Assembly (NCBI GenBank): GCA_964406645.1
Contig: CAYOSM010000001.1
Location: 5,564-69,563 of the forward strand
Length of the DNA stretch: 64,000 bases
Direction: 5' to 3'
From: an uncultured Bifidobacteriaceae bacterium
GTDB lineage: Bacteria; Actinomycetota; Thermoleophilia; Miltoncostaeales; Miltoncostaeaceae
Positions 1-64,000 of the stretch are shown one piece after another; position 1 is the first letter of the stretch, and every line of letters starts with the position of its first letter. Made by a program: the position numbers and the translations under genes. The notes beneath the pieces are model-generated. The model was not told where the DNA came from. It was given only the letters and a program-made list of their open reading frames with translations, and did not search any database.

Positions 1-177
1 GATCTCGGGGTGACCGGTGACCTGGTCCACACTGATGACCTCGAGGCCGGCGTCGCGAAGCGCGGCCGCGGTGCCCCCGGTGGACACGAGCGTGATGCCG
101 AGCGCGGCGAGCCCCTGGGCGAACGGGACGAGGCCGTCCTTGTCCGACACCGACAACAGAGCGCGCTTGACCTTCAT
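1..177 (-). CDS. purH: Bifunctional AICAR transformylase / IMP cyclohydrolase PurH, N-terminal 59 codons only (gene runs off the window start)
   Basis: Minus-strand ATG at 177 immediately after the purN stop (TAA, 178-180). My translation is [59 protein letters not shown], which has the PurH MGS-like N-terminus (SVSDK, STGGTA, TGxPE). Absent from the ORF track because it is truncated. Confidence 0.8.
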
Positions 178-822
178 TTAGGAACCCCCATCTTGGATCA
201 CGACTCGACGCCTCTTCGCGGGATCACGCGAAACCCGCCCCGCGGCGAACAGTGCAACGGCCTGAGGGAGGATCCGATGCTCCACCTCGCGGATCCGCTC
301 TCGCAGCGACTCTACGGAATCGTCGGTGGAGACGAGCACCGGTTCCTGCAGGATCGGCGGTCCGCCGTCCACAACCGGGTCGGCGTAGTGCACGGTCACG
401 CCGGTGTAGCGGACGCCCCACTCCAGGGCCTCGTCGATGGCGTGCATCCCGGGGAACGCCGGGAGCATGGACGGGTGCAGGTTGATGACCCGGTCCGGGA
501 AACGGTCGAGGAAGTCGGGTGTGAGGATGCTCATCCAGCCCGCCAGGACCACGAGCTCGGGACCGGCGGCCGCGACCACGTCGGCCAGCGCGCGGTCGCG
601 CTCCTCGCGGCTCGCGTAGCGCTCACGGTCGACGACCTCGGTGGCGATGCCCGCCGACCGGGCTGCCTCCACCGCCGGAGCGTCGGCCGCCGAGACCACC
701 ACGCGGGTGATGGTCACGGGCGATGACGCGTCCCTGTGGAGCTTGTCGATGAGGGCGATGAGGTTGGTGCCCCGGCCGCTCGCGAGCACGACGACCGGGA
801 AGGACCCGTCAGGCTGAGACAC
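178..822 (-). CDS. purN: Phosphoribosylglycinamide formyltransferase (GAR transformylase)
   Basis: 214-aa ORF with VVVLASGRGTNLIALID and INLHPSMLPAFPGMHA motifs; sits in the pur operon; 14-nt overlap with purM. Confidence 0.9.
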   Translation of the reverse strand: MSQPDGSFPVVVLASGRGTNLIALIDKLHRDASSPVTITRVVVSAADAPAVEAARSAGIATEVVDRERYASREERDRALADVVAAAGPELVVLAGWMSILTPDFLDRFPDRVINLHPSMLPAFPGMHAIDEALEWGVRYTGVTVHYADPVVDGGPPILQEPVLVSTDDSVESLRERIREVEHRILPQAVALFAAGRVSRDPAKRRRVVIQDGGS

Positions 823-1768
823 GGCGGAACCCCTCTCCCCTCTCGATGTGCCCGATGACGGACGCGCCCTCGACGAGGTCCACGACCCGCTCGGCGTCGG
901 CCCGCGGCAGGATCACGCAGAGGCCGATGCCCATGTTGAACGTGTCCCAGGCGTCGTCCTCCGGGACCGCCCCGGTCGCGAGCACGGCCTCGACGGCCGG
1001 GTTGCGCGTCCACGCGGTCGGGTCCACGACGGGACGCAGCCCCTCGGGAAGGACGCGCGGGAGGTTCTCGGGCATGCCGCCGCCGGTGATGTGGGCGATG
1101 GCGTGGAGATCGAGACCGGCCTCCTGGAGGCGCCGGACGTCCTCCGTGTAGAGACGCGTCGGAGTGACGAGGACATCGGGATCGGCCACGAGCGCGCCGT
1201 CGGCGACGAGCCGGCGGACGAGGCTGAAGCCGTTGGAGTGGAGACCGCTCGAGGTGACGCCGACGATGACGTCGCCGTCCACGACGCGGTGGGGTCCCAG
1301 CATGTCGGCGCGATCCACGATGCCGCAGGCGAAACCGGCCGCGTCGAGGTGGTCGTCGGCGACGACGCCGGGGTGCTCGGCCGTCTCGCCCCCCAGGAGG
1401 AGGTAGCCCGTCTCGCGGCAGGCCTGGGCGACGCCCTCCACGAAGGCGCCCGCGATCTCGGGATCGAGCCGGCCGACGGCGAGGTAGTCGAGGAAGAAGA
1501 GCGGGCGCGCTCCGGTGCAGGCCAGGTCGTTGACGCACATGGCGACCAGGTCCTGGCCGAGACCGTCCACCCGGCCGACCGACTGGGCGAGGGCGATCTT
1601 GGTGCCGACGCCGTCGGTGCATCCGACGATCAGGCGGTCGGGGTCACCGGGAAGCTCCATGGCACCGGCGAATCCGAGTCCGCCGGAGACGAGTGACGCG
1701 ATGTTGGCGGTGTGCGCACGGGCGGCCTCGAGGCTGACACCGGAGTCCTCGTAGGTGACGCGCGTCAT
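809..1768 (-). CDS. purM: Phosphoribosylformylglycinamidine cyclo-ligase (AIR synthetase)
   Basis: C-terminal 319 aa of the 595-aa track ORF, starting MTRVTYEDSGVSLEAA; motifs CTDGVGTK and LLGGETAEHPG. The ATG at 1768 overlaps the purF stop (ATGA). The upstream part of the track ORF is an out-of-frame shadow over purF. Confidence 0.88.
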   Translation of the reverse strand: MTRVTYEDSGVSLEAARAHTANIASLVSGGLGFAGAMELPGDPDRLIVGCTDGVGTKIALAQSVGRVDGLGQDLVAMCVNDLACTGARPLFFLDYLAVGRLDPEIAGAFVEGVAQACRETGYLLLGGETAEHPGVVADDHLDAAGFACGIVDRADMLGPHRVVDGDVIVGVTSSGLHSNGFSLVRRLVADGALVADPDVLVTPTRLYTEDVRRLQEAGLDLHAIAHITGGGMPENLPRVLPEGLRPVVDPTAWTRNPAVEAVLATGAVPEDDAWDTFNMGIGLCVILPRADAERVVDLVEGASVIGHIERGEGFRRVSA

Positions 1769-3213
1769 GCGCCGCTCGCCACGCTCTGCGGCGCGTCCTC
1801 GAAGCTGAGCTTGAGCGCCTGACCGGGGACGGGGATCGGGTAGTCGCCGGTGAAGCAGGCGCGGCAGTAGCGCTCGGCGGGAAGGCCCAGCGCGGTCTGC
1901 AGGCCGTCCAGGGAGATGTAGGCGAGGCTGGTGGCGCCCACCTCCTCGCGGATGTTCTCGACCTCGTTGTCGGCGGCGATCAGCTCGTCGCGGGTGGCCA
2001 TGTCGATGCCGTAGAAGCAGGGCCAGCGGACCGGCGGGCTCGAGATCCGCAGGTGCACCTCGATGGCGCCGGCGTCCTCGAACATGCGGATGACCTGCTG
2101 GATGGTCGTGCCGCGCACGATGGAGTCGTCGACGATGACGACGCGCTTGCCGGCGAGGATGCTGGGCAGCGGGTTGAACTTGCGGCGCACGCTGTTGCGG
2201 CGGAGCTGCTGCTCGGGCTGGATGAAGGTGCGGCCGACGTAGCGGCTGCGGACGACGCCCTCCCCGAACGGGATGCCGGACTCGTTCGAGAAGCCGATGG
2301 CCGCGGGCGTGCCGGAGTCGGGCAGACCCACCACCAGATCGGCGTCGACCGGTGCCTCGATCGCGAGCTGACGCCCCATGCGACTGCGCAGGTCCCAGAC
2401 GGCCTGGTTGTCGATGATGCTGTCGGGCCGCGCGAAGTAGATGGTCTCGAAGACGCAGAGCTTGGAGTCGGCCTTGGGCATCGCCTGGATGCTCTCGATA
2501 CCGTCCGGGGTGAGGCGGATGGCCTCGCCGGGGACGACGTCGCGGACGTAGGTGGCGCCGATCTGGTCGAAGGCGCACGTCTCGCTGGCCACGCACCAGC
2601 CGCCGTCCGGAAGCTGCCCGATGGCGAGCGGCCGGACCCCGTACGGGTCGCGGAACGCGATGAGCTCGCTGGATGACAGGGCCACGGCCGAGAAGGCGCC
2701 GGAGAACCGGGGCATGGCCTGGCGCACGGCCTCCAGCAGGTCGCCGTCGGTGCCCGCGAGGGCGGCGACGATGAGCTCGCTGTCGGTGGTGGCGGAGAGG
2801 TCACCGTCCTGCTGCAGATCGCGTCGGAGTGACACCGTGTTGCAGAGATTGCCGTTGTGGCCGAGCGCGATCAGCTCCTGGCCGCGCGTGTGGACCACCG
2901 GCTGGGCGTTGTCCCACTTGTTGGCCCCAGTGGTGGAGTACCGCACGTGCCCGATGGCCATGTCCCCGGTCAGCGTGCGGAGGGTGTTCTCGTCGAAGAC
3001 GTCGGTCACGAGGCCGAGGTCGCGGAACACGGTGACGTGCCCCTGCTCGGCGACGGCGATCCCCGCGCTCTCCTGGCCGCGGTGCTGCATCGCCATGAGG
3101 GCGAAGAAGGTGATGCGCGCGACGTCACGTCCCGGTGCCACGACACCGAAGACGCCGCACTCCTCCTTGGGCTCGTCGTCGCGGGTCTCGTCGTGATCCA
3201 AACCGATGGTCAT
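1765..3213 (-). CDS. purF: Amidophosphoribosyltransferase
   Basis: 482 aa; short propeptide then CGVFGVV (Ntn Cys), HRGQESAG, and the PRTase loop VVIVDDSIVRGTT; a C-terminal Cys cluster (CFYGID, CRACFTGDYP) is consistent with an Fe-S type PurF. Confidence 0.93.
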   Translation of the reverse strand: MTIGLDHDETRDDEPKEECGVFGVVAPGRDVARITFFALMAMQHRGQESAGIAVAEQGHVTVFRDLGLVTDVFDENTLRTLTGDMAIGHVRYSTTGANKWDNAQPVVHTRGQELIALGHNGNLCNTVSLRRDLQQDGDLSATTDSELIVAALAGTDGDLLEAVRQAMPRFSGAFSAVALSSSELIAFRDPYGVRPLAIGQLPDGGWCVASETCAFDQIGATYVRDVVPGEAIRLTPDGIESIQAMPKADSKLCVFETIYFARPDSIIDNQAVWDLRSRMGRQLAIEAPVDADLVVGLPDSGTPAAIGFSNESGIPFGEGVVRSRYVGRTFIQPEQQLRRNSVRRKFNPLPSILAGKRVVIVDDSIVRGTTIQQVIRMFEDAGAIEVHLRISSPPVRWPCFYGIDMATRDELIAADNEVENIREEVGATSLAYISLDGLQTALGLPAERYCRACFTGDYPIPVPGQALKLSFEDAPQSVASGA

Positions 3214-5387
3214 CGAAGTGCGTCCGGGATCGCGTTTTCGTACGCCTTGCGTGCGCCTGTAACCGTAAGGATGACGGATGTCGCCCCGGCGTGCACGGTG
3301 AGCTCATCGCCGCCGACCGTTCCGATCTCGCGGACGGCCACGTCACCTGCCCGGGAGCGGATGTCGGCGACGGCGTCGGGGGCCGCCGTGAGGAGGATGC
3401 GCCCGCCGGACTCGCCGAAGAGCTGGACGTCCGCGCGGACGTCGTCGTCGAGGCTGACGGTGGCACCGAGTGAGCCGGCCACGGCCGACTCGGCGAGGCT
3501 GACGGCGAGCCCTCCCTGCGACACGTCGTGGGCGGAGCGGACGAGCCCGGAGCGGACGGCGTCGGCCACGAAGCGGCAGAGGGCGACCTCCGCGTCGATG
3601 TCCGGCGCGTCGGGGCGACCCTCGGCGCGGCCGAGGTACTCGCTGGCGTCGAGCCGCGGCTCACCGGATCCGACGAGCAGGATGACGTCGCCCTCCGCGA
3701 CGAACGCGTGACCGGTCGTGGCGGAGGCGTCATCCAGGACGCCGACCATGCCGACGACGGGGGTCGGGTAGATCATCCGCTCGGCGCTCTCGTTGTAGAG
3801 CGAGACGTTGCCCGACACGACCGGGGTGCCGAGCGCGCGGCAGGCGTCGGCCATGCCGGCGATGGCCTGCGCCAGACGCCAGCCGGTGTGGCCCTTCTCG
3901 GGGTTCGGGAAGTTGAGGCAGTTGGTGATGGCCGCCGGGGTCCCGCCGACGCAGGCGACGTTGCGGGCGGCCTCCAGCACGCCGGCCGCACCACCGGCGC
4001 GGGGGTCGACCTGGCAGTGACGCTCGGCGCAGTCGGTCGTCAGGGCGAGACCGGTCCGGGTTCCGGGGACGCGGATGACGGCCGCGTCGCCGCCGGGACG
4101 GACCACGGTGTTCGCGCCGACGAGGTGGTCGTACTGCTCGTAGACCCAGCGCTTGCTCGCGATGGTGGGCGTGGAGAGGAGGCCGGTCCAGGCCGCCGCG
4201 AGGTCGTCGGGCTGGGGCACCGTCGCCGGGTCGATCGGGTCCGGAAGCGGCGCGGGGGTCTGGGGGACCTCATAGACGGGGGCGTCGTCCGCGAGGAGGC
4301 GCGCGGGGATGTCCACCACGACCTCGCCGTCGTAGACCGCGACGAGCGCGTCGCCCTCGGTGACCTCGCCGATGTCGGTGGCGTCCAGATCGTGCTCGGT
4401 GCAGAGCGCGATCGCGGCGTCGACGTCGTCGGGGGTGACGACGGCGAGCATCCGCTCCTGGCTCTCCGACACGAGGATCTCGGCCGGGGTCATGCCCTCC
4501 TCGCGGAGCGGGACCCGGTCGAGGTCGATGCGAAGACCGACGCCGCCCTTGCTGGCCATCTCGCTGGAGCTCGACGTGAGGCCGGCGGCTCCGAGGTCCT
4601 GGAGGGCGACAAGGAGTCCGCGGTCCGCGAGGGCCTGGCAGCAGTCCATGAGCTTGCGCTCGGTGAACGGGTCGCTGACCTGCACCGAGGGGCGCTTGTC
4701 CTCGTCGTGGGAGAACTCGGCACTGGCGAGGACGCTGGCACCGCCGATGCCGTCCTTGCCGGTGCGGTTGCCGAAGAGGATCAGCCGGTTGCCGACGCCC
4801 TCGGCGGCCGCGCGCAGGATGCGGTCGGCCGGCAGGACGCCGACGCACATGGCGTTGACGAGGCATGAGTCCTCGTAGACGGGGTCGAAGCCGACCTCGC
4901 CGCCCACGGTGGGGATGCCGATGCAGTTGCCGTAGTGGCCGATGCCCTCCACCGCGCGGCGGAAGAGGTGGCGGCTGCGGTTGCTCCCGAGACTTCCGAA
5001 GCGCAGCGAGTCGAGCAGCGCGATGGGCTTGGCGCCCATGGCGAGGATGTCGCGGATGATGCCGCCGACGCCGGTGGCCGCACCCTCGAACGGCTCGACG
5101 GCGGACGGGTGGTTGTGGCTCTCGATCTTGAACGTGATCGCGAGTCCGTCGCCGATGTCGATGGCGCCGGCGTTCTCGCCCGGCCCCTGCAGCACGGCCG
5201 GTCCCTCGGTGGGGAATCCCCGCAGGAGCGGCTTGGAGTGCTTGTAGGAGCAGTGTTCGCTCCACATCAGGCTGAACATGACGAGCTCGGGGCCGGTGGG
5301 TTCACGGCCGAGGAGCTCGGGGATGCGGTCGTTCTCCCAGTCGGTGAGGCCGAGCTGGCGGTGGAGGGGCGTGGTGTCGGTGCTCAT
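3210..5387 (-). CDS. purL: Phosphoribosylformylglycinamidine synthase subunit PurL
   Basis: Track ORF 3210..5579. The likely start is M65 (MSTDTTPLHRQLGLTDWE) at 5387, overlapping the purQ stop (ATGA). Motifs EHCSYKHSK and ESHNHPSAVEPFEGAATGVGG. Confidence 0.9.
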   Translation of the reverse strand: MSTDTTPLHRQLGLTDWENDRIPELLGREPTGPELVMFSLMWSEHCSYKHSKPLLRGFPTEGPAVLQGPGENAGAIDIGDGLAITFKIESHNHPSAVEPFEGAATGVGGIIRDILAMGAKPIALLDSLRFGSLGSNRSRHLFRRAVEGIGHYGNCIGIPTVGGEVGFDPVYEDSCLVNAMCVGVLPADRILRAAAEGVGNRLILFGNRTGKDGIGGASVLASAEFSHDEDKRPSVQVSDPFTERKLMDCCQALADRGLLVALQDLGAAGLTSSSSEMASKGGVGLRIDLDRVPLREEGMTPAEILVSESQERMLAVVTPDDVDAAIALCTEHDLDATDIGEVTEGDALVAVYDGEVVVDIPARLLADDAPVYEVPQTPAPLPDPIDPATVPQPDDLAAAWTGLLSTPTIASKRWVYEQYDHLVGANTVVRPGGDAAVIRVPGTRTGLALTTDCAERHCQVDPRAGGAAGVLEAARNVACVGGTPAAITNCLNFPNPEKGHTGWRLAQAIAGMADACRALGTPVVSGNVSLYNESAERMIYPTPVVGMVGVLDDASATTGHAFVAEGDVILLVGSGEPRLDASEYLGRAEGRPDAPDIDAEVALCRFVADAVRSGLVRSAHDVSQGGLAVSLAESAVAGSLGATVSLDDDVRADVQLFGESGGRILLTAAPDAVADIRSRAGDVAVREIGTVGGDELTVHAGATSVILTVTGARKAYENAIPDALR

Positions 5388-6055
5388 GCGGCCACCGCGG
5401 ATCCGGAGATGAGGCCGCCCATGATGACGCGTCCGTCGGCCGAGCCGAGGAGGTCCTCGCAGGCCATCTCCGGGTGCGGCATGAGGCCCATCACGTTGCC
5501 CTCCACGTTGGCGATGCCGGCGACGCGGTCCTGCGAGCCGTTGGGGTTCTCGCCGCGGTACCGGAAGACGATGCGGCATGCGTCGGCGTCACCCTGCCAG
5601 GCGCCGTCGTGATGCTTGATGGGGACCGACAGCGTCTCGCCGCTCGCGTGCCCGCCCGTCCACGGCGTGGCGTCGTCCACGATCGCGAGGGTGGCCTGAC
5701 GGCAGATGAACGCCTGCGTGTCGTTGGGCCGGAGCACGCCCGGAAGGAGCCCGGACTCGCAGAGGATCTGGAAGCCGTTGCAGATGCCCAGCACCGGGCC
5801 ACCACTCTCGGCGAACGTGCGGACGGCGTCCATGATGGGGGCGCGACTGGCGATGGCCCCGCAGCGCAGGTGGTCTCCGTAGGAGAAGCCCCCCGGGAGG
5901 ACCACGGCGGCGGTGTCCTCGGGAAGCGAGGCGTCGCGGTGCGAGACGATGGTCACCCTGTGGGACTCGCGGGCGATCTCGTCCATGACGCGGGTGGCGG
6001 CCTCGTGGTCGAGGGAGCCCGGGAAGTGGATGACGGTGACGGTGGGTGTGCTCAC
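5384..6055 (-). CDS. purQ: Phosphoribosylformylglycinamidine synthase glutaminase subunit PurQ
   Basis: In-frame GTG at 6055 (VSTPTVTVIHFPGS) gives 223 aa; GGFSYGD, LGICNGFQ (catalytic Cys) and GLMPHPE motifs. The N-terminal 100 aa of the track ORF are Arg/Pro-rich shadow. Confidence 0.88.
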   Translation of the reverse strand: MSTPTVTVIHFPGSLDHEAATRVMDEIARESHRVTIVSHRDASLPEDTAAVVLPGGFSYGDHLRCGAIASRAPIMDAVRTFAESGGPVLGICNGFQILCESGLLPGVLRPNDTQAFICRQATLAIVDDATPWTGGHASGETLSVPIKHHDGAWQGDADACRIVFRYRGENPNGSQDRVAGIANVEGNVMGLMPHPEMACEDLLGSADGRVIMGGLISGSAVAA

Positions 6056-6057
6056 GG

Positions 6058-6303
6058 TCAGCCCCGCACCTCGATCTCGTAGTCCTCGACCAGCCTGTTG
6101 ACGAGGAGCCGTTCGCACATCTGGCGGGCCTCGCCCTCCGGGTCGTCGCCCGAGAGGTCGAGGACGATCTGCTTGCCGATGCGCACGTCGGTGACGTCGT
6201 CGAATCCCATGGTGTGGAGCGCGCGCACGACGGTCTGACCCTGCGGGTCCAGAATCTCCGCGCGCGGCATGACGGTGACGACGACTCGGGTCATTCGGTG
6301 CAC
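6058..6303 (-). CDS. purS: Phosphoribosylformylglycinamidine synthase subunit PurS
   Basis: 81-aa ORF (possibly starting at MTRVVV, 6294) with VMPRAEILDPQGQTVVRAL, typical of PurS; lies between purC and purQ. Confidence 0.85.
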   Translation of the reverse strand: MHRMTRVVVTVMPRAEILDPQGQTVVRALHTMGFDDVTDVRIGKQIVLDLSGDDPEGEARQMCERLLVNRLVEDYEIEVRG

Positions 6304-7166
6304 TCCTGGATCCAGCTGTCGAGTGTGCGGCCGGTGAGCCGCTCGTTGGCTTCAAGGTAACGGTTGCGGGTGCCGGTGACGACGTCCGGCGGAAGGGCGG
6401 GCGCGGGCGGCGTGTGGTCCCACCCGGACGCGTCCAGCCAGTCGCGCAGGTACTGCTTGTCGAACGAGGGCGGGCTGGTGCCGACGGCGTACTCGTCGGC
6501 CGGCCAGAACCGGGACGAGTCGGGGGTGGCGACCTCGTCCCCGATGGTGAGGACCCCGTTCTCGTCGCGACCGAGCTCGAACTTGGTGTCGGCCAGGATG
6601 ATCCCCGCCTCCTCCGCGCGCGCCGCGACGTGCTCGTAGAGGGCGATGGAGATGCGCTCGGCCTCCTCGAGCGTCTCGCGTCCCACGATGTCGGCGGCCT
6701 CGTCGCGGGTGATGTTCTCGTCGTGCCCCGTCTGGGCCTTGGTGGCGGGGGTGAAGATGGGCTCGGGCAACCGTTCGGACTGCCGCAGCCCGGCGGGGAG
6801 GACGTGGCCGCACACGGTATCTTTTGCCGTGTAGTCGCGCCAGCCGCTTCCGGAGAGGTAGCCGCGCACCACGCACTCGATGGGGAGCATGTCGAGCCTC
6901 TTCACCACCATCGACCGGCCGGCCAGGTCGTCCCCGGCCTCGGCGGGCATGTCGCGCACGTGGGTGCTGACGAGGTGGTTCGGCGCGATGTGGCCGGTCT
7001 CCGCGAACCAGTGGGCGGAGACGGCGGTGAGCACCCGGCCCTTGTCGGGTATGGGTGTCGGCATCACGACGTCGTAGGCGCTGATGCGATCGCTGGTGAC
7101 GATGAGCAGGCGGTCGCCGCCGAGGTCGTGAACGTCACGGACCTTGCCCTGGAGAAGGAGGCGCAC
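6291..7166 (-). CDS. purC: SAICAR synthetase
   Basis: LLLQGKVRDVHDLG and VTSDRISAYDVVMPT motifs. The start is uncertain: GTG at 7166 gives 291 aa, and the track ORF extends to 7322 through Arg-rich sequence. Confidence 0.85.
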   Translation of the reverse strand: MRLLLQGKVRDVHDLGGDRLLIVTSDRISAYDVVMPTPIPDKGRVLTAVSAHWFAETGHIAPNHLVSTHVRDMPAEAGDDLAGRSMVVKRLDMLPIECVVRGYLSGSGWRDYTAKDTVCGHVLPAGLRQSERLPEPIFTPATKAQTGHDENITRDEAADIVGRETLEEAERISIALYEHVAARAEEAGIILADTKFELGRDENGVLTIGDEVATPDSSRFWPADEYAVGTSPPSFDKQYLRDWLDASGWDHTPPAPALPPDVVTGTRNRYLEANERLTGRTLDSWIQECTE

Positions 7167-7411
7167 TCCCCGGAGTCTACCGGTCCCGCGTCGCCTCCAA
7201 AGTTGGTGACGATGGGAGCAAAGCCGGTGTGCGCGGCGGTGTCGACGCTCCTCGCCGCAGGTGTGGACTCCTCCCGCGCCACGTGCATGACGAGAGCTCG
7301 TTCTCGGTCTCCGGCACTCCACGGTCCTGAGGCCATCCGAGCCCGGAGCCGCGGGCTTCTTCCCCGTGCGGCGGACGCCGCCGCCACCGAATCACACCGC
7401 GACGCGAGGAG

Positions 7412-8335
7412 TCACACGGCGGAATCCTCCAGCCAGCCCTCGCTGCGGGCGAGCTCACGGATGACCGTGACGGCGTCCTCCACCACGGACGACGTGGCGT
7501 CGGCGTTCGTGACGAGGCAGATGTCGATGCGGGCGTCGGGGTCCCGGATCGGCAGGTGCGTCACCCCCTCCCATGTCAGCGAGGCCATGGAGACCGGACC
7601 GAGGAACAGCTCGCCCGGGTGCCGGCGGAGGTGGGCCAGGAGCGGCTCCCGGCTCTCCGGGCGCGACAGCACGACCTGCGTCGGGGTGAATCCCCGGGCG
7701 GTGCACAGACGGGCGGCGAGTCCGTGGAAGCCCGGGGCCAGGTCGGCGGGGACCACGAGGATGGTCTCGTCGCGCAGATCGTCGACCGCGAGGTCCCCCC
7801 GGCCCGCGAGATGGTGTCCGGTGCTCATGAACGCCGCCAGCGGTTCGCGGCGGATCACCTCGGTCACGAGGCCCGGCTCCCCCGGGAACTCGCGCATCAG
7901 CACGATGTCGGTTGCGCCGCTTCGTACATCCTCCAGAGCCTGCACGGACCAGGCGCGGCTGGTGAGCACGTCCGGCGACGGCCCGTCGGCGAGCCGGTCG
8001 AGGATGCGTGGAAGGGCGTCGTACGCGGTGCTGGCGGTGTAGGTGAGCCGGATCGGCGATGCGTCCGCACCGCGATCGCGCCGGGCGTGGGCGACGGCGC
8101 GGTCGAGCCCGTCGAGCACGGCGGTGATGTCGTCGTGAAACCGCCGACCGGTCTCGGTCAGTTCGACGGAACGGCTCGAGCGACGCAGCAGCTCGACGCC
8201 GAGGGCACGTTCGAGGGACCGGATCTGCACGCTCAGGGCGGGCTGCGAGACGTGGAGGAGCTCGGCCGCACGCGTGAAGTTGAGCTGCTCCGCGACGACC
8301 GCGAAGTAGCGCAGCTGCTTGAGCGTCACATCCAT
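7412..8335 (-). CDS. LysR-family transcriptional regulator
   Basis: N-terminal HTH LKQLRYFAVVAEQLNFTRAAELLHVSQPALSVQIRSLE; 307 aa, typical LysR length; divergent from the methyltransferase gene. Confidence 0.9.
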   Translation of the reverse strand: MDVTLKQLRYFAVVAEQLNFTRAAELLHVSQPALSVQIRSLERALGVELLRRSSRSVELTETGRRFHDDITAVLDGLDRAVAHARRDRGADASPIRLTYTASTAYDALPRILDRLADGPSPDVLTSRAWSVQALEDVRSGATDIVLMREFPGEPGLVTEVIRREPLAAFMSTGHHLAGRGDLAVDDLRDETILVVPADLAPGFHGLAARLCTARGFTPTQVVLSRPESREPLLAHLRRHPGELFLGPVSMASLTWEGVTHLPIRDPDARIDICLVTNADATSSVVEDAVTVIRELARSEGWLEDSAV

Positions 8336-8546
8336 AAGCGCACGTTATCGATCCATTCGCACTCCGTCTTGGACACCCGCACCGATGCGCCATACCGTGA
8401 GTCATGTCCCGCCAGCCGGGGGACACGCCGCCCGCGAGGCACCGTCAGGTGCGGACGGCGTCACCCGCGCGGTGCCGGCCGCCTCGCGCATCGGGCGCGG
8501 GCCCCGTCGCCGCGAATGCCACGGTCCACGCAGGAGGCCGATCACC

Positions 8547-9368
8547 ATGACGCACACACAGACGGGCGTTGACTACTCCGAGGTCCATCGGATCGACAGC
8601 CCGGCCAACCGCGTGCTTCGCGCCGACATCTGGCCGGCGGGACAGGATCTGGGTCAGCAGTCGTTCGCCACCCTGAAGTACTTCGACGACATCGCCGACC
8701 GCCTCGCCCTCGACGGGACCACCCGCGTCCTCGATCTGGGGAGCGGCACGGGCGGGCCGGCGATCTACATCTCCGAGCGCAGCGGATGCCGGATGACCGG
8801 ACTCGAGGTGAACCAGGTCGGCATCGACGTCGCTGAGCGCATGGTGGCCGCCGCGGACATCGGGGACCGCGTCGACTTCGTACTGGCCGACGGCATGGAC
8901 ATGCCCTTCGACGACGACGCGTTCGATGTCGTCATCAGCATGAACGTGCTGAACGTGTTCGCCGACAAGGTCGCCCTGCTCCGGGCGGTCCGGCGCGTGC
9001 TGCGGCCCGGAGGTGTCTTCGCGTTCCTGTCGGGCACCTTCGAATGGGGACCCGACGACGACGCGAGCCGGAAGATGATCGAGACCGGCTACGCCATCCC
9101 GCAGTACACCGACAGCCTGGCGAGCTACAAGACCAAGCTGGCCGAGGCCGGATTCGTGGTCGACGAAGTCGTCGAGTACATCAGCGACTTCGGCCGGCAG
9201 ATGCGCCGCTGGCGTGACGGCTGGACGACGCATCGGGACATCCTGGCGGAGGAGCAGGGTGCCAAGCAGACCGACCACCACATCGATTACTTCAACGTGT
9301 ACCTGGCGCTCGTGGAGTCCGGAAAGGCGTCGAACCACCTGATCATCTCGCACCGGCCGGAGGACTGA
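8547..9368 (+). CDS. Class I SAM-dependent methyltransferase
   Basis: ATG at 8547 preceded by CAGGAGG (8531-8537); motif I VLDLGSGTGGPAIYI and post-I/II DVVISMNVL, LRPGGVF. The upstream part of the track ORF (from 8319) is probably not translated. Confidence 0.85.
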   Translation: MTHTQTGVDYSEVHRIDSPANRVLRADIWPAGQDLGQQSFATLKYFDDIADRLALDGTTRVLDLGSGTGGPAIYISERSGCRMTGLEVNQVGIDVAERMVAAADIGDRVDFVLADGMDMPFDDDAFDVVISMNVLNVFADKVALLRAVRRVLRPGGVFAFLSGTFEWGPDDDASRKMIETGYAIPQYTDSLASYKTKLAEAGFVVDEVVEYISDFGRQMRRWRDGWTTHRDILAEEQGAKQTDHHIDYFNVYLALVESGKASNHLIISHRPED

Positions 9369-9657
9369 CACGAGCCGGTGCCCGGTGTCGCGTCACGTCG
9401 GGTGCGCGGTACGGGGCGGGGCCACGAGTGGCGATCGCCGCGACGGCTGCGACGTATCGCGCTGGGTGCCGGCCACCGGGCGCGACATCGCGCCCTCTTC
9501 ATCCGGTGTCACGCGAGCGGCGATGCACCCGTAAATCCGGAGCGCCCCACTACGAGCGGCGCTCCGTGTCAGGCACCCGGTGCTGCATGCCCGGCGGCGG
9601 CCCGAACCCCGAGAGACGGCTCGTCGAGATACCCGGCGCGCAAACCTGCCGACACAA

Positions 9658-9694
9658 GCCCGCGTCAAGTTAAGTGCCAGGCACCGGGCTTGAC
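9658..9694. repeat. 37-nt intergenic repeat, copy A (GCCCGCGTCAAGTTAAGTGCCAGGCACCGGGCTTGAC)
   Basis: 35 of 37 nt identical to 11799-11835, same orientation. Terminal inverted hexamers GTCAAG/CTTGAC and an inner GTGCC-A-GGCAC palindrome. Lies 3' of the minus-strand SBP gene. Confidence 0.8.
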
Positions 9695-9719
9695 GCAGCC
9701 CGGTGACGGCCCCTCGGTG

Positions 9720-10526
9720 CTACTTCAGGATCGGCAGCTTGTCGATGTCGACGGCGAGCCATTTCTTCTCGAGCTTGTTGATCGCCCCGCTCGCGGTCAT
9801 GCGACGGAGGGCCGCGTTGACCGGCGGGAGGATCGCGCTTCCCTTCGGCACCGCGATGCCGTAGGTCCCGTTGGTGCGGATGCGTCCGGCGAACGCGCCG
9901 TACCGGCTGGGGACCCGCTTGCGCAGCGTGGCCAGCGAGGGGGCGTCGTACACCACCGCCTGGCACCGGCCCGTCTGCAGCGACTGCATCATGGTGTCGA
10001 CGTCCTTGTATGCGGTCGCCGCGGTCTTCGGCTTCACGCGGGTCCGCACGATCGCGGCCCCCGTCGACGACGCGGCGACGCACAGGCGCAGGCTGCGCAG
10101 CCCAGCGATGTTCTTGGGCACCGTGGTGACCTGCCGCGTGAGCAGGACGCCCTCGTCGGCCAGCATGTACGGGATGCTGAAGTCCGTGGTCTTCCGGCGG
10201 GTCGCCACGATCGAGATCTGCCCGATCGCCACGTCCCACGGCTTGGCGCCGGCCGAGTAGAGGTTCGGGAACGGCGACTGCACGAAGCGCGGGGCGCCGA
10301 GCTGCAGCTGGGTGGCGAGCTGCTTGGCCAGATCGATCTCGAACCCACGGGCGTAGACGACCTCGTCACCGCGGACCGCGCCGGTCTGGAAACCCTCGCT
10401 GGGCATCGCGACGCCGACGGTGAGCCGGCCGGGGCTGACGGTCGCCGGTGGCGCGGCGTTCGCTGCGACGGCCGGGGCGAGGGCCGCGATGGCCAGGACT
10501 GTGAGCGGGATTCGTTTCATCATCAT
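9720..10526 (-). CDS. ABC-transporter solute-binding protein, family 3 (amino-acid type)
   Basis: Start MMMKRIPLTVLAIAALAPAVAANA (signal peptide); GFEIDLAKQLA and DVAIGQISIVATRRKTTDFSIPY resemble SBP_bac_3. The track ORF extends further upstream over the Ldt gene. Confidence 0.75.
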   Translation of the reverse strand: MMMKRIPLTVLAIAALAPAVAANAAPPATVSPGRLTVGVAMPSEGFQTGAVRGDEVVYARGFEIDLAKQLATQLQLGAPRFVQSPFPNLYSAGAKPWDVAIGQISIVATRRKTTDFSIPYMLADEGVLLTRQVTTVPKNIAGLRSLRLCVAASSTGAAIVRTRVKPKTAATAYKDVDTMMQSLQTGRCQAVVYDAPSLATLRKRVPSRYGAFAGRIRTNGTYGIAVPKGSAILPPVNAALRRMTASGAINKLEKKWLAVDIDKLPILK

Positions 10527-11638
10527 CACCTCGCCAGGACCTTGACCTGGGTGCCGACCGACGCGAAGTTGTAGAGCCACTGTGCGATGCCCGCCGTGAT
10601 GCGCACACATCCGTGTGACGCCGGCTGCGTCGGCACCGGTGCGTACTCGTGGAAGGCGATTCCGCCGTCGAACGCCAGCGCGTAGGGCAGCCAGGTTCGG
10701 AACGGCACCGACCACCAGTTGCGCGTCTTCAGGTAGACCGAGAAGGTCCCGACCCGGGTGGGCGTCGCGGCCGTACCGGTCGAGACGTGGATCGTCCGCA
10801 CCACGCGGTTGTTTTCGATCGCGAGCGCGACCTGGCGGTCCAGGAGCACCTCAATCCGCCGGCCGGATCCCCCCTTCGTACGCGGGGTCGGACGGGTGGC
10901 CTTCGCGAGACGCGCGCGCGTGGCGGGTCCGACGACACCGTCCCTGCCCAGCCGCTCCCATTTCTGGAAGGCGATGATCGCGGCCTGGGTCTTCGGACCG
11001 GTCCGCCCGTCCACGTCGGCGGTGGTCAGGTAGCCGAGCGCCGCGAGACGCTGCTGGATCTGCCTGGTGGAGGCCGTTGCGCTTCCGGTGGATCCGGACG
11101 GATACGTGGGCTTGGCCGTGGCCGGTGTCTCGAGAGTCGCGGAGGTGATCGGCTGGTCCGTGCGGATCCCAGGGAAGAGTCCCAGCGGGACGCCGCCCTG
11201 GATGAGGAGCTGCATGCGCTTCACCGGTGTGGTGGAACCAGCAGTGCCGACCGTCCCGGTGACCGTCGACATCAGCTGGGCGAGCCGGGCGTTCTGGCTC
11301 TCGGCGCCCTGATCGCCGAGCACGAACTGGAGACCGAGGTCGACGGTGACGAGGTCGCCGTCGACGGTGACGGACCGCACCGGGGTCCCGGCCGGGATCT
11401 GGGTGCGCACGCCCTTCTTGCGCTCAGCTGCGGTGGGACCGGCAAGGAGCTGACGGACGGCGTCCTCGGTCGTGGTGCCCGGACGGGCCACCTTTCCGAG
11501 CTGCTCGCCGTTGACGAACCAGACCTGCACGTCCGCATTGGCCACCGCGGGTACTCCGAGGAGCATCACGGATAGGACGAGGATCACAAGGGACGGGATG
11601 CGCCGACGATGGGCGGAGGAACGTGTCACGGGCGACAC
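10526..11638 (-). CDS. L,D-transpeptidase with GerMN-like and peptidoglycan-binding domains
   Basis: N-terminal TM/signal; PG_binding_1-like IQQRLAALGYLTTADVDGRTGPKTQAAIIAFQ; YkuD catalytic block GIAFHEY...SHGCVRI. Confidence 0.85.
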   Translation of the reverse strand: MSPVTRSSAHRRRIPSLVILVLSVMLLGVPAVANADVQVWFVNGEQLGKVARPGTTTEDAVRQLLAGPTAAERKKGVRTQIPAGTPVRSVTVDGDLVTVDLGLQFVLGDQGAESQNARLAQLMSTVTGTVGTAGSTTPVKRMQLLIQGGVPLGLFPGIRTDQPITSATLETPATAKPTYPSGSTGSATASTRQIQQRLAALGYLTTADVDGRTGPKTQAAIIAFQKWERLGRDGVVGPATRARLAKATRPTPRTKGGSGRRIEVLLDRQVALAIENNRVVRTIHVSTGTAATPTRVGTFSVYLKTRNWWSVPFRTWLPYALAFDGGIAFHEYAPVPTQPASHGCVRITAGIAQWLYNFASVGTQVKVLAR

Positions 11639-11798
11639 CTCTGAGCGTGGTCGGGAACGTGCGTGGCTCGCGCGCGTTCCGCGACCCTACAGGCCGATCC
11701 GTATCGCGTCGACTCGGGGCCGCGACCGGCCGAGGATGTCGCGCGACATCACGCGTGGCCGGAGAACGAATGACATGACGCGCCGCGGCTCGCTCAGG

Positions 11799-11835
11799 CC
11801 CCGCGTCAAGTTAAGTGCCAGACACCAGGCTTGAC
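11799..11835. repeat. 37-nt intergenic repeat, copy B (GCCCGCGTCAAGTTAAGTGCCAGACACCAGGCTTGAC)
   Basis: See copy A. Lies between the DJ-1/PfpI stop (11870) and the Ldt start (11638). Confidence 0.8.
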
Positions 11836-11869
11836 ACCTGCGGCGCCGAGCCGGACGTGCGGCGCGCCG

Positions 11870-12397
11870 TCAGCCGACGCTGTCGACGAAGAGCGCGATC
11901 AGTTCGCGCTCGAAGTCCGGGATGTCGGCGACCACCCGCCCCCAGACCTGGTTCCCGTCCCGGAACGCGGGCTCGTCCACCCAGGTGCCACCGGCGTTGA
12001 CGAGGTCGTCCTTGATCCCAAGCGAGCCGGTGACCCGGCGGCCGGAGACGATGTCCGCCGAGATGGCGACCGAGCCGCCGTGGCAGATGATCCCGATCGG
12101 CTTGCCCTGCGCGTTGACGGTGCGGACGAGGTCGACGATCGCCGGGGAGCGGCGCATCTTGTCGGGTGCCCAGCCTCCCGGGATGACGATTCCGTCGAAC
12201 GCGTCTGCGCTCACGTCGGAGGCGAGCGCGTCCGCCCGCACGGCGAGGCCGTTCTTCCCGCGGTGCGCGTCGAGATCGCTGCCGACCGACACCACGGTGG
12301 CGCCCTCCTCCTGGATGCGCATGACGGTGACCCAGTACTCGAGGTCCTCGACCCCGTCGGCCACCAGCACCGCGTACGTACGTCCCGTCAGCCGCAT
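11870..12397 (-). CDS. DJ-1/PfpI family protein (type 1 glutamine amidotransferase-like)
   Basis: 175 aa; IVIPGGWAPD and nucleophile elbow PIGIICHGGSV. Confidence 0.88.
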   Translation of the reverse strand: MRLTGRTYAVLVADGVEDLEYWVTVMRIQEEGATVVSVGSDLDAHRGKNGLAVRADALASDVSADAFDGIVIPGGWAPDKMRRSPAIVDLVRTVNAQGKPIGIICHGGSVAISADIVSGRRVTGSLGIKDDLVNAGGTWVDEPAFRDGNQVWGRVVADIPDFERELIALFVDSVG

Positions 12398-12581
12398 CGT
12401 CCACTCCTTGTCGCCGTCTGCCTGCCGCGGACCACTCGTCGCTCACGCTACTCCGGGGCGGGCCCTCCGGTGTCCGTCGTCGGTCCTCCCGCCCACCCGG
12501 ATCCGGGCGATCCCGCCGAGGCTGCGTCTACCATGCGCGCACCCAGGACGCGCGACGGACCCCCGAAGGAGCCCGCCCCAC

Positions 12582-13193
12582 GTGACAGACCCCTCTGCCG
12601 CACCCCAAGTCCCGCCGAAGAAGCGCTCGGCCACGACCCGCGCGCTCGCCGGATTCCTCTTCGCGTCGCGATGGCTGCAGGCGCCGCTCTACGTCGGCCT
12701 GATCGTCGCCCAGCTCTTCTACGTGTTCACGTTCATGAAGGAGCTGTGGCACATCGCGGACGGGATCACGGATCTCTCCGAGGCGGAGATGATGCTGATG
12801 GTCCTCGGGCTCGTCGACGTGGTCATGGTCGCGAACCTTCTGATCATGGTGATCATCGGCGGCTACGAGACCTTCGTGTCGCGCATCGACCTGGACGACC
12901 ATCCGGATCAGCCGGAGTGGCTCAGCCACGTGAACGCCAACGTGCTCAAGGTCAAGCTGGCGATGGCCATCATCGGCATCTCCTCCGTGCACCTCCTGAA
13001 GTCCTTCGTGGGTGCCGCGGACATGTTCAACAACAGCGATCCCCAGATCGCAGACAACGCGGGTGAGATCCTCATGTGGCAGACCATCATCCACATGGCG
13101 TTCATCTTCTCGGCGATGGGTCTGGCGTGGATCGACAAGATCGGCGACCGCCGGCACCAGGAGGGACGCGAACTGGAGAGCGCCGCGCACTGA
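12582..13193 (+). CDS. YqhA / UPF0114 family membrane protein
   Basis: C-terminal ~200 aa of the track ORF: FASRWLQAPLYVGLIVAQ..., VMVANLLIMVIIGGYETFVS, KVKLAMAIIGISSVHLL. The start (GTG 12582) is uncertain. Confidence 0.75.
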   Translation: MTDPSAAPQVPPKKRSATTRALAGFLFASRWLQAPLYVGLIVAQLFYVFTFMKELWHIADGITDLSEAEMMLMVLGLVDVVMVANLLIMVIIGGYETFVSRIDLDDHPDQPEWLSHVNANVLKVKLAMAIIGISSVHLLKSFVGAADMFNNSDPQIADNAGEILMWQTIIHMAFIFSAMGLAWIDKIGDRRHQEGRELESAAH

Positions 13194-13512
13194 GACCGGT
13201 CACACGAGGCGGCTCCGCACCGATCTCATAGACCGGACGCGTCGTGCCCGGGTCCGAACCGGTCCTGACTGCGCCGACTGATTATGCCTGCAACGGCGCA
13301 CCTTACGACGAGGTGAATGCGGGCCGATCAGCCGTCGCACTACCCGTGAGCTAGGGCAGTCGGGGAACGCTCCTGAAATCGCGGTCGCCTCACGCCGGAA
13401 TTCCGTCCCGCACGGTGCGGCGTCCCGGCCATCATTCACATGCCGGAAGCAGCGTATGGCCAGCGTCCGCATGGTGTCTCGTCGACACGTACTCCACCAG
13501 AGCGACTGCCGG

Positions 13513-13539
13513 CGATCGGATGCGGACCGCATCCGATCG
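13513..13539. promoter_or_regulatory. Perfect 13+1+13 palindrome CGATCGGATGCGG-A-CCGCATCCGATCG upstream of the CAP-domain gene
   Basis: Read directly from the sequence; 79 nt upstream of the ATG at 13618. A one-nt spacer favours a dimeric protein operator over an RNA hairpin. Confidence 0.35.
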
Positions 13540-13617
13540 GAATGACAGCCGAGATTGACGACGCTGACGAATCCAACCACAGACACCGATAGGCAAGTGA
13601 CCATCTTCGAGGAGCGC

Positions 13618-15111
13618 ATGAACACGAGACTCACATCACGAGTGGCCCGCCGGCTCACGTTGGCGGCGATCGCGGTGACCCTGATCCCAGCGAGCGCGCA
13701 CGCGGTCGCGGTGGACCCCTGGAATCGAGACTCGGTGAAGGAGGCCTACACGGTCGCCGTCGCCGACGGGGAGCGCATCGATCCCGGATGGACCGGCAGC
13801 ACCGCCGCCTGCACAGTCGGGAGTGAGTCGTCCGCTTCGCAGAACGCGGCCGTTGAGGCAGTCAACTACGTGCGCGGCATGAATGCCCTCCCTCCCGTGG
13901 TGCTCGACGCGGACATGAGCCGGACGGCACTCGCGGCGGCACTCATCATGAGCGCCAACGGCAGCCTGTCGCACTACCCTCCTCCGTCCTGGCGCTGCTG
14001 GAACCAGCTGGGTGCCGACGGCGCCATGTCGTCGAACCTCTTCCTCGGGCCCCGGACGTCCGTCTCAGCCGTCATCGGATACATCGCGGATCCCGGTTCT
14101 AACAACGTGGCCGTTGGACACCGGCGCTGGGTCCTGTACCCACCGCTCGGTGCGATCGGCACGGGAAGTACGTCCAACACCAACGCTCTCACCGTATTGG
14201 GCGGGACACCTCAGGATCGTGTGACTCCGCTCACGGTGTCTTGGCCGCCGTCCGGACACGTGCCGTGGCCGCTCATCTTCGACCGGTTCAGCATGTCGTC
14301 CGCCGCCTATCCGGACGCGGACTACTCGCACGCTCAGGTAACCGTAACGGCAAACGGCACCCCCCTCCGGCTCACCGTCAATCCGGTGCAGAACGGATAC
14401 GGCGACAACACCATCGTCGCGGAGGTCACGATCCCCGGCTCGCTTCGAACATCCGCCGCTGAAACCACCTTCGTGATGACCGTCGCGAACGTGGTGGACC
14501 CCGCGACGGGCGCATCGATGACCCTCCGATCGCAGACGCAGGCGTTCGACTTCGCGGTGCCCGAGCTGACGAGGATGACCTCCGTCGGGACGCGGGGACA
14601 GGTTCGCTGGACCACCGTCGAACACGGATCTCCGATCACCGGGTTCACCCTCTCCTACACGCCGCCTCGTGGTCGAGGGGCGCCGCAGACCTACAACCTC
14701 CCGCCGTCTGCCCGCTCCTTCACGCCGCCCCGCCTCGCGCTGAACAACGTGCCCTACACCGTGCGGCTGGTCGCCCGTTCGCGCCTGGGCGAGACCGATT
14801 CGACCACCTACCTGGTCACCCGCCCGCCGCAGATCACACTGGGTATCCCGCGGATCGCCGTGGTCAAGAAGGCGCGGGCCGTGCAGATCACGCTCAATAC
14901 CCCGGCTGCGGTCAGCGCAACGGTCTACCGTCGCAACCCACGTCTCGGCCGATATGTGCCGTACCGCGTTCTGAAGGCCCGGACGCTGGCGACCGGGAAG
15001 CGCCGGGTGATGATGGGCGTCCTTCCGAAGGGCACCTACCGCGTCGTGACCACCGCGAAGCGACGCGACTGGACAACGGCGAAGACAACCACCGGGTTCA
15101 CCGTCCGTTGA
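13618..15111 (+). CDS. Secreted CAP/SCP (PR-1-like) domain protein with C-terminal beta-rich region
   Basis: ATG 13618 after GAGGAG; signal peptide MNTRLTSRVARRLTLAAIAVTLIPASAHA; CAP-like AVNYVRGMNALPP, HYPPPSWRCW, NVAVGHRRWVLYPPLG. Confidence 0.65.
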   Translation: MNTRLTSRVARRLTLAAIAVTLIPASAHAVAVDPWNRDSVKEAYTVAVADGERIDPGWTGSTAACTVGSESSASQNAAVEAVNYVRGMNALPPVVLDADMSRTALAAALIMSANGSLSHYPPPSWRCWNQLGADGAMSSNLFLGPRTSVSAVIGYIADPGSNNVAVGHRRWVLYPPLGAIGTGSTSNTNALTVLGGTPQDRVTPLTVSWPPSGHVPWPLIFDRFSMSSAAYPDADYSHAQVTVTANGTPLRLTVNPVQNGYGDNTIVAEVTIPGSLRTSAAETTFVMTVANVVDPATGASMTLRSQTQAFDFAVPELTRMTSVGTRGQVRWTTVEHGSPITGFTLSYTPPRGRGAPQTYNLPPSARSFTPPRLALNNVPYTVRLVARSRLGETDSTTYLVTRPPQITLGIPRIAVVKKARAVQITLNTPAAVSATVYRRNPRLGRYVPYRVLKARTLATGKRRVMMGVLPKGTYRVVTTAKRRDWTTAKTTTGFTVR

Positions 15112-15257
15112 CGGGCAACGAACCCAGAATCGCTGATGCAGGCGAAGCGGATCGCGACGTCGCTCGAGCGTCCGTCCCGAGAGAGTCCGGTCCTACGAGA
15201 GAGACCGTTCGCCACTAGGCACCGGACGACGATCCCAATGCCTTCCACCGGAGACAC

Positions 15258-15983
15258 ATGACCGACGACAATCACGACGACGGGGATAAGCGGCCGCTCG
15301 ACGGTGAAGAGTTCGACTTCGTGTTCGACTTCGACGAGCACTTCGAGTTCGAACTGGCACACGAGCGTGTCGTCGATGACCGATTCGACGGGCAGGTGTG
15401 TGACTTGATCCGACGCGTCATCCGATATGCAGATCCGCCGGCACAGCCTTCGTCACCATCGGTGCTCACCGACGAACTGGCCGGCGCTACCGCGCGTGTG
15501 TGGTTTCTGGCCTCCGAGAGCTCCGACGCCGATCAGTTCGTCATCTCCGACGCGTTCGTCGCCGTAGCTCGGCAGGCTCTGAAAGCGGCCACGGAGTATG
15601 GATACACCTTCGAGCCTCTCGACATCGAGGGGCCGTTCGACGACACCATCGCGAACGGGTACTACAACCTGATCTGTTGGGAGACCCAGGTGGAACACCC
15701 TCTCGACAAGACGACGCCATCTGATCTGTTGGAAGGCCTACTGATGATGGTCTGCCGTATCGCAGGGCTGCGCCGGATGATCGATCCAAGGCCCGAGGAC
15801 GAGGAATGGTCCACCACCGCACTACGCGACCTCACTGACCATGCGGAGAGGGACGGGGTAACCCCTCATGCATGGGCGACATCACGATTTCGCCGGGTGA
15901 GCGACTCCGTGGCGGCCCTCGCCATCTATGCGGCGGTGGCGTTCCGCGGCTCGGCAAACACCGACGCACCCGGGGAGCTGTGA
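15258..15983 (+). CDS. Hypothetical protein (acidic N-terminus)
   Basis: 241-aa ORF with G/C-rich third codon positions; no motif recognised. Confidence 0.55.
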   Translation: MTDDNHDDGDKRPLDGEEFDFVFDFDEHFEFELAHERVVDDRFDGQVCDLIRRVIRYADPPAQPSSPSVLTDELAGATARVWFLASESSDADQFVISDAFVAVARQALKAATEYGYTFEPLDIEGPFDDTIANGYYNLICWETQVEHPLDKTTPSDLLEGLLMMVCRIAGLRRMIDPRPEDEEWSTTALRDLTDHAERDGVTPHAWATSRFRRVSDSVAALAIYAAVAFRGSANTDAPGEL

Positions 15984-16144
15984 CCGTCCCACCAGGAATG
16001 CTTACTCCGACGACACCCCCGGCCCCGCTCGTTCCGGATGTGTCAACCGCACGCTGGACGACCACTGCAGTCCGTACGGCTCGTCTCCCATACGCTGCCG
16101 GAATCCCGGCCACAGGCCATGGCATCCGTACGCATCATGCGTGT

Positions 16145-17167
16145 ATGCCGAACATTCCCAGCCTCACCATTCACACCACACCGCGGGACATATCGAACAC
16201 GTGGGCCGATCCACGCGACACACACCAGCACGTCACGGCGTTCAGCATCCGGGCGGAGGACGACGCGATGGATCACGCCGGCTTCCTCGACCGGCTCGAA
16301 CCCCATCTGGGCGTTGTGCTCGACGCGGGATGTGTCCCCGGTCGCGTGGCGCTCGCCATCGATCTCGAGATCGTATCCGGACCCCCGCAGGCACTTGAGG
16401 CCGTGATGCTGGTGGGGATGACCGGCGATGAAGACCCCCGACCCCTTCGCCAGCTTGCGGGGCTTCTGGCGGGAATCCTCCACGACTCAGAGCTGTTCAC
16501 CGTTCGGCGTGTCGACGCCCGACGACTCCGGTCGCTCCTTGCGGTGGAGTTCACCACTCAGATCGTCCAACGAACGTGCCTGGATGACGAGGACTCGCCG
16601 ATCGTGAGGCACTGGGACGCCCCCGACCGCGTTCCCATGTGGACCGAAGCCGCCATCTACGTCTGCTCGATGCAGACCGATGTCCGCATCCGCACCGTCC
16701 TTACCCCGGCACCGATCGATCCCGCACGCGGACAGACGACCCTGGAGGACGACCCCGACGAGGACCCGGGTCCGTCAGACATACCGTGGGTGATCCCGGA
16801 GGCGGACCCGGTCTCCCGCACGATCGGCAATCTGTGGATTGCGCGCATCGGCGTCAGCACCGGGGTGGATGAGCCGGTCACGCGGCTGGTCGGCGGACGG
16901 ATCTCGCAGCGCGCGGGCTTCACCACCTGGCCCGTCCGCCGTGGAGCGATGTCGATGCTGACCTCCCTCACCCCTGGGGGCACGGGGCCATGTCTGCGTG
17001 ATGAGCTTGTGGACCGTGCGGTGGCGATTTGCCTGATGGTGCCCCCGCTCGTGGCGATCGGCGCAGCGGTCGACGATAAGCGACGAGCCGGATCATCGTC
17101 CACTGCTGCTTCTGCAGCGAACCCCGCCGATGCCGCACCGATGCCCGCGGCAGACGTGAGCGTGTAA
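16145..17167 (+). CDS. Hypothetical protein
   Basis: In-frame part of track ORF 15872..17167. The start is ambiguous (ATG 16145 or 16268; the track start overlaps the previous ORF). No motif recognised. Confidence 0.45.
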   Translation: MPNIPSLTIHTTPRDISNTWADPRDTHQHVTAFSIRAEDDAMDHAGFLDRLEPHLGVVLDAGCVPGRVALAIDLEIVSGPPQALEAVMLVGMTGDEDPRPLRQLAGLLAGILHDSELFTVRRVDARRLRSLLAVEFTTQIVQRTCLDDEDSPIVRHWDAPDRVPMWTEAAIYVCSMQTDVRIRTVLTPAPIDPARGQTTLEDDPDEDPGPSDIPWVIPEADPVSRTIGNLWIARIGVSTGVDEPVTRLVGGRISQRAGFTTWPVRRGAMSMLTSLTPGGTGPCLRDELVDRAVAICLMVPPLVAIGAAVDDKRRAGSSSTAASAANPADAAPMPAADVSV

Positions 17168-17219
17168 CCGCGCAGGGAGAACCGCTCGGGGACGGACCGC
17201 GGTTACGCTCCCCGAGCGG

Positions 17220-19430
17220 ATGTGTTTGAGTTCCCACGTGTCATCACCGACTGCGTTCCACGACGCCCGTTCGCGGTCGGCCACCGATGCGGCAGGAGAA
17301 ACAATCACCGAGGGTGCCCTGGCCACGGCCACCTTCCTCATCCGCCGCTGGGCGATCGTGGCACGCCTTCTGCCCGTGCTCGTCGGCGCGGCGACGGTGG
17401 CAAGCCACGAGCCACACTGGATCTGGCTTCCGCTCCTCGGCCTGGTCGCTGCATGTCTCCCTCTGGAGCCCGGCCGGGACGCCCGCCGCGATCGCGGTGC
17501 GCTCGTGGCGCAGACGGCGGTCGCCGTGGTCGCCGCCCTGGCGCCGGGACCGGCGGCGCCTCTGATCCTCCTGCCGGCGGTGAGTGTCGGTATCGAGCTG
17601 TCGATCGTGAGTCTCGGATCACGTCTCGATGCGGTTCCTCCTCTCCGGGGAGTCTGGGTGTCGCTCGGATTCCTTCCCGCGATCCTCGTGCTCGCCGATA
17701 TGGCGGACGCCAGTGCGTACTCCATCATCGTTGCCGGCCTGTCTGTCGTCTGCCTGTCACTTCCCGGCGTCTGGGCGGCAGCCGTCGAAGCGAACGATCT
17801 CGATGACCTGGTGGAATCCACGATCCGCCCCGCCGCCGCCGCACGGGCGAGCGGCCGACTGCACGATCCGATCCGGCACGCGGAGCGTGCTCTCGAGGAC
17901 TTCGCCGAACGCAGCGAAGTGATCTCCGAGGCCGCATCACGGCAACTGCTTCAGAACGCCGAAGAGATCGGCGCGATCCTTGACGAGGTGACACAGATGT
18001 GGTCGGAGTACGACCATCCCCAGATCCGAGCCGGAATCCCGGCACGTATCAGGACCACCCTCGGATCATCATTGAGGCGGATGTTCCGACCCTGGTCCAC
18101 ACAGGAGGCGGTACCGGCGTGGTGGCCACGCGCGATGCGCGCTGCCTGGCTTCGGACTGTGGCCCCCTGGCTCGACACGGTACGGATCATCCACACCCGG
18201 CAGATCGAGGCCGTCGCCCTCAACGTCACTCTGTGGTTGCGTGCCGTCACCGTCCTTTCCGTTCCGACGATCGGATCCGCACTTCTCGGTGGGGTGACCC
18301 CCGACGGCGACCCGCTGCGGACGATCGTATGGATCGCCCTCGCAGCAGCCGCATCCATCACCGCGCTCGGTGCGGTACCCCTGGTCGACCGCGTGATGGA
18401 TGCCGACCGGGCCCGGTTCCGCCGAAACCTGTTCCTCGTTGAGGAAACACTGGTGCTCACCGCCCTGATCGTCATCCCATCCTGGGCGGTGTTCGTGTTC
18501 TCCGGTGGTCCCCAGAACTGGTTGCAGCGCCCGGACTGGCGTATGCGCCGCGCCCTGACACCGCTCCTACTTCACCTGTCCGTGATGTCCGTATCACTGA
18601 ACTTTCACGGAGCGAGCGCTAGGAGCATCGCGCTTCAATGCACCGTCGGGCTGGTGGTTCTCCTGCTGACATCCAACAGCTACGGACTGATGATTCCGTT
18701 CGTCATCTACGCGGCGATCGGGAGACCGTTCATCGCACATTCGCGACGTGAACGGCTTGAGGAGACTCTGGTCGACCCCCGCGTCGACCGGGCGCTGCGG
18801 ATCATCGACGATGCCGAGAGCACCATCCGCGCCGAAGCGTTGCGGCTGGGCACGGAGGATGCGGATCACGCGACCTCAGCGATGGTTGAACAGCTGAGGG
18901 TCGCGCGGAGCGCCGTTCACGACGCGGCCGAGCCCCGTCAGCGGTCCCTCCCGGCGAGGACGCTCAGCGTCATCCTTCACGAGGCGATCCGCACGCACAT
19001 CGCCGCGACATCGACGGAGACAAGCGCGTACATCCAGGCGACTGCGGTCCATTTCGCACCACCCTCGCTCGGTGCGCGTCGGGTTCGATCGCGGGCGCTG
19101 GCACAACATCTCGGCGACGCCATGAGGACCATCAGCGCCGAAGCATCCGTGCACGGCATCGGGCTCTTCCAGGTGCGATGCACCGAGGATGACGGACGCA
19201 TCAGCATCCTCGCCGCGAACGATGTCGACTCCTCGTCAGCGCCGGATCCAGGAGGAGCCGTGGGACGTCGGGCGCTGCAGGAAGCCATCAGCGACCTACC
19301 AGGAGGAAGCATCGTCTGGCGTGGCCTCACGGACGGACGCATCGTCGGTGAGTCCGAAACGATCCCCGTATTCGCCGTCGAATTCGCATTCTCGTCATCG
19401 ATCCTGCAACCGGAAAGGGTTGCACGGTAG
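17220..19430 (+). CDS. Polytopic membrane protein, possible degenerate sensor-kinase-like partner of the adjacent response regulator
   Basis: 736 aa with many hydrophobic segments in the N-terminal and central parts. The soluble C-terminal ~220 aa only loosely resemble a HATPase fold (GIGLFQV..., DPGGAVGRRAL); no clear H-box or N-box. Ends 9 nt before the RR gene. Confidence 0.5.
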   Translation: MCLSSHVSSPTAFHDARSRSATDAAGETITEGALATATFLIRRWAIVARLLPVLVGAATVASHEPHWIWLPLLGLVAACLPLEPGRDARRDRGALVAQTAVAVVAALAPGPAAPLILLPAVSVGIELSIVSLGSRLDAVPPLRGVWVSLGFLPAILVLADMADASAYSIIVAGLSVVCLSLPGVWAAAVEANDLDDLVESTIRPAAAARASGRLHDPIRHAERALEDFAERSEVISEAASRQLLQNAEEIGAILDEVTQMWSEYDHPQIRAGIPARIRTTLGSSLRRMFRPWSTQEAVPAWWPRAMRAAWLRTVAPWLDTVRIIHTRQIEAVALNVTLWLRAVTVLSVPTIGSALLGGVTPDGDPLRTIVWIALAAAASITALGAVPLVDRVMDADRARFRRNLFLVEETLVLTALIVIPSWAVFVFSGGPQNWLQRPDWRMRRALTPLLLHLSVMSVSLNFHGASARSIALQCTVGLVVLLLTSNSYGLMIPFVIYAAIGRPFIAHSRRERLEETLVDPRVDRALRIIDDAESTIRAEALRLGTEDADHATSAMVEQLRVARSAVHDAAEPRQRSLPARTLSVILHEAIRTHIAATSTETSAYIQATAVHFAPPSLGARRVRSRALAQHLGDAMRTISAEASVHGIGLFQVRCTEDDGRISILAANDVDSSSAPDPGGAVGRRALQEAISDLPGGSIVWRGLTDGRIVGESETIPVFAVEFAFSSSILQPERVAR

Positions 19431-19439
19431 CCTGCGGCG

Positions 19440-20189
19440 GTGACCGAGCCCACGACAGAAACCAGGGAGATCAGCGTTCTCGTCTGCGAAGACGCCGAAC
19501 TCCAGATGAACACATTCAAGGAGGCCGTCGCCGGCACCTTCGAGGGTGTCACCATCAGCCAGTACGGATTCACGGCGATGTCCGTCGCCGACGCCGTGCA
19601 GCGGGCAACGCGAGCATCCGTGGACATCGTCCTCATTGACGACCACCTCCCGAGAGCACACGGTCAGAGCCCGGAGTACACGGGTGTAGAGACCGCAATG
19701 CGCATCGCGTTGACACATGACAAAAAGGGGACGAGGTGCCCGAGACTCGTCCTTTGGACCCGTGATCCTTCGCCCGTCCGCTGTTGCGGTTTCATGCTCT
19801 GCGGTGATCACGTGCTCCCCAAGGAGATGTCGGTCGAAGCAACCCGGCGCCGCCTTCTCGCCGTGATAGAGGGCGAGCGCTGGAAGCGCCCACCGCTACC
19901 CGACGGAGTCTCTCCGGCGGACACCGACCTCATCCCCTACATCCAGGCGGGGTGGACGACCTTGGAGATCGCGGATGCAACCGGCCGCACGGAAGACTCC
20001 GTGGACTCGGCGCGTAAACGTCTGGCCAATGCCCTCGGGGTGCCAGCCGGTGCAGGGCGTGCCGTACGGATTCCACAGGCAGCGACAGCTATCGGAATCG
20101 GATGGGTCTCTCTCGGGGACCGCGACCTCCTGACCAGCCTGCAGGCCGAGTACGGCCTCCCCAAACGGAGTCGTCCGGTCGCGCGCTGA
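19440..20189 (+). CDS. Response regulator, receiver + LuxR/FixJ-type HTH
   Basis: GTG start. Receiver features ISVLVCEDAEL, DIVLIDDHLP (acceptor Asp context), RLVLWT. C-terminal HTH GWTTLEIADATGRTEDSVDSARKRLANALGV. Confidence 0.75.
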   Translation: MTEPTTETREISVLVCEDAELQMNTFKEAVAGTFEGVTISQYGFTAMSVADAVQRATRASVDIVLIDDHLPRAHGQSPEYTGVETAMRIALTHDKKGTRCPRLVLWTRDPSPVRCCGFMLCGDHVLPKEMSVEATRRRLLAVIEGERWKRPPLPDGVSPADTDLIPYIQAGWTTLEIADATGRTEDSVDSARKRLANALGVPAGAGRAVRIPQAATAIGIGWVSLGDRDLLTSLQAEYGLPKRSRPVAR

Positions 20190-20271
20190 GAATAGGATCC
20201 GCCTCTGCCCGAGGGTCGTGACCTTCCCGTCCGTTGACGCCACCTACAGGTGGCGGCGCTTCCAGTGGTGG

Positions 20272-20302
20272 GGTGTGATCGGGCTTACCTCCCGATCACA
20301 CC
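20272..20302. terminator. 12-bp perfect stem hairpin GGTGTGATCGGG-cttacct-CCCGATCACACC (candidate bidirectional terminator)
   Basis: Read from the sequence. Lies 83 nt after the RR stop on the plus strand and 83 nt after the micro-ORF stop on the minus strand. No strong U-tract. Confidence 0.5.
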
Positions 20303-20384
20303 GTTCGACTTCCGAGGTTACCTCGAAAGGAGAGCGCCCCGCGTGTGAGGCCCGCCGTGCGTCATACGTCAGACGCGAGCACTG

Positions 20385-20477
20385 TCAGCCCTTGCACCAC
20401 CACGGACACGCCTTGTGGTTACCCTCTTTGCAGTGGGCACACTTGGAGCCTCTCTCAGTTTCACATGCACAAGCCAT
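20385..20477 (-). CDS. 30-aa cysteine-rich micro-protein MACACETERGSKCAHCKEGNHKACPWWCKG (metallothionein-like or zinc-binding)
   Basis: Hand-translated from the minus strand: ATG at 20477, TGA at 20387-20385. AAGGAG (complement of 20483-20488) lies 5 nt upstream of the ATG. 6 Cys + 2 His in 30 aa (CxC, CxxC, CxxxC). The 20272-20302 hairpin follows. Below the ORF-track length cutoff. Confidence 0.55.
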   Translation of the reverse strand: MACACETERGSKCAHCKEGNHKACPWWCKG

Positions 20478-20813
20478 ACCAACTCCTTCTGTCGTGTTCA
20501 CTCGTATCAATCGATTCGCACCGCAGGTACATCAGTCTATCACCCCCCCGACCCGACTACATAGACGAATCACCGCGGCACCACGAACACAGGCACGACT
20601 GGTGGTCACGAACATGCCGTCGGCGCCATTTCTCCGCGCATAACGATGCGGCGAGTGCCCACACATCGCATCTCGATTCATGCAGATACTACGTGACCTT
20701 CCTCTAACGCCAATAGCCACTATCATCGGTGCCTTGCAAGCGGCCATCCGCAACCGAACGGGTCTGAGCCACACACACCCAGCGCCTTCTGCAAGCACAA
20801 CCAAAGGACTCAC

Positions 20814-21650
20814 ATGGGTTTCTTCTTGAAACGTAAGTCAGCACCCACGTTGCCCGTGACACAGAGCGACCTGGCACGTCTCGGCTCCACCGGATTCGGG
20901 GGGGAGTCGCCCTTCCCCCCAGGACTCGCGCCGATCATGACGGAGCTCGACCAGATCGCGCTTCGCTGCATCGAACTGTACGGAGCCCACTCGATGCTAG
21001 GCACACCGGACTGGGATCGGGCATGTACATCGCTGATCGGAGAGTTGGATCAACTCGTCGACGATGACCCATGGGCGGGTATCGGAGCGCTATGCGCATC
21101 GGAGAACCTGGTCACCAACCGGGAGCTCCCGGCCTATGTGTCGCTCCTTGAAATGGGCCTGACCTTTCTTCGCACCGATGGTGTCGCGCTCGCCGCACTT
21201 CCCCAGAGTTGGGTCACCCACTACACGAAGAAGAACACGTTCACCTCGTGGCCCGGGAGTATGGACTACCTACCACCCGAGCAGGTCGGCGATCCCGGCG
21301 TGAATCTGGCTATCCCCAACGTCGGGGATTCGGTTGTCCTGGCGCGTACGCACTTCAGCGGATTCGAGCGCGAACTTTGCGCCGAACGCCGCGAGACCGA
21401 CCGCATCGTGGCCGTCTTGGAGGGCGCCACTCCCGAGAGAACCTCACAGCGGTGGGACTGGACGCTTGCCGACGGGCCCGTTCAAGGGAGCAACGACTAC
21501 ACCTTCTGCATGGCATTCGGAGACGCCGTGGGGTTCCCACCCACAATCTGGTGTGACCCGCGCATCGCATCGTTCTTCCCACGGCGTCCACGGACCCGGC
21601 AGCAGATGCGGGAGATCGCACGCGCACAACCGGCCGACGGCGGGATCTGA
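20814..21650 (+). CDS. Hypothetical protein (N-terminus MGFFLKRK)
   Basis: 278-aa ORF in an AT-richer segment; no motif recognised. Confidence 0.55.
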   Translation: MGFFLKRKSAPTLPVTQSDLARLGSTGFGGESPFPPGLAPIMTELDQIALRCIELYGAHSMLGTPDWDRACTSLIGELDQLVDDDPWAGIGALCASENLVTNRELPAYVSLLEMGLTFLRTDGVALAALPQSWVTHYTKKNTFTSWPGSMDYLPPEQVGDPGVNLAIPNVGDSVVLARTHFSGFERELCAERRETDRIVAVLEGATPERTSQRWDWTLADGPVQGSNDYTFCMAFGDAVGFPPTIWCDPRIASFFPRRPRTRQQMREIARAQPADGGI

Positions 21651-21936
21651 CAGCGTACGTCGGTATCAACGCATAGTGCGGAATCAACGGGCCATTCCAG
21701 TTCTCGTATGGCGGGCGGTTTCGGATGCGGGGGGTGACGGCTTGGCGGCTCCTCCGATTGTCTCCACCGTCTCCTCGCGCAACGGCAACCGCGGGTCCTC
21801 CAGATTGGCCTCCTGCACCAACCCCACCTGTCCGCTGCCTGGTCTCTGCGAGCAAATTCGCCCTGAAGAATGGGTGCCCTCAGCCTTTCCATGAATAGCT
21901 TCTCGACTAACCTACGGTCGCTTGATCGCGCCGAAG

Positions 21937-22845
21937 CTACATTGGACGGACTAGCGGATCCATGCGGCCGGATGTTGCCAAGCGCAGGCGCGCGATGCTG
22001 TGCCAGCACAGCATTTCCGCCGCGACGTCATCGCGGTTAAGCCAAAGATCCCAAATGTTCCCGGGGCCCTGCCATTGACTCAGCAAGACGCAGGCCGCAC
22101 CGCCGAGACTCTTGGCGGCTTCCCGCACGGCTCCACTCGCTTGTTGCGCGCCCAAGGCCTCGTCTGTCGCGCCCATCAGACGCATCGCGTCATCTGCTAC
22201 CTGTGGATCCTTGCTTTCCACGAGCAGATCGACGACGACCATAGAACCACACTGTCGGCAGTCGTCCGGGCTTTCGAGCCGATGGAATACGCACTGCATA
22301 GCTTCTTCCAGACCCGAGCCTTCTCCGAATGGCATGCCGAGCCTGTCCGGAGTTGCGAAAATACGCAGGTCGTCGATGAGATCGTGGAGACGTTGCAGTT
22401 GCGCATCTCCGGTTGGGGACGCTGCCGTTGGATCAGCGACCTCCGATCCATTGCGACTCACGTGCACGGCCTCACGAAGACCGTTCGAGAATGACTCGGC
22501 TTGCTCAGGACTTGCAAAGTACGCGGTAGCCGGACTTCCGGTGGCGGTCTCAAAGTAAGCCTCCCAAGTCGGTCCGACTCCTCGAAGGGGGCGAAACCCA
22601 GTGTTCACGACATCAGTGAGTTCAACTGTCACCGTCGGCTTTGACTTGCCGAAGATCTTGTCCTTCGCCACGAGTAGCCGTTGACTTGTAATAAGCAGCA
22701 TAGGTGCCTGAAGATCGTGCGACCTGTGTTTGAACATCAGCGACCACGCCCCTACCAAGGGTTCCTCACTATGGCGCAGCGACTGCACCAAAGCCGCGAT
22801 GACCTTCGGGCTCGGCTGCGCACCCTCGACTTCCCTGTAGGCCAT
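21937..22845 (-). CDS. Hypothetical protein with possible bacterial PH (YokE-like) N-terminal domain
   Basis: 302 aa. LLITSQRLLVAKDKIFGKSKPTVTVELTDVVNTGF resembles bPH-type domains; the rest is unassigned. Confidence 0.5.
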   Translation of the reverse strand: MAYREVEGAQPSPKVIAALVQSLRHSEEPLVGAWSLMFKHRSHDLQAPMLLITSQRLLVAKDKIFGKSKPTVTVELTDVVNTGFRPLRGVGPTWEAYFETATGSPATAYFASPEQAESFSNGLREAVHVSRNGSEVADPTAASPTGDAQLQRLHDLIDDLRIFATPDRLGMPFGEGSGLEEAMQCVFHRLESPDDCRQCGSMVVVDLLVESKDPQVADDAMRLMGATDEALGAQQASGAVREAAKSLGGAACVLLSQWQGPGNIWDLWLNRDDVAAEMLCWHSIARLRLATSGRMDPLVRPM

Positions 22846-23244
22846 ATGTGTCGTTCCTCGAAGTGCTGATTGTCGACGCCGACGCCGCCGGTTTGCGTAC
22901 GCCTCTACGGTCGCCGCCTAAGAAGGCGACCAACTAGCTTGAGGCTACTCCATCGCGAAGCGTTAGGCAATGCGATAGCCGGTACGAGCAACGCAACCAC
23001 ACATTGAGTTCTTCGTTCCCGGTGCCGTCGCACACGAAGAGAAACTGCTCGCGCGTAGCCCGCCGGTAGCAACAGCTACTCGCAGGCGTTTCGCTATTCA
23101 CACTCGACACGAACTCGACCGACAACGATGTGCCACGGTACACATGACGAGTAGCACTTCATATCGTTCGTCTGTCATAATTGGTCGTCGCTGCCGCAAA
23201 GAACGTCCGCAGGCATTCGGTCGGTGGACAACACGTAGAAACGA

Positions 23245-24531
23245 ATGCTCATGGGACTATTCCGCCGAAAGCACGCCGATCGCGCTCGGACAGAGGGCGC
23301 ATCAGCAGTTCGCGCGACTCTGACCAAAGCGGATTGCCGGTCCGCGCTGGAAGCGCTCGATGAGGTCGGCGCCGTTATGAACCAGGGCGACGCCCAGATC
23401 CGCGCCGCACTCACCCGCCTGGGACGACTCGCAAGCAGCTCAGATATTCCGGCCACGACCGGCGTCCCCTGGGCATGGCTCGCCGCCGCGTGCCGCACCA
23501 CGACAAGTGGATCACCGACCGAGCGCATCGCGCCACACTCGATCGCTCTGTGCGATTGGTGGCGCCGAATCTCTCCGAGCCTGACGCCGTTGGACTACCA
23601 CGACCTGGGCTTCTCCGGACTATCGGATGAGGCACACGGCGAGATCCTGGCCGCGGCACTGCCCGTACTGGAACACATGGGAGGCGTAGGACTCGACCAG
23701 TTTGCCGGTACCGGGCTGATGTCCACGGGCCAGCTGAAAGGCTTCGGCATCGGAGCGCTTGTCGACCTCGTCTCACGGGGCGTTCATGTCGACGACCGAG
23801 CCCGGGCCTTTGCCGCCCGGCCGAATGCCCTCATTGATCCGGCGCTGCTCTCGTCTCTTGCAGCGTACGCTCGAGGTGAGTTCGCGCCGCTCGACCCTGA
23901 CATCGTTCCCGCCCTGGAGGCGGAGCTCGAGGTCGCCAAGCGATTCGCGCACTTCGGCGACGACTTTGTCAAGGCCCTCGTCGGAGCGGCCTCGACGCCC
24001 AGTTGGCACGCGGTCGGGGCGGAGCGCGCGCTTCTCACTGTGACACCGATCGGGGGGACGAGCGAGTCCCTGCGTCCTCTTCTCGATGCGGCGGTCGCGC
24101 ACCTTCGCGCCCGGCTCATTCCGCCGATAATGCTAAGCGGGGTCGAGTGGAACCGTTGGCTCGATATCCGCGCCGAACGCGAGAGCCGGAACGAACCCAC
24201 GGATTGGTGGGTGCCCGCCGCCGAGCCGCAACCCGGCTCTCACGACCTACGCCCGCTATCCGACGGCGAGTCGCGCCATGTCCTCACGCTCGACCACAGT
24301 CCCGAGTCCAACATGTACTTCGTTCGCCGAGACGGGGACAAGTACATCTGGGAGAACGATCGGCCGTGGAGCATCGACGACCCGAGACGCGTTCGAAGCG
24401 AGACTTCTCGGTCGTCGAGCCTGTGGGCCCTCTACTTGGAGATGGGACGCAGCCTGGGAATGCGGCCAGCCTGGACAACGGAGGACTTCGCGCCGTTCGA
24501 TGGACTGCCTCGCCCGGATCTCTCGGCGTGA
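23245..24531 (+). CDS. Hypothetical protein (N-terminus MLMGLFRRK)
   Basis: 428-aa ORF upstream of the TraD-like ATPase; no motif recognised. Confidence 0.55.
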   Translation: MLMGLFRRKHADRARTEGASAVRATLTKADCRSALEALDEVGAVMNQGDAQIRAALTRLGRLASSSDIPATTGVPWAWLAAACRTTTSGSPTERIAPHSIALCDWWRRISPSLTPLDYHDLGFSGLSDEAHGEILAAALPVLEHMGGVGLDQFAGTGLMSTGQLKGFGIGALVDLVSRGVHVDDRARAFAARPNALIDPALLSSLAAYARGEFAPLDPDIVPALEAELEVAKRFAHFGDDFVKALVGAASTPSWHAVGAERALLTVTPIGGTSESLRPLLDAAVAHLRARLIPPIMLSGVEWNRWLDIRAERESRNEPTDWWVPAAEPQPGSHDLRPLSDGESRHVLTLDHSPESNMYFVRRDGDKYIWENDRPWSIDDPRRVRSETSRSSSLWALYLEMGRSLGMRPAWTTEDFAPFDGLPRPDLSA

Positions 24532-24757
24532 TGCCCAAAAAGGGCGACCCGAAGCCGCCCGCCAGCGCGTTCGCCCGAGAGAGACGGGCAACGGTGCTCG
24601 GAAGGGTGTCGTACACCACGGCATCCGCACGGTGGATCGTGCGCGCCACCGACAGCCAATCTCGGATACCTCGCGTGAGCCAACACGGAGAGAACGGTCA
24701 CCTCCGCGAATGTCGGCCGGCACCGAACACTGACGGATCAACTGTAGCCGGGAAGCA

Positions 24758-27271
24758 ATGAGACCTAACTCTCCTGAGATCAAAACCGTCACGCACGGTG
24801 GACGACGGGTGGCGGGACTGCAGCTCACGGAGCTTCGTGCGGATCGACGGCTGGAGTGGGCGTCGGTGCAGCGCGACATCGTCGCCTTCGTGATCGGGCT
24901 GGAGGGCTTCACCGATGCATCGGTCGTATTCCAGCTCGTCGGCCGGCCAGTGCCCGACGTCCCCGAAAGAGGGACCGTCGCAATCAACCTCCTGGCCGTC
25001 GTCGATGACACGCCGGATGCGACAGAACGCCTGAACATCGTCACAGAGGACCTGCTCGACCTGAGCACCGTCGCCCCGACGCGATGGACCTTCGAGCCGA
25101 TCGATGACGACGCGGGACTGAAGAACGCGGTCTCACCTGTTCCGACGACCCACACAGCCGAGATCGCGCGGAGCGAACATCCACTCTGGAATGACGATGC
25201 CTGGGCGGAAGCCGGGTTTCGTCCGCAGTCTCGCCAGATCCCCGCCCTTTGGGCGATGTGGCACCTCAGCCCACCGACGACTCCTGATCTCGCACGCCTC
25301 GCGCGAGTACTCCTTGCACAGGACCACCCGGTCGCGATCCGCACCATGGTTGCGCCCACAAAGCTCACCGATGTCGAGCGACGGACCCTGGAAGAGCTGA
25401 TTCAGGCGGAACGCCAGGGGCCACCGCGACGGGGACTCCACGCCGCCGCACTTCACTCGGTCGAACCGTTCCTGGTACAGCGCCAGCTGTTCGAGGTCCG
25501 CCTCACCGTCGCCAGTGGAGAGCCGCTCAGCGCCGCGCTCCTCTCGGCGCTGGGACACAGCGTCAGCGAGCCGCAGGACCCCGTCAAGGACGGCCAGATG
25601 TTGCGCGGCGGCTTCACCGTCGTGCGCGCGCGCGACGGCCGACACGACGACACGATCGCGGCAGCACACAACCTCGGGCGAGCCGACCCGCTCTCCGGCC
25701 TGGGGCCGGCCGGCCTCAGCCGACTTCGTCATCTGATGCCCGTGCGTGAAACGGCGGGGCTCGCTTGGTTGCCCGCCACCGAGGACGACTTCCCCGGCGT
25801 GGATGTGGTGAGAACCCCGGCCCTGCCGCCGGAGATCGATCGACTCCCGACGATGGGCACTCGGATCGGGCGATTGGTCGGCTTTGGCCGGCATGGCGTG
25901 CACCTCGACCCCGTGGAACGCTTCCGCCACATGTATGTATCGGGCCAGACGGGCACCGGAAAGAGCACGCTGCTCCTCAACTGCGCCCTCGACGATATCC
26001 GCCGCGGCGTCGGCGTCGTCGTCCTCGATCCCCACGGTGACCTGGTCGATGAGATCCTCGGCCGGGTACCGGATGATCGCATCGACGACGTGGTCCTCAT
26101 CGATCCCGCCGACCCGGATGCAGTCGTCGGTCTCAACCTCCTGGAGGCAGAGACCCCGACCCAGTCCTCATATGTACTCACCGAGTTGTCGGAGATGTTC
26201 CAGCGTCTGTTCGACCCCCAGAACCAGGGCATCGTCGGTCCCCGCTTCCAGACGATCTTCCGCCAATGCGCGATGCTGCTCCAGCAAAGCGATATGCCGT
26301 CGTCCTTCCTGGACGTCACCACGCCGCTGGCGGATCAGGCGGTGCGACAAGAGATGCTCCAACAGGTCACGGACCCAATCCTCCTCGAATTCTGGCACGG
26401 GGAGATGACGCAGAACAAGAGCAACGAACAATGGGAGGTCATCGCCTGGGTGCGGTCCAAGTTCGAGGTCTTCCGCACGTCCCCGCTACTGCGTCGGGTG
26501 CTCGGCCAGACATCGTCCACGGTCTCGTTCACTGATGCCCTCGCATCGCAACGGATCATCCTGGTGAACCTCTCGAAGGGACTCCTCGGGGAGTACAACT
26601 CCGCGATGCTCGGGTACCTCGTCTTCATGAAGCTCTGGGCTGCCGCGCTCGAGCGGGTCGCGATCCCCGCTGATGAACGACCCGAGGTCCAGGTCTACGT
26701 CGACGAGTTCCAGAACATGACGAATCGCTCGCTGCCCGACGTGCTGTCCGAAGCACGGAAGTTCCGTCTGGGCCTGACACTGGCCAATCAGTTCTTCACG
26801 CAGATCCCCGAGGACACGCGCGATTCCCTGATGGGCAACGTAGCGACGAGGATCACGCTCCGGATGGGGCCACGCGACGCGGGGGCCTTCGCAACATGGC
26901 TGGGCGAGGACGTCGGGGCGCGAGAGGTGACCTCGCTTCCCAACTACACGGCGATCGCCGCGACGAGCGCCCGTGGCGTTCCAATCGACCCGATGGTCGT
27001 CCAGTTGAGCGCTCCTGACGACGACTACGACCGTGACCGCGCGGCCGAGGTGCGGCGTCGATCCAACGCGCGCTGGGCAACACCGATCGACGGCCTCGAC
27101 CACGCCTTCTTCACGCGTTGGGCACAGGTGGACGGTTCGTTCGCACAGCGCGCCGCCGCTGCACGCGTCCCGAAGGAGCCCGAGCCCGACACCACGTTCA
27201 TCGACGACTGGCTGCAGAGTGATGAGCGACGCCACGATAGGACGCCGGCTCCGACGCCGGACCCGGAATGA
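24758..27271 (+). CDS. TraD/VirD4 (type IV coupling protein)-like P-loop ATPase with ~370-aa unknown N-terminal region
   Basis: Walker A YVSGQTGTGKSTLL; Walker B and TraM-recognition-type block VQVYVDEFQNM ... ARKFRLGLTLANQFFTQI; LVNLSKGLLGE. No TM segments noted. Confidence 0.8.
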   Translation: MRPNSPEIKTVTHGGRRVAGLQLTELRADRRLEWASVQRDIVAFVIGLEGFTDASVVFQLVGRPVPDVPERGTVAINLLAVVDDTPDATERLNIVTEDLLDLSTVAPTRWTFEPIDDDAGLKNAVSPVPTTHTAEIARSEHPLWNDDAWAEAGFRPQSRQIPALWAMWHLSPPTTPDLARLARVLLAQDHPVAIRTMVAPTKLTDVERRTLEELIQAERQGPPRRGLHAAALHSVEPFLVQRQLFEVRLTVASGEPLSAALLSALGHSVSEPQDPVKDGQMLRGGFTVVRARDGRHDDTIAAAHNLGRADPLSGLGPAGLSRLRHLMPVRETAGLAWLPATEDDFPGVDVVRTPALPPEIDRLPTMGTRIGRLVGFGRHGVHLDPVERFRHMYVSGQTGTGKSTLLLNCALDDIRRGVGVVVLDPHGDLVDEILGRVPDDRIDDVVLIDPADPDAVVGLNLLEAETPTQSSYVLTELSEMFQRLFDPQNQGIVGPRFQTIFRQCAMLLQQSDMPSSFLDVTTPLADQAVRQEMLQQVTDPILLEFWHGEMTQNKSNEQWEVIAWVRSKFEVFRTSPLLRRVLGQTSSTVSFTDALASQRIILVNLSKGLLGEYNSAMLGYLVFMKLWAAALERVAIPADERPEVQVYVDEFQNMTNRSLPDVLSEARKFRLGLTLANQFFTQIPEDTRDSLMGNVATRITLRMGPRDAGAFATWLGEDVGAREVTSLPNYTAIAATSARGVPIDPMVVQLSAPDDDYDRDRAAEVRRRSNARWATPIDGLDHAFFTRWAQVDGSFAQRAAAARVPKEPEPDTTFIDDWLQSDERRHDRTPAPTPDPE

Positions 27272-27606
27272 GCGACGACTGGTTCGACGAACAGTTCTTC
27301 CATCGGGACGTCGGGCTGGTCGGGCTGCCCGCTGAGGCCGTCGAGGAGCTTGCCACCCTCTGTCAAGAGGAACTCGAGCTACGGGTCGGGCGCGCCATCT
27401 TCGCGATGTTCACGCCCGAGCAGTTCGAGGAGTTCGAGTCACTCCAGAACGATCCGCCCGCTGCTGTCGAGTGGCTGGACCGGGTGTGCCCGCAACGACC
27501 GGAGATTGTCGCGGCTGAGATGGAGGGGATCGTCCGAGCCCTGCACAAACGTGCGCCTGAGATCCGTAAGCGGTACGGCATATGGAACCTCTTCGACGAG
27601 AGTTAA
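27268..27606 (+). CDS. Small acidic hypothetical protein translationally coupled to the TraD-like ATPase
   Basis: 112 aa; its ATG overlaps the upstream stop (ATGA at 27268-27271). Confidence 0.6.
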   Translation: MSDDWFDEQFFHRDVGLVGLPAEAVEELATLCQEELELRVGRAIFAMFTPEQFEEFESLQNDPPAAVEWLDRVCPQRPEIVAAEMEGIVRALHKRAPEIRKRYGIWNLFDES

Positions 27607-27900
27607 GCGGTGGTGAACTGGCCGGATGTTCCAAGGGTCTCCGCATACCGGTGGTGCCCGACACGCGACGCCACACAGAGTGGCTCTTCGCGGAGGATCT
27701 GTTCCCGCGTTACCTCAGTCTTCTCGTACCCATCGTGTGAACCTCCTCCACCCACCACCGTGGACTAGAAGCCAGAACCCACACAACCACAAGACCCACC
27801 CGACGGGTCACGCCACGGGAGATCGGGCGATCAGCGCCGCAACTCAGCACATGCTCTTTGTCCAGGACACGCAACCGGTGTCCGTGGGAGAATCGCACTT

Positions 27901-30813
27901 GTGAGTATCGCGGCAGACAACGGACCGTTAGGGAAGCTCCGAGTCTTCGTCAGCTACGGCCATGATGAGCATTCCGAGCTCGCCGAGAAGCTGAGGCTCG
28001 ATCTTCTCGAACGCGGACATGAGGTCTGGTTCGATCAGACTGAGCTGACGGTGGGTGAGGACTGGGAGCTTCAGATCGAGACGGGCCTCGATTGGCTCGC
28101 CGAGAAACGCGATCGCGCGCGCATGATCGTGTTGATGACGCCGCATTCGGTCCGCCGACCGGATGGCTACTGTCTCAACGAGATCGCGCGGGCGGTCTCG
28201 CGTCGCATCGGCATCATCCCAGTGATGGTCGCGCAGTGCGAGCCGCCCTTGTCCATCTGCCGTATTCAGCATCTGGACATGTCGAGGTGCACTCCGGTGT
28301 CCGAGAAGGAGTCCGAGTACGCGGAGTCACTACGGGTGCTTCTCGGCGCGATCGAAGGGAAGGGGCCGGATGTTGAGGGATTCGCTGCACGGAAGGCGAC
28401 CGTACTCAACCCGATCGACTTCTCCGTCGAGCTGGCAGCCCACAAGGACTTCGTAGGACGCGGGTGGATCCTGAAGGAACTCGATTCGTGGATTAGGGAT
28501 CCAGACGGGAAGCCCGTGTTCACATTGGTCGCCCCACCGGGGTTCGGGAAATCGGCCCTGGCAGTCGAAGTGATACATCAGAGCGGGCACGTAACAGCGT
28601 TTCATATCTGTAACCACTCGAATCAGGAAAAGAATGACTCGAAGCGTCTCGTCATGTCGCTGGCGCATCAGATCTCGACCCAGATGCCGACCTATGACGC
28701 TGTGCTGAAGACGCTGGACCTCGACTACGTGGTCAACGAGTATGACGCAGCCACCCTCTTCGACGTTCTGCTTGCGACCCCGTGCGGGCAGATCCTGCCG
28801 CCCGGTCGGACGATGGTAATCGTGATCGACGGCCTGGACGAGGCGACGAAGGACGGCCGAAACCCCGTAGCCGAATTCGTCGCCGATCGCGCGGCGACGC
28901 TGCCCAATTGGATCCGGATTCTTGTGACGACGCGGCCGGAGCCTGAAGTGCTCGGTCCACTAGAGCCGCTGGGACTGCACCGAGTAGATCCACTCGACTT
29001 GGAGAATCGTGCGGATGTCCAGGACTACTTGAGGGCAAGAATCGGGGAGATCGATGCACCTGCGGCCGCGCATGAACACGCCGTCGATGTCGTCGCAGAA
29101 CGCTCGTCAGGCGTGATGCTCTATGCGCGCTCAGCATGCGAGATGCTGCACCGTGATGGCATCTCAGAAGAGAGCCTCAACGCGCTCCCGGACGGGCTTT
29201 CCTCTCTCTACTACCGCCAGTTCTCAGCACGGTTTCCCGATGTCGACCGCTACGGCTTCTCGGTCCGACCGATCCTCAGCTTGTTGATCGCGGCGTTTCA
29301 GCCGATCGGCTTTGACCTCCTGGCCGCGAGCCAGGGCACCTCTGAAGACGAACTCTGGCAGTCGATTCTCGGGCTTGGATCACTGGTGGTCGACAACGGT
29401 GACAGTGTCACCCTTCACCACAAGACACTGCGCGACTGGCTTTCAGACCGAAGAGCTGCCCATCGCTACTTCGTCTCGGAAGATGCCGGACACCGCTTGC
29501 TGGCATCGGCCACGGCGGAGTGGAAGAAGGTCCCACGCGAGGCTCGTCAGTATCTCTTCAAGTTCGGGCCTCGCCATCTGCTCCACGAACGTGACTGGGA
29601 CGGTTTGTTCCGGGTTATCCGGGAACCGCGGTTTGCCGAGGGGAGGATGCAGCTTCTCGACGACACCATTCGCGACCCGACCAAGACGGATCTGCTCTTA
29701 GACTTGGTCGAACACCTCGTGGATTCCGACGAATCGGGGCTGCTGGATGTCCTCATCGACCGTCTTCATGTCGCTGTCGAACTCGGGTTGTGGCATTCAG
29801 TGATGCCGATCGTCGATGAGGTCATGCTTGACCTGACGTCCGGTCAGCGGAACCGGATCGGGTTTCTTCGCGCCTGGTCGCTCCAAATGTCTGGGGATCT
29901 TGAGAGGGCTGTCGCCGCCTACGAAGACCTTGGAGACGACGTGGACGACCCAGACGGTCACATCGCGTTCAGGCGAGCTGACGCAGTACGCGAGGCCGGG
30001 AACTTCGACGAGGCATTTGAGACCTATCGGGATCTCCAATCACAGGCGGAGGCTCCGGTCCGCCTGCAAATCCTCTACGGGCAACAGTACGCAGACCTTC
30101 TGTATGTGCGCGGGCAGTACCAGGATGCGCTCGATGCTCTGAATACGGCCCTCGAGCGTGGGCACCGCGGGGCACCTGAGATGTTCGCTGAGGCACTCCG
30201 GATCCGTGGCCACATCCACCGCGTCATGCTGGATTCGCAGGAAGCTCTCGCTGACTACGCGGAAGCGCGCGAGATCTTTTCCGAGATCGGCCATCGTTCG
30301 GGAATCGCGCGCATCGAGACCAATCTCGCAGAGGTCTACGCTCTTACTGACCCCGATCGAGGAATCTGGCATGCCGAACAGGCCGCCCACCTGAACGGTG
30401 AGGTCGGCGCGAACCTAGAGGTCGGTAAGGCCATCCGAGCGAAGGGACTCGCCCTCGCCGCAAGAGGTTCCTATGGCGATTCGAGGAGCGTTCTTGATGT
30501 GGCTGAGAGTCGGCTTACCGAAGTCGGCTACGCCGCCGGAGTGTGTGAGACGCAAGCGAACAGAGTCGTCCTCCATGTGCTTGAGAAATCCATTGACGAC
30601 ACCCGGGATTTGATCGTCTCACTTGCTGGTCGGCTCAAGGCACTGAACGCTTATCCGTTGCTGGTTGTCCGTTCGTGCATTCTCCTTGGACGCCACGAAG
30701 CGCTCGATTCGACACTGGCGGCGATCGAGCGCACGTCGGCGGATGCCATTCAATGGCCGATCACTCGAGACGACTACGCGAATCGCCTCCTGGCGGGGCT
30801 AGGACTTTTGTGA
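27901..30813 (+). CDS. TIR-NACHT (STAND NTPase)-TPR protein (TIR-STAND 1)
   Basis: GTG start after GGGAGA. TIR-like LRVFVSYGHDEHSELAEKL...DWELQI...RMIVLMTPHSVRRPDGYCLNEIARA. Walker A VAPPGFGKSALA. NACHT-type Walker B MVIVIDGLDEA. TPR-like helical repeats in the last ~350 aa. Confidence 0.85.
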   Translation: MSIAADNGPLGKLRVFVSYGHDEHSELAEKLRLDLLERGHEVWFDQTELTVGEDWELQIETGLDWLAEKRDRARMIVLMTPHSVRRPDGYCLNEIARAVSRRIGIIPVMVAQCEPPLSICRIQHLDMSRCTPVSEKESEYAESLRVLLGAIEGKGPDVEGFAARKATVLNPIDFSVELAAHKDFVGRGWILKELDSWIRDPDGKPVFTLVAPPGFGKSALAVEVIHQSGHVTAFHICNHSNQEKNDSKRLVMSLAHQISTQMPTYDAVLKTLDLDYVVNEYDAATLFDVLLATPCGQILPPGRTMVIVIDGLDEATKDGRNPVAEFVADRAATLPNWIRILVTTRPEPEVLGPLEPLGLHRVDPLDLENRADVQDYLRARIGEIDAPAAAHEHAVDVVAERSSGVMLYARSACEMLHRDGISEESLNALPDGLSSLYYRQFSARFPDVDRYGFSVRPILSLLIAAFQPIGFDLLAASQGTSEDELWQSILGLGSLVVDNGDSVTLHHKTLRDWLSDRRAAHRYFVSEDAGHRLLASATAEWKKVPREARQYLFKFGPRHLLHERDWDGLFRVIREPRFAEGRMQLLDDTIRDPTKTDLLLDLVEHLVDSDESGLLDVLIDRLHVAVELGLWHSVMPIVDEVMLDLTSGQRNRIGFLRAWSLQMSGDLERAVAAYEDLGDDVDDPDGHIAFRRADAVREAGNFDEAFETYRDLQSQAEAPVRLQILYGQQYADLLYVRGQYQDALDALNTALERGHRGAPEMFAEALRIRGHIHRVMLDSQEALADYAEAREIFSEIGHRSGIARIETNLAEVYALTDPDRGIWHAEQAAHLNGEVGANLEVGKAIRAKGLALAARGSYGDSRSVLDVAESRLTEVGYAAGVCETQANRVVLHVLEKSIDDTRDLIVSLAGRLKALNAYPLLVVRSCILLGRHEALDSTLAAIERTSADAIQWPITRDDYANRLLAGLGLL

Positions 30814-31775
30814 ACAACGGCCCACGGACGATTGCGCTCGTCGGTCTCGGTGCCATTTCCACTACCCATGTCGCGGCGCTGAAACTCCTACCGGATGAGT
30901 TTCACCTTGTAGCGGCTTGTGATCCCGATGTGTCGAAGCACGATCACTTAGGTTGTCGGACGTTCGCCTCCATGGAAGCGATGGCCCGCGAAACGAGACC
31001 CGACGCGATCGTCGTGGCCACGCCACCCGGCACCCACTACAAGCTAGCGCGAGAAGCGCTCGGACTCGGCGCACATGTCCTGATCGAGAAACCGGCGACT
31101 CCCACACTGGACGAGTTCGACGATCTGTGTCGAGAAGCTGACAAAGCGGACAGGGTGCTCTACTCGGCGCTACATTTCAGTTTCGGGCGTGAACTCCTTT
31201 GGTTCGTCAACCACCGTGCTTCGATCGACTCCTCATGGGGGACCGTAACCGACATCGAGTGCGGATTCTTCGATCCATACATCGAGGAGGGCGAGGTCGT
31301 CCCCCGCGCAAGGGGCTTGGAAGGCAGCTGGTCTGATAGCGGGCCGAACGCGTTGAGCGTAGTGGCAGCGTTCTGTGACCATCTGAGCATGGTCGAGTGC
31401 AGTACCGAGCGGATTGACGGCTATCCGTTGGATGTTGCGGCGAGGAGCAGAGTCTCTTTTCGAGATCGTCGAACGGGCGCACCCGGTGAGGCCCACATCG
31501 TGACCGACTGGAGGCGGGGAATCAGCCGAAAGTCCACGACACTGCACTACACGGAGTCCCGCGAACGGATCGAACTTGATCACAGTATTGAACGCGTCAT
31601 CTCTCATGCCCCGGACGGAGCTACGCGAATCCTGTTTGAGTCCGACTGCCCGAACCACCACATGCTGGCGCACTACGAAGGGGTGTATAAGGATTTCGCT
31701 CGCTTCCTCCACCGTGGGCAGGACAATAGGGTGCTCGGCCGCGCGGTGGTTGATGCGACTCAGCTGTCGCGGTAG
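30810..31775 (+). CDS. Gfo/Idh/MocA-family NAD(P)-dependent oxidoreductase
   Basis: GTG at 30810 overlaps the TIR-NACHT stop (GTGA). Rossmann start IALVGLGAISTTHVAAL, then DAIVVATPPGTHYKLAREALGLGAHVLIEKP (EKP motif). The part of the track ORF before 30810 lies inside the upstream gene. Confidence 0.8.
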   Translation: MNNGPRTIALVGLGAISTTHVAALKLLPDEFHLVAACDPDVSKHDHLGCRTFASMEAMARETRPDAIVVATPPGTHYKLAREALGLGAHVLIEKPATPTLDEFDDLCREADKADRVLYSALHFSFGRELLWFVNHRASIDSSWGTVTDIECGFFDPYIEEGEVVPRARGLEGSWSDSGPNALSVVAAFCDHLSMVECSTERIDGYPLDVAARSRVSFRDRRTGAPGEAHIVTDWRRGISRKSTTLHYTESRERIELDHSIERVISHAPDGATRILFESDCPNHHMLAHYEGVYKDFARFLHRGQDNRVLGRAVVDATQLSR

Positions 31776-31993
31776 TTAGTCGCCCCGCGACGAGTAGACC
31801 GGGCATTTTCTCGGCTCGTTGAGTCACCCGTGTGGCTTCTATCAGCTACGGGTGCGATGAGATGAAGCTCCAGCAAGAAGTCCGGGCGATCGGTCCCAGC
31901 TACGGTCGTGGCTAGAGAGGTGCGCCGCTGAGACGACGTAGGCTTGCCGCCGGGCGCCAAGACCCGAGCTACGACCGAGGGAGAGGTTGCCAG

Positions 31994-34900
31994 GTGTTCG
32001 ACATCTTCATCAGTTACGCACGCCACGATGACAGCGACGGCTGGGTCACCGGTCTGCGAGATGTGATTGTCGCGGATTTCCAGCGGTTTGAGCGGACGCC
32101 ACGGATCTTCTTGGACCGCGAGGACATCCGTGACATGGACGATTGGCGGCACCGAATTCTGGTTGGCTTACGCGAATCACGGGTACTTTTGGTGTGTCTG
32201 TCGCCCGCGTACCTGAAGAGCGAGTACTGCCGGTGGGAGTGGCAGGAGTACGCGCGCCGACAGGCCCGGCTGGCGGGCGGAGGAGACACGGTCGCCGGGA
32301 TCTACTGCGTCGAGATGAACGATCCGGACACCGACGACGTCACCCAGTGGCGACGCGAAGTCGAAACCATCCAGATGACCGACGTGCGCCCCTGGTTCCC
32401 ACAGGGACGATCCGTGCTGGAACAGGACGCCGTCAAGGAGCGACTGTCGGCACTCGGCGAGAGCCTGTCGAAACGTCTGCAGCGCGCTCGGCTGGCACAG
32501 GATTCGCCGGGCAACCTGCAGCGATTCGATCCGTACTTCGTGGGCCGCAAACGCGAGCTGCACGCGCTGCGCGACAGCCTCAGCGCCGGCCGAGTCGGCA
32601 CCGTCACCGCGCTCAGCGGCCTCGGCGGCATGGGCAAGACCGAACTCGCCGTCATCTACGCACACGGCTACCGACACGCCTACCCCGGCGGCACCTGGCA
32701 GATCGGATGCGAGGGTGCAGCCGACCTGGTCGATGTGATCGCAAGCCTCGCCTTCGAACTCAACATCAACGCACCCGACGGAACCCCAACCGACGCCCGC
32801 GCACGCATGGTACTGAGTCGCCTCAGAGAACTCGCACACACACCACGCGAGGACACCCCGGACGACAGCCCGGAACCGGCGACACTTCTCTTGCTGGACA
32901 ACGTCTCGAAACAGAGCCTGTTCTCACCGGAGAGCCTGCGGATCCTGCCAGAGGAGTCCTGGCTACACGTCATTGCAACCACCCGGCTGGGTGAAACCGA
33001 CGTGCAGGCCGTCGGTGCGAAACCCTACGTCAATCTGCTGACGATCACGGCTCTCGACGCCGGTGACGCACTGGAAGTGATTCGCGATCACCAGGAACCC
33101 CGCGACACCGACCGGCTGCACCCCGACTTCGTCGATGCGGACGCCGAGCAGGAAGCAGGGGAGTTGGTCAACGTACTGCAGGGCTTCACGATGGCAGTCA
33201 AACAGGCAGCCGTGTACCTCGGTGCCAACCCCGACCTACGCCCCAGTGATCTCCTCAACACCTTGCACGACCACAGTGTCACCCATCTGGACGACCTGAC
33301 GTCGGAAACCCAGCGGCGCTCGGTGGGAGTGATCCTCGACCAAACCCTCGCCCAACTCACCCCGCGCTGCCTCGAAGCCCTCCAACTCGCCGCCCTCATG
33401 CCACCCGACCACATCGTCTGGCAATGGCTCGAAGAGTTCACCGCACACCTCGACGAAAACCACCCCGACGGCGAACGCTGGCCCGTCGTCCAACGCACAC
33501 TCCTAGGACGCCACCTCATCACCCCCGGCGACACGCTCGAGACGGCCCGCATCCACCGTCTCATCGCCGCCCATATCACCAACAACCTCAGCCCGCCTCA
33601 GGCCGCCGACATCACCGAACGATTCGACGCCTGGGTCGTCGAAGCCGCTGATATCTGCAGTGTCCAGGGCACCCGCCTGACACAGGCGTTCGTGGAACTC
33701 CTCATTCACCGCACCCCCCACAACACGGAGCTCACGCACCAGGCCGTCTACTACGCGCAGACCCTTTCCAGCCTCATCGACCTCGACCACCAAACGCGTC
33801 TGGCAGACACCCTCCACCACCAGCTACGCGGCCTCGCCACCCGCGACGACACCAACACACAGTGGCTCCGGGACCTCGCCGTCAGCCTCAACAACGTAGG
33901 AGACATCGCCACAGCTCAAGGAGAACTGGACAGTGCACACGACGCCTACCAAGAGTCCCTCGACACCATGCGCGAACTCGTCACCCGCGACCCCACCAAC
34001 ACCACCCGGCTCCACGATCTCGCCCGCAGCCTCCTCAACGTCGGAGACGTCACCCGAGCACGCGGCGACCTCGACACCGCCCACACAACGTTCCAAGAGT
34101 CCCTCAACACCATGCGCGACCTCGTCACCCGCGACCCCACCAACACCCAGTGGCTCCGCGACCTCACCATCAGCCTGGACAGAGTCGGAGACGTCACCCG
34201 AGCACGCGGCGACCTCGACACCGCCCACACAACGTTCCAAGAGTCCCTCGACATCCGGCGCGACCTCGTCACTCGCGACCCCACCAACACCACCTGGCTC
34301 CACGGCCTCTCTATCAGCCTCGGAAAGGTCGGTGACATCGCGCACGAACGTGGCGACCTCGACACCACCCAAGACGCCTACAGAGAGTTCCTCAACATCA
34401 TGCGCGAACTCGTCACCCGTGATCGCACCAACACACAGTGGCTTCGCGACCTCACCGTCAGCCTCAACAACGTCGGAGACGTCACCCGAGCACACGGCGA
34501 CCTCGACACCGCCCAATCCATGCACGAAGAATCCCTCAACACCCGGCGCGACCTCGTCACCCGCGACCCCACCAACACAGAATGGCTCCGCGACCTCACC
34601 ATCAGCCTGGACAGAGTCGGAGACGTCACCCGAGCACGCGGCGACCTCGACACCGCCCACACAATGTTCCAAGAATCCCTCGACATCCGGCGCGACCTCG
34701 TTACCCACGACCGCACCAACACCCAGTGGCTCCGCGACCTCACCATTAGCCTCGAGAGGGTAGGAGACGTCACCCGAGCATGCGGCGACCTCGACACCGC
34801 CCAATCCATGTACGAGAAATCCCTGGACATCATGCGCGACCTCGTCACCCGCGACCCCACCAACACGGAATGGCTCGGAGATCTCACCATCAGCCTTAAC

Positions 34901-35185
34901 AACGCCGCCGATATCGCCCTAGCTCGAGGAGACCTCGACACCGCCCAAGACGCCTACCAAGAGTCCCTCGGCATCTTGCGCGACCTCGTCACCCGTGACG
35001 ACACGAACACCAACTGGCTCCACGATCTTGCGTTCAACCTCGGCCGAGTCTGGAACGTCCACCACGAGAACGCACTCCTCGCAGAGGCCCGCACAATCCT
35101 CACGGAGCTTGGCGAGCGGGGCCTATTGTCGCCCGACGGCGTCGAAGTCCTCGCACAGATCAATACCATCCTCGACGCCGACTGA
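31994..35185 (+). CDS. TIR-NB-ARC-like (STAND)-tandem helical repeat protein (TIR-STAND 2)
   Basis: GTG start after GGGAGAGG. TIR-like FDIFISYARHDDSDGW...VLLVCLSPAYLKSEYCRWEWQEY. FVGRKRELHAL; Walker A GLGGMGKTELA; Walker B TLLLLDNV. C-terminal 8.5 copies of a 48-aa repeat. Confidence 0.88.
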   Translation: MFDIFISYARHDDSDGWVTGLRDVIVADFQRFERTPRIFLDREDIRDMDDWRHRILVGLRESRVLLVCLSPAYLKSEYCRWEWQEYARRQARLAGGGDTVAGIYCVEMNDPDTDDVTQWRREVETIQMTDVRPWFPQGRSVLEQDAVKERLSALGESLSKRLQRARLAQDSPGNLQRFDPYFVGRKRELHALRDSLSAGRVGTVTALSGLGGMGKTELAVIYAHGYRHAYPGGTWQIGCEGAADLVDVIASLAFELNINAPDGTPTDARARMVLSRLRELAHTPREDTPDDSPEPATLLLLDNVSKQSLFSPESLRILPEESWLHVIATTRLGETDVQAVGAKPYVNLLTITALDAGDALEVIRDHQEPRDTDRLHPDFVDADAEQEAGELVNVLQGFTMAVKQAAVYLGANPDLRPSDLLNTLHDHSVTHLDDLTSETQRRSVGVILDQTLAQLTPRCLEALQLAALMPPDHIVWQWLEEFTAHLDENHPDGERWPVVQRTLLGRHLITPGDTLETARIHRLIAAHITNNLSPPQAADITERFDAWVVEAADICSVQGTRLTQAFVELLIHRTPHNTELTHQAVYYAQTLSSLIDLDHQTRLADTLHHQLRGLATRDDTNTQWLRDLAVSLNNVGDIATAQGELDSAHDAYQESLDTMRELVTRDPTNTTRLHDLARSLLNVGDVTRARGDLDTAHTTFQESLNTMRDLVTRDPTNTQWLRDLTISLDRVGDVTRARGDLDTAHTTFQESLDIRRDLVTRDPTNTTWLHGLSISLGKVGDIAHERGDLDTTQDAYREFLNIMRELVTRDRTNTQWLRDLTVSLNNVGDVTRAHGDLDTAQSMHEESLNTRRDLVTRDPTNTEWLRDLTISLDRVGDVTRARGDLDTAHTMFQESLDIRRDLVTHDRTNTQWLRDLTISLERVGDVTRACGDLDTAQSMYEKSLDIMRDLVTRDPTNTEWLGDLTISLNNAADIALARGDLDTAQDAYQESLGILRDLVTRDDTNTNWLHDLAFNLGRVWNVHHENALLAEARTILTELGERGLLSPDGVEVLAQINTILDAD
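33851..35070 (+). repeat. In-frame 144-bp tandem repeat array (8 full + 1 partial units) encoding TNTxWLRDLxxSLxxVGDVxRAxGDLDTAxxxxxESLxxxRDLVTRDP
   Basis: The same motif recurs at 33991 and 34135 (144-bp offset) and onward. Several 35-40-nt stretches are identical or nearly identical between units (e.g. gacctcgacaccgcccacacaa[c/t]gttccaaga[g/a]tccctc at ~34070, ~34210, ~34640). This produces the pile of shadow ORFs in all frames. Confidence 0.9.
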
Positions 35186-35193
35186 CGCGGCCG

Positions 35194-36636
35194 TCACCCC
35201 GCGCGCAGGGCTCCGACGTCGAAGGTCGTCAGTAGGTGCCGGGCCGCCGTGTGCTGGCGCTTGAAGGGTCGCACCGTCACGACGATACCGTTGGTCGGGT
35301 TGGCACCCCGCACCGCATCGACGACCACACCTTTCCCCTCTAACAGTTCCTCGAACGCGGCGGTGATCTGCTTCACCGATGTCGATGTCTTCGCGATGGT
35401 CACCACCAGGACGTAGCGATGGTCGTAGATCCGCACCTGAACCCCGGAGCGCACGAACTCCGCGTAGAGATCCACCAGCCCTGACTCTTCGTACACCCGG
35501 ACCGATGTCGGCACCGACGGTGTCGACCGCGGCCGAACGCCCGGAGGCCGCACAAGGCGCTCGAGCACCACGGGCAGAGGATCGCGCTCGAGATCCTCCG
35601 CGTCCACGACCTGGATCCCGTACTCCCAGCACAGACTGCGGAACTCCTGCGCGATCCGCTGAAGAGGACGAAGCAGGATGTACTGATCTCCTCCATCGCC
35701 GAGCTGCCGACGCGTGGCATACGCCTCCCGGATCTGAGTGCTCAGCGGAAGTGCCCGCTCCTCGTCCATCAGTTTGCAGTCGATGACGTGGAGCCGGCCT
35801 CGTGAGTTGACCACGACATCGACCTCCTGCACGCGGAGTATCCCGTCGTAGAGAACCGCGCTCACCGCGACGTCGTCGGCCGCCACCCCCATACCGCGCA
35901 TCAGCGCCATGACGAACTGCTCGAAGACATGTCCCCCCTGGATCCGGTCCTTGGTGTCCTCGACCGCTTGCGTGAAGTGCGTGTACCAGCTCGGCGGATC
36001 GGCGAGCGCCTGAGCGGCGGCAGCCTCGACCTCGGGGTCGATCTCCGTGTGCTGCGCCCGCACCGTCCGTTCCTCATCGGCCCAGGTGACGTTCAGCAAC
36101 GACGCGACCGAGAACCGCTCGATCGCACGGTCGTCGTAGCCGGCCAGTTCACGGATGGCCCCGCCCGACAACAGCTCGTACCATGGCGGCCCTTCCGCAT
36201 CGCAATAGACGACCCGTACGCGCTCCGACCGGTCCGCGAGGCGGGCCGCACCCGCGAACATCAGCCGCGTGCCACCGGAGGCGACGACCAGCCAGTCGCG
36301 CTCGGCGGCCGACGCGTTGATCGGATCGACGACAGCGGCCACGACCGCAGGAGGATCGTCATCGGGAATCGGCTCGTGCCGATGCACGGCGATCCCAGGA
36401 AAACTGTCGGTGATGAAGGCCTCGAGACGGTCCTCGGGGCCACCGGGCTCGTTGTCGCCGTACGCCGTGATCAGGTGCACATCACGGACCCCCTCACCCC
36501 ACTGGGCCAACGCGTCCAATTGACGCCACAGCCCTTCACTCGCAAACATCACCATGCCATCAGGCTGGCCCAGTTGATCCATGCTTTCCGTCTCCATGTC
36601 GGTAACCGCGCCAAGACGCCGTTGACCTCGGGCCAA
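35194..36636 (-). CDS. Card1/Can2-like CARF + PD-(D/E)xK (DUF1887-type) nuclease with extra C-terminal domain
   Basis: The N-terminal Rossmann-like block ends in WLVVASGGTRLMFAGA (CARF GGT[KR] loop). Nuclease block GHVFEQFVMALMRGMG...VQEVDVVVNSRGRLHVIDCKL...QLGDGGDQYILL...YGIQVVD. ~110 unassigned aa follow. The start is uncertain (M1, M14 or M19). Confidence 0.7.
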   Translation of the reverse strand: MARGQRRLGAVTDMETESMDQLGQPDGMVMFASEGLWRQLDALAQWGEGVRDVHLITAYGDNEPGGPEDRLEAFITDSFPGIAVHRHEPIPDDDPPAVVAAVVDPINASAAERDWLVVASGGTRLMFAGAARLADRSERVRVVYCDAEGPPWYELLSGGAIRELAGYDDRAIERFSVASLLNVTWADEERTVRAQHTEIDPEVEAAAAQALADPPSWYTHFTQAVEDTKDRIQGGHVFEQFVMALMRGMGVAADDVAVSAVLYDGILRVQEVDVVVNSRGRLHVIDCKLMDEERALPLSTQIREAYATRRQLGDGGDQYILLRPLQRIAQEFRSLCWEYGIQVVDAEDLERDPLPVVLERLVRPPGVRPRSTPSVPTSVRVYEESGLVDLYAEFVRSGVQVRIYDHRYVLVVTIAKTSTSVKQITAAFEELLEGKGVVVDAVRGANPTNGIVVTVRPFKRQHTAARHLLTTFDVGALRAG

Positions 36637-36696
36637 GATTACTCGGGCGCTGCTCTGGGCCGCGCACTCAGCAGCATGTCCCCTGACGTAGGCGAA

Positions 36697-36715
36697 GGCA
36701 TGACGGCGTCATGCC
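36697..36715. other. Short hairpin GGCATGAC-ggc-GTCATGCC in the spacer between the SLOG-RyR gene and the CARF-nuclease gene
   Basis: 8-bp perfect stem read from the sequence; located in the 354-nt minus-strand intergenic spacer. Confidence 0.3.
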
Positions 36716-36990
36716 CATCCCCCCACAAGAGCGGACGGTATCCAACTCCGTGGTCCTGTCGATGTGCATTTGACGACGACCGGTGCAATACCCGATGTCC
36801 CGAGGGTTTCATCTCGATCCAGAGCGTGTCTCGTCGGGTTATCCAGACCGGACGCATCGGAGCACACGAGGCCCGACACGGGCGCGTTGGCAAGACCTTT
36901 CGAGGCAAAGCTAAACACACTCATAGGCATCATCACGCGATCATCCTGGGAGTGAGCACCGCGTACAGGACGAATCCGAAGAACGCACGC

Positions 36991-39822
36991 TCATTCATCG
37001 CGGACGAGAACGTACCCGCATCGCTCCGCCTCGTAGAGAGCTGCGAGGACTGTCCGGCGATCCTTCACCCGCTCGTCCTCGGCGAGGACGTCCCAGGGTA
37101 TGAGCACCTGCGTCGTCATCCGGATGGGGTTCCGCACCCCGTCACTCCAACCGCTGAGCAGACGCTCGCTGCAGTAGCGACCATGCTCGAGTTCGGCCAG
37201 ACGGTCGAGCGTCTTGCCGGGAGCGGTCTCGGTTCCGAGGGCGCCGGTGGGCACCGCGTGCACCGCAGACCCATGCGTGGTGCGCTGCAGACGCAACCCC
37301 TCCCTGGCGAGTTTCAACGCCAGGTCGTCAGCGACCGCGATATTCGAATCGCGCAGGTTCTGGGGCTGCCCCTCCCAGGATCTCATGGCGATGTCGTCCG
37401 GCATCTGGGTCTCGGCTTTGACATACGCCATGTGGACGGCCCGCCCGATGCGCTGGCGCTCCTCCTCATCCGGCCAGGTCGCGAAGCGGAGAAAAGAGCG
37501 GATGGTCGCTCGATCATCGATCAGGCGGACGACACCCTGATCGCCACCCGGCAGTTCCTCGTCCCAGTCGGTCTCGTCGCCAGGAAGGGGAAGCCAGCCC
37601 ACCCGAACGTTCAGCGCGCGGGCAATCATGACTTCCCTGCGGGTGATGGGGCCCCCTGAACAGACGATGACGCGCACGTCGTTAAGGTCCACTCCGGAGC
37701 GCGCGATGTCCTCCCATCCCGCAATCGCCTGTTCGATCGAGCCTTCTGCTCCAACCTCACTGCGGCGGTCACGATGGTACCCGTCGTGAAAAGTCGCCCC
37801 TCGCCACGCATATCCGGCCGCGTCGAGGCCGAGTTCCTCGGCCACATCGCCGATAACACCGGGCAAACCACTCTCTGTTCCGCCGCTGACGACGACACCC
37901 TCGAACTGAGGCGCACCGAGGGCGAACGAGAGCGTCGCACGAAGCCAGTCCTTGATGTCCTTGGCGTCCTTCCGCTCGTCGAGCGACTTCGCGCCACCGG
38001 CGAACACAGCCACTGGGCCACGCATGGGATGACGATCCGAGGCCTTCCCGTCGCGGGGCAACAGGCATTCATCACGATCGTCGTGTGTCTCCGACAGGAA
38101 GGCGATCCGGACACCGAGGATCCTGCGGATCCACCCTGCCATCGGTACGTCCGGATTCCGCACTTCGGCCATGTCATTCCACAGATCGATCAGTGCCGCC
38201 CGATCCGTTGAACGACGAATGACCTCACACCACAGCATCAGGGCAGCCTCATCGTGCGCACCGTCGGTGAGCAGACACTGAGCAATGCGGGAACGCGCAT
38301 CCACCCGATCGATGGAGAGATCAATGGAGGCATCCTCCAAGAGGTCGGGAAGACCCGGGTTGATCGCTTCGACTACCGCTCGGGCACCGGCCCGGAAATG
38401 GACGAACTCGCGGGTAACCGCCGCCGTTCTGAGAAGGTCGATCCCCTTGAGCTCCTGGCCCTCATTCTCCTCTCGAAGGCGCTCATCAATGGGCTGCCTT
38501 CTCAACAGGTCGAGGTCCGCGGAGGTCTCCTCGATGTCGACCGGCCCCTCCGATATCCGGCCGGCGAACCCGTGGATCCGCGAGCCGACCCAGTGGAGAT
38601 CCACCGAATCGCCGAGGCACCCCTTCAGCCCACCGACGATGGTCTCGACCCCCGCGACCTCATCCCCGGCCACCACAAGGTGCATGGGTTCCCGCCAGGC
38701 GGCGATCCTCCGACGGATCGCCGACGGAAGACCATCCTGGTCGACCTCACAGGGTGCGGCCTCCACCTCCGGAATGCCCAAAGCACCCTCGTACAACGGA
38801 CGCAGCCGATCGACGAACGCTTCGGCATCCGGCGCCATCACCGTGACAATCCTCCACCCCTGTCCTTCCTCCTTCCGTCGGCGCGACCGAGTCACCCGCA
38901 GAGCCTCAAAGATCAGGGCGCGAGTGAATGGTCCGGCGCCGACGATCAGAAGACGCTTTCCGTCGCATTTGCCTACCGACGAATGGAGCTTCGCCGCCGC
39001 GATCACCTCGGCTCGACACGCGACCACGGTTCGCGACTCGCCGTTGGATGATTCGTCGTTGGATCCACACACGACGGCGGATCGCGGCTCCTCGTTCGTC
39101 ACCATCTCGGCAAGCGCACGATCCGCCAGACAGACATACACGGGGATGGCGTGCGGACCGACCGCGCGAGATCCGACATCCCGCATACACCATCCCTGAA
39201 ACGGGACGTACGCCTGGGTTCCCGGACGGGCTGCCAGTAGAGAATCCGCCACGTCGATGCTGAGTTCGTCGTCCCCGGTGGCAACCACAACGTTCTCAGC
39301 CCGGTGGGCAGCGGCGCGGGCCCGGATATCAGAGGCGAGCAACTCGACGGACACCGTCCTCACACCCTCACGACGAAGCGCGGCCAGGATCTGCGGATCA
39401 CCACCGTCATCGGCGACAACAACCTTCCGCTCAGCCACCTCATGGCGGGCGAGTGCCACAGCGAACGGACTCAATCCGATGATGAGCAGGTGACCGCGCG
39501 AGAGGCGTGTCCACAGGTTGCGTACCCGCTCGGAGAAAGTGGCGACCAATCCACCCACGAGAAGGATGGGCGCAAGAAGTCCCGCCAACAACAGGAGCCA
39601 GGGAGTCCCTACGCCGTCCGGCACCGCCATCCCCGCAAAGAACAGCGTGAACACCCGGTACAGGATTCCCCGGAACCCCGGTTCCTGCCCCGCGGGCCAG
39701 TCCACCTGGAGGTATCCGATGACGCCCACCACGGACACGACCAGTACCGCCATGAGCAGGGCCACGTACTCCGGGGAGCGGCGCCACCACGATCGAGATC
39801 GTCCTTCACCGCGAGATGTCAT
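36991..39822 (-). CDS. 2TM - tandem Rossmann (TrkA-N/RCK-like) - SLOG (LOG/DprA-like) - RyR domain protein
   Basis: Two N-terminal hydrophobic helices (YVALLMAVLVVSVVGVIGY; WLLLLAGLLAPILLVGGLVA). GxGxxG-like HLLIIGLSPFAVAL and RLLIVGAGPFTRAL. SLOG-like VAVFAGGAKS...GVVVSGGTESGLPGVIGDVAEE...VIVCSGGPITRREV. C-terminal RyR-like LAELEHGRYCSERLLSGWSDG...LIPWDVLAEDERVKDRRTV. Confidence 0.65.
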   Translation of the reverse strand: MTSRGEGRSRSWWRRSPEYVALLMAVLVVSVVGVIGYLQVDWPAGQEPGFRGILYRVFTLFFAGMAVPDGVGTPWLLLLAGLLAPILLVGGLVATFSERVRNLWTRLSRGHLLIIGLSPFAVALARHEVAERKVVVADDGGDPQILAALRREGVRTVSVELLASDIRARAAAHRAENVVVATGDDELSIDVADSLLAARPGTQAYVPFQGWCMRDVGSRAVGPHAIPVYVCLADRALAEMVTNEEPRSAVVCGSNDESSNGESRTVVACRAEVIAAAKLHSSVGKCDGKRLLIVGAGPFTRALIFEALRVTRSRRRKEEGQGWRIVTVMAPDAEAFVDRLRPLYEGALGIPEVEAAPCEVDQDGLPSAIRRRIAAWREPMHLVVAGDEVAGVETIVGGLKGCLGDSVDLHWVGSRIHGFAGRISEGPVDIEETSADLDLLRRQPIDERLREENEGQELKGIDLLRTAAVTREFVHFRAGARAVVEAINPGLPDLLEDASIDLSIDRVDARSRIAQCLLTDGAHDEAALMLWCEVIRRSTDRAALIDLWNDMAEVRNPDVPMAGWIRRILGVRIAFLSETHDDRDECLLPRDGKASDRHPMRGPVAVFAGGAKSLDERKDAKDIKDWLRATLSFALGAPQFEGVVVSGGTESGLPGVIGDVAEELGLDAAGYAWRGATFHDGYHRDRRSEVGAEGSIEQAIAGWEDIARSGVDLNDVRVIVCSGGPITRREVMIARALNVRVGWLPLPGDETDWDEELPGGDQGVVRLIDDRATIRSFLRFATWPDEEERQRIGRAVHMAYVKAETQMPDDIAMRSWEGQPQNLRDSNIAVADDLALKLAREGLRLQRTTHGSAVHAVPTGALGTETAPGKTLDRLAELEHGRYCSERLLSGWSDGVRNPIRMTTQVLIPWDVLAEDERVKDRRTVLAALYEAERCGYVLVRDE

Positions 39823-40095
39823 CAGCTATCCAGACTCCGAGCACGCACAGTTACCGATCGCCGGAGAAGATAATGGACGCGCACGACCCAGATCACCGGT
39901 GCTCAATCGATTCGTGCGTCTCCCGCACAGACGATTCCACACCGCGTGTGGGGCATCGGCACTGGGCTACTCTCGGACTATCACGATGCAGGGGGAATCC
40001 TGAACGATCATCTCCGGAGTTGCGCGGAGGCCGGGATTCCGGCAGGAACCGTCAGCGGTGGTACGTAGGGTCGAACTGACAACGCGACACCACCC

Positions 40096-41193
40096 GTGAC
40101 ATTGACACCCTTGCCGGGCGACGTCCCAGTGGTGCCACCGGAACATCAACGGATCACCAGTAGCATCACGAATGGCCGTCGCAGCGGCGGCCGCAACCCG
40201 TACTCATCACCCACAGCAAGGCTACACGTGACCATTCCCCCACCTGCCTTCGGATGTTCTCCGTCCCACGATCAGATCGTGGAGGACATATCCCGCTGGT
40301 TGGCAGCACCCGCTCTCCACGAACTCCTGACGCGGTTCGGAGGGCCGACCCCGGCTAACGTCGACGATCTCGATCACGTCGCCGAATGGGCCGCGACGCA
40401 CTGGGATTTCCGGTCCGGCAGAGAGCGGAACCTGGTCCACGCGAGTGAGGTTGCAGCCGGAGATGAGGAACTCATCGTCGCGTGCGCCGACGAACTCGGC
40501 TTGGTCACCCCGAGGAAACCCGAGCGCGACTCCTACGACGCGATCGCCATGCTGGGAGGACTGATCCGTGCGTGCGTCTGGCGACCAGAATATGCGGCCC
40601 ATCTGGTCGCCCAGGGCGTACGCGCCAATAGCGTCGCCGCCATCTCGGGCTTCCGCACCCTCAACGATGCCGAGACCGTGATGCTCCCCGCGTTCGGGCT
40701 GAACGGCGTGACGGAAGAACACCAGGTGATGGAAGGCGCGCTGCGGACGGCGTTCGGGATCGACACCATGGACGACCGGATTCCCCTGGATGAGACGCTG
40801 CCGCCGAATCTGCGGCACTACGTGCGCACCGGACAGAGTTCGTCCGGAGTGCCCGCGATGATGGTCGTCGCACCGTCGACCGATCCTTCCCGCCGCGCGA
40901 ACACTCCGGACGGATACACGTACTGGTCGACTGAGGTCGCACATCTGCGCCCCGGTGACCGCGTGCTCCTCGTCACGACCCAGATCTACCTGCCGTTCCA
41001 ACATGCCGATGCCATCCGCATTCTGGGACTCACACAGGGATGCATCATCGAAACCGTCGGTGTCGACCGCGACGCGGTGGACGACCGCGGCCACGACCAA
41101 CCGTTCACGGGGGTCAACTACCTGCAGGAGATCAACTCGACCCTGAGGTCGTACCGAGGACTCATCGCCGTCGTCGAAGGCCAGAACCTCTGA
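40096..41193 (+). CDS. DUF218 (YdcF/SanA/ElyC)-like Rossmann-fold protein
   Basis: YDAIAMLGG, ISGF, TEEHQV, RANTPDG and VLLVTTQIYLPFQHADAIRILG follow the order of conserved DUF218 blocks. The stop overlaps the TIR-STAND 3 start (TGATG). The start is uncertain (track start 40096; GTG 40228 possible). Confidence 0.5.
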   Translation: MTLTPLPGDVPVVPPEHQRITSSITNGRRSGGRNPYSSPTARLHVTIPPPAFGCSPSHDQIVEDISRWLAAPALHELLTRFGGPTPANVDDLDHVAEWAATHWDFRSGRERNLVHASEVAAGDEELIVACADELGLVTPRKPERDSYDAIAMLGGLIRACVWRPEYAAHLVAQGVRANSVAAISGFRTLNDAETVMLPAFGLNGVTEEHQVMEGALRTAFGIDTMDDRIPLDETLPPNLRHYVRTGQSSSGVPAMMVVAPSTDPSRRANTPDGYTYWSTEVAHLRPGDRVLLVTTQIYLPFQHADAIRILGLTQGCIIETVGVDRDAVDDRGHDQPFTGVNYLQEINSTLRSYRGLIAVVEGQNL

Positions 41194-44114
41194 TGCCCCT
41201 GCCGTCCTACCACGACGTCTTCATCTCGTACGCCAGCGAGGACCTCCACACGGCGACCCGGTTGCGGGATGCCCTAGACGTGCACGACTGCTCCGTGTGG
41301 CTCGACAAGGTCGAGATCAGAGATCTTGACCCCATAACCGAACGTCTGGAGAACGGCGTCAATCGCAGCCTGCTGACGGTGGTGTTGGTGTCAGCGAGCC
41401 AGATGTCCTCCCGCGTGTGCCGATGGGAGATACTCCGATCCCTTGCACTAGGCGACGCGCGCGGGTACGACCGGATCGATCTCGTCCAGATCGATGACGC
41501 GCTGGCCGACATGTCGCCATCACCGCGTCGCCGTCGATCCATCGATCTGCGCACGACAGCCGTCGATGACGCGGCAGCGGCTTTGTTCGAACGCGTCAAG
41601 GAGGCCCGCGCACTCGACACGGACGCGTGGGGTGAGGAGGACGCGATTGATACGACGGTGAAACGCGGGATTCCTGGAGGCTCTGGGCACCGCTACTTCG
41701 GCCGTCTCCCCGAGCTCCAGGCGATCTACGACAGCCTCTGCGGCCCATGGCGGCACATGGATCGAGGGCACATCTCGCGCCACGATGCCTGCGTCGTCCA
41801 GGGCATGGGAGGCGTCGGCAAGAGCATCCTGGCCACGTTCTTCGCAGAGCAGTTCGCCCGGTCCTTCTCCGGTGGCGTCGTCTGGCTGGGTGCCGGCGGC
41901 GACCAGGTCGACAACGATGCGGCCTCCCTTGAGGCGAAGGACGAGACGTTCCTCCGCCTGGGTGACGCGGTCCTGGAATGCGCATCCGAGCCACCCGTCA
42001 TCGTCATCCCGACGGAAGCGGTGCCCATCGAACCACGCAAACGATGGCGTCATCTGTGCCAGGAGGTTGTACCCGAGTTCGGCCAGGGACAACGAACACT
42101 CCTCATCATCGATGACCTGCCGAGGGGCATCGATGCGAAGGACGTCTGCCCGGACGCCGAGAACGTCGCGGTCCTGATCACCGCACGGGATGCCGTACAC
42201 GCCGCTCAGGGCATCCACCTGGTGAAACTCGAGCCGTTCGATATCGATGAGGGTGTGCTCTTCCTCGCGGACGCACTCGACCCGACGCGCTCGATCAGGC
42301 GTGCCGGCGGTGATCCATTCGATGGAGAGGCGAAGCAGGCCCGTGCTCTGGTGGAAGCCGTCGGAAGTCATCCCCTCGCGCTGGATCTCCTCGCCGTTCG
42401 CATCATCGAGCAGAGGGACCGGATCGCGGATCTGCTCCACGAGATCGAGGCCCAGGCAGAGAGGTTCCTTGACCTTCCCGCATACGCCGCCGACCTGCCG
42501 ACCCAACACACACCGAGTATCCTCGCAACGGTGAGCGGGTCGCTCCGAAGTCTTCACTCGACCGACGCTGCCGGGGTGGTCCTGCCCATGTTGCGGGCGA
42601 TGATGGTTCTGCCCGCCGGTCAGGCGATCCCGCATGACCTGATGGAGAGAGTGGCCGGACACGACGCCCGAAGTGGCGCACACGTGCTGCATGACCGGTC
42701 GGTCGCCAAACTGGATCACGATGGCATCCGATTCCACGCCCTCACCCGTGGAGTGGCGCGGATCCTTTGGGACCAGCAGAGTGAGCCCTTCGGAAGCTGC
42801 CGCGAGATGGAACCGGGTCTCTCACTCACGATCGCAACCTGGTTACATGAGACGGCAGAGGAGGAGGGCCTGACGCCCACGGCACTTCGACTCGCCCGCG
42901 AGCTCATCGACGTGATCGACGACGTCACCGTCACGTTTCCCGACGCCGTCGGGCCCGATCAGCGTCGGCAGCGCAGCGAAGCATGGTTGCGACTCGCCCG
43001 TGAACGCAACCGCACCCCCGCCCCTCTCACCGACAAGGATCCGGAGGCCGCTGAGCAATGGGCCAAGGATCTGGAGGCCGCTGAGCAATGGGCAGAGGAG
43101 GCGAAGCGCGACCTCCCCAAGGGCCGGCCGGATCTGGAGGGAATGCAGTGGTGGCGAGCGGAGGCGATGCAGGCCCTCCTCCGCTCAAAGCTCAACGAGC
43201 AACGCATCAAGAAAGGAGATGCCGAGGCACGGAAGCATGTACTGGTCATCCTCGAACGCTTGATCCGATCGGCCGAGGTGCGTGAGGAGTACGCAGAAGT
43301 GCTCCTCGCAGACCCCGCGATCGACGAAGCGTCACGGGATTGGATCGCCGTCAACCGCATGGCGGCGAAAGGGAACCTTCCCGGTCGATACCTCGACATC
43401 GCGAAACTCCACGCTGATGACGGAGCCAGCGACGACACGGTCGGGGAATATCTCGACCTCATGGAGCTGACGCATCACGAGCTGATCGTACTCCGGGAGG
43501 CGCACACGAATCCTCGGATCGCCGACCTGGCAAGCAACCACGAAGGTCTCGGGTCGGTGGCCTATCATCGCGCCGTCCTACTCACCGAGTCCGGCTCGGC
43601 CAAGACCCAGCACCTTCGATCCGCCCTTGCCCCGCTGATCGAGAGCATCCAACTGCGAACGAGCGTGAAGAACCTGCAGGACGAGGTCGACATCTCGAAG
43701 TCGCTGCGGCTGCTACTCAAGGTCACGGTCGCGATCGCGGCGCTCGACGGCGGACCGCAAGAGGCTCAATCACTCCTCACCGACCACCACGCCACCGCCG
43801 CTTCCGAGGTGAGCGCGTTGGAGCCCGGCGACTACCGCGGCGGACCGGGGTCGGCCGAACAGGCAACCCGTGACCAGACAGCGGCGGGACGCTACCGAGA
43901 CGCCCAGGCCCGGTCGATCCTGGACGCCGGCGACGTGACCGCACCGGACATCGCTGGCCTGATCGGAGCGTGCGTCAGGTGGCTTGTTGTCGCGGATGAG
44001 CGCACAGCCGATCCGGAGGGCCGACAGGCACGCCGTGTGACCGTGGACGACGTTGCCAAGGCCCTGTTCGACATCGACAACGAGATCGCGCGGATGATGG
44101 ACACGATGGCGTAG
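41193..44114 (+). CDS. TIR-NB-ARC-like (STAND)-helical sensor protein (TIR-STAND 3)
   Basis: ATG 41193 (MPLPSYHDVFISYASEDLHTA). TIR-like LLTVVLVSASQMSSRVCRWEILRSL. YFGRLPELQAIYDSL; Walker A QGMGGVGKSILA; Walker B LLIIDDLP. Helical C-terminal ~450 aa. The 51 codons before 41193 in the track ORF lie inside the upstream gene. Confidence 0.85.
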   Translation: MPLPSYHDVFISYASEDLHTATRLRDALDVHDCSVWLDKVEIRDLDPITERLENGVNRSLLTVVLVSASQMSSRVCRWEILRSLALGDARGYDRIDLVQIDDALADMSPSPRRRRSIDLRTTAVDDAAAALFERVKEARALDTDAWGEEDAIDTTVKRGIPGGSGHRYFGRLPELQAIYDSLCGPWRHMDRGHISRHDACVVQGMGGVGKSILATFFAEQFARSFSGGVVWLGAGGDQVDNDAASLEAKDETFLRLGDAVLECASEPPVIVIPTEAVPIEPRKRWRHLCQEVVPEFGQGQRTLLIIDDLPRGIDAKDVCPDAENVAVLITARDAVHAAQGIHLVKLEPFDIDEGVLFLADALDPTRSIRRAGGDPFDGEAKQARALVEAVGSHPLALDLLAVRIIEQRDRIADLLHEIEAQAERFLDLPAYAADLPTQHTPSILATVSGSLRSLHSTDAAGVVLPMLRAMMVLPAGQAIPHDLMERVAGHDARSGAHVLHDRSVAKLDHDGIRFHALTRGVARILWDQQSEPFGSCREMEPGLSLTIATWLHETAEEEGLTPTALRLARELIDVIDDVTVTFPDAVGPDQRRQRSEAWLRLARERNRTPAPLTDKDPEAAEQWAKDLEAAEQWAEEAKRDLPKGRPDLEGMQWWRAEAMQALLRSKLNEQRIKKGDAEARKHVLVILERLIRSAEVREEYAEVLLADPAIDEASRDWIAVNRMAAKGNLPGRYLDIAKLHADDGASDDTVGEYLDLMELTHHELIVLREAHTNPRIADLASNHEGLGSVAYHRAVLLTESGSAKTQHLRSALAPLIESIQLRTSVKNLQDEVDISKSLRLLLKVTVAIAALDGGPQEAQSLLTDHHATAASEVSALEPGDYRGGPGSAEQATRDQTAAGRYRDAQARSILDAGDVTAPDIAGLIGACVRWLVVADERTADPEGRQARRVTVDDVAKALFDIDNEIARMMDTMA

Positions 44115-44544
44115 GCTGGCGCTTGGAGGGCGCGGCGTCGCTGGCCAGTATCGGACGATTCAGAGCCGATCCTCACATAGGAACGGCAGAGCATCTGGGG
44201 CGGTTCACGTCCACCCAACTCAGTCAACCACGCTCACCGCCGACCGAGCGTTCCGCTCCGACGCGGCCCGTTCACCATCAGTCACCTCAAGAGGCACGGC
44301 AGATAGAAGAAGCATACCCGCACGAAGGCGAAGCCCTTTGTGCGTCACATCACTCGTTATAATCACGCTGACTGAAACCGTTAGACCTTTGACCCTTTAA
44401 TCCCCTGGAACCGGTGGTGAAGAAATGGCCTGCCCATGTGTTGCCGCTCGCGGCTCTCAGTGCAAGTGGTGTAAGGAGGCCCAGACAGCGGGTAAGCCCC
44501 CGTCGCAGCACAACTGCCAATGGGGGCGCTGCACGTAGCGCAAA

Positions 44545-44840
44545 GCCCGTTCTGGACAGGGCTTTGGGACACCGACAGCAGGATCTGGTTCGTGCGGCGC
44601 AGCTCGGCGTTCTTCCGTCGGGGCCGACGTATCTTCACATAGCATCCGACGACACACCATCGACTACTCCTGCGCTACCTCGGACCGCATATCCAGTTGT
44701 GCAACGTCGCTTCCGCGACGCCCCACCGGATCGTCCGCTCCAGAAATGACTCTGAGCACTTCCTCGGCATCATCCAATCTGCCCGTATCAAGAACTGGAA
44801 ACGAAACTCAGGACGCTTCGGTGAACCCCCTTCGCCCACC
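44545..44840 (-). pseudogene. Relic of an IS3-family transposase orfA (frameshifted, truncated; no orfB/DDE)
   Basis: Two minus-strand frames carry orfA hallmarks: PEFR...WGVAEATLHNWI (HTH region) and RRKNAELRRTNQIL (leucine-zipper region). No intact ORF. Approximate borders. Confidence 0.5.
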
Positions 44841-44972
44841 TGCGTGGGCTCTAGAACTCGCACGACCACCGGACCCACCCCTTGAAGCACGCCGACTCAG
44901 CGCACGTATTCACCCGCGACGATCGCCGACGACTTCAGTAGCACAACGAAAGTATCGCCTGCAATAAGGAGA

Positions 44973-45425
44973 ATGAGTATGGGCCTCTTCCGACGTCAGC
45001 CGAAAACACACGGATCAGAAGATCCTTCCACAGGCCACCCCGGCGCGCTCGATTCCGGACGCCGCTTCTCGAGTCTGCTCCCTCTTGGTGATGCCGTCAG
45101 CACAGTGCAGCAGTTGATCGCCTCCTACGGGTGCGGGCCCATCGCGTCGGCAGAGTTCACATGGCACGGCCCACCGGACGAAGCCCCGGTTGAGGTGTTT
45201 GTCGCCGACATCACCGGCGCGTCCCATCCAGGTGACTATCTCGTCATCAGCTTCCGGGCCGACGGGGGCAGCACCGAGATCGGAGTCTTCCCCGAAGGAT
45301 CCGGCGACGATCGGCTAGCCATCCCATTCGCCGGCAACCTCAAGATGCTCGACAGATCCCTGAGTTCAACCGGGACCGTTCCCGGTGGCCAGCTCTCAGT
45401 TGCCTCGCCGCTGCTGGGCGGCTAG
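44973..45425 (+). CDS. Hypothetical protein (N-terminus MSMGLFRRQ)
   Basis: 150 aa; AAGGAG 6-7 nt upstream of the ATG; no motif recognised. Confidence 0.55.
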   Translation: MSMGLFRRQPKTHGSEDPSTGHPGALDSGRRFSSLLPLGDAVSTVQQLIASYGCGPIASAEFTWHGPPDEAPVEVFVADITGASHPGDYLVISFRADGGSTEIGVFPEGSGDDRLAIPFAGNLKMLDRSLSSTGTVPGGQLSVASPLLGG

Positions 45426-45502
45426 GTTCGTCGGGCATCGCACACCGAGAGTCCGGATCATTCGCCTGCTGATTCGGGTCTCATCGATTTCAGCACCGTC
45501 GG

Positions 45503-48454
45503 CTACGAAGCCGCCTGGAACACCGAGCCCTGATGGCGCCACCAGTCTGCGAGCCATGGAAGCGCACCTGGCCGTTGCATCAGCACGAACCGGCGATCCG
45601 GTTCGAGGCGCCACGCCACGAATGCGATCCCCTGGCTACTCCAGCACGCGACGTCCCCAAGGATCACAGACGGATTGTCATCTCGATACCACGCCCCCAG
45701 GTGCGATCCCTTTTCGCAGGTTGTGCCACCCCAGCTACGGCGATCAGCACCCGTCACCTCACGGAACTCGGCATCCGCGAGCCTCTGCGTCCGAAACTCG
45801 GACATCACAGCGGATGTGGCCCCGTGCACGCACCGGACGCGGAGCTTCATCCAAGCGGTTGACCGCGGCGATGGCTTCGGAGCGGGCTGGCACTTCCACT
45901 CCGACCCGGTGATCCCCTGAGCAACCTCTCGTGACTGCTGGGCAAAGTCACGATGCTCGGCGGCCTTCGCCCGTGAGGCGACGATCCACCCGAAGCCGAC
46001 AGCCACCAACAGCGCCACAGCGACCGTCGCCGACATCGCATCGGAGCGCATTCTCGCCCCCGTTCGCTCCTGAGCCCGAACATCCAGCGGAAGAACCCTT
46101 CGTGCGGTGAGGCAGAGGAGGTGAGCGATGGCCGCGGCACACAGTGCCCATCCGGCGGTGGTCCCCGCCACATTTCGAATACCCCCGGCGACGATGGCGG
46201 GAGCGGCGAACGCGGCGATCGCCGCCAACGCCACGGTTCGGCGGTGCCACGGCGGAACTGGACGGGCAAACCCACGCCAGAGCCCATTCACGGAGGTAGC
46301 AATGCTGAAGATGATCTCCGATACCAGGCCAATAGCGACTGCAGCTACAAGATACGGCCAGAGGCGCAAGGCCGCGAGACCGAAAACCGATGCCGGATCA
46401 GTTGACGTCCAAAGAGGTCCGGCAACCGTCGTGATGTACGCGGCGAGTCCGCCCAGAAACCCCCAGGCGAGTATCCCTCGTAAGCTCGCGCCGAGTGCCC
46501 CTCCAAGAGCCGCCCTCGCGCGTTGACGCTCTTCACGACGCGCCCGTTCCGCCTGCTGACGTCGCTGATCCGCCTCCTGCTGGGCATCTCGGTGAAGAAG
46601 TCGGATGACGATGTCACGCGCCGGGCTTGGTGCGCTGCCCGAGGGCCGGGCAGCCGTCTGGAACCACGCGACGTCGCGCACCGCCCCATCACTTCGGGCG
46701 ATCTCCCCGTCCGCGGCGACGCGCTGACGGGCCTCGTCATCGAGCAGAAGATGAAGAATCTGCGCGCACATGGTGTTGCGTTGGGCAGCATCGAGATCAC
46801 GTGCGCCCTCAAGTCGCGTCGCGTGGCTTTGCAACTGTGCCTGTATCCAGTCCCAGTTACGCGCCCACTGCGCCTCGAGGGCGGCCCAGCCCTCGCGAGC
46901 CGCCGAACCATCGTCGTACAGGGTGAGCGCACCATGTTCGAGAATGCCCGCCGTGATCTCGGCCGCCCGGGCATCGCCGGACGCTCCGTTCGCCGCGAGT
47001 CGTCGAAGCCCACCCTCGGCGAGATCGACCCCGTCGAAGACCGGCTCCGTCTCGGGATCCATCGCGATGCGCAGACGGAGGAGCCGGTCGGTCGGTGTGC
47101 CCTCACCGGCCTGCAGAACCTCCAGCGCCCCGGGAAGACCGGCCGTTCTGAGGAAGTCGGCCAGTTGCCGATGCTGGCGACGATGCGCGGCGTCGTTGGC
47201 GACGACTCCGAGCGCCTCATCCCAGTGGTGTCCCATGACACCGGCGAGTCGCACCGGATCACGGTACTGAAGGATCTCGTCGCCGTCTGGCGCCGCAAAG
47301 CTGACGGGCATGATCGTGGTGGACGCCTCGGTCGGTGCTGTCCGACGAATACGGGGGGCGCCGCCCTCCATCCACTCGGTGACCTCATGGAGGCCCCATC
47401 GGTGCTCCGAACTACGGGTCGTCAGACCTCCACACAGGTCGCGCCAACGCCCCTCCTCGACCTCGTCGACCGGCACGTCGTTGGTCGCGAGGAACGCACC
47501 GATCACCTGCTCCTCGCGTGCCGTGCCATCGCTGGCCGACGGTGCGAGCGGATGCCGACCGGTCAACATCTCGATGATCATGATGCCCAGAGACCACCAG
47601 TCGAGCGCAGGACTGACCGCCCCGAATGCGGCCTCAGGCGCCGCGTAGAGGACCGTGCGCGACGCAGTCGCCGCGAAGACCTTGCTCTCAGCTCCCATTG
47701 ACCGAGAAAGACCGAAATCGGTAAGCACCAGATCGAACGTCGGTCGGAGAGAGCGAACCAAGACGTTCGCCGGTTTGAGGTCACGATGCGTGATGCGAAG
47801 TGAGTCGTCGTGGAGGTGAGCGAGGGCGGGGACGATCTCGTCCAGAATCGCGCGGACCCGCTCCTGGCTCAGCTTGGGCCCCTCGTGATCGATGAGGTCC
47901 CTCAGCGACCCATGCGCACAGAACTCGAGCACCTCGTACCAGCGGCCGTCCGACATGCCGCGGTCGATGACGTCGACGACGTGGGCACGATTCGCGGCGT
48001 CGAGCGTGTCGAGGACACCCTGCGGTGGAGGGGTGCGCTGGAAGCGATACACCTTGACGGCCACCTGGCGACCACTCGTACGGTGCTCTGCGACCAGCAC
48101 ATCGGCCTCCGCCCCCTGCGTGGGGATCTCTCTCAGGATCCGATAGTCGGCCCGCAACGCGGAGGGGAGGTTGACGATCGTGTGGAAGGCATCACCATCC
48201 ACTCCGTCACTCCCGACACCGCCGGTGGACGCATCAAGAGCGGTCGAATCAGGTGAGCGATCATCGGCGTGATCCAACCGCGTGCCGTCCGACGACGCGG
48301 CTGTCGTCCCCGGATCCAGCGTCGTCGAATCGGAGCCATCGGCCGAGCTCGTCGATCCGGCGGAGGGATCGAGAGTGGTCGAATCACCACCCGCGTCTCC
48401 ACCGTCGCCATCCAACCGGGTCAGATCCGGGTCACGCCGATCGTCGTCACTCAC
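45503..48454 (-). CDS. Membrane-anchored Ser/Thr protein kinase (Hanks type) with long helical middle, ~5 TM segments and Cys-containing C-terminal domain
   Basis: VAVKVY, HRDLKPANVLV, TDFGLS, YAAPE and WSLG motifs. N-terminal D/S/T-rich repeats (DSTTLDP x2, DSTALDA). TM-rich region ~670-830. Confidence 0.88.
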   Translation of the reverse strand: MSDDDRRDPDLTRLDGDGGDAGGDSTTLDPSAGSTSSADGSDSTTLDPGTTAASSDGTRLDHADDRSPDSTALDASTGGVGSDGVDGDAFHTIVNLPSALRADYRILREIPTQGAEADVLVAEHRTSGRQVAVKVYRFQRTPPPQGVLDTLDAANRAHVVDVIDRGMSDGRWYEVLEFCAHGSLRDLIDHEGPKLSQERVRAILDEIVPALAHLHDDSLRITHRDLKPANVLVRSLRPTFDLVLTDFGLSRSMGAESKVFAATASRTVLYAAPEAAFGAVSPALDWWSLGIMIIEMLTGRHPLAPSASDGTAREEQVIGAFLATNDVPVDEVEEGRWRDLCGGLTTRSSEHRWGLHEVTEWMEGGAPRIRRTAPTEASTTIMPVSFAAPDGDEILQYRDPVRLAGVMGHHWDEALGVVANDAAHRRQHRQLADFLRTAGLPGALEVLQAGEGTPTDRLLRLRIAMDPETEPVFDGVDLAEGGLRRLAANGASGDARAAEITAGILEHGALTLYDDGSAAREGWAALEAQWARNWDWIQAQLQSHATRLEGARDLDAAQRNTMCAQILHLLLDDEARQRVAADGEIARSDGAVRDVAWFQTAARPSGSAPSPARDIVIRLLHRDAQQEADQRRQQAERARREERQRARAALGGALGASLRGILAWGFLGGLAAYITTVAGPLWTSTDPASVFGLAALRLWPYLVAAVAIGLVSEIIFSIATSVNGLWRGFARPVPPWHRRTVALAAIAAFAAPAIVAGGIRNVAGTTAGWALCAAAIAHLLCLTARRVLPLDVRAQERTGARMRSDAMSATVAVALLVAVGFGWIVASRAKAAEHRDFAQQSREVAQGITGSEWKCQPAPKPSPRSTAWMKLRVRCVHGATSAVMSEFRTQRLADAEFREVTGADRRSWGGTTCEKGSHLGAWYRDDNPSVILGDVACWSSQGIAFVAWRLEPDRRFVLMQRPGALPWLADWWRHQGSVFQAAS

Positions 48455-49220
48455 CAGCCGCTCCTTCGAGATGAACCATCACCACTGTCACGTTGTCCGG
48501 AGCCCCCGCGCGCAGCGCTTCGTCGACGAGGATCCGGACGGCCTGCACATCCGCACCGGCGTCACGGACGATCTGCGCGATCTGAGCGCGGGACAGCGCC
48601 GCCTCGAGCCCGTCGCTGCAGACGAGAAGGCGGAGACCAGGCTCGGTCGGGCACCGGCCGACATGAGGCTGCGGCAGCACCGCGCGATCCGCGCCGCCGA
48701 CGACCTGGGTGACGACCGACGATCGCGCCTCCGGGTCGACTCCGGGTGGGCGCGGCGGATGATCGTCGATGCTGAGCTGAAACAGTTCGTCGGAACCGAG
48801 ATCGAAGACCGCCGAATCACCCACGTTCGCGTAGAGGGTGTCCTGAGGTGTGACGACCAGTGCCGCGATCGTGGTGGCCATCCCCGACGACTCCGGTTCG
48901 ATCGTCATCTGATCATGCAGGGCGTGGTGGGCGGAGACGATCGACTCGGCCAGCGCCGCGGTCGTCGAAGTAACGGCTCCGGATGCCATCGACGCCAGCG
49001 CATCTGCACTGGCGCGTTCGCCGAACGGGTGACCACCGGCGCCGTCGGCCACGGCGATGAATACAGGGTGACCCAACAGCAGTCGCCGTCTCAGGAGCAC
49101 GCCGTCGGGCACGAGCCATCCGGCGACGAGGGCTCGGTCCTGATTGCGAACGCGCCGCGCACCCCGGTGACTGAATGCGGTGATCTCAACGGTGGGCACG
49201 CGCCTACCGAGGTTCCTCAT
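48447..49220 (-). CDS. PP2C-family Ser/Thr phosphatase
   Basis: SHRGARRVRNQDR, AVADGAGGHPFGE, GMATTIAAL, NVGDSAV, CSDGL and DNVTVVMV motifs. Confidence 0.88.
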   Translation of the reverse strand: MRNLGRRVPTVEITAFSHRGARRVRNQDRALVAGWLVPDGVLLRRRLLLGHPVFIAVADGAGGHPFGERASADALASMASGAVTSTTAALAESIVSAHHALHDQMTIEPESSGMATTIAALVVTPQDTLYANVGDSAVFDLGSDELFQLSIDDHPPRPPGVDPEARSSVVTQVVGGADRAVLPQPHVGRCPTEPGLRLLVCSDGLEAALSRAQIAQIVRDAGADVQAVRILVDEALRAGAPDNVTVVMVHLEGAAGE

Positions 49221-49806
49221 CCGCCACTCCCACGGTGATCAGCTGGGCGGTCAGTGTGACCGTGCGTCCGAGACCGATGCGGTCACCGTTTCGGACCGCG
49301 GCGACGTCTGTGACGCGGATGTCGTTGACATAGGTGCCGTTCGTGGATCCCAGATCCCGAACGACCACCCGGCCACCCTCGATCGCAAGGGATGCGTGGC
49401 GTCGCGACACGCGATCGAGTGAGGCGAGTGCGGGTGTGTCGGAGGAATGCCTCCCCAGCACCCATGGACCGATTCCCGCCAGAACGAGGGTGACCAGCGG
49501 GCTGACCAGCCGTATCGTCTCGATGACTCCGACGACGGCGCTGTCCGATCCCTGGCGTCCCCCGCAGTACGGACAGGGCGCGCCTACCGGGATGTCGCTC
49601 ACCCCGCATCCTGGTGCCGTGCACGCCCAGCCGGACACGGCCGGGACGGGTGCCCCACGCGAAGAAGTTTCCGTGGTGTCCGGCGTCGCAACCGGCGCCG
49701 GAGTGGCAATCGGTGGCGCGGCCAGCAGATCCTTCCCGCAGGACGGACACCACACCTCCGATGACAGAGTGACCTCCGTCGCGCAGTAGGGACAGCGCGC
49801 GCTCAT
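49204..49806 (-). CDS. Zinc-ribbon + FHA domain protein
   Basis: N-terminal CPYCATE...CPSCG plus a second Cys cluster CTAPGCG...CPYCGG. FHA core VLGRHS...VSRRHASLAIEGGRVVVRDLGSTNGTYVN. Confidence 0.85.
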   Translation of the reverse strand: MSARCPYCATEVTLSSEVWCPSCGKDLLAAPPIATPAPVATPDTTETSSRGAPVPAVSGWACTAPGCGVSDIPVGAPCPYCGGRQGSDSAVVGVIETIRLVSPLVTLVLAGIGPWVLGRHSSDTPALASLDRVSRRHASLAIEGGRVVVRDLGSTNGTYVNDIRVTDVAAVRNGDRIGLGRTVTLTAQLITVGVADEEPR

Positions 49807-51656
49807 CCGAGGTCCACCTCGAAGGTCCGGCCAGTCGGTCGGATCGCACGCACGGCGATGGTACCGTCCCCATAGGACTCCCGCGCGAAAAGCGCCCGTG
49901 CAAGCGGGTTGACGAGGGCGTTCTCGACCACCGACGCCACGCCGCGGCCACCGTTCTCCAAGTTCGACAGCACGTACTGCTCAAGAGACGCACGCGCTGC
50001 AGGATCGATTGTCAGATTGGCGCCCAGCTCCCGCTCCACGCGCGAAACCACGTTCCGCAGCTGAAGATCAAGGATCTGACGTCCAACCTCGTCGGAGATG
50101 AAATCGAAAACCACGATGTTGTCACCGATCCGGTTGAGGAGCTCGGGACGGCCCAGCACACGTGTGAAGTGATCCTTGATCGCCGAGAGGATACTTTCCT
50201 CCACATGCTCGGAGCTGTCACCCCGCGTCACGTTCGGCGTCCGTGTCCCGTCGCCGGATTCGACCCATATCCCCAGGTTCGACGTGAACACGATCACCGC
50301 TTCGGAGAAGAACACCGTCGCCCCACGCCCGTCGGTGAGCCGACCGTCCTCCAGGATCTGGAGGAACTTGTCCAGGATGCGGCCGTCGGCCTTCTCGATC
50401 TCATCGAACAGCACGAGGCTGAACGGTCTCTGACGAATCGCGTTGGTCAGCTCACCGCCGGCGTCATGCCCCACATAGCCGGGCGGGGCGCCGATGAGTC
50501 GTGCCGCGGTGTGCTCCTGCGAGAACTCGCTCATGTCGAAACGGATGTACGCCCGCTCGTCCCCGAAGATCATCCGTGTGAGCTGCTTCGCGAGCTCCGT
50601 CTTGCCCACACCCGTGGGTCCTGCGAAGAACAGCACACCGCGGGGTCGTGTGCCGTACGGGGACCCTTGGGCACCGGTGAGGCCTGTGGCCGACCGGACC
50701 ATGATGTCGAGTGACTTGCGGACTGCGTCTCGCTGGCCGAGCACCTGTCGGGTGAGAGTTTCCTCACCGTTGCGGAGTCTGGCCCGTAGATGATCAGTTC
50801 GCCAGGGATTGTCGAGAATCCCCACCCGATACGCGCGAGCCGCGTCGTCGATGCGATCCAGGCCGAGGTCGGCGTCGTCGGCGAGTAGAACGATCGAGAA
50901 CAGCGACGAGAGTGTCATGCCTTCCGTCTGTTGGGTGAACCTCGCCACCGCCTGACCGCGGTCACTCTCGTCGGCTTCGTTCCATCCACTGACCCGCCGC
51001 AGAAGCATCGCGACGAGCCGCTCCCGTTCGCCGTAGTCCGGGAGGGGAAGCGCGATCGAACGGACACGATCCGTGTGATCGAGCAGCCATGTGGGAATCT
51101 GACGATCGCGGTCGACCGTCCAGAACACCGGGTTGAAGAGACCCACGGATCGCCCGTCACCCGCCGGCGCCGCCGTCGCCGAGAGAGCCATCCGTTCGGC
51201 CAGGCGGAAGAAGGTGAGCGCCACCTCGTCGTAGTGCCCGTCCAGATCGGCAAGGCGACTGGTCCGTTCGACCACCACTGCGGCCCGACGCGTGGTGTTG
51301 ACGATCCGTACGAGATCCTCTCCGAAGGCCGCCAGCGTCTGCGGCATGGGCTGTGAGAGGTCACGCCCGAGGATCTCGCGCACCACACCGGGCGCCACGT
51401 CGCACTGGTCATGAACACGGAGTCCGGTGGTCGGATCGAAACAGAAGAGAACCTCGAAGCCCTGATCCACCAGGCCCATCCAAAGAGCGCACGGGAGATC
51501 GCGAACCGGCACGAACTGGTCCTCGCCGGACGGCAGCAGGTACCGGTCGAACACGTTGCCCTCGAGGACGAACTGCGACGCGATACCGAGGGATCCCATG
51601 ACCTCCCGATACCACGCTGGTGCATCGTCCGGAACCCGTGCGCGGACCGCGGTCAT
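49803..51656 (-). CDS. AAA+ ATPase, ClpA/ClpB D2-like module with ~300-aa unknown N-terminal domain
   Basis: Start MTAVRARV at 51656 (ATGA overlap). VLFFAGPTGVGKTELAK, GAPPGYVGH, SLVLFDEIEKA, LQILEDGRLTD, FTSNLG, and the D2-small-like PELLNRIGDNIVVF. Confidence 0.85.
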   Translation of the reverse strand: MTAVRARVPDDAPAWYREVMGSLGIASQFVLEGNVFDRYLLPSGEDQFVPVRDLPCALWMGLVDQGFEVLFCFDPTTGLRVHDQCDVAPGVVREILGRDLSQPMPQTLAAFGEDLVRIVNTTRRAAVVVERTSRLADLDGHYDEVALTFFRLAERMALSATAAPAGDGRSVGLFNPVFWTVDRDRQIPTWLLDHTDRVRSIALPLPDYGERERLVAMLLRRVSGWNEADESDRGQAVARFTQQTEGMTLSSLFSIVLLADDADLGLDRIDDAARAYRVGILDNPWRTDHLRARLRNGEETLTRQVLGQRDAVRKSLDIMVRSATGLTGAQGSPYGTRPRGVLFFAGPTGVGKTELAKQLTRMIFGDERAYIRFDMSEFSQEHTAARLIGAPPGYVGHDAGGELTNAIRQRPFSLVLFDEIEKADGRILDKFLQILEDGRLTDGRGATVFFSEAVIVFTSNLGIWVESGDGTRTPNVTRGDSSEHVEESILSAIKDHFTRVLGRPELLNRIGDNIVVFDFISDEVGRQILDLQLRNVVSRVERELGANLTIDPAARASLEQYVLSNLENGGRGVASVVENALVNPLARALFARESYGDGTIAVRAIRPTGRTFEVDLG

Positions 51657-52873
51657 CGCTCCTCCAGCGTTCGTGTCCGCTGTGCACGCTCGCGCCGACG
51701 TCGACCAGCGGTGGGCAGATTGTCGATGACCTGCACAGGGTGAACGCCGGCCTCGACGGAATGCGTGACTGCCGCCGAGATCCCCGCCCGCCCGAGCCCC
51801 GCCAGAATCGCGGGCATCGACTCGCACCACGCACCCTCGACCTCGCGATCCCGGAGTTCCTGCGATTCGTCCGCGACACCGCGAACCACGTTGAATCGGA
51901 CTGAACCATCACGCGCCTGGAAACGAACACGGACGGCATATCCCGACCACGCGGGACGCACGACATCCGCGAAGCCGTCCTCGGCCAGCATGGTGTCGAA
52001 CTCGGGACCGCACTCATAGCCGAGATCGGCCAGCACACCCTCCAGCGCATCGATCGTATGATCGCGCGCCGCCAGACGACAGCCCTCACGCTCGGCGTCT
52101 TCCAGAGCGGCGACCTGGGCCGGCGGCAGCGGCGTTTCCGGCGCCCATGCCGCGAGCACCGCCCGTGCGGCCTGACATGCGCTGCCCGGAAGACCGGCCA
52201 AGCGCTCCTCCCAGGCCGCGTGCTGCACCGCTGCCGCCCGCCTGCCCGCAGCCGCGTCGTTGGCCGACCGGACCCGCGACCGGATGAGGTCGACGAGAAG
52301 CGCCGCCGTGTCTCTTTCAACGGCAAGCACACGCTCCGCATCGGCGTGGATCGCGTCCACCACCTCGCCGTCCACATCCGCGTCCAATCGATCGATGATG
52401 CGTTTGACCGTTTCGGTCAGCTCCGTCCGGTGATCGTCCTCGACCGATTCTCGGACGGCCAGTCGCTCCTCCATGCGCTCAAGCGAGCGGTCCCGGAGAT
52501 CCTCGCGCCCCTCCACCGGTACCAGCGCGAGAACCGACGCGGCGAAAGCGGCGCCACGACAGCGGCGGGTGGCCGCAGCGAGATCCTCCTCGCATGCGCG
52601 GAGGTCGCCCTCGGCGCGCTGCAGCTCATCCTCGAACTCGCCGGAGTCCTTCCTGGTCGAAAGCGCACCCGGTCGACGGATATCGCCGAGTTCGCGGCCG
52701 AAGCGCGCACGGGCATCACTTAGCGCACCAGCGAAGGCCTGCATCCGGGCCTCTACGTTCGCGCGGCGGGCCACAAGCTCTGCGCGCCGCCGCTGAGCCG
52801 CCAGGACAGCGGGATCGACCGTGTAGCTCACCGACTTGGGACCGGACACGGACTCCTCCTTCAGAGTGCCCAC
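51653..52873 (-). CDS. Hypothetical coiled-coil protein
   Basis: 406 aa; Ala/Arg/Glu-rich helical N-terminal two thirds, mixed C-terminal ~130 aa; coupled at both ends. Confidence 0.6.
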   Translation of the reverse strand: MGTLKEESVSGPKSVSYTVDPAVLAAQRRRAELVARRANVEARMQAFAGALSDARARFGRELGDIRRPGALSTRKDSGEFEDELQRAEGDLRACEEDLAAATRRCRGAAFAASVLALVPVEGREDLRDRSLERMEERLAVRESVEDDHRTELTETVKRIIDRLDADVDGEVVDAIHADAERVLAVERDTAALLVDLIRSRVRSANDAAAGRRAAAVQHAAWEERLAGLPGSACQAARAVLAAWAPETPLPPAQVAALEDAEREGCRLAARDHTIDALEGVLADLGYECGPEFDTMLAEDGFADVVRPAWSGYAVRVRFQARDGSVRFNVVRGVADESQELRDREVEGAWCESMPAILAGLGRAGISAAVTHSVEAGVHPVQVIDNLPTAGRRRRERAQRTRTLEER

Positions 52874-53538
52874 GAGGGTTGTTCGAATGTCACGCCTGCC
52901 TGCCTGAGCCCTTGCTCCATCCGCTCCAGGTCACCGGGTCGAGGAATCCCGATCATCCAGAACGATTCGTCCACCGCAACCTGGAGATGAGGACGGTCGA
53001 CTTCGCGATCGATGAACGGCTCATATCGCACACGCCCCAGATCCGTGAGCGGTGTGATGACCTGATTGTCCGATCCGCACCAGATACGCCGAGTCGGGCG
53101 ACCAGCGACATACGGACCACAGACGACGGCGTCGATCATGCCAATGACACGCGCATACCGACGACGCAGACCGCTCAGTGAATGTGAGGTGAACACCAGT
53201 ACATCAAGGTCGGATCGTCCCCGACGTGACCGAAGCTCCTCGATTCCGGACAGCAACTCGTGAAGTGCATCGGGCTGCTCGAACGGTTCTCCTCCGCTGA
53301 TCGTGATCCCGGTCAGCGGGGAGACCCACATCAGTTCGTCGATCCAGCCGATGACCGTCGTAACCTCGACCATGCGGTGTTCCGCGTGACTCCATGTGTC
53401 GCGGCTGGCGCATCCGGCACAGCCGACGGTGCATCCCTGGAACCAGACGCCGGCCCGCGTGCCCGGCCCCAGAGCGGTCACCGGATGGTGCAAACGACTC
53501 AGATTGATCCGGTGCGCGCGCTCGCCTGGCACCATCAC
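52861..53538 (-). CDS. NrdG/QueE-like radical-SAM activase-type protein (4Fe-4S single-cluster domain)
   Basis: GVWFQGCTVGCAGCASRDTW (CxxxCxxC followed by W, as in anaerobic RNR activases) and ITISGGEPFEQP. No glycyl-radical enzyme or queuosine genes nearby. Confidence 0.75.
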   Translation of the reverse strand: MMVPGERAHRINLSRLHHPVTALGPGTRAGVWFQGCTVGCAGCASRDTWSHAEHRMVEVTTVIGWIDELMWVSPLTGITISGGEPFEQPDALHELLSGIEELRSRRGRSDLDVLVFTSHSLSGLRRRYARVIGMIDAVVCGPYVAGRPTRRIWCGSDNQVITPLTDLGRVRYEPFIDREVDRPHLQVAVDESFWMIGIPRPGDLERMEQGLRQAGVTFEQPSWAL

Positions 53539-53972
53539 GCCGCCCGGACAGCCACACCCGCGTCACGCTTGCGGATCGCCTTCTCAATGGCCCCGACGGC
53601 TCCTTTGGCCTTCGTGATCGCACCAACCTGTTTGATTCCCCCGCGGGACGTCCACTCGGCGTCGGTGATCGCGCACCGGAGCATCGTCTTGCCGTCGGCG
53701 ATCGAGTCCACATCCACCTGCAATCTCGCCATGCTGTCGCCTACACTCCGAAACTCTCGCGCCAACGACTGTCCTCGCTTCTGAACCACCCCTAGTCGCA
53801 CGGGGCCCTTGAGTGTCTTCTGTGCAAGGTCAAATGCTTCGCCCGCGCTCAGTGATGTCGTGATGATCGTTCCGCCCTCAGCCTCAGCGATGACCCGACG
53901 GCTCCAGGCCATGGCCCATGCATAAAGACCAATGAAACCGGCAATGACGACAACAACGATAAATCCGGCCAC
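53535..53972 (-). CDS. Small N-terminally anchored membrane protein
   Basis: 145 aa; MAGFIVVVVIAGFIGLYAWAMAW TM helix; otherwise unassigned. Confidence 0.55.
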   Translation of the reverse strand: MAGFIVVVVIAGFIGLYAWAMAWSRRVIAEAEGGTIITTSLSAGEAFDLAQKTLKGPVRLGVVQKRGQSLAREFRSVGDSMARLQVDVDSIADGKTMLRCAITDAEWTSRGGIKQVGAITKAKGAVGAIEKAIRKRDAGVAVRAA

Positions 53973-54021
53973 GAATCAGCCCCTTCTAGTTATGATGATC
54001 GCTCCAAGTATCCCATCGGGC

Positions 54022-54465
54022 TCAACGGCCAGCCGACGGAATTCCGGCCCATGTATCGTCATTGCCGTCGTTGACTGAAGTGCTTACTGCGTCCTCATGA
54101 TCGAACTCGAGGACGCCCAGGCAGTAAACGATCAGCGCCACGAGGTGTCCCGGACCCTCCCCGGCCAGCGCGGCCAGTTCCTGGCGATCACCGGATCCGA
54201 TCGACGCCATCACGGCATTGACGATGTCGAGATCCGGTACACGGTCCGATGCATGCGCCTGAACCTGGATCCAGCGGCGCTCGATCTCGTCTCGGTTGAT
54301 CTCGCGATGGCGGCGGAGGCGCGTCAACGCCGCCTCGACCACGGAATCGGCGTCGAACACCATCAAGCGGGCAATCGAGCGGAACGCGGTCTCACGGTCA
54401 CGTCGATACACGTCGAAGACGGCCGTGTCCAGCACCGGCGATAGATCCCGCGCGTCCGTGTTCAT
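54022..54465 (-). CDS. Hypothetical protein
   Basis: Start MNTDARDL at 54465 (ATGA overlap with the upstream stop). The track ORF extends further 5' through the neighbouring gene. Confidence 0.5.
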   Translation of the reverse strand: MNTDARDLSPVLDTAVFDVYRRDRETAFRSIARLMVFDADSVVEAALTRLRRHREINRDEIERRWIQVQAHASDRVPDLDIVNAVMASIGSGDRQELAALAGEGPGHLVALIVYCLGVLEFDHEDAVSTSVNDGNDDTWAGIPSAGR

Positions 54466-55139
54466 CGTCCCCTCTTCGCTCGATAGGCGACCTCGTTGAG
54501 CGCTTCGCCCACACTCCAGTGACTGAAGCGTGGCAGTCGGGCGAAGCGTCCGGCAACCGCATCGACCGCCTGGTCCAGCTTCCCCGATTCGAACGCCCAT
54601 CCGGTGACGTCCGCCACGCGCGATCCCGTCTCGAATCCCAGCATCTCGGAAGCCTGTCCCACAAGGTCGAGAGCCGGTCCCGGCCAGTCGCCGTGCTCCC
54701 GACGGATCTGGCTGGCGACCGTGACCGCTCCGACGGCCTCCCCGCACTCAGCGCCGGCCTGGCCCAGTATCTCCATGACCTCGTCCACCCTGCGGCGGAG
54801 GTCTGCGCACATGATCCGCACATCATTCGCCCGGTCGAGCGCCGTTTCCCGCTCCACCTCGGCGACACCGAGCCGCTCACGGACAGCCGCATCGGCGTCG
54901 GTCACCTCGCCCAGCGTCGACTCGACCGCAGCCCGGCGATCGTCGACCTCTTCGCTCATCGCCGTCACGAACAAAAGGCCACGATGCTGAACGGCCGCGC
55001 TCTCAAGCGCTGGTGCGATCCATCGGTTCCGTATCTCCGCCGTGGCGGTATCGCGCCAGGCGGCCGGCAGATCCTTCATCGACCCCCTGAGGGCCATGGA
55101 CCGTTGACGAAGATGGACGAGGGGCGAATCGTCGGACAT
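54462..55139 (-). CDS. Hypothetical helical protein
   Basis: 225 aa; no motif recognised; coupled to neighbours. Confidence 0.55.
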   Translation of the reverse strand: MSDDSPLVHLRQRSMALRGSMKDLPAAWRDTATAEIRNRWIAPALESAAVQHRGLLFVTAMSEEVDDRRAAVESTLGEVTDADAAVRERLGVAEVERETALDRANDVRIMCADLRRRVDEVMEILGQAGAECGEAVGAVTVASQIRREHGDWPGPALDLVGQASEMLGFETGSRVADVTGWAFESGKLDQAVDAVAGRFARLPRFSHWSVGEALNEVAYRAKRGR

Positions 55140-55145
55140 CGCAGT

Positions 55146-56096
55146 TCACACGAACCGATCGAATTCCCGAAGGGTCGCGGCACGATCGGCGCACGCGCGT
55201 GAGCCCTGCCCGGCCGCTCGTGCGACCTCGGATTGATCCTCAGTGGCACGGGACAGATGCCGCGACACCTCCGACATGGCCTCCTCGCAGTGTTCGGACA
55301 CCGCCCGCATCTCGTCCACCCGCACCGCCATCTCCTCGTGGTGCGAGTGCAGGTCGGCGACGATCCTGATTCCTCCCGTGAGCCGATCCTCGGCCTCGGA
55401 CGCGGTCCCCCTGACCGTCGTGCACATGTCGCGGAGACGGTTGGCGACATCGAGTGCCGCTTCGCACCGTGTCACCGCGGTCAGACAGCACTCGACGCGA
55501 CTAATGGCCTCCTCCAGAAGCGACTGGAGACGTTCTTGCTCTTGGCGGGCGTGAAGGAGATCCGCCTCCGCCTGCCGCAGATCGGCTTCGGCTTCGCTCA
55601 CCGCGCGAGCCTCCCGGGCACCCGCCCGTTCCTCGCGCGCCCGAGCGCGAGCGTTGTTGAGCCGCTGGCGGCACTGGTCGACACCGAACGCGCACCGGCG
55701 GATCTCGGCCTCCGCCATCTCGACCGCCCGTTGCACCTCGTCTCGCCGACGTTCGGCATCACGAAGCCGGGTGCTCCAGAGATCGACGTACTGTTTCGCC
55801 GTCGAAACCGTCTCCTGACAGAGCCGGTCCGTGGAGTGATAGTCGGTGAGCGCCTCCTGGACGACGGTCGCCGACTCCTCGAAGATCGACTGGGCGCTCC
55901 TCAGATTCTCGGCACAGTCGTCGAGGACGACGCGCGCGCGATCGGCGATCACCCGAATATGAGCGACGCCGTCCTGCACTCCTCGACCGGTCACCTCACC
56001 ATGCGACTGCGCCGTCGAGGCCGCGGAGACCAAGCGTTCGGCGTCACTCTGAACCTGGTCGAGGCGTGCAGCGAGACGACCCGGGTCGACAGCCAT
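55146..56096 (-). CDS. Hypothetical all-helical coiled-coil protein, Cys-rich
   Basis: 316 aa; long heptad-like Ala/Glu/Arg helices with at least 10 Cys; its start overlaps the upstream stop by 1 nt. Confidence 0.6.
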   Translation of the reverse strand: MAVDPGRLAARLDQVQSDAERLVSAASTAQSHGEVTGRGVQDGVAHIRVIADRARVVLDDCAENLRSAQSIFEESATVVQEALTDYHSTDRLCQETVSTAKQYVDLWSTRLRDAERRRDEVQRAVEMAEAEIRRCAFGVDQCRQRLNNARARAREERAGAREARAVSEAEADLRQAEADLLHARQEQERLQSLLEEAISRVECCLTAVTRCEAALDVANRLRDMCTTVRGTASEAEDRLTGGIRIVADLHSHHEEMAVRVDEMRAVSEHCEEAMSEVSRHLSRATEDQSEVARAAGQGSRACADRAATLREFDRFV

Positions 56097-56371
56097 CAGA
56101 ATCCGTCCCGGTCCATCTGGCGGAGCACGGTCAACCGTTCGTTGATGAAGATGATGAGGGCTCTGCTCCCCTCGGTGTGTTCAGCGAGCGCCTCCTGTGC
56201 CTGCCTCCACGCCCTCTTGAACTCGTCGGCCGCATTGCCCCCGTAGCGCGCACTGAGGTGGTCATAGCGGTCACCGACACGTCTCAATGCGTTCTCGGCC
56301 GCCGCGCGCTGCTCTTCGAGTACCGCGAGATAGCGTTCGAGGGCCCTGATGATGAACGTGACATCAGCCAC
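56096..56371 (-). CDS. Small helical protein, possibly WXG100 (ESAT-6)-like
   Basis: 91 aa; predicted helix-turn-helix with central YGGNAADEFKRAW; size and position next to the FtsK-like ATPase fit WXG100, but there is no canonical WxG. Confidence 0.4.
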   Translation of the reverse strand: MADVTFIIRALERYLAVLEEQRAAAENALRRVGDRYDHLSARYGGNAADEFKRAWRQAQEALAEHTEGSRALIIFINERLTVLRQMDRDGF

Positions 56372-56636
56372 CGTTCAGATACCTCGCCAGATGCCGCAGG
56401 CGGCTGTGGATGAACGAGTGGAACTTCGGGGCGTCGACTGTGAGATAGGTCGTCAGATTCTCTTCAAAGGGAGATCGCAACCGTTGGAACTCCTTGTACG
56501 CCCGGTCGTCCCAGACGCGCTTAACCTCGGCCTCCGCATCCTCCAGCGCCGAGTTCATCACTCGGAGCGACCTGTGGAACTCGTCCAGTGCGCGACAGAA
56601 CTCCTTCATCGAGATATCGGTCTGATCGAGGTTCAT
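56364..56636 (-). CDS. Small helical protein, possibly WXG100 (ESAT-6)-like
   Basis: 90 aa; central VWDDRAYKEF (W-x-D in place of W-x-G); immediately downstream of the FtsK-like ATPase (ATGA overlap). Confidence 0.4.
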   Translation of the reverse strand: MNLDQTDISMKEFCRALDEFHRSLRVMNSALEDAEAEVKRVWDDRAYKEFQRLRSPFEENLTTYLTVDAPKFHSFIHSRLRHLARYLNGG

Positions 56637-59506
56637 GCGAGGTCCCGGACGAACGCCGCGATCTGATCCTGAAGGAGTCCGGATCTGTCGCCGGCGGGAA
56701 GACGCTGATCCTCAACGGTGAAGGGGATGCAGATCTGGGTACGGTTGATGCCGGCATCGGCCAGCAGCGCCTTGACCGGCTCGGCGTCGGCACCCTGGAC
56801 GGTCCGCGCATCCGCGGTGCCCAGCACCGTGAACGAGTCGTCCTCACCGCATTGAAGAACCATCTTGTGATCGAAGGCACTCATGTGACGGTTGCCACCC
56901 TGCGTCTGCAAGACGCGCGTCAGTCCGACAACGCTCCTGCCCACCACGACGACATGGACACCTACGGTCGGCCCACGGTCGAGTACGTCTCCCAACTGAC
57001 GTCCCAGATCGCTGGGTTCGTCACCGTAGGCATCCCGGACGTGTTCGAGCGCGGCGATGTACTCGGGCTCCAGGATGACGAGCATCACGCTTCGGGCATC
57101 CAGCTGTGCCTGCGGATCGAGGTCACGGCGCTCATCGATGAGCCCCACCAACCTGCCGAGCGTGTCCGCAAGTCCCGAAGGTTGGACCACATGGGCATCA
57201 TGGCCCAGATCGCGCGACACCCCAGGGAGGATGTCGGTGAACAGACCGGTCCAGTCGCCCGGACGCGAAGCCACGACCGTGATCATCTCCAGTCCCCCGG
57301 CCGGCATCGAGAGCGCGACCGACGTGAGTCCGGCAGCGCAGGCACCGAAGACGATCTCGAGATCCTGACCGACGATGAGGAGGTTTCCGCCCCTCCGCCG
57401 GGAGAGGGTGGCGATCGCCTGTCCGTGGACACTCAGGCCCTTCCCGAGCAGCAGGGGAACGGGGCGGTCCGCATCGTGCCATTGGGCGATTCCGAGCCCT
57501 CCACGGTCGGGAACGCTCTCGGCCAACTCGCGACGGCTCTGCGCATCGAGCCCACGCAGCGCGGCGATCCTCGGAAGCGCGGCGTTGGCGCGGAGGAACG
57601 GTTGGCAGTCACCGACGAACACGATCGGCCGTCGGTCCTCGTAGCCTCCAGCGTCCGCCTTGGACCGAATGTCGGATATGCACGCCGACAGCTCCGCATC
57701 GTCAAGCATGGCAATTCGGCCTGCCCGGTTGGCCGCATCCGCTCCGGCACGGGAGTTGACGACGGCCTTGCCGGGTGAATCACAGTGGCGCTTGATGAGA
57801 TCGCGCCCCTGCTTTCCGAACTCGACGAGTGACGCCTGCTCAGATTGACCCAGCGCGACGAGGTTGTGCATGTTCTCCATCATCGCGCTACTCCCGACCA
57901 TTCCCTGGGCGACGAAGCGCTGCGAGACAAGGAACAGGTGAACACCGGCCGCCCGCCCCTGCGCGGCGATCTTCTTAAGAGCATTCGAGGCGCGCTCCGA
58001 CTGCTCGATGGTGGATCCGAACAGTTCGTGGTACTCGTCGACGATGATGACGAGCCGGGGAAGCCGACGATCGTCAACCGCAGCTCGAAGGGCCGAGTAC
58101 TGGCGGACGTTGTCCTCGACACCGAGATCGTCGAACAGCCCGAAGCGGCGGTCAAGCTCCTCGGCCGCGTCCAGAAGGACGCTCAGCATCATCTCGGGTT
58201 GCGTCTTCAGCGACACCAATCGGGCGTGCGGGAGATCGCGGTAGATGCGGAACTCCACTCCCTGTTTGCCGTCGATGAGGTAGAAGGCGACCTCATCCGG
58301 TCCGTATCGCGTTGCCGCGCCGGTGATGAATGAGTGCAGAGCGATCGACTTGCCCATGCCGGGCATCCCGGCCTGGATCGTGTGCGCATAGACCTGTCGG
58401 TCCATGACCCCTGCCGGCCCCGGAGCCACCACCTCGCCGTAGGTGAGTTCGAGAAGCTGCGACGGGCCCGCCTGACCGATGGGCACGGTCACCGCCTCGA
58501 GACTCGAATGCTGCCACCAGCGACTCGGTTCGGTCTGGTTGATGGACGCCCACGTGACACGCGGTTGAACGGGCGTGAACCTCGAGAGAACACCGAGCCG
58601 CTCCCGTGCCGTCGTGAGGTCGCCACCCAAGGAGTCGAGCCGGAGTTCGCAGGCGAGTCCGCCCCACTCGACGCGCGTACGATCACCGGCGATGTCGACC
58701 GTTGTCGTCTCGCCGAGGTCGAGGCCCCCGGCATCACGGGTGTCGACATCGAGATCGTGATGGACGACGACGAGCGCACCGGCGGGAGCGAACCGGACCA
58801 CACGTCGCAATGCGTCCAGCGCCCGTCTGTCACACCCATTCGGGATGTCAGCCGCGACGACGAGGTTGAACCGCTCGCTCATGCGAAGCTCGTCGGGAAG
58901 ATCCGCCAGTGGTACGTCCGGGTAGAGATCGGTGACCCGCTGGCAATACGCAGCCACCTGGGCGAGCTGCTCGGCGATGTCGCCGCTCGCCGCTACGACG
59001 CCCGGGATGTCCGCCGAGAGGGGAAAGCTCCGCCCCATGCCGATCGGATCGATGAGGTGCACGCGCACCTGATGAGGCATAGAGAGCGCCACGCGCAGGG
59101 CGATGGACTGGAGGAACTCCTTGGCCCGGGCCGCCGCGTCCCCGCCGCGCGTCCGGATGACGATCGGACGGTCGGACCCGACGAACGGCACAAGCGCGGG
59201 AGCCACGAACTCGCCCTGATCCAGGAGGTCTCCGATCCGGATCCACCGTGGTGGGGCGGCGTGATCGGGTTCCCATGTCGACCATGCGGCATGGCTCCAC
59301 GGACGCCGCGCAGCGACTTCATCGTCACCGACAGCCGCATCGATGGCCACACGGTTGCGGCTGAGTTCATCAACCACATGGCGGTCGGCGACAGTCGCGG
59401 CGGCAAGACCGGCACCGATCTGGCCGCGAAGCTCCGCCCGGGCGGCATCGAGTTGCTGACGGATCGTGTCAAGCTGTGCGCGGGCACTGTCGATGGCGGC
59501 GCTCAC
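56633..59506 (-). CDS. FtsK/SpoIIIE-family ATPase, EccC/EssC-like, soluble (no TM seen)
   Basis: Walker A QAGMPGMGKSIAL; Walker B LPRLVIIVDEYHELF; AAQGRAAGVHLFLVSQRF. Downstream ATPase-like modules lack a P-loop (degenerate). N-terminal coiled coil. Confidence 0.82.
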   Translation of the reverse strand: MSAAIDSARAQLDTIRQQLDAARAELRGQIGAGLAAATVADRHVVDELSRNRVAIDAAVGDDEVAARRPWSHAAWSTWEPDHAAPPRWIRIGDLLDQGEFVAPALVPFVGSDRPIVIRTRGGDAAARAKEFLQSIALRVALSMPHQVRVHLIDPIGMGRSFPLSADIPGVVAASGDIAEQLAQVAAYCQRVTDLYPDVPLADLPDELRMSERFNLVVAADIPNGCDRRALDALRRVVRFAPAGALVVVHHDLDVDTRDAGGLDLGETTTVDIAGDRTRVEWGGLACELRLDSLGGDLTTARERLGVLSRFTPVQPRVTWASINQTEPSRWWQHSSLEAVTVPIGQAGPSQLLELTYGEVVAPGPAGVMDRQVYAHTIQAGMPGMGKSIALHSFITGAATRYGPDEVAFYLIDGKQGVEFRIYRDLPHARLVSLKTQPEMMLSVLLDAAEELDRRFGLFDDLGVEDNVRQYSALRAAVDDRRLPRLVIIVDEYHELFGSTIEQSERASNALKKIAAQGRAAGVHLFLVSQRFVAQGMVGSSAMMENMHNLVALGQSEQASLVEFGKQGRDLIKRHCDSPGKAVVNSRAGADAANRAGRIAMLDDAELSACISDIRSKADAGGYEDRRPIVFVGDCQPFLRANAALPRIAALRGLDAQSRRELAESVPDRGGLGIAQWHDADRPVPLLLGKGLSVHGQAIATLSRRRGGNLLIVGQDLEIVFGACAAGLTSVALSMPAGGLEMITVVASRPGDWTGLFTDILPGVSRDLGHDAHVVQPSGLADTLGRLVGLIDERRDLDPQAQLDARSVMLVILEPEYIAALEHVRDAYGDEPSDLGRQLGDVLDRGPTVGVHVVVVGRSVVGLTRVLQTQGGNRHMSAFDHKMVLQCGEDDSFTVLGTADARTVQGADAEPVKALLADAGINRTQICIPFTVEDQRLPAGDRSGLLQDQIAAFVRDLA

Positions 59507-59829
59507 AGAGCCACCACGAGAATGAGGATCAGGACGATCACAGCGATGGCGATACCGACGCCGATCATCACATTGCGACGCTGAGCCTCGAGGCGGGCGA
59601 TCTCGGCTTCCTGCGCCTCCAGGCGCTGAGCGGCATCAGCGATCTGCGTGTTCGCCTCACGCGCGGACGACAGGGCACGCTCGAGCGTAACGGAGGCGGC
59701 CGCCGGCTCACCATCGAACTGACGGGTGTCCGCATCGCCGAAGCCGGCGAGTTCCGCGCGCAGATCGGCGATCCGCGCCCTGTCCAGGTGAAGGTCGGCT
59801 CTCTCTGAGAGCAGGCTGTCAATCATCAT
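59503..59829 (-). CDS. Small coiled-coil protein with C-terminal TM anchor
   Basis: 108 aa; C-terminal VMIGVGIAIAVIVLILILVVAL. Confidence 0.55.
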   Translation of the reverse strand: MMIDSLLSERADLHLDRARIADLRAELAGFGDADTRQFDGEPAAASVTLERALSSAREANTQIADAAQRLEAQEAEIARLEAQRRNVMIGVGIAIAVIVLILILVVAL

Positions 59830-59862
59830 TCGTCTCCGATCCGTCGGTGGACAGCGCAGGAA

Positions 59863-60672
59863 TCAGTCGCCGACGACATCCGTGATCTTCTTGGCATCGG
59901 TCTCCATGAACACGTCGGCTCCCGATGGCGCCAGGAGGTCCTCCCACAGCCGTTCCACCGCCGGTCCGCGGTCCGTCGTGATGCGTCGGTCGCGTCCGAC
60001 CCCGACGAGCCAGATCCGGAACCCGGAGAGGTCAGGCGGCTTGAACGTCGACCGGATCCTCTTGAGGGTCTGCTGGTAGCGCTGCTCATTCTCGATCGGG
60101 GTCCTCGTCAGCGCGATCCCCTTGTCGAGATCGACGATGAGGCCGTTAGTGACGAACACCATGCGTGCCTCGAGGTCGTTCTGCCGTGAACGTTGCACAA
60201 CGCGCTTGTGCTCGTTGGCAGTCTGCCGGAACACCCCGAGAAGGTCGGATTCACAGGGTTGTCCCGTGGGCCGCCGTGTGACGACCGGGAGCAACTCCTG
60301 GAGCGCCGCGTCCCGCGCGTCGATGGCGTTCGAGATCCGGACCGTCGCGTTGTTACCCCTGGCCGCGAAGTTGACCTCTTCGAAGTCGATGTTCTGCGAC
60401 GCCAGCGCACGCACGGTTCCGACCTCCAGGCGACCGCCGTTGACCGCCGCCGCCGTCGCCGCCATCTGAAGGCCGACCTTCAGGTCCTCCTTGTCCTTCG
60501 GCTCGTCCATGTCACAACTGACGTCCGCGACGAAGTAGACGACCTGCTTGCCGTTGCCCGTGTCGCCCGGAAGGGCGAGTCCCGTCTCGGGATCCTCCTG
60601 GCTCGCACCGGCGCAGCCCGCTCCGGCCACGAGCAAGCCCACAAACAGCAATGACACCGCGATCCGCCTCAT
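59863..60672 (-). CDS. Lipoprotein with vWA-like domain
   Basis: Lipobox LLVAGAGC; MIDAS-like VVYFVADVSCDM (DxSxD); overall alpha/beta alternation. Weak call. Confidence 0.45.
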   Translation of the reverse strand: MRRIAVSLLFVGLLVAGAGCAGASQEDPETGLALPGDTGNGKQVVYFVADVSCDMDEPKDKEDLKVGLQMAATAAAVNGGRLEVGTVRALASQNIDFEEVNFAARGNNATVRISNAIDARDAALQELLPVVTRRPTGQPCESDLLGVFRQTANEHKRVVQRSRQNDLEARMVFVTNGLIVDLDKGIALTRTPIENEQRYQQTLKRIRSTFKPPDLSGFRIWLVGVGRDRRITTDRGPAVERLWEDLLAPSGADVFMETDAKKITDVVGD

Positions 60673-61580
60673 ATCAAGACTCCCTCTCTGATTCGCGTGG
60701 CCTCCGCGGCCAGCAGTTTGTCGATCCTCTGAATACGATCGGCAGTGGATGGGTGTGTGTCGAGCAGACGCTCGGTGGACGGCACCAGATCCTCACGTGT
60801 GAGAGCCGCGCGATGCGCGAGCAGTTCGCGCAGAGGACGGCCATACCCGCACGCGACAGCAAAGGCGTCCGCCATGAACTCCCGGCGCCGGGAGGAGATC
60901 CCCCACAGGAAACGGAACGGCCCGGTGACGCTGGCGGTCAACCAGAGGATGAACCTCCCGACGAGCCTCCCGACAGCGCCCAGCCGGGCGATGGCCAGCA
61001 CGACCCGATCGACCAGATGAACGGGCATCAGGTACCAGTAGACCGCCCCGGTGAGAAACTGATCTCGGTGCACGTGGTGGCCGACCTCGTGGGCGACCAT
61101 GGCCTGGACGTATGTCGGTGGAAAGAACAGTGCTCCCCCGAGGACATCCGCTGAGACCGCGACGGTGCTGTCGCTGGAGTACGTCGCGTTGAACCACATC
61201 TTCGCGACCCGGAGACGGAATACATCGGGGCGTATACCACCGGCCGTGCACACGGGCCCGAGCGCACGCTGAAGCTGTGTGAGTTCGACGCCCGTGGGCG
61301 CCCGATTGGAGGCGACCTCCGCCTGAATGGCGTGCGCCAGGGACGGAATGAGAAAAACGAGGCCGAGCAGAACCCAGATCACCACAACCGCCCAGAGCAC
61401 CCCCCATCCGAACTGCCATTGGAGCAGAGCCCAGACGGGCAGGAGCACTGTGGCTCCGGCGGCAGCGGCGGCGGCGATGGCGAGACAGCGGCCGATCGAC
61501 GGTGTAGCGGTCAGCGGGCGACTGACGGTGTAGCCGACTCTGGGATCATCACCCTCCGCCCACGGGACGGGAGCCGTCAT
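60669..61580 (-). CDS. M48-family (HtpX/Ste24-like) membrane zinc metallopeptidase
   Basis: HExxH MVAHEVGHHVHRD; downstream EFMADAFAV and THPSTADRIQRI; N-terminal TM helices. Confidence 0.8.
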   Translation of the reverse strand: MTAPVPWAEGDDPRVGYTVSRPLTATPSIGRCLAIAAAAAAGATVLLPVWALLQWQFGWGVLWAVVVIWVLLGLVFLIPSLAHAIQAEVASNRAPTGVELTQLQRALGPVCTAGGIRPDVFRLRVAKMWFNATYSSDSTVAVSADVLGGALFFPPTYVQAMVAHEVGHHVHRDQFLTGAVYWYLMPVHLVDRVVLAIARLGAVGRLVGRFILWLTASVTGPFRFLWGISSRRREFMADAFAVACGYGRPLRELLAHRAALTREDLVPSTERLLDTHPSTADRIQRIDKLLAAEATRIREGVLI

Positions 61581-62530
61581 GCCACGTCCTTCTGGGGAAC
61601 GTTGGTCTTAATGGCGTCATCGATCTCTCGGTACTTCTCGGCGATCAACTCCCGGTCGTCGGGACCGTCGCCCGCGACCTGATTGACGGCGTGCGTGAAG
61701 TATTCACGAGCCTTCCCGAAGTAGTTCACCTCGAGCTCGTCGAGATCACGAACCAGACCATCGATCTCGGCAGTCTCCTGAGGAATGGTGATGTCGAGTT
61801 CGCTCTTCGCCGCCGCCACCGCGTTCGCCCAGGCACGTTCCCGCACGCGGAAGTCCCGTCGTGGTCCCCCGCGGATGACGCCGTCCGAGATACCAAAGAT
61901 GATCGCTGTGGCGGCCCCTGCCAGAAGCGCCCCTCCGAGTCTCTCCATCGTGGTGTGTGCGTCGTCGATCAGCGCTGCCATGAGCACAGCGGCGACGATC
62001 GCCGCCACCGCCAGCACGCCGAGCCGTCCCCTCTCACGAATCCCGAGCCCGCGCGTGGCGAACAGCCCACCGAGTCCGAATGCGATCGCGATGGCTCCAG
62101 CAACCGCACCGACACCCCAGGAGAGTCCGAGAAGTCGCGCGAAGCCGACGGTGGCTCCGACCGCTGCGCCGCACGCCAGGACCGCGACGGTTCGCCCATA
62201 TGCGGGGCCGTGGGCAGCGTCGTATTCCGTCGGGGCCTCGGGCGCCGTTCCCAGTTGTTCGATCCGTTCCTTAAGAGCGTCGGTCCGGACCTCGAGCGCG
62301 TCGGCCCGAGAGAGCAGCCGTTCACGCAGCCCGTCCACAAGATCGTCGATGACGTGGATTGTCTGGAGCGTACGCGCGGCGACACTCTGGATCGTCCGTC
62401 TATCTCCCTCCGTCGGAATACGGCGATCATCGACGATCTCGCTGCGAAGACCGGAAACCGACGCCTGTACCAGGGTCTCGACGCGAGCGCTCTGCTCGCC
62501 CAGCAGCATGCCGTGCGAATCGTCAGGCAT
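61577..62530 (-). CDS. Membrane protein (helical N-domain + Gly/Ala-rich TM bundle)
   Basis: Start MPDDSHGM at 62530 (8-nt overlap with the upstream gene); TM-rich core GRTVAVLACGAAVGATVGFA...; no motif recognised. Confidence 0.55.
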   Translation of the reverse strand: MPDDSHGMLLGEQSARVETLVQASVSGLRSEIVDDRRIPTEGDRRTIQSVAARTLQTIHVIDDLVDGLRERLLSRADALEVRTDALKERIEQLGTAPEAPTEYDAAHGPAYGRTVAVLACGAAVGATVGFARLLGLSWGVGAVAGAIAIAFGLGGLFATRGLGIRERGRLGVLAVAAIVAAVLMAALIDDAHTTMERLGGALLAGAATAIIFGISDGVIRGGPRRDFRVRERAWANAVAAAKSELDITIPQETAEIDGLVRDLDELEVNYFGKAREYFTHAVNQVAGDGPDDRELIAEKYREIDDAIKTNVPQKDVA

Positions 62531-63710
62531 CGGCCGAACCGTTCGCTGCGACCATTCCCTGAGCGCCCGGCACCTCGCCGCCCGTGCGCATGCGCTCCAG
62601 GAGAGCTTTGGCCTCGTGCTGGTGCTCCTCCACGAGCCTCTTGACGTCAGCCTCGGCGTCGGACACCTGGGCAATGAGTGCCTTGACAGACTGAGCCAAA
62701 TCGTCACGCTCGTTCACGTAGTTGTTCTGGGCGGTGTGCCCTCTTCCCTCGCTTGTCAGGCACTCGTTCGCAATCATCACGACGACGTTCGGCACCGTGG
62801 AGATGGCGCCGTGATACGCCTGCGTGATGGTGCCCAGATGCAGGAGCGCCTTGCTCCGAGCGGCCGTGGCGTCGTGGAACGCACGGTCAGCTGCAACCGC
62901 CTCCTTCTGCGCGTTCTCACACGCATGCTTGGCCTCTCGGTACTCCGCCGTTCGTGCGTGATTGATCCCGGCCACCGCCGCCGTGAGGGTGGCGAGCCCG
63001 GAGATCCCACCGAGGGCGACCAGGACCCAGAATTTGAAGCTGTCACGGTCGATGTTCAATCCGGCGACCCGAAAATCCTGAGCGCGGAGAAACGTCAGTG
63101 ACACCAAGATCAGAACGATCAGAAGACCGGCGGCCACCGCGAGGAACATGAGCGGCCGTCTCTGTCGTGCGTTCTCACCCGTCGCGATCCAGCGTTCTCC
63201 GAGCCAGCCATAGAGCCAGTGAATGACCCAGGTGAGGAGGCCCGAGATGAGCACGACCAGCCCCAGGATGGCCCACTCTGGGAAGTCAAGGTTCTGAAAA
63301 GCAATGAAAAGAAGAAAGCACTCCAGGAGGAATGAGAAGCCGAGCAGGATGATCTGCCCAAGCAGGGCCGAGTGCGGTGGCGGACCGAGCGTCCTCAGGC
63401 GATCACTCGCGCTGATCTCAATCGACCGCGCGGACTCAAGGTCGTGCTGGGTTCGAATTGCCGCTCCGGCCTCCGTGATGACCGTCGTCACGGAGTTATG
63501 AAGCGCCTCCGCTCCGTCCTGAGCCAGGTCGCGGGCATTGGCCTCACCCTCCTGGAACACGGACTGCACATACGGATGCGCGGGGAGTGCATGAACGGTC
63601 CCCTCGTCCAGCGGTCCTCGCTCCTTCGCCTCCTCCAGCCAGCCATTGATGCCAACCCGGACGATCTCCAGACTCGGCGTCACACGGACGCCGCGCTCAC
63701 CACGTGCCAT
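62523..63710 (-). CDS. Membrane protein, first gene of the long operon
   Basis: 395 aa; AGGAGG (complement of 63716-63721) 5 nt upstream of the ATG; 4-5 TM helices in the centre; helical C-terminus. The ~290 nt upstream are non-coding. Confidence 0.6.
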   Translation of the reverse strand: MARGERGVRVTPSLEIVRVGINGWLEEAKERGPLDEGTVHALPAHPYVQSVFQEGEANARDLAQDGAEALHNSVTTVITEAGAAIRTQHDLESARSIEISASDRLRTLGPPPHSALLGQIILLGFSFLLECFLLFIAFQNLDFPEWAILGLVVLISGLLTWVIHWLYGWLGERWIATGENARQRRPLMFLAVAAGLLIVLILVSLTFLRAQDFRVAGLNIDRDSFKFWVLVALGGISGLATLTAAVAGINHARTAEYREAKHACENAQKEAVAADRAFHDATAARSKALLHLGTITQAYHGAISTVPNVVVMIANECLTSEGRGHTAQNNYVNERDDLAQSVKALIAQVSDAEADVKRLVEEHQHEAKALLERMRTGGEVPGAQGMVAANGSADA

Positions 63711-64000
63711 GCCTTCCTCCTATCGTGTCCGACGACACCCTGCCATCCCGACATTCATGCCATCGACGGAATCCCGGCATCTCCGCCGCTCGTCATGTGC
63801 ACGGAAAGCGAGGGTACAGGAACAAAACACAGCCCTAGCCCCATACTTCGTGCGCGAACAGTTTCGCGTCCGTAGAACTCGATTGCAGGTACTCACGGGG
63901 CAACAGAGTCCTGCTCGCCCCTGATCGGGCTCCCCACGCTTCCCAAAGAAGCTGCGAGGCTACGGAGAACACCGGCCGCGCCTGGCACCCACTCAAACCC

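What the first reader, a model, noticed from the sequence alone, without database searches (positions are those of the whole stretch)
36991..39822. 943-aa 2TM / double-Rossmann / SLOG / RyR-domain protein: a possible nucleotide-gated membrane effector
Seen: two N-terminal hydrophobic helices, then two GxGxxG-type Rossmann starts (HLLIIGLSPF, RLLIVGAGPF) reminiscent of TrkA-N/RCK gating rings. A LOG/SLOG-like pair of glycine loops follows (VVVSGGTESGLPGVIG and VIVCSGGPITRREV). The C-terminus resembles RyR repeats (EHGRYCSERLLSGWSDG...IPWDVLAEDERVKDR). No K+ selectivity filter (GYG) was seen. Established: SLOG domains sense ADPR-type ligands in ThsA and in TRPM2-type channels, and SLOG and RyR fusions were predicted computationally in conflict systems. 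Inference: this could be a membrane-disrupting or ion-conducting effector gated by a TIR-derived nucleotide. The combination with RCK-like modules would be unusual.
Basis: partly seen in the sequence, partly recalled or inferred. Interest (0 to 1): 0.8.

Follow-up and report, generated by a model that had tools for sequence, protein, structure and literature searches.

The report
TIR-linked channel with SLOG and RyR sensors
This gene encodes a membrane protein built like a ligand-gated ion channel that carries two nucleotide-sensing domains also found on animal calcium channels, sits among TIR immune genes, and is most likely the cell-killing or growth-stopping arm of an undescribed bacterial antiviral signalling system.

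Summary
A confident AlphaFold model (pLDDT 86.7) shows an M1–pore-helix–loop–M2 domain, two RCK/Rossmann modules, a helical linker, a SLOG domain and a tandem RyR (Repeat12-like) domain. Foldseek's best matches are the GsuK channel, the TrkA ring, MthK, RyR3 Repeat12 and ADPR-bound TRPM2. There is no K+ filter. The pore resemblance is seen at fold level only, not in sequence.

The closest homologues sit in overlapping TIR–channel–TIR or TIR–TIR–channel operons. In other phyla the same parts are split between two neighbouring genes, RelA/SpoT–SLOG–RyR and 2TM–RCK–RyR. TIR genes occur in 29 of 80 such loci and often directly abut them. Relatives of this window's TIR-STAND genes neighbour those genes in other phyla. 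[quoted passage not shown]

Best reading: a Thoeris-like effector channel opened by a TIR-made ADPR-type signal. It is homologous to neither the type X (ion channel) nor the type III (SLOG) Thoeris effector, so I call it a new variant of a known kind. All of this is computational.

The parts
36991..39822 (-). 943-aa ORF: P-loop pore + 2 RCK/Rossmann + helical linker + SLOG + tandem RyR repeats
   Evidence: NCBI's 920-aa version starts at M24 and would truncate TM1. The homologue alignment supports the longer form.
39709..39774 (-). TM1 / outer helix (residues 17-38)
   Evidence: hydropathy; AF2 helix 17-38 with pLDDT about 90
39601..39675 (-). pore-helix-like re-entrant helix (50-60) plus filter-like loop (61-74), sequence ILYRVFTLFFAGMAVPDG; no K+ signature
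   Evidence: AF2. Family motif YRTxRLFTL[D/N]L[D/G]VPDG. Top-50 Foldseek hits are all P-loop channel pores. No sequence-level channel hit.
39502..39600 (-). TM2 / inner helix running into the RCK linker (residues 75-107)
39088..39495 (-). RCK/TrkA_N module 1 (residues about 110-245); GxGxxG degenerate in this protein (GLSPFA)
   Evidence: Pfam TrkA_N above cutoff; Foldseek GsuK/TrkA/MthK; family consensus HVIVCGAGxxG...VVxVDxD
38548..38967 (-). Rossmann/RCK module 2 (residues about 286-425), LLIVGAGPF
   Evidence: AF2 beta-alpha pattern 289-413; alignment to the tandem-RCK proteins GsuK and TrkA
38053..38535 (-). all-helical linker (residues about 430-590), shared with the RelA/SpoT-SLOG-RyR proteins
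   Evidence: phmmer matches of the RelA/SpoT-type proteins begin at about 480-600. Pfam sees TPR there in relatives.
37513..38025 (-). SLOG domain (residues about 600-770) with three glycine loops: AGGAKS, SGGTESGLPGVIG, SGGPITRRE
   Evidence: Pfam LSDAT_prok, weak. SLOG families hit in 9/37 homologues. Foldseek TRPM2+ADPRP 9jje (rmsd 3.8 over 168 columns), 8sri, and LOG-fold 2iz5. Conservation: G609 36/37, G652 35/37, G723 36/37, E730 29/37.
37288..37470 (-). RyR repeat 1 (residues about 785-845): H797-x-x-Y800, D810, S826-N827
36994..37218 (-). RyR repeat 2 (residues about 869-943): H880-x-x-Y883, R882, R887, W892, R897, D921
   Evidence: Pfam RyR; PDB phmmer 6UHI/6UAG/3NRT; Foldseek RyR3 Repeat12 9ls7/6uhb and phage RyR-domain proteins; conservation
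31994..35185 (+). TIR-STAND-TPR protein (TIR_B, 1063 aa), candidate signal producer; convergent with the effector gene
   Evidence: Pfam TIR_2 + TPR. Walker A GLGGMGKT and the YCRWEW Glu motif. 37-42% identical to TIR-STANDs next to RelA/SpoT-SLOG-RyR genes in L033, L069 and L070.
41193..44114 (+). TIR-NB-ARC protein (TIR_C, 973 aa by gene call), candidate signal producer; divergent from the effector gene
   Evidence: Pfam TIR_2, ThsB_TIR, AAA_16, NB-ARC; gene call; VCRWEI Glu motif and Walker A
27901..30813 (+). TIR-NACHT(NPHP3_N)-TPR protein (TIR_A, 970 aa), third TIR-STAND of the island
   Evidence: Its TIR domain is 55% identical to a TIR fragment beside a 2TM-RCK-RyR + RelA/SpoT-SLOG-RyR pair in L013.
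35194..36636 (-). CARF-like + PD-DExK (Card1/Can-type) nuclease, downstream on the same strand; possible second signal-activated effector
   Evidence: PADLOC CARF4--CARF_PDDEXK 5.6e-9; Pfam Card1_endonuc, weak; called as 462 aa at 35194-36582
40228..41193 (+). 321-aa gene (Rv3785_N family by precomputed Pfam) whose stop overlaps the start of TIR_C; role unknown
   Evidence: no hit in the Pfam, NCBIfam or PADLOC copies used here

Best explanation
The ORF encodes the effector of a TIR-based, Thoeris-like immune signalling system. It is a cytoplasmic-membrane protein with the architecture of an RCK-gated tetrameric P-loop cation channel of the GsuK/MthK type: M1, pore helix, a non-K+ filter loop, M2, then two tandem RCK modules. 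A nucleotide-sensor unit is fused to its C-terminus: a helical linker, a SLOG domain and a tandem-repeat RyR/R12 domain.

Proposed sequence of events. (i) On infection, one of the neighbouring TIR-STAND proteins is activated and converts NAD+ into an ADPR-derived small molecule. This step is inferred. (ii) The signal binds the RyR-repeat pocket and/or the SLOG pocket. This is inferred from conserved ligand residues and from published binding by related domains. (iii) The change passes through the RCK ring to the inner helices and opens the pore. This is inferred from the architecture. (iv) Uncontrolled cation flux collapses the membrane potential and stops growth or kills the cell before phage are released. 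This is inferred by analogy with other membrane effectors.

What is shown here: the domain folds and their order, conservation of pocket residues, and the genomic linkage to TIR genes.
For: Fold: the AF2 model has pLDDT 86.7 and pTM 0.81. Foldseek against PDB ranks GsuK first (E=3e-7), then the TrkA ring, MthK, KefC-CTD, Slo1, RyR3 Repeat12 (5.4e-4), TRPM2 with ADPRP (1.5e-3) and the LOG-fold protein MCP.

Pore: the isolated TM domain model has pLDDT 89.5. All of its top 50 PDB hits are P-loop channel pore domains: Slo2.2 (TM 0.54-0.57), KcsA, iGluR TMDs, TRPV2, SthK and KirBac. Charge distribution fits N-in/C-in.

Context of the closest homologues: P0006 is TIR-channel-TIR with 4-nt overlaps. 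P0002 is TIR-TIR-channel. P0004 is TIR | channel-TIR. P0013 is TIR-channel-TIR. L024 shows the same pattern. The two TIR partners are orthologous across these loci.

Wider family: 29 of 80 species-representative loci carry TIR genes. There are 41 TIR ORFs in 1.28 Mb; 20 of the 41 lie within 700 bp of a core gene and 31 of the 41 are on the same strand as it. All 10 sampled were confirmed as TIR_2 by Pfam, fused to WD40, LRR, TPR, PKD or HEAT sensor-type repeats.

This window: three TIR-STANDs flank the gene and all keep the C-x-x-E Glu motif. TIR_B relatives (37-42% identity) abut SLOG-RyR genes in Planctomycetota and Verrucomicrobiota.

Ligand pocket: the RyDEP residues H75, W78, H100 and D117 correspond to B. 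thetaiotaomicron H36, W39, H61 and D78 by spacing (PMC13232231). They map to H880 (37/37), an aromatic at 883 (37/37), S/T at 904 (35/37) and D921 (36/37).

Literature: phage RyR domains bind 2'/3'cADPR at nanomolar affinity or cleave them (PMC13232231). Thoeris effectors with SLOG sensors and with ion-channel effectors exist (10.64898/2025.12.03.692087).
Against: No experiment was done, and no multimer model could be built. The pore domain has no sequence-level similarity to any channel, and its individual Foldseek E-values are only 0.3-1.5.

This particular protein lacks the acidic or Asn residues that the family has in the filter loop, and its RCK1 GxGxxG is degenerate.

In the window the gene is not co-transcribed with a TIR gene. 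The flanking TIR genes are on the other strand and are large STAND proteins, whose TIR domains often act as NAD+-depleting effectors rather than signal makers (my own knowledge).

TIR is not obligatory. 37 of 80 loci carry RelA/SpoT-SLOG-RyR with neither a TIR gene nor a separate channel gene, and 6 of 13 fused-type contexts show no TIR gene. Some fused-type relatives sit among housekeeping genes. PADLOC has no model for it.
Confidence: 0.5

Rival explanations
1. The protein is a sensor of general NAD+ breakdown rather than of a dedicated signal. Its SLOG, RyR or RCK pockets read ADPR, cADPR-type by-products or falling NAD+ produced by any NADase defence in the cell, including the flanking TIR-STANDs acting as NAD+ depleters. 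It then opens as a back-up or amplifying death switch.
For: Many family loci lack a TIR gene. GsuK, the best structural match, binds NAD+ and ADP in its RCK domain (PDB titles). The family consensus keeps GxGxxG plus the ribose-binding Asp in RCK1. The TIRs in the window are STAND-fused.
Against: The closest homologues are in tight operons with two dedicated, orthologous TIR genes, which points to a cognate signal. RCK1's glycine motif is degenerate in this protein.
Confidence: 0.15
2. The RyR module, or the SLOG domain, is an enzyme that destroys or processes the TIR signal. It would act as a built-in off-switch or threshold setter, as the phage RyDEP glycosidase does, rather than as the activating sensor.
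For: Equivalents of both RyDEP catalytic dyad residues (H880, D921) are nearly invariant (PMC13232231). The SLOG domain keeps a LOG-like PGGxxTxxE motif.
Against: Most RyDEP homologues with conserved residues bind but do not cleave (PMC13232231). The position equivalent to phosphate-contacting H100 is Ser/Thr here. Fusion to a channel-like domain is better explained by sensing.
Confidence: 0.1
3. The RyR repeats are homotypic adaptor domains, like effector-associated domains. They would assemble several RyR-tagged effectors into one complex, and ligand sensing would be done by SLOG alone.
For: RyR domains occur on both partners of the two-gene systems and on further neighbouring proteins with other N-termini. 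RyDEP and the B. thetaiotaomicron protein are homodimers (PMC13232231).
Against: The 2TM-RCK-RyR partner has no SLOG, so it would lack any sensor. The pocket residues are conserved, not only the interface residues.
Confidence: 0.1
4. The protein is a housekeeping cation channel or osmoregulator controlled by cellular nucleotides. Its position among TIR genes would be incidental to an island full of unrelated cargo.
For: Fused-type relatives in Pseudonocardia and some metagenomic contigs sit beside metabolic genes with no TIR gene. The TrkA_N/RCK architecture is typical of K+ homeostasis proteins.
Against: There is no K+ filter. The distribution is patchy and every island neighbour is a singleton cluster. 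The gene lies in a lower-GC island with conjugation-type ATPases. The TIR adjacency is repeated and operonic across phyla.
Confidence: 0.07
5. The protein is a membrane disruptor rather than a gated channel. Ligand binding would drive higher-order oligomerisation of the 2TM region and breach the membrane, as proposed for SLATT and type II Thoeris effectors.
For: This mode is common among signal-activated defence effectors (10.64898/2025.12.03.692087). The filter loop of this protein is hydrophobic.
Against: The TM domain models confidently as a P-loop pore unit followed by RCK modules. That is the layout of bona fide gated channels.
Confidence: 0.08

Closest known systems
GsuK / MthK: RCK-gated 2TM K+ channels (PDB 4GX0-4GX5, 1LNQ, 6OLY)
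   Same: Same order of parts: M1, pore helix, loop, M2, then cytoplasmic RCK (TrkA_N) modules, two in tandem as in GsuK. Best structural match (E=3e-7). TrkA_N is above the Pfam cutoff.
   Different: No TVGYG filter and no sequence similarity in the pore. About 520 extra C-terminal residues (helical linker + SLOG + 2 RyR repeats). Immune gene context rather than a homeostatic one.
Thoeris TIR-signalling defence systems: type I ThsA (SIR2-SLOG), type III ThsD (SLOG), type X ThsK (ion channel)
   Same: TIR genes sit beside a protein that joins a nucleotide-sensor domain (SLOG) to a toxic output. Several TIR genes per system, as in type III. A channel output, as in type X (10.64898/2025.12.03.692087).
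   Different: The effector is not homologous to ThsK, which is 208 aa with 'TLTYGGF' (hhalign probability 0.6%). It is also not homologous to ThsD, a 192-aa stand-alone LD_cluster3 SLOG. It carries RCK and RyR domains that I did not find in the text or held supplements of that survey (Table S1 is stored truncated). In this window the TIRs are STAND-TPR proteins on the opposite strand.
Phage RyDEP and the RyR Repeat12 (R12, PF02026) domain
   Same: The C-terminal tandem repeats match RyR repeats in sequence and in fold. They keep the His, aromatic and Asp residues that contact 3'cADPR/ADPR in RyDEP (PMC13232231).
   Different: Host-encoded and fused to a channel-like protein, not a small soluble anti-defence protein. 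The fourth contact residue (His) is Ser/Thr. Whether it binds or cleaves is unknown.
TRPM2 (ADPR-gated cation channel with an N-terminal SLOG-like MHR1/2 domain)
   Same: A SLOG-fold domain attached to a P-loop cation channel. Foldseek aligns the SLOG region to ADPR(P)-bound TRPM2 (9jje, 8sri). The weak Pfam hit is to 'SLOG in TRPM, prokaryote'.
   Different: A 2TM pore rather than a 6TM TRP pore. The SLOG is C-terminal to the pore. RCK ring and RyR repeats are present and there is no NUDT9-H domain. No evidence of direct descent.
Two-gene RelA/SpoT-SLOG-RyR + 2TM-RCK-RyR systems (seen here in loci L001-L080; I found no description of them in the held literature)
   Same: The window protein is effectively the N-terminal two thirds of the 2TM-RCK-RyR protein joined to the linker-SLOG-RyR part of its neighbour. 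Both share the TIR association.
   Different: There is no RelA/SpoT (alarmone-synthetase-like) domain. It is one polypeptide instead of two. In the sample examined, the fused form was found mainly in Actinomycetota-type high-GC genomes.

Membership tests
RCK-gated P-loop cation channels (GsuK/MthK type) | Pore unit with outer helix, re-entrant pore helix, filter loop and inner helix | tested here: met
   AF2 helices 17-38, 50-60 and 75-107. The top 50 Foldseek hits of the TM domain are all P-loop channel pores, though each has E 0.3-1.5. This is fold level only.
RCK-gated P-loop cation channels (GsuK/MthK type) | K+ selectivity signature T-V-G-Y/F-G | tested here: not met
   No G[YFL]G in the protein. 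The loop is FFAGMAVPDG and the family consensus is FTL[D/N]L[D/G]VPDG. No Ion_trans_2 hit in 37 members.
RCK-gated P-loop cation channels (GsuK/MthK type) | RCK/TrkA_N domain(s) directly after the inner helix | tested here: met
   Pfam TrkA_N at 26.6 bits, above the 23.8 cutoff, and present in 37/37 homologues. Foldseek hits GsuK, TrkA and MthK.
RCK-gated P-loop cation channels (GsuK/MthK type) | Tetrameric assembly with a gating ring, and ion conduction | not testable with these tools
   Only monomer prediction is available, and no electrophysiology.
SLOG superfamily | Rossmannoid fold with conserved glycine-rich loops (GGxxS, SGGTxxGxxGxxG, PGGxxTxxE) | tested here: met
   Loops at 608-613, 646-658 and 722-730, conserved in the family. 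Foldseek hits the TRPM2 MHR1/2 region and the LOG-fold protein 2iz5 (TMt 0.65).
SLOG superfamily | Pfam model above the curated cutoff | tested here: not met
   LSDAT_prok scores 17.6 bits against a 25.4 cutoff. Only 9 of 37 homologues hit any SLOG model at E<=0.01. No PDB sequence hit.
RyR / Repeat12 domain (PF02026) | Sequence and fold match to RyR repeats, arranged as a tandem pair | tested here: met
   Pfam gives 20.6 bits, below the 27.4 cutoff, for this protein, but 37/37 homologues hit (best 7e-12). PDB phmmer gives 1.8e-8. Foldseek finds RyR3 R12 at 5.4e-4. Two repeats are present.
RyR / Repeat12 domain (PF02026) | Ligand-contact residues of RyDEP/R12 (His, Trp, His, Asp) | tested here: inconclusive
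   H880, Y883 (Trp/Tyr/Phe across the family) and D921 are conserved. The second His is Ser/Thr (T904). The mapping rests on spacing and on the B. thetaiotaomicron alignment, not on a RyDEP structure.
Thoeris (TIR signal + effector) defence systems | TIR-domain gene adjacent to the effector gene | tested here: met
   Three TIR-STANDs lie within 7 kb in the window. TIR-channel-TIR operons occur in the closest homologues.
Thoeris (TIR signal + effector) defence systems | TIR and effector co-transcribed in a compact operon | tested here: not met
   In this window the flanking TIR genes are on the opposite strand. The feature is met only in homologous loci.
Thoeris (TIR signal + effector) defence systems | Phage defence, TIR-made signal, and signal-dependent effector activation | not testable with these tools
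   Requires experiments.
Type X Thoeris effector ThsK (ion channel) | Homology to the ThsK protein | tested here: not met
   The presumed ThsK from the Vibrio sp. JCM 19052 locus (208 aa, L087:3369-3995) scored hhalign probability 0.6% against the TM-domain profile.
Type III Thoeris effector ThsD (SLOG) | Small stand-alone LD_cluster3 SLOG protein after 3-4 TIR genes | tested here: not met
   In L088 the effector is 192 aa and hits PF18180 only. The SLOG here hits LSDAT_prok/LDcluster4/YAcAr weakly and is embedded in a 943-aa membrane protein.
Known defence-effector models (PADLOC, including SLATT-type 2TM effectors) | Match to any PADLOC-DB v2 model | tested here: not met
   0 families at E<=0.01; also 0 NCBIfam families.

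The most novel reading that the evidence does not exclude
This would be a bacterial cation channel opened directly by a TIR-made cyclic-ADPR-type molecule, with a RyR-Repeat12 domain and a TRPM-type SLOG domain as the ligand sensors. If so, the R12 domain of animal ryanodine receptors and the SLOG domain of TRPM channels descend from prokaryotic immune-signal sensors that were already wired to ion channels, and R12 is a genuine cADPR-family binding site. The wider RelA/SpoT-SLOG-RyR + channel-RyR family would then be a large, unnamed class of TIR-linked immune systems found across bacteria and archaea.
Probability: 0.3. Interest if true: 0.9.

Novelty: new variant of a known kind. Interest (0 to 1): 0.8.

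Why it matters
Three reasons.

(1) It would add an effector type to TIR/Thoeris immunity: a gated P-loop channel with an RCK ring. It would also reveal a much larger family, with at least 759 sequence-cluster representatives at E<=1e-10, in which one SLOG-RyR sensor unit is coupled either to an alarmone-synthetase-like domain or to a channel.

(2) Whether cADPR acts directly on ryanodine receptors is an old, unresolved question. Here an R12-type domain is attached to a small bacterial channel that sits next to enzymes making cADPR isomers. That would be a tractable system for testing how R12 ligand binding can gate a pore.

(3) The protein joins three regulatory modules known from animal channels in one polypeptide: RCK as in BK/Slo, SLOG as in TRPM, and R12 as in RyR. 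This bears on where those modules came from.

Tried and rejected
- The word-indexed homologue search found only the protein itself. The exhaustive HMMER search was needed.
- Looking up P0001 by exact sequence found no gene on record. The 943-aa form worked.
- PADLOC and NCBIfam gave nothing for the protein.
- No Ion_trans_2 or other channel Pfam model hit in 37 homologues. An HMM of the TM domain against PDB sequences gave only a chance hit to an adhesin. The pore assignment therefore rests on fold alone.
- The SLOG region alone against PDB sequences gave only a chance FtsZ hit.
- tblastn of the RyR repeats against 50,697 phage records, and of the whole protein against 72,556 plasmids, gave no match.
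- The search for related loci with the 37-sequence alignment failed for lack of a conserved stretch. A 12-sequence alignment worked. Its search pattern does not match this protein's own LEHGRYCSER, so the source genome could not have been retrieved by it.
- Burroughs et al. 2015 could not be read. Literature searches for SLOG together with RyR found nothing relevant.
- The promoter and terminator scan was uninformative.
- The source organism could not be named: no source names it and there is no tRNA.
- I considered filing the protein under type X or type III Thoeris and rejected both after the homology tests.

Full report
**1.

ORF 36991..39822 (-) encodes 943 aa and has the GC1/GC2/GC3 pattern of a real gene in this 66% GC sequence.

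Hydropathy shows two TM helices. The charges of the flanking segments (+4 / -1 / +3) fit an N-in, C-in topology.

Pfam gives TrkA_N above its curated cutoff. It gives RyR (E=5.6e-4) and LSDAT_prok, 'SLOG in TRPM, prokaryote' (E=2.4e-3), below theirs. PADLOC and NCBIfam give nothing.

The two weak calls are confirmed independently:
- The C-terminus matches crystallised RyR repeats. phmmer gives 1.8e-8 to 6UHI and about 1e-3 to the B. thetaiotaomicron RyR-domain protein 3NRT/6UAG.
- In an alignment of 37 full-length homologues, all 37 hit TrkA_N and RyR, and 9 hit one or other SLOG family.

**2. Anatomy**

AlphaFold2 with that alignment gives a confident model, with mean pLDDT 86.7 and pTM 0.81. 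From N- to C-terminus it contains:
- helix 17-38;
- a short helix at 50-60, then a loop at 61-74;
- a long helix at 75-107;
- a Rossmann module at 112-197;
- a second Rossmann module at 289-413;
- an all-helical region at 430-586;
- a Rossmannoid SLOG domain at 604-766;
- two helix-hairpin RyR repeats at 786-840 and 870-941.

Foldseek against the PDB ranks these matches:
- first, the Geobacter GsuK channel, which has a 2TM K+ pore plus two RCK domains and was solved with ADP and NAD (E=3e-7);
- then the TrkA gating ring, MthK, the KefC C-terminal domain and Slo1;
- human RyR3 Repeat12 (5.4e-4, TMt 0.52);
- Nematostella TRPM2 with bound ADPR-phosphate (1.5e-3, rmsd 3.8 Å over 168 columns);
- the LOG-fold protein MCP (TMt 0.65).

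Against viral models, the confident partial hits are a phage potassium-channel-domain protein and several phage 'RyR domain-containing' proteins.

**3. Is the N-terminus a pore?**

I modelled the first about 100 residues on their own (pLDDT 89.5; helices 6-27, 39-49 and 64-99 of the fragment) and searched the PDB. All 50 best hits are pore domains of tetrameric P-loop cation channels: Slo2.2 (TM 0.54-0.57, rmsd 3.9), many KcsA entries, NMDA/AMPA receptor TMDs, TRPV2, SthK, KirBac and Kv4.3.

Each hit on its own is statistically weak (E 0.3-1.5), as expected for a 101-residue helical query. The uniformity of the list is the evidence, together with the GsuK/MthK match of the whole protein.

At sequence level nothing is detectable. 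No Ion_trans_2 hit occurs in any of the 37 members, and a profile of the region finds no channel in the PDB.

The K+ signature is absent. The family instead conserves Y55, L60, F61 and then a loop of consensus T-L-(D/N)-L-(D/G)-(V/P)-(P/A)-(D/A)-G. The separately encoded relatives have Q-L-F-x-L-E-S-G. The window protein has F-F-A-G-M-A-V-P-D-G, which is less polar than its relatives.

I therefore treat 'P-loop channel fold with a non-K+ filter' as supported. Its selectivity, and even conduction itself, are untested.

**4. Relatives and gene contexts**

The word-indexed search found only the protein itself. The exhaustive search of 1.84 billion cluster representatives found 2,332 hits at E<=1e-3 and 759 at E<=1e-10. 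Most match only residues about 600-925, which is the SLOG plus RyR unit.

Two architectures share that unit:
- the present one, with the channel-like N-terminus;
- a more common one of about 830-1000 aa with an N-terminal RelA_SpoT domain, sometimes preceded by NUDIX.

A scan of one genome per species returned 80 loci from many bacterial phyla and from archaea. Using HMMs built here, the loci break down as follows:
- 68 carry RelA_SpoT-SLOG-RyR;
- 4 carry the fused channel-SLOG-RyR;
- 17 carry a separate neighbouring 2TM-TrkA_N-RyR protein of about 600-680 aa, which matches the N-terminal 200 residues and the RyR repeats of the window protein but has no SLOG.

The window protein is thus a fusion of parts that are elsewhere split between two adjacent genes. 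That argues that the channel part and the SLOG-RyR part work in one pathway.

**5. The link to TIR**

An iterated TIR HMM finds TIR ORFs in 29 of the 80 loci. There are 41 ORFs in 1.28 Mb; 20 of the 41 lie within 700 bp of a core gene and 31 of the 41 are on the same strand as it. All 10 that I checked with Pfam are TIR_2 domains fused to WD40/β-propeller, LRR, TPR, PKD, HEAT or PsbP-type regions, which is the usual look of sensor proteins.

A caveat applies. Several of these phyla are rich in TIR genes and I had no per-genome background. The adjacency and strand bias do not depend on that background.

For the fused class the pattern is sharper:
- P0006 (31% identity over its full length) lies in TIR(652 aa)-channel-TIR(430 aa) with 4-nt overlaps.
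- P0002, the closest relative at 39%, lies in TIR-TIR-channel.
- P0004 lies in TIR | channel-TIR.
- P0013 lies in TIR-channel-TIR.
- L024 shows the same arrangement.

The two TIR partners are orthologous across loci.

Six of the 13 fused-type contexts show no TIR gene (L003, L008, L085, L090, L092 and the P0007 contig). Four of those are on contigs shorter than 9 kb, and some relatives have visibly eroded SLOG loops.

**6. This window**

The gene lies in a stretch of about 62-67% GC that follows about 71% GC DNA. That stretch also carries FtsK/SpoIIIE-type and TrwB/HerA-type ATPases.

The gene is flanked by three TIR-STAND proteins:
- TIR-NACHT-TPR at 27901-30813;
- TIR-STAND-TPR at 31994-35185;
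- TIR-NB-ARC at 41193-44114.

All three keep the Cys-x-x-Glu motif that holds the catalytic glutamate of TIR NADases. Assigning the catalytic role to that motif is my own knowledge; the motif itself is seen.

None of the three is on the effector's strand, so they cannot form an operon with it. However, TIR_B is 37-42% identical over 470-780 residues to TIR-STANDs that directly abut RelA_SpoT-SLOG-RyR genes in Planctomycetota and Verrucomicrobiota (L033, L069, L070). TIR_A's TIR domain is 55% identical to a TIR fragment beside a channel-RyR/RelA_SpoT-SLOG-RyR pair in an acidobacterium (L013). A partnership that recurs across phyla is hard to explain by chance.

Downstream on the effector's strand lie a 74-aa ORF and a CARF-like/PD-DExK nuclease. 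The nuclease may be a second signal-activated effector.

**7. What the sensor domains are likely to bind**

[quoted passage not shown] One of them, RyDEP, cleaves both. Contacts are made by H75, W78, H100 and D117, residues the authors report as conserved across the R12 family, including RyR3.

By spacing, these correspond to H36, W39, H61 and D78 of the B. thetaiotaomicron protein. Through the alignment they map to H880, Y883, T904 and D921 here. Across the 37 homologues the conservation is:
- H880 in 37/37;
- an aromatic at 883 in 37/37 (W18, Y14, F5);
- Asp at 921 in 36/37;
- Ser/Thr at 904 in 35/37, where RyDEP has His.

Repeat 1 keeps H797 (36/37) and Y800 (37/37). The three SLOG glycine loops are also conserved.

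SLOG domains bind 3'cADPR in ThsA and ADPR in TRPM2. The first is as summarised in 10.64898/2025.12.03.692087; the second follows from the PDB entries.

I therefore propose that an ADPR-derived TIR product binds the RyR and/or SLOG pockets. Which pocket, which isomer, and whether the RyR module also hydrolyses the signal all remain open.

**8. Comparison with named systems**

The Sorek-lab survey (10.64898/2025.12.03.692087) lists 29 putative Thoeris types. These include type III (several TIRs plus a SLOG effector), type X (TIR plus an ion channel, signal unknown) and an untested-positive 'SLOG and 4TM' candidate. Neither its text nor its held supplements mention RyR, TrkA or RelA, although Table S1 is stored truncated.

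I retrieved both reference systems:
- The presumed type X effector, the 208-aa gene adjacent to the listed TIR in the Vibrio sp. JCM 19052 locus, has a 'TLTYGGF' loop and no similarity to the present TM domain (hhalign probability 0.6%).
- The type III effector is a 192-aa stand-alone LD_cluster3 SLOG.

So the protein works like a Thoeris effector but belongs to neither family. It also fails the K+-filter test for membership of the K+ channel family, while passing the fold and RCK tests.

**9. Verdict**

The protein is best described as a GsuK-like, RCK-coupled P-loop channel carrying a SLOG + RyR-Repeat12 sensor unit, and it belongs to a TIR-associated family that I could not find described in the held literature. 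I rate it a new variant of a known kind (TIR signal plus effector).

Interest is high for two reasons. It places a RyR R12 domain and a TRPM-type SLOG domain on a bacterial channel beside cADPR-isomer-producing enzymes. The surrounding family is also large and unexplored.

The main uncertainties are these: there is no experimental or multimer evidence for a pore; this protein's filter loop and RCK1 motif are atypical for its family; it is not in an operon with a TIR gene in this window; and many relatives have no TIR gene nearby.

Noticed in passing
L001-L080 (e.g. L016:8636-11140 + 11568-13406; L027:387-2927 + 3406-5262; L013:9787-11631 + 11219-14158): A two-gene module is widespread across many bacterial phyla and some archaea: a RelA_SpoT-(TPR)-SLOG-RyR protein next to a 2TM-TrkA_N-RyR protein, often with TIR-repeat proteins directly adjacent. 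I found no description of it in the held literature.
   Followed up: partly
L004:7598-10558, L029:4628-10537, L054:3197-5803, L056:14505-17381, L071:5430-8177, L052:4891-7791: Further large proteins in these loci carry RyR repeats on other, unexamined N-terminal regions. The RyR domain therefore seems to be a shared module on several different outputs within one locus.
   Followed up: no
L070:6677-10927; proteins P0092, P0110, P0124: A NUDIX domain is fused in front of RelA_SpoT-SLOG(-RyR) in some relatives. This is another link to ADP-ribose chemistry.
   Followed up: no
window 35194-36636 (-): A CARF-like + PD-DExK (Card1/Can-type) nuclease lies downstream of the channel gene on the same strand. 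No CRISPR-Cas genes were recognised among the window ORFs I scanned. It could be a second effector answering a TIR-derived or other nucleotide signal.
   Followed up: partly
window 40228-41193 (+): A 321-aa gene, labelled Rv3785_N (PF27209) only in precomputed annotations, has a stop that overlaps the start of the TIR-NB-ARC gene. It is transcribed divergently from the channel gene. It had no hit in the libraries available here.
   Followed up: no
window 1-13000 versus 13000-64000; 24758-27271 (+); 56633-59506 (-): GC falls from about 0.71 to about 0.62-0.67 near 12-13 kb. The lower-GC part holds a TrwB/HerA-like ATPase and an FtsK/SpoIIIE-type ATPase, which suggests an actinomycete conjugative-element-like island carrying the immune genes. 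No tRNA and no integrase were seen among the ORFs I scanned.
   Followed up: partly
window 45503-51830 (-): A co-directional cluster encodes a 983-aa Ser/Thr kinase (PADLOC mad6/PD-T4-6-like), a PP2C phosphatase, an FHA protein and a ClpB-like AAA_2 ATPase. It may be another conflict system in the same island.
   Followed up: no
L017:14598-15968: A protein joins a TIR_2 domain to a CD225 (interferon-induced transmembrane protein) domain, about 2 kb from a fused channel-SLOG-RyR gene in an Actinomycetota MAG.
   Followed up: no
window 39754-39822 (-): The NCBI-derived version of the protein (P0001, 920 aa) starts at Met24, which would remove the Arg-rich N-terminus and part of TM1. Homologue alignment and the Logan gene call support the 943-aa start.
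   Followed up: partly
window 15258-24531: Seven of the eight consecutive ORFs of 241-736 aa scanned here have no Pfam match at E<=0.01; the eighth (19440-20189) has only a weak HTH_23 hit (E=0.008). They lie just inside the lower-GC region. Every island protein I looked up was a singleton at 90% identity in a 15-billion-protein collection.
   Followed up: no
window 35929-37659 (+), 38254-39199 (+): Long antisense ORFs (576, 265 and 304 aa) overlap the gene. These are the shadow ORFs expected in high-GC DNA, not genes.
   Followed up: partly
L092:3941-5263: A second gene with the channel-type N-terminus directly follows a fused channel-SLOG-RyR gene (P0011), so the two are tandem paralogues.
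   Followed up: no

Follow-up and report, generated by a model that had tools for sequence, protein, structure and literature searches.

The 18 consecutive, co-oriented open reading frames at positions 45503-63710 (minus strand) of the window, the 64,000-nucleotide stretch of DNA from an uncultured Bifidobacteriaceae bacterium analysed here, comprise three separately evolving gene sets that are joined only in the source organism: orphan genes (g1-g4, g11 and g12), block B (g5-g10) and block C (g13-g18). Judged from sequence comparisons, the array is a lineage-specific junction of modules, because blocks B and C occur separately and the orphan genes have no relatives in those loci. A genome scan revealed at least 422 relatives of the radical-SAM gene g13, and none of the 80 best of these loci, which are drawn from at least eight phyla, has a homologue of g1-g12 within 10 kb of block C. 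Block C was never found beside block B, either in the 80 metagenomic block B loci examined or on a Deinococcus plasmid. The closest relative of block C (L007) lacks block B and the closest relative of block B (L009) lacks block C. An apparent co-occurrence of the two blocks (L138) was rejected, as it consists of a housekeeping cyanobacterial ClpB and a Fer4_12 gene.

The array is likely to lie inside a horizontally acquired conflict island and to be a junction of independent cassettes, with no ancestral 18-gene machine. An earlier note on this DNA took the genes for one 18-gene system and named sub-blocks that occur apart as evidence to the contrary; apart is how the synteny search found them.

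Organisation of the gene array

The same 18 genes were obtained with an independent gene caller on metagenome contigs with identical proteins, in agreement with the tightly packed minus-strand genes described earlier; the protein lengths given below are from this caller and all gene coordinates are on the minus strand. With its start sites, 13 of the 17 junctions overlap, by 1-17 nt, and there are four gaps, of 36 nt (g4|g5), 66 nt (g9|g10), 49 nt (g11|g12) and 11 nt (g13|g14). The close packing stands; the previous counts (14 of 17 overlaps, largest gap 49 nt) differ because start codons were chosen differently for g10 and g14. Three of the four gaps sit at module boundaries; g12 and g13, however, overlap by 1 nt and so this block junction could be functional.

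A Shine-Dalgarno sequence (AGGAGG; 63716..63721, minus strand), read directly from the sequence, precedes the ATG of g1 by 5 nt. Further upstream is non-coding DNA, of which at least 290 nt lie inside the window, while contig L093 shows about 450 nt; both features had been reported before. Within the array, terminator-like and promoter-like sites were not above their frequency in shuffled sequence, and an Rfam search of the array gave no match. The 18 genes are probably co-transcribed as one array.

Pfam and NCBIfam agreed with the domain content listed in the earlier note, g4 excepted, and the membrane-protein calls fit the hydropathy pattern. No named system had been recognised, consistent with the PADLOC searches, in which all matches were at the domain level, and with NCBIfam, where no family cut-off was reached. 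The neighbouring TIR island is real, with three TIR-STAND-TPR proteins and a HerA-like ATPase next to the array, and the GC3 of the island is below that of the core genome. The neighbouring 'IS relic' was not confirmed, as it had no plasmid DNA match.

An integrated machine built from all 18 genes appears improbable. In such a machine g1-g5 and g12 would supply a novel membrane conduit and a protease, as counterparts of EccB/D/E and MycP, g6-g11 would be the motor and its substrates, and block C would be a dedicated phospho-regulated switch and maturation module. The shared orientation, the overlaps (that at the g12|g13 block boundary included) and the lack of internal terminator signals above chance are consistent with this proposal, as are the NCBIfam matches to ClpV1 and TagH in the array and the lack of a plausible channel in block B on its own. 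FHA, kinase and ClpV-type components are used by type VII and type VI systems. The integrated machine is opposed by the separation of the blocks in both sets of 80 loci and in the closest relatives of each, and by the absence of g1-g4 relatives near either block. Within the preferred reading, a junction of independent cassettes, there could be a functional link between the modules in the source organism.

Orphan genes

g1 (62523..63710; 395 aa) and g2 (61577..62530; 317 aa), which belong to block A, share a layout of about four TM helices between soluble helical N- and C-terminal parts, although no relatedness between them was detectable. No match to g1 was found in Pfam, NCBIfam, PADLOC, PDB or plasmids, and 176 loci of block B or C contain no homologue. 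Assignment of g2 as EccD was rejected (18 bits, cut-off 95). g3 (60669..61580; 303 aa) encodes a membrane-anchored M48 zinc metallopeptidase with TM segments and a HEVGH motif (Pfam Peptidase_M48, E = 9e-13), for which no plasmid relative was found. g4 (59863..60672; 269 aa) encodes an exported protein or probable lipoprotein, with a signal peptide ending in AGC; it had been described as vWA-like, for which sequence searches of Pfam, NCBIfam and PDB gave no support. g11 (54022..54465; 147 aa) is a soluble protein without a match in the family searches, and g12 (53535..53972; 145 aa), whose stop codon overlaps the g13 start, has an N-terminal TM anchor and no relatives found in other loci. None of the six has a relative in any block B or C locus examined. 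They would be lineage-specific additions and may provide membrane and protease functions in the source organism only.

Block B, a putative export cassette

The first gene of block B, g5 (59503..59826; 107 aa), encodes a coiled coil with a C-terminal TM anchor; its family occurs in 26-30 block B loci, with the gene placed either before or after that of the ATPase. The ATPase, g6 (56633..59506; 957 aa; Pfam E = 7.6e-32), is an EccC/EssC-like member of the FtsK/SpoIIIE group without TM helices and contains three P-loop domains preceded by a coiled coil at the N-terminus. According to the family alignment the Walker A (GMPGMGKS) and Walker B (DEY) motifs are kept only in the middle domain, which matches the C-terminal domain with an hhalign probability of 94.6%. 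The best NCBIfam match is EccCa (3.5e-25, below cut-off).

g7 (56364..56636; 90 aa) and g8 (56096..56371; 91 aa) are WXG100-like helical hairpins. In the g7 family alignment the turn carries W-x-D; the best PDB profile matches are Staphylococcus aureus EsxA (E = 3.5e-3) and ESAT-6-like proteins, and a g7 relative beside a related ATPase reaches Pfam WXG100. g8 has an invariant Y-x-G-x-A-A-x-x-F (Pfam WXG100, E = 1.1e-3) and best PDB profile matches to HP0062 (1.4e-3), EsxB and ESAT-6-like proteins. At E-values of about 1e-3 the apparent WXG100 affinity of the pair is weak but consistent. The g8 C-terminal tail is conserved as ER(L/I)xxLxxxDR in the family alignment, and its LxxxDR portion is common to the family of g9 (55146..56096; 316 aa), a Cys-rich coiled coil found in 44 loci. 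g10 (54462..55079; 205 aa), with no assigned fold, belongs to a family of about 145 aa in relatives that occurs in 33-34 block B loci irrespective of the toxin they carry.

g6 has 270 metagenomic relatives. About 45-50 of the 80 metagenomic contigs examined carry the set of FtsK-like ATPase, g7, g8, g9, g10 and g5, and the cassette is also found on the Deinococcus plasmid CP029776. Relatives of block B encode fusions of WXG domains to AHH, GIY-YIG or GNAT toxin domains; the copy in the window has no toxin-domain fusion.

We propose that block B is a minimal type-VII-like export cassette. The tail-anchored g5 probably links g6 to the membrane, and g6 would recognise and export the WXG100-like pair g7/g8 and g9, with the LxxxDR tail as a possible export signal. 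Against this proposal, block B has one TM protein only, no EccB/D/E, EssA/B or EsaA homologue and no plausible channel of its own. There is a small chance that block B is instead an FtsK/HerA-type DNA-sensing or DNA-pumping module for defence or transfer, with the WXG-like nuclease fusions as intracellular abortive-infection effectors. This would fit an ATPase without TM helices, the PADLOC domain matches to SspH, mad8 and HerA, the occurrence of block B in diderms (Deinococcus, cyanobacteria), which are not known to have a T7SS, and the AHH and GIY-YIG fusions, which are followed by the conserved g10 family and by no obvious immunity gene. However, EccCa, EssC and EccCb are the best family matches and score above FtsK, the three-domain architecture is that of EccC, and two WXG100-like proteins are obligatory partners of the cassette. 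Moreover, an N-terminal trafficking domain with a variable C-terminal toxin is typical of secreted polymorphic toxins, and is the layout of the LXG toxins.

Block C, a widespread radical-SAM and phospho-signalling module

g13 (52861..53535; 224 aa) encodes a radical-SAM enzyme of the glycyl-radical-activase type (Fer4_12, E = 7.5e-21). The radical-SAM motifs (CX3CX2C and GGEP) are intact and invariant, and are accompanied by a conserved C-terminal extension of about 60 aa. The NrdG score is 74 bits compared with a cut-off of 126, and in Foldseek the AF2 model (pLDDT 92) best matches PflA (3e-5), then QueE and viperin-like proteins. g14 (51653..52849; 398 aa), found in 69 loci, has a variable, fast-evolving helical N-terminus and a conserved α/β C-domain of about 120 aa. 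Near-invariant positions are G277-Y278, T286, D334, E338, W341-C342, G356 and G368; by residue conservation the Cys is invariant and the Gly residues near-invariant. The family has 1293 clusters (50% identity) at E ≤ 1e-10, matches no known family and, with an AF2 pLDDT of 74, has no significant Foldseek match.

g15 (49803..51656; 617 aa) is a two-module AAA+ protein (AAA_2, E = 3.9e-46; ClpB_D2-small). Its N-terminal 290 aa or so are a degenerate AAA+ module, a dead D1 without a P-loop and with a Vps4 lid match, whereas the second, C-terminal module is a D2 of the ClpB/ClpV type, with intact Walker A/B motifs, GAPPGYVG pore loop and D2-small domain. NCBIfam matches to ClpB (8.5e-75) and ClpV1 (1.4e-59) are both below cut-off. 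The remaining genes encode a double Zn-ribbon with an FHA phosphothreonine reader (g16; 49204..49806; 200 aa; FHA, E = 5.7e-16), a PP2C Ser/Thr phosphatase (g17; 48447..49220; 257 aa; PP2C_2, E = 4.7e-14) and a Ser/Thr kinase (g18; 45503..48454; 983 aa; Pkinase, E = 1.6e-34), active by its motifs (VAVK, HRDLKPAN, DFG, APE). Beyond the kinase domain g18 has a helical region and 4-5 TM helices, with an extracytoplasmic tail of about 160 aa. In Betaproteobacteria the Zn-ribbon module is joined to the kinase rather than to FHA.

As a self-contained cassette, block C is spread over Actinomycetota, Proteobacteria, Acidobacteriota, Bacillota and further phyla. Across the 80 best loci the radical-SAM gene adjoins g15 and usually also g14 and the kinase gene, and g13 relatives of about 50% identity lie in g14-AAA-rSAM-(FHA-PP2C)-STPK cassettes of M. 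rutilum, Kitasatospora and a metagenomic conjugative element; the L007 locus is beside conjugative T4SS genes. Copies are also found on Rhizobium and Caballeronia megaplasmids and a Clostridia plasmid. The gene order is shuffled between lineages, and the invariant core is g14, the AAA+ protein g15, the radical-SAM enzyme g13 and a Zn-ribbon-linked Ser/Thr kinase module. Block C is a widespread, uncharacterised module that matches no named system.

In the mechanism that we propose, the membrane kinase would sense an envelope cue and phosphorylate a threonine, for which T286 of g14 is a candidate. The ZnR-FHA protein would read the phosphothreonine and the PP2C would reset the switch, which would gate the ClpB-D2-type unfoldase on g14; unfolding would then expose the Gly-Tyr/Cys loops of g14 to hydrogen abstraction by the radical-SAM enzyme. 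g14 is suggested as the substrate by its strict co-occurrence and by its conserved Gly and Cys residues; for g13, small-molecule chemistry of the QueE or viperin type is a possible alternative.

Conflict or defence is the most likely output of block C. The proteobacterial kinase is fused to a DUF4011-helicase-REase protein matching PDC-S37 and Hhe, which hints at a conflict role, and in Aristaeella a related protein adjoins block C. The flanks in 48 other genomes are mostly housekeeping, with no defence-gene enrichment. Less likely, though better placed than the alternatives weighed above, is a physiological module for stress or envelope signalling and protein quality, with an incidental island location. 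It is supported by these flanks (about 5/129 match PADLOC models), by genus-level synteny in Actinomadura and Undibacterium and by some kinases with a PG_binding_1 domain or TM sensors. Block C looks vertically inherited in Actinomadura, and a related pair, the DUF4011 and radical-SAM genes, is reported to be core in every Pseudomonas aeruginosa isolate (PMC10250203); with these two observations physiological signalling fits as well as defence. The patchy distribution across at least eight phyla, the plasmid and conjugative-element locations, the repeated fusion or adjacency to Hhe/PDC-S37-type helicase-nucleases, the shuffled gene order and the fast-evolving g14 N-terminus argue for a conflict role.

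Comparison with known systems

Block B resembles the type VII secretion systems (ESX or T7SSa with EccC and EsxA/EsxB; T7SSb with EssC and LXG toxins) in its multi-P-loop FtsK/SpoIIIE ATPase with one catalytic domain, in the position of the ATPase gene next to two WXG100-like hairpins of about 90 aa and, in its relatives, in toxins that begin with a WXG-like domain and have variable nuclease or acetyltransferase C-termini. It differs in that the ATPase has neither TM helices nor FHA domains, EccB/D/E, MycP, EssA/B, EsaA and YukD are absent, and the turns carry YxG and WxD in place of WXG. With just six genes and one tail-anchored TM protein, the cassette also occurs in Deinococcus and cyanobacteria.

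g13 is similar to the PflA/NrdG activases in its CX3CX2C and GGE SAM motifs, small partial-barrel fold and best sequence and structure matches. Unlike these, it is below every NCBIfam cut-off, has no NrdD or PflB-type glycyl radical enzyme nearby, carries the extra C-terminal domain and has constant partners (AAA+ and g14). Hosts of its relatives include Streptomyces, Kitasatospora and Actinomadura, which are aerobes.

No PADLOC model matched g13 or g14. Domain-level matches link the g15 D2 to the ClpB-like ATPases Dodola DolB (1e-28) and PDC-M37B (6e-17), although only about 120 residues are matched and the DolA or PDC-M37A partner is absent. The proteobacterial block C kinases are fused to DUF4011, SF1 helicase and REase_MTES_1575 domains, a part that matches PDC-S37 (1e-143), Hhe (3e-64) and the Mokosh kinase-helicase MkoA (4e-47). 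Those systems have no radical-SAM protein, AAA+ or g14, whereas block C of the window has no helicase-nuclease, and TM helices with an extracytoplasmic domain form the end of its kinase.

In the H1-T6SS of P. aeruginosa the threonine-phosphorylation pathway consists of PpkA, PppA and Fha1, with ClpV1. Block C differs from this system in lacking T6SS structural genes, in an AAA+ protein whose D1 is dead and which has no Clp_N domain, and in the obligatory partners, the radical-SAM enzyme and g14; proteobacterial copies also lack FHA and PP2C and have the Zn-ribbon fused to the kinase. Nevertheless, a TM Ser/Thr kinase is encoded in each case at the same locus as a PP2C phosphatase, an FHA protein and an AAA+ of the ClpB/ClpV type, and the block C quartet copies the PpkA-PppA-Fha1-ClpV1 logic.

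Organisation of the 18-gene array

The 18 consecutive minus-strand open reading frames (ORFs) at 45503–63710, here called g1 to g18, have GC3 values of the coding type. An independent gene caller returned the same 18 genes, with identical proteins, on several metagenome contigs (395, 317, 303, 269, 107, 957, 90, 91, 316, 205, 147, 145, 224, 398, 617, 200, 257 and 983 amino acids for g1 to g18, respectively), and the co-oriented, tightly packed array described in the earlier note is therefore real. With the starts of this gene caller, 13 of the 17 junctions overlap by 1–17 nt, where 14 had been counted, and gaps of 36 nt (g4/g5), 66 nt (g9/g10), 49 nt (g11/g12) and 11 nt (g13/g14) are found, such that the largest gap is 66 nt and not 49 nt. 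As had been noted, an AGGAGG sequence (5 nt from the ATG) and non-coding DNA precede g1, the first gene upstream being ~450 nt away. Terminator-like and promoter-like sites within the array were no commoner than in shuffled sequence and an Rfam search of the array matched no family; co-transcription of the 18 genes is therefore plausible.

Pfam, NCBIfam and PADLOC searches agree with the earlier note on an M48 peptidase (g3), an FtsK/EccC-like ATPase (g6), a radical-SAM protein (g13), a Clp-like AAA+ protein (g15), a Zn-ribbon-FHA protein (ZnR-FHA, g16), a PP2C phosphatase (g17) and a Ser/Thr kinase of the active type (g18). The protein g4 had been called vWA-like, which finds no support; no vWA domain was detected in any of the 18 proteins. 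Hydropathy analysis predicts ~4 transmembrane (TM) helices in g1 and in g2, 4–5 in g18 and a signal at the N-terminus of g4, while g5 and g12 would be anchored by their C- and N-terminus, respectively.

The array is located where GC3 in the window drops from ~0.9 to ~0.75 (12–64 kb), with the GC content changing from ~0.71 (1–12000) to 0.61–0.67 (12000–64000). The shift near 12 kb marks the edge of acquired DNA of at least 52 kb that reaches the end of the window. The surroundings of the array are an acquired conflict island, which includes the adjoining TIR genes recognised previously. These encode three TIR-STAND-TPR proteins (27901–30813, 31994–35185 and 41040–44114, all plus strand), with TIR_2 and either NPHP3_N or AAA_16 ahead of TPR repeats; also present are an 837-amino acid HerA/TrwB-like P-loop ATPase (24758–27271, plus strand) and a 943-amino acid TrkA_N/RyR protein (36991–39822, minus strand). 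The three large TIR-STAND-TPR proteins are Avs/bNACHT-like in architecture, and several ORFs of 400–740 amino acids beside the HerA/TrwB-like and TrkA_N/RyR genes have no Pfam family. The region 44100–45500, proposed to be an IS relic, gave no match in a search of plasmid DNA.

The array consists of sub-blocks that occur apart

The genes fall into block A (g1–g4), block B (g5–g10) and block C (g13–g18), with g11 and g12 lying between the last two. For the synteny of block C, the best 80 loci, out of at least 422 g13 relatives (from a scan in which one genome represented each GTDB species), were translated in six frames and the ORFs searched with all 18 window proteins. No relative of g1–g12 was found in any of these 80 loci and, conversely, no true block A or block C was found in the 80 loci kept for block B. 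In the loci examined blocks B and C were always apart, and the sub-blocks were not found together in other genomes, as a single 18-gene system would have them. The earlier note had itself set separate occurrence of the sub-blocks against a single system; since they do occur separately, the single-system reading is only partly supported. We rate the array as a type-VII-like export cassette plus AAA+ logic that would be gated by the kinase, FHA and PP2C proteins.

No relatives of g1–g4, g11 and g12 were present in the 176 loci examined or among the PLSDB plasmids, where tblastn searches with g1, g3 and g4 were empty. The genes g1 and g2 are not paralogues, and g2 was rejected as an EccD, with a score of 18 bits where 95 is the cut-off. 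These six genes may supply membrane and protease functions to the local arrangement, for which their adjacency is the sole argument.

Block B is a predicted minimal type-VII-like cassette

A word-indexed protein search returned few full-length relatives of g6. Their contexts comprise genes for a small TM coiled coil, the ATPase, proteins of 90 and 91 amino acids, a coiled coil and a small protein, and are without block C. On the Deinococcus actinosclerus plasmid CP029776, the six block B genes lie between IS elements and helicase genes. A metagenome scan with the family alignment found 270 g6 relatives; in the 80 loci kept, the only conserved families were g6, g7, g8, g9, g10 and g5. Block B is found in Actinomycetota, Deinococcus and cyanobacteria.

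The ATPase g6 matches Pfam FtsK_SpoIIIE (E = 7.6e-32). Its best NCBIfam match is EccCa (E = 3.5e-25, 89 bits against a cut-off of 509), followed by EssC and EccCb, likewise far below cut-off. The protein has three related P-loop domains (hhalign probability of 94.6% for the middle against the C-terminal domain), with the Walker A and B motifs conserved only in the middle one. The N-terminus is a coiled coil and no hydrophobic segment was detected in the first 700 residues. The small protein g8 weakly matches Pfam WXG100 (E = 1.1e-3, short of the cut-off), which relatives do reach. A Y-x-G-x-A-A-x-x-F motif is invariant in the g8 family, and the g7 family has a W-x-D at the hairpin turn; searched against PDB, the profiles of both retrieve WXG100 structures first, with E values of 1.4e-3 and 3.5e-3 (HP0062, EsxB, ESAT-6-like, Staphylococcus aureus EsxA). 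Some relatives' cassettes (L098–L101, L111 and L121) encode extra proteins in which an N-terminal g8-like domain is joined to an AHH nuclease, GIY-YIG or GNAT domain; in the window copy, no toxin domain is fused in this way. An ER(L/I)xxLxxxDR sequence forms the C-terminal end of both the g8 and the g9 family (56096–56140 and 55146–55190 in the window) and is a candidate recognition or export signal for g6.

Based on these comparisons, block B is a putative minimal type-VII-like cassette. It encodes only one TM protein, which leaves the passage of substrates across the membrane unexplained; a role that is DNA-directed or intracellular is, in our estimate, quite improbable. We found no description in the literature of a cassette with an EccC-like ATPase devoid of TM helices.

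At L009 (12333–19237), which is block B's closest relative, the cassette is followed by genes for a vWA protein, a 1026-amino acid Tubulin_2 protein and a 691-amino acid protein with no assignment, and is preceded by an APH-type kinase and a pentapeptide-repeat protein. A second, more distant ATPase subfamily (L011, L150–L176; ~1300–1400 amino acids, 25–28% identity) has a single WXG100 gene and upstream genes for proteins of ~214 and ~78 amino acids in place of g7–g10, with a Ser/Thr kinase nearby at two loci. At L138, a cyanobacterial contig as judged from nearby RuBisCO and RuBisCO-activase genes, the ATPase ORF (8451–10859) opens with a DDE_Tnp_1-associated fragment, which suggests that the gene was disrupted by, or fused to, a transposase remnant. 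The same contig was considered as a union of block B with radical-SAM and AAA+ genes and rejected as coincidence: the AAA+ protein is the housekeeping cyanobacterial ClpB (Clp_N and two AAA modules), and glyoxalase and porin genes (Pfam) intervene before the Fer4_12 gene. The M48 gene upstream of the ATPase at L146 was likewise rejected: its product is a CAAX protease of the Ste24 type, and the metabolic genes around it are unrelated.

Block C is an autonomous and widespread cassette

Hundreds of relatives share ~50% identity with g13. The loci in Mycolicibacterium rutilum, Kitasatospora and a metagenomic conjugative element share genes for an unassigned protein of ~400 amino acids and for AAA+, radical-SAM, FHA, PP2C and kinase proteins, and none of the three has the upstream half of the array seen in the window. 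The best 80 loci span the Actinomycetota, Beta-, Alpha- and Gammaproteobacteria, Acidobacteriota, Gemmatimonadota, Verrucomicrobiota, Nitrospirota and Cyanobacteriota; block C is also present on megaplasmids of Rhizobium and Caballeronia and on a Clostridia plasmid of 44 kb. In the 80 loci the radical-SAM gene is almost always adjacent to g15, and usually to g14 and a kinase gene. Block C is thus an autonomous, widespread cassette. The g14–g15–g13 trio is always contiguous, in a variable order, and is taken to be its functional core.

The full-length loci (58) include three architectures. The first, as in the window, has g14, AAA+, radical-SAM, ZnR-FHA, PP2C and kinase genes (16 of 58). The second lacks PP2C (30 of 58) and takes in a betaproteobacterial four-gene form whose kinase carries the Zn-ribbon module of g16 at its N-terminus. 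In the third (5 of 58; six loci in all), a kinase of ~2100 amino acids is fused to DUF4011, an SF1 helicase and REase_MTES_1575. The fusion occurs in Burkholderia, Bradyrhizobium, Pseudomonas and Ramlibacter, and in PADLOC its helicase-nuclease portion is matched by PDC-S37 (1e-143) and Hhe (3e-64). DUF4011-helicase-REase proteins are encoded at L084 (10654–16977; also at L071, L073, L086, L087 and L091) and at L096 (2–5245). On an Aristaeella plasmid, a separate helicase-nuclease of the PDC-S37/Hhe kind adjoins block C. The Pseudomonas aeruginosa form of block C is presumably PA2725–PA2727.

The double Zn-ribbon (49500–49806 in the window) is joined to FHA in Actinomycetota and to the kinase N-terminus in Betaproteobacteria (L021, L023, L026, L045 and L060); these different fusion partners suggest that the Zn-ribbon is what docks onto the conserved core. 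Actinomadura/Spirillospora cassettes have an additional gene for a DUF4282 protein of ~160 amino acids directly upstream of block C, and those of Undibacterium one for a different protein of ~191 amino acids at the same position. Accessory genes upstream of block C were seen at L039, L044, L047, L049, L055, L057, L058, L061 and L066, and the DUF4282 and ~191-amino acid genes are lineage-specific accessories. We found no description in the literature of a cassette joining radical-SAM, ClpB-like AAA+, FHA, PP2C and Ser/Thr kinase proteins.

Proteins of block C and a proposed mechanism

The [4Fe-4S] cluster cysteines C35, C39 and C42 (CX3CX2C) and the GGEP motif (81–84) are invariant in the g13 family. 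The protein matches Pfam Fer4_12, and the nearest NCBIfam families are NrdG (74 bits against a cut-off of 126) and PflA (PFLA, 52 bits against 232). In Foldseek searches with the AlphaFold2 model (pLDDT 92), pyruvate formate-lyase activase ranks first (E = 3e-5 to 2e-4), followed by QueE and viperin-like enzymes; a conserved C-terminal extension of ~60 residues had no structural match. No gene resembling a glycyl-radical enzyme was seen in the 80 block C loci.

The C-terminal module of g15 (AAA_2 and ClpB_D2-small) contains Walker A and B motifs and a ClpB-type GAPPGYVG pore loop. The N-terminal ~290 residues are conserved throughout the family, lack a P-loop, retain AAA+ lid-like motifs and weakly match the Vps4 lid; from these features this part is read as a putative degenerate D1.

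At E <= 1e-10, 1293 of 1.84 billion cluster representatives (50% identity) belong to the g14 family, for which Pfam, NCBIfam and PADLOC have no model. The N-terminal part of g14 is helical and evolves fast, and is followed by a conserved α/β domain of ~120 residues. Near-invariant in the family are G277-Y278, T286, D334, E338, W341-C342, G356 and G368, C342 being present in 65 of 65 sequences. The structure model (pLDDT 74) had no significant Foldseek match in PDB. The SGYAVR sequence in the window g14, which we take to be identical to the PFL/GrcA glycyl-radical motif, is ruled out as such a motif as G303 is kept in only 16 of 65 family members. Similarity of g18 to StpK7/MSMEG_1200 (NCBIfam), a lead towards BREX-like islands, is that of kinases in general.

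We propose that the sensor kinase g18 phosphorylates a threonine, with T286 of g14 as the candidate site, that the adaptor g16 would read the phosphothreonine and that g17 would reset it. Reading of the phosphothreonine would engage the unfoldase g15 on g14, whose conserved Gly-Tyr and Cys loops could then become open to hydrogen abstraction by the activase-type g13.

Possible role and significance

Block C may function in conflict or defence. Its repeated fusion to, or adjacency with, Hhe/PDC-S37-like helicase-nucleases, its carriage on plasmids and a conjugative element, and its location in the present conflict island all favour such a role. However, no defence-island enrichment was found around block C in 48 other genomes, where the flanks are ordinary housekeeping genes and ~5 of 129 flanking ORFs match PADLOC models, while genus-level synteny in Actinomadura and Undibacterium suggests vertical inheritance. 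Furthermore, the DUF4011 and radical-SAM genes that flank cDHS1, the principal hotspot of P. aeruginosa for defence genes, are reported as 'core' (Johnson et al., PMC10250203), and are probably the proteobacterial form of block C; knowledge of the chemistry of the cassette could explain these genes.

That block C represents a class of conflict or immune system which spans phyla and has so far gone unrecognised is, on balance, doubtful. In such a class, a kinase switch, with or without FHA and PP2C, may license a ClpB-type unfoldase that presents g14 to g13; the effector modules may be exchangeable, Proteobacteria and Clostridia using an Hhe/PDC-S37-like helicase-nuclease, and the window organism may have recruited a minimal type-VII-like exporter into its block C operon. 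If this were true, aerobes would use protein-radical chemistry as an output of immunity or signalling.

The finding is of value in that one locus exposes two uncharacterised, widely distributed cassettes. Block C sets an activase-type radical-SAM enzyme beside an unfoldase and eukaryote-like phospho-signalling, in hosts without the usual glycyl radical enzymes, and its chemistry, once worked out, could show protein radicals in a new use. Block B is a six-gene, nearly membrane-protein-free type VII relative, related cassettes of which carry polymorphic nuclease toxins, and offers a minimal model for the recognition and movement of WXG100-type substrates. For annotation, the array cautions that tight start/stop coupling in a high-GC island is no proof of a single functional system.

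Comparison with known systems

No named system fits the combination, in line with the earlier note. Matches to PADLOC v2 (Dodola, PDC-M37, Mokosh, MADS, PD-T4-6 and SspFGH) are to kinase, P-loop or AAA+ domains only, and g13, g14, g16, g17, g1–g4, g7 and g10–g12 have none. The TerY-P triad includes the vWA protein TerY, whereas the array has PP2C and kinase proteins and no detected vWA domain.

Block B shares with ESX/T7SSa an EccC-type tandem P-loop FtsK/SpoIIIE ATPase (g6), although EccC and EssC have TM helices and g6, of the same plan, does not. EccB, EccD, EccE and MycP have no Pfam or NCBIfam match in the array, and the mycosin MycP is a subtilisin whereas the array protease g3 is an M48 metallopeptidase. 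The WXG100 pair beside the ATPase in T7SS may have a parallel in the weakly WXG100-like g7 and g8, with their WxD and YxG turn motifs. Of the T7SSb components, EssA, EssB, EsaA, EsaB/YukD and the FHA domains of EssC were not detected; EssC carries FHA, whereas the only FHA domain of the array is in the separate block C protein g16. The WXG-like fusions of block B relatives, which the window copy lacks, have the layout of LXG-type polymorphic toxins.

In block C, g13 has the CX3CX2C and GGE SAM motifs and the partial-barrel fold of NrdG/PflA activases, but falls under the curated cut-offs, and a cognate NrdD/PflB-like enzyme was not seen at 80 loci. Unlike ClpB/Hsp104, g15 (253 bits for NCBIfam ClpB against a cut-off of 1232) has only an intact D2, with no Clp_N or M-domain and a first module devoid of a P-loop. 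The T6SS domains TssB/C, Hcp and VgrG were not found in the window array or the block C loci. PpkA-PppA-Fha1-ClpV1 is the threonine phosphorylation pathway of the H1-T6SS, and its logic is repeated by the kinase, PP2C, FHA and ClpB/ClpV-like AAA+ proteins of block C, with NCBIfam matches to ClpV1 and TagH.
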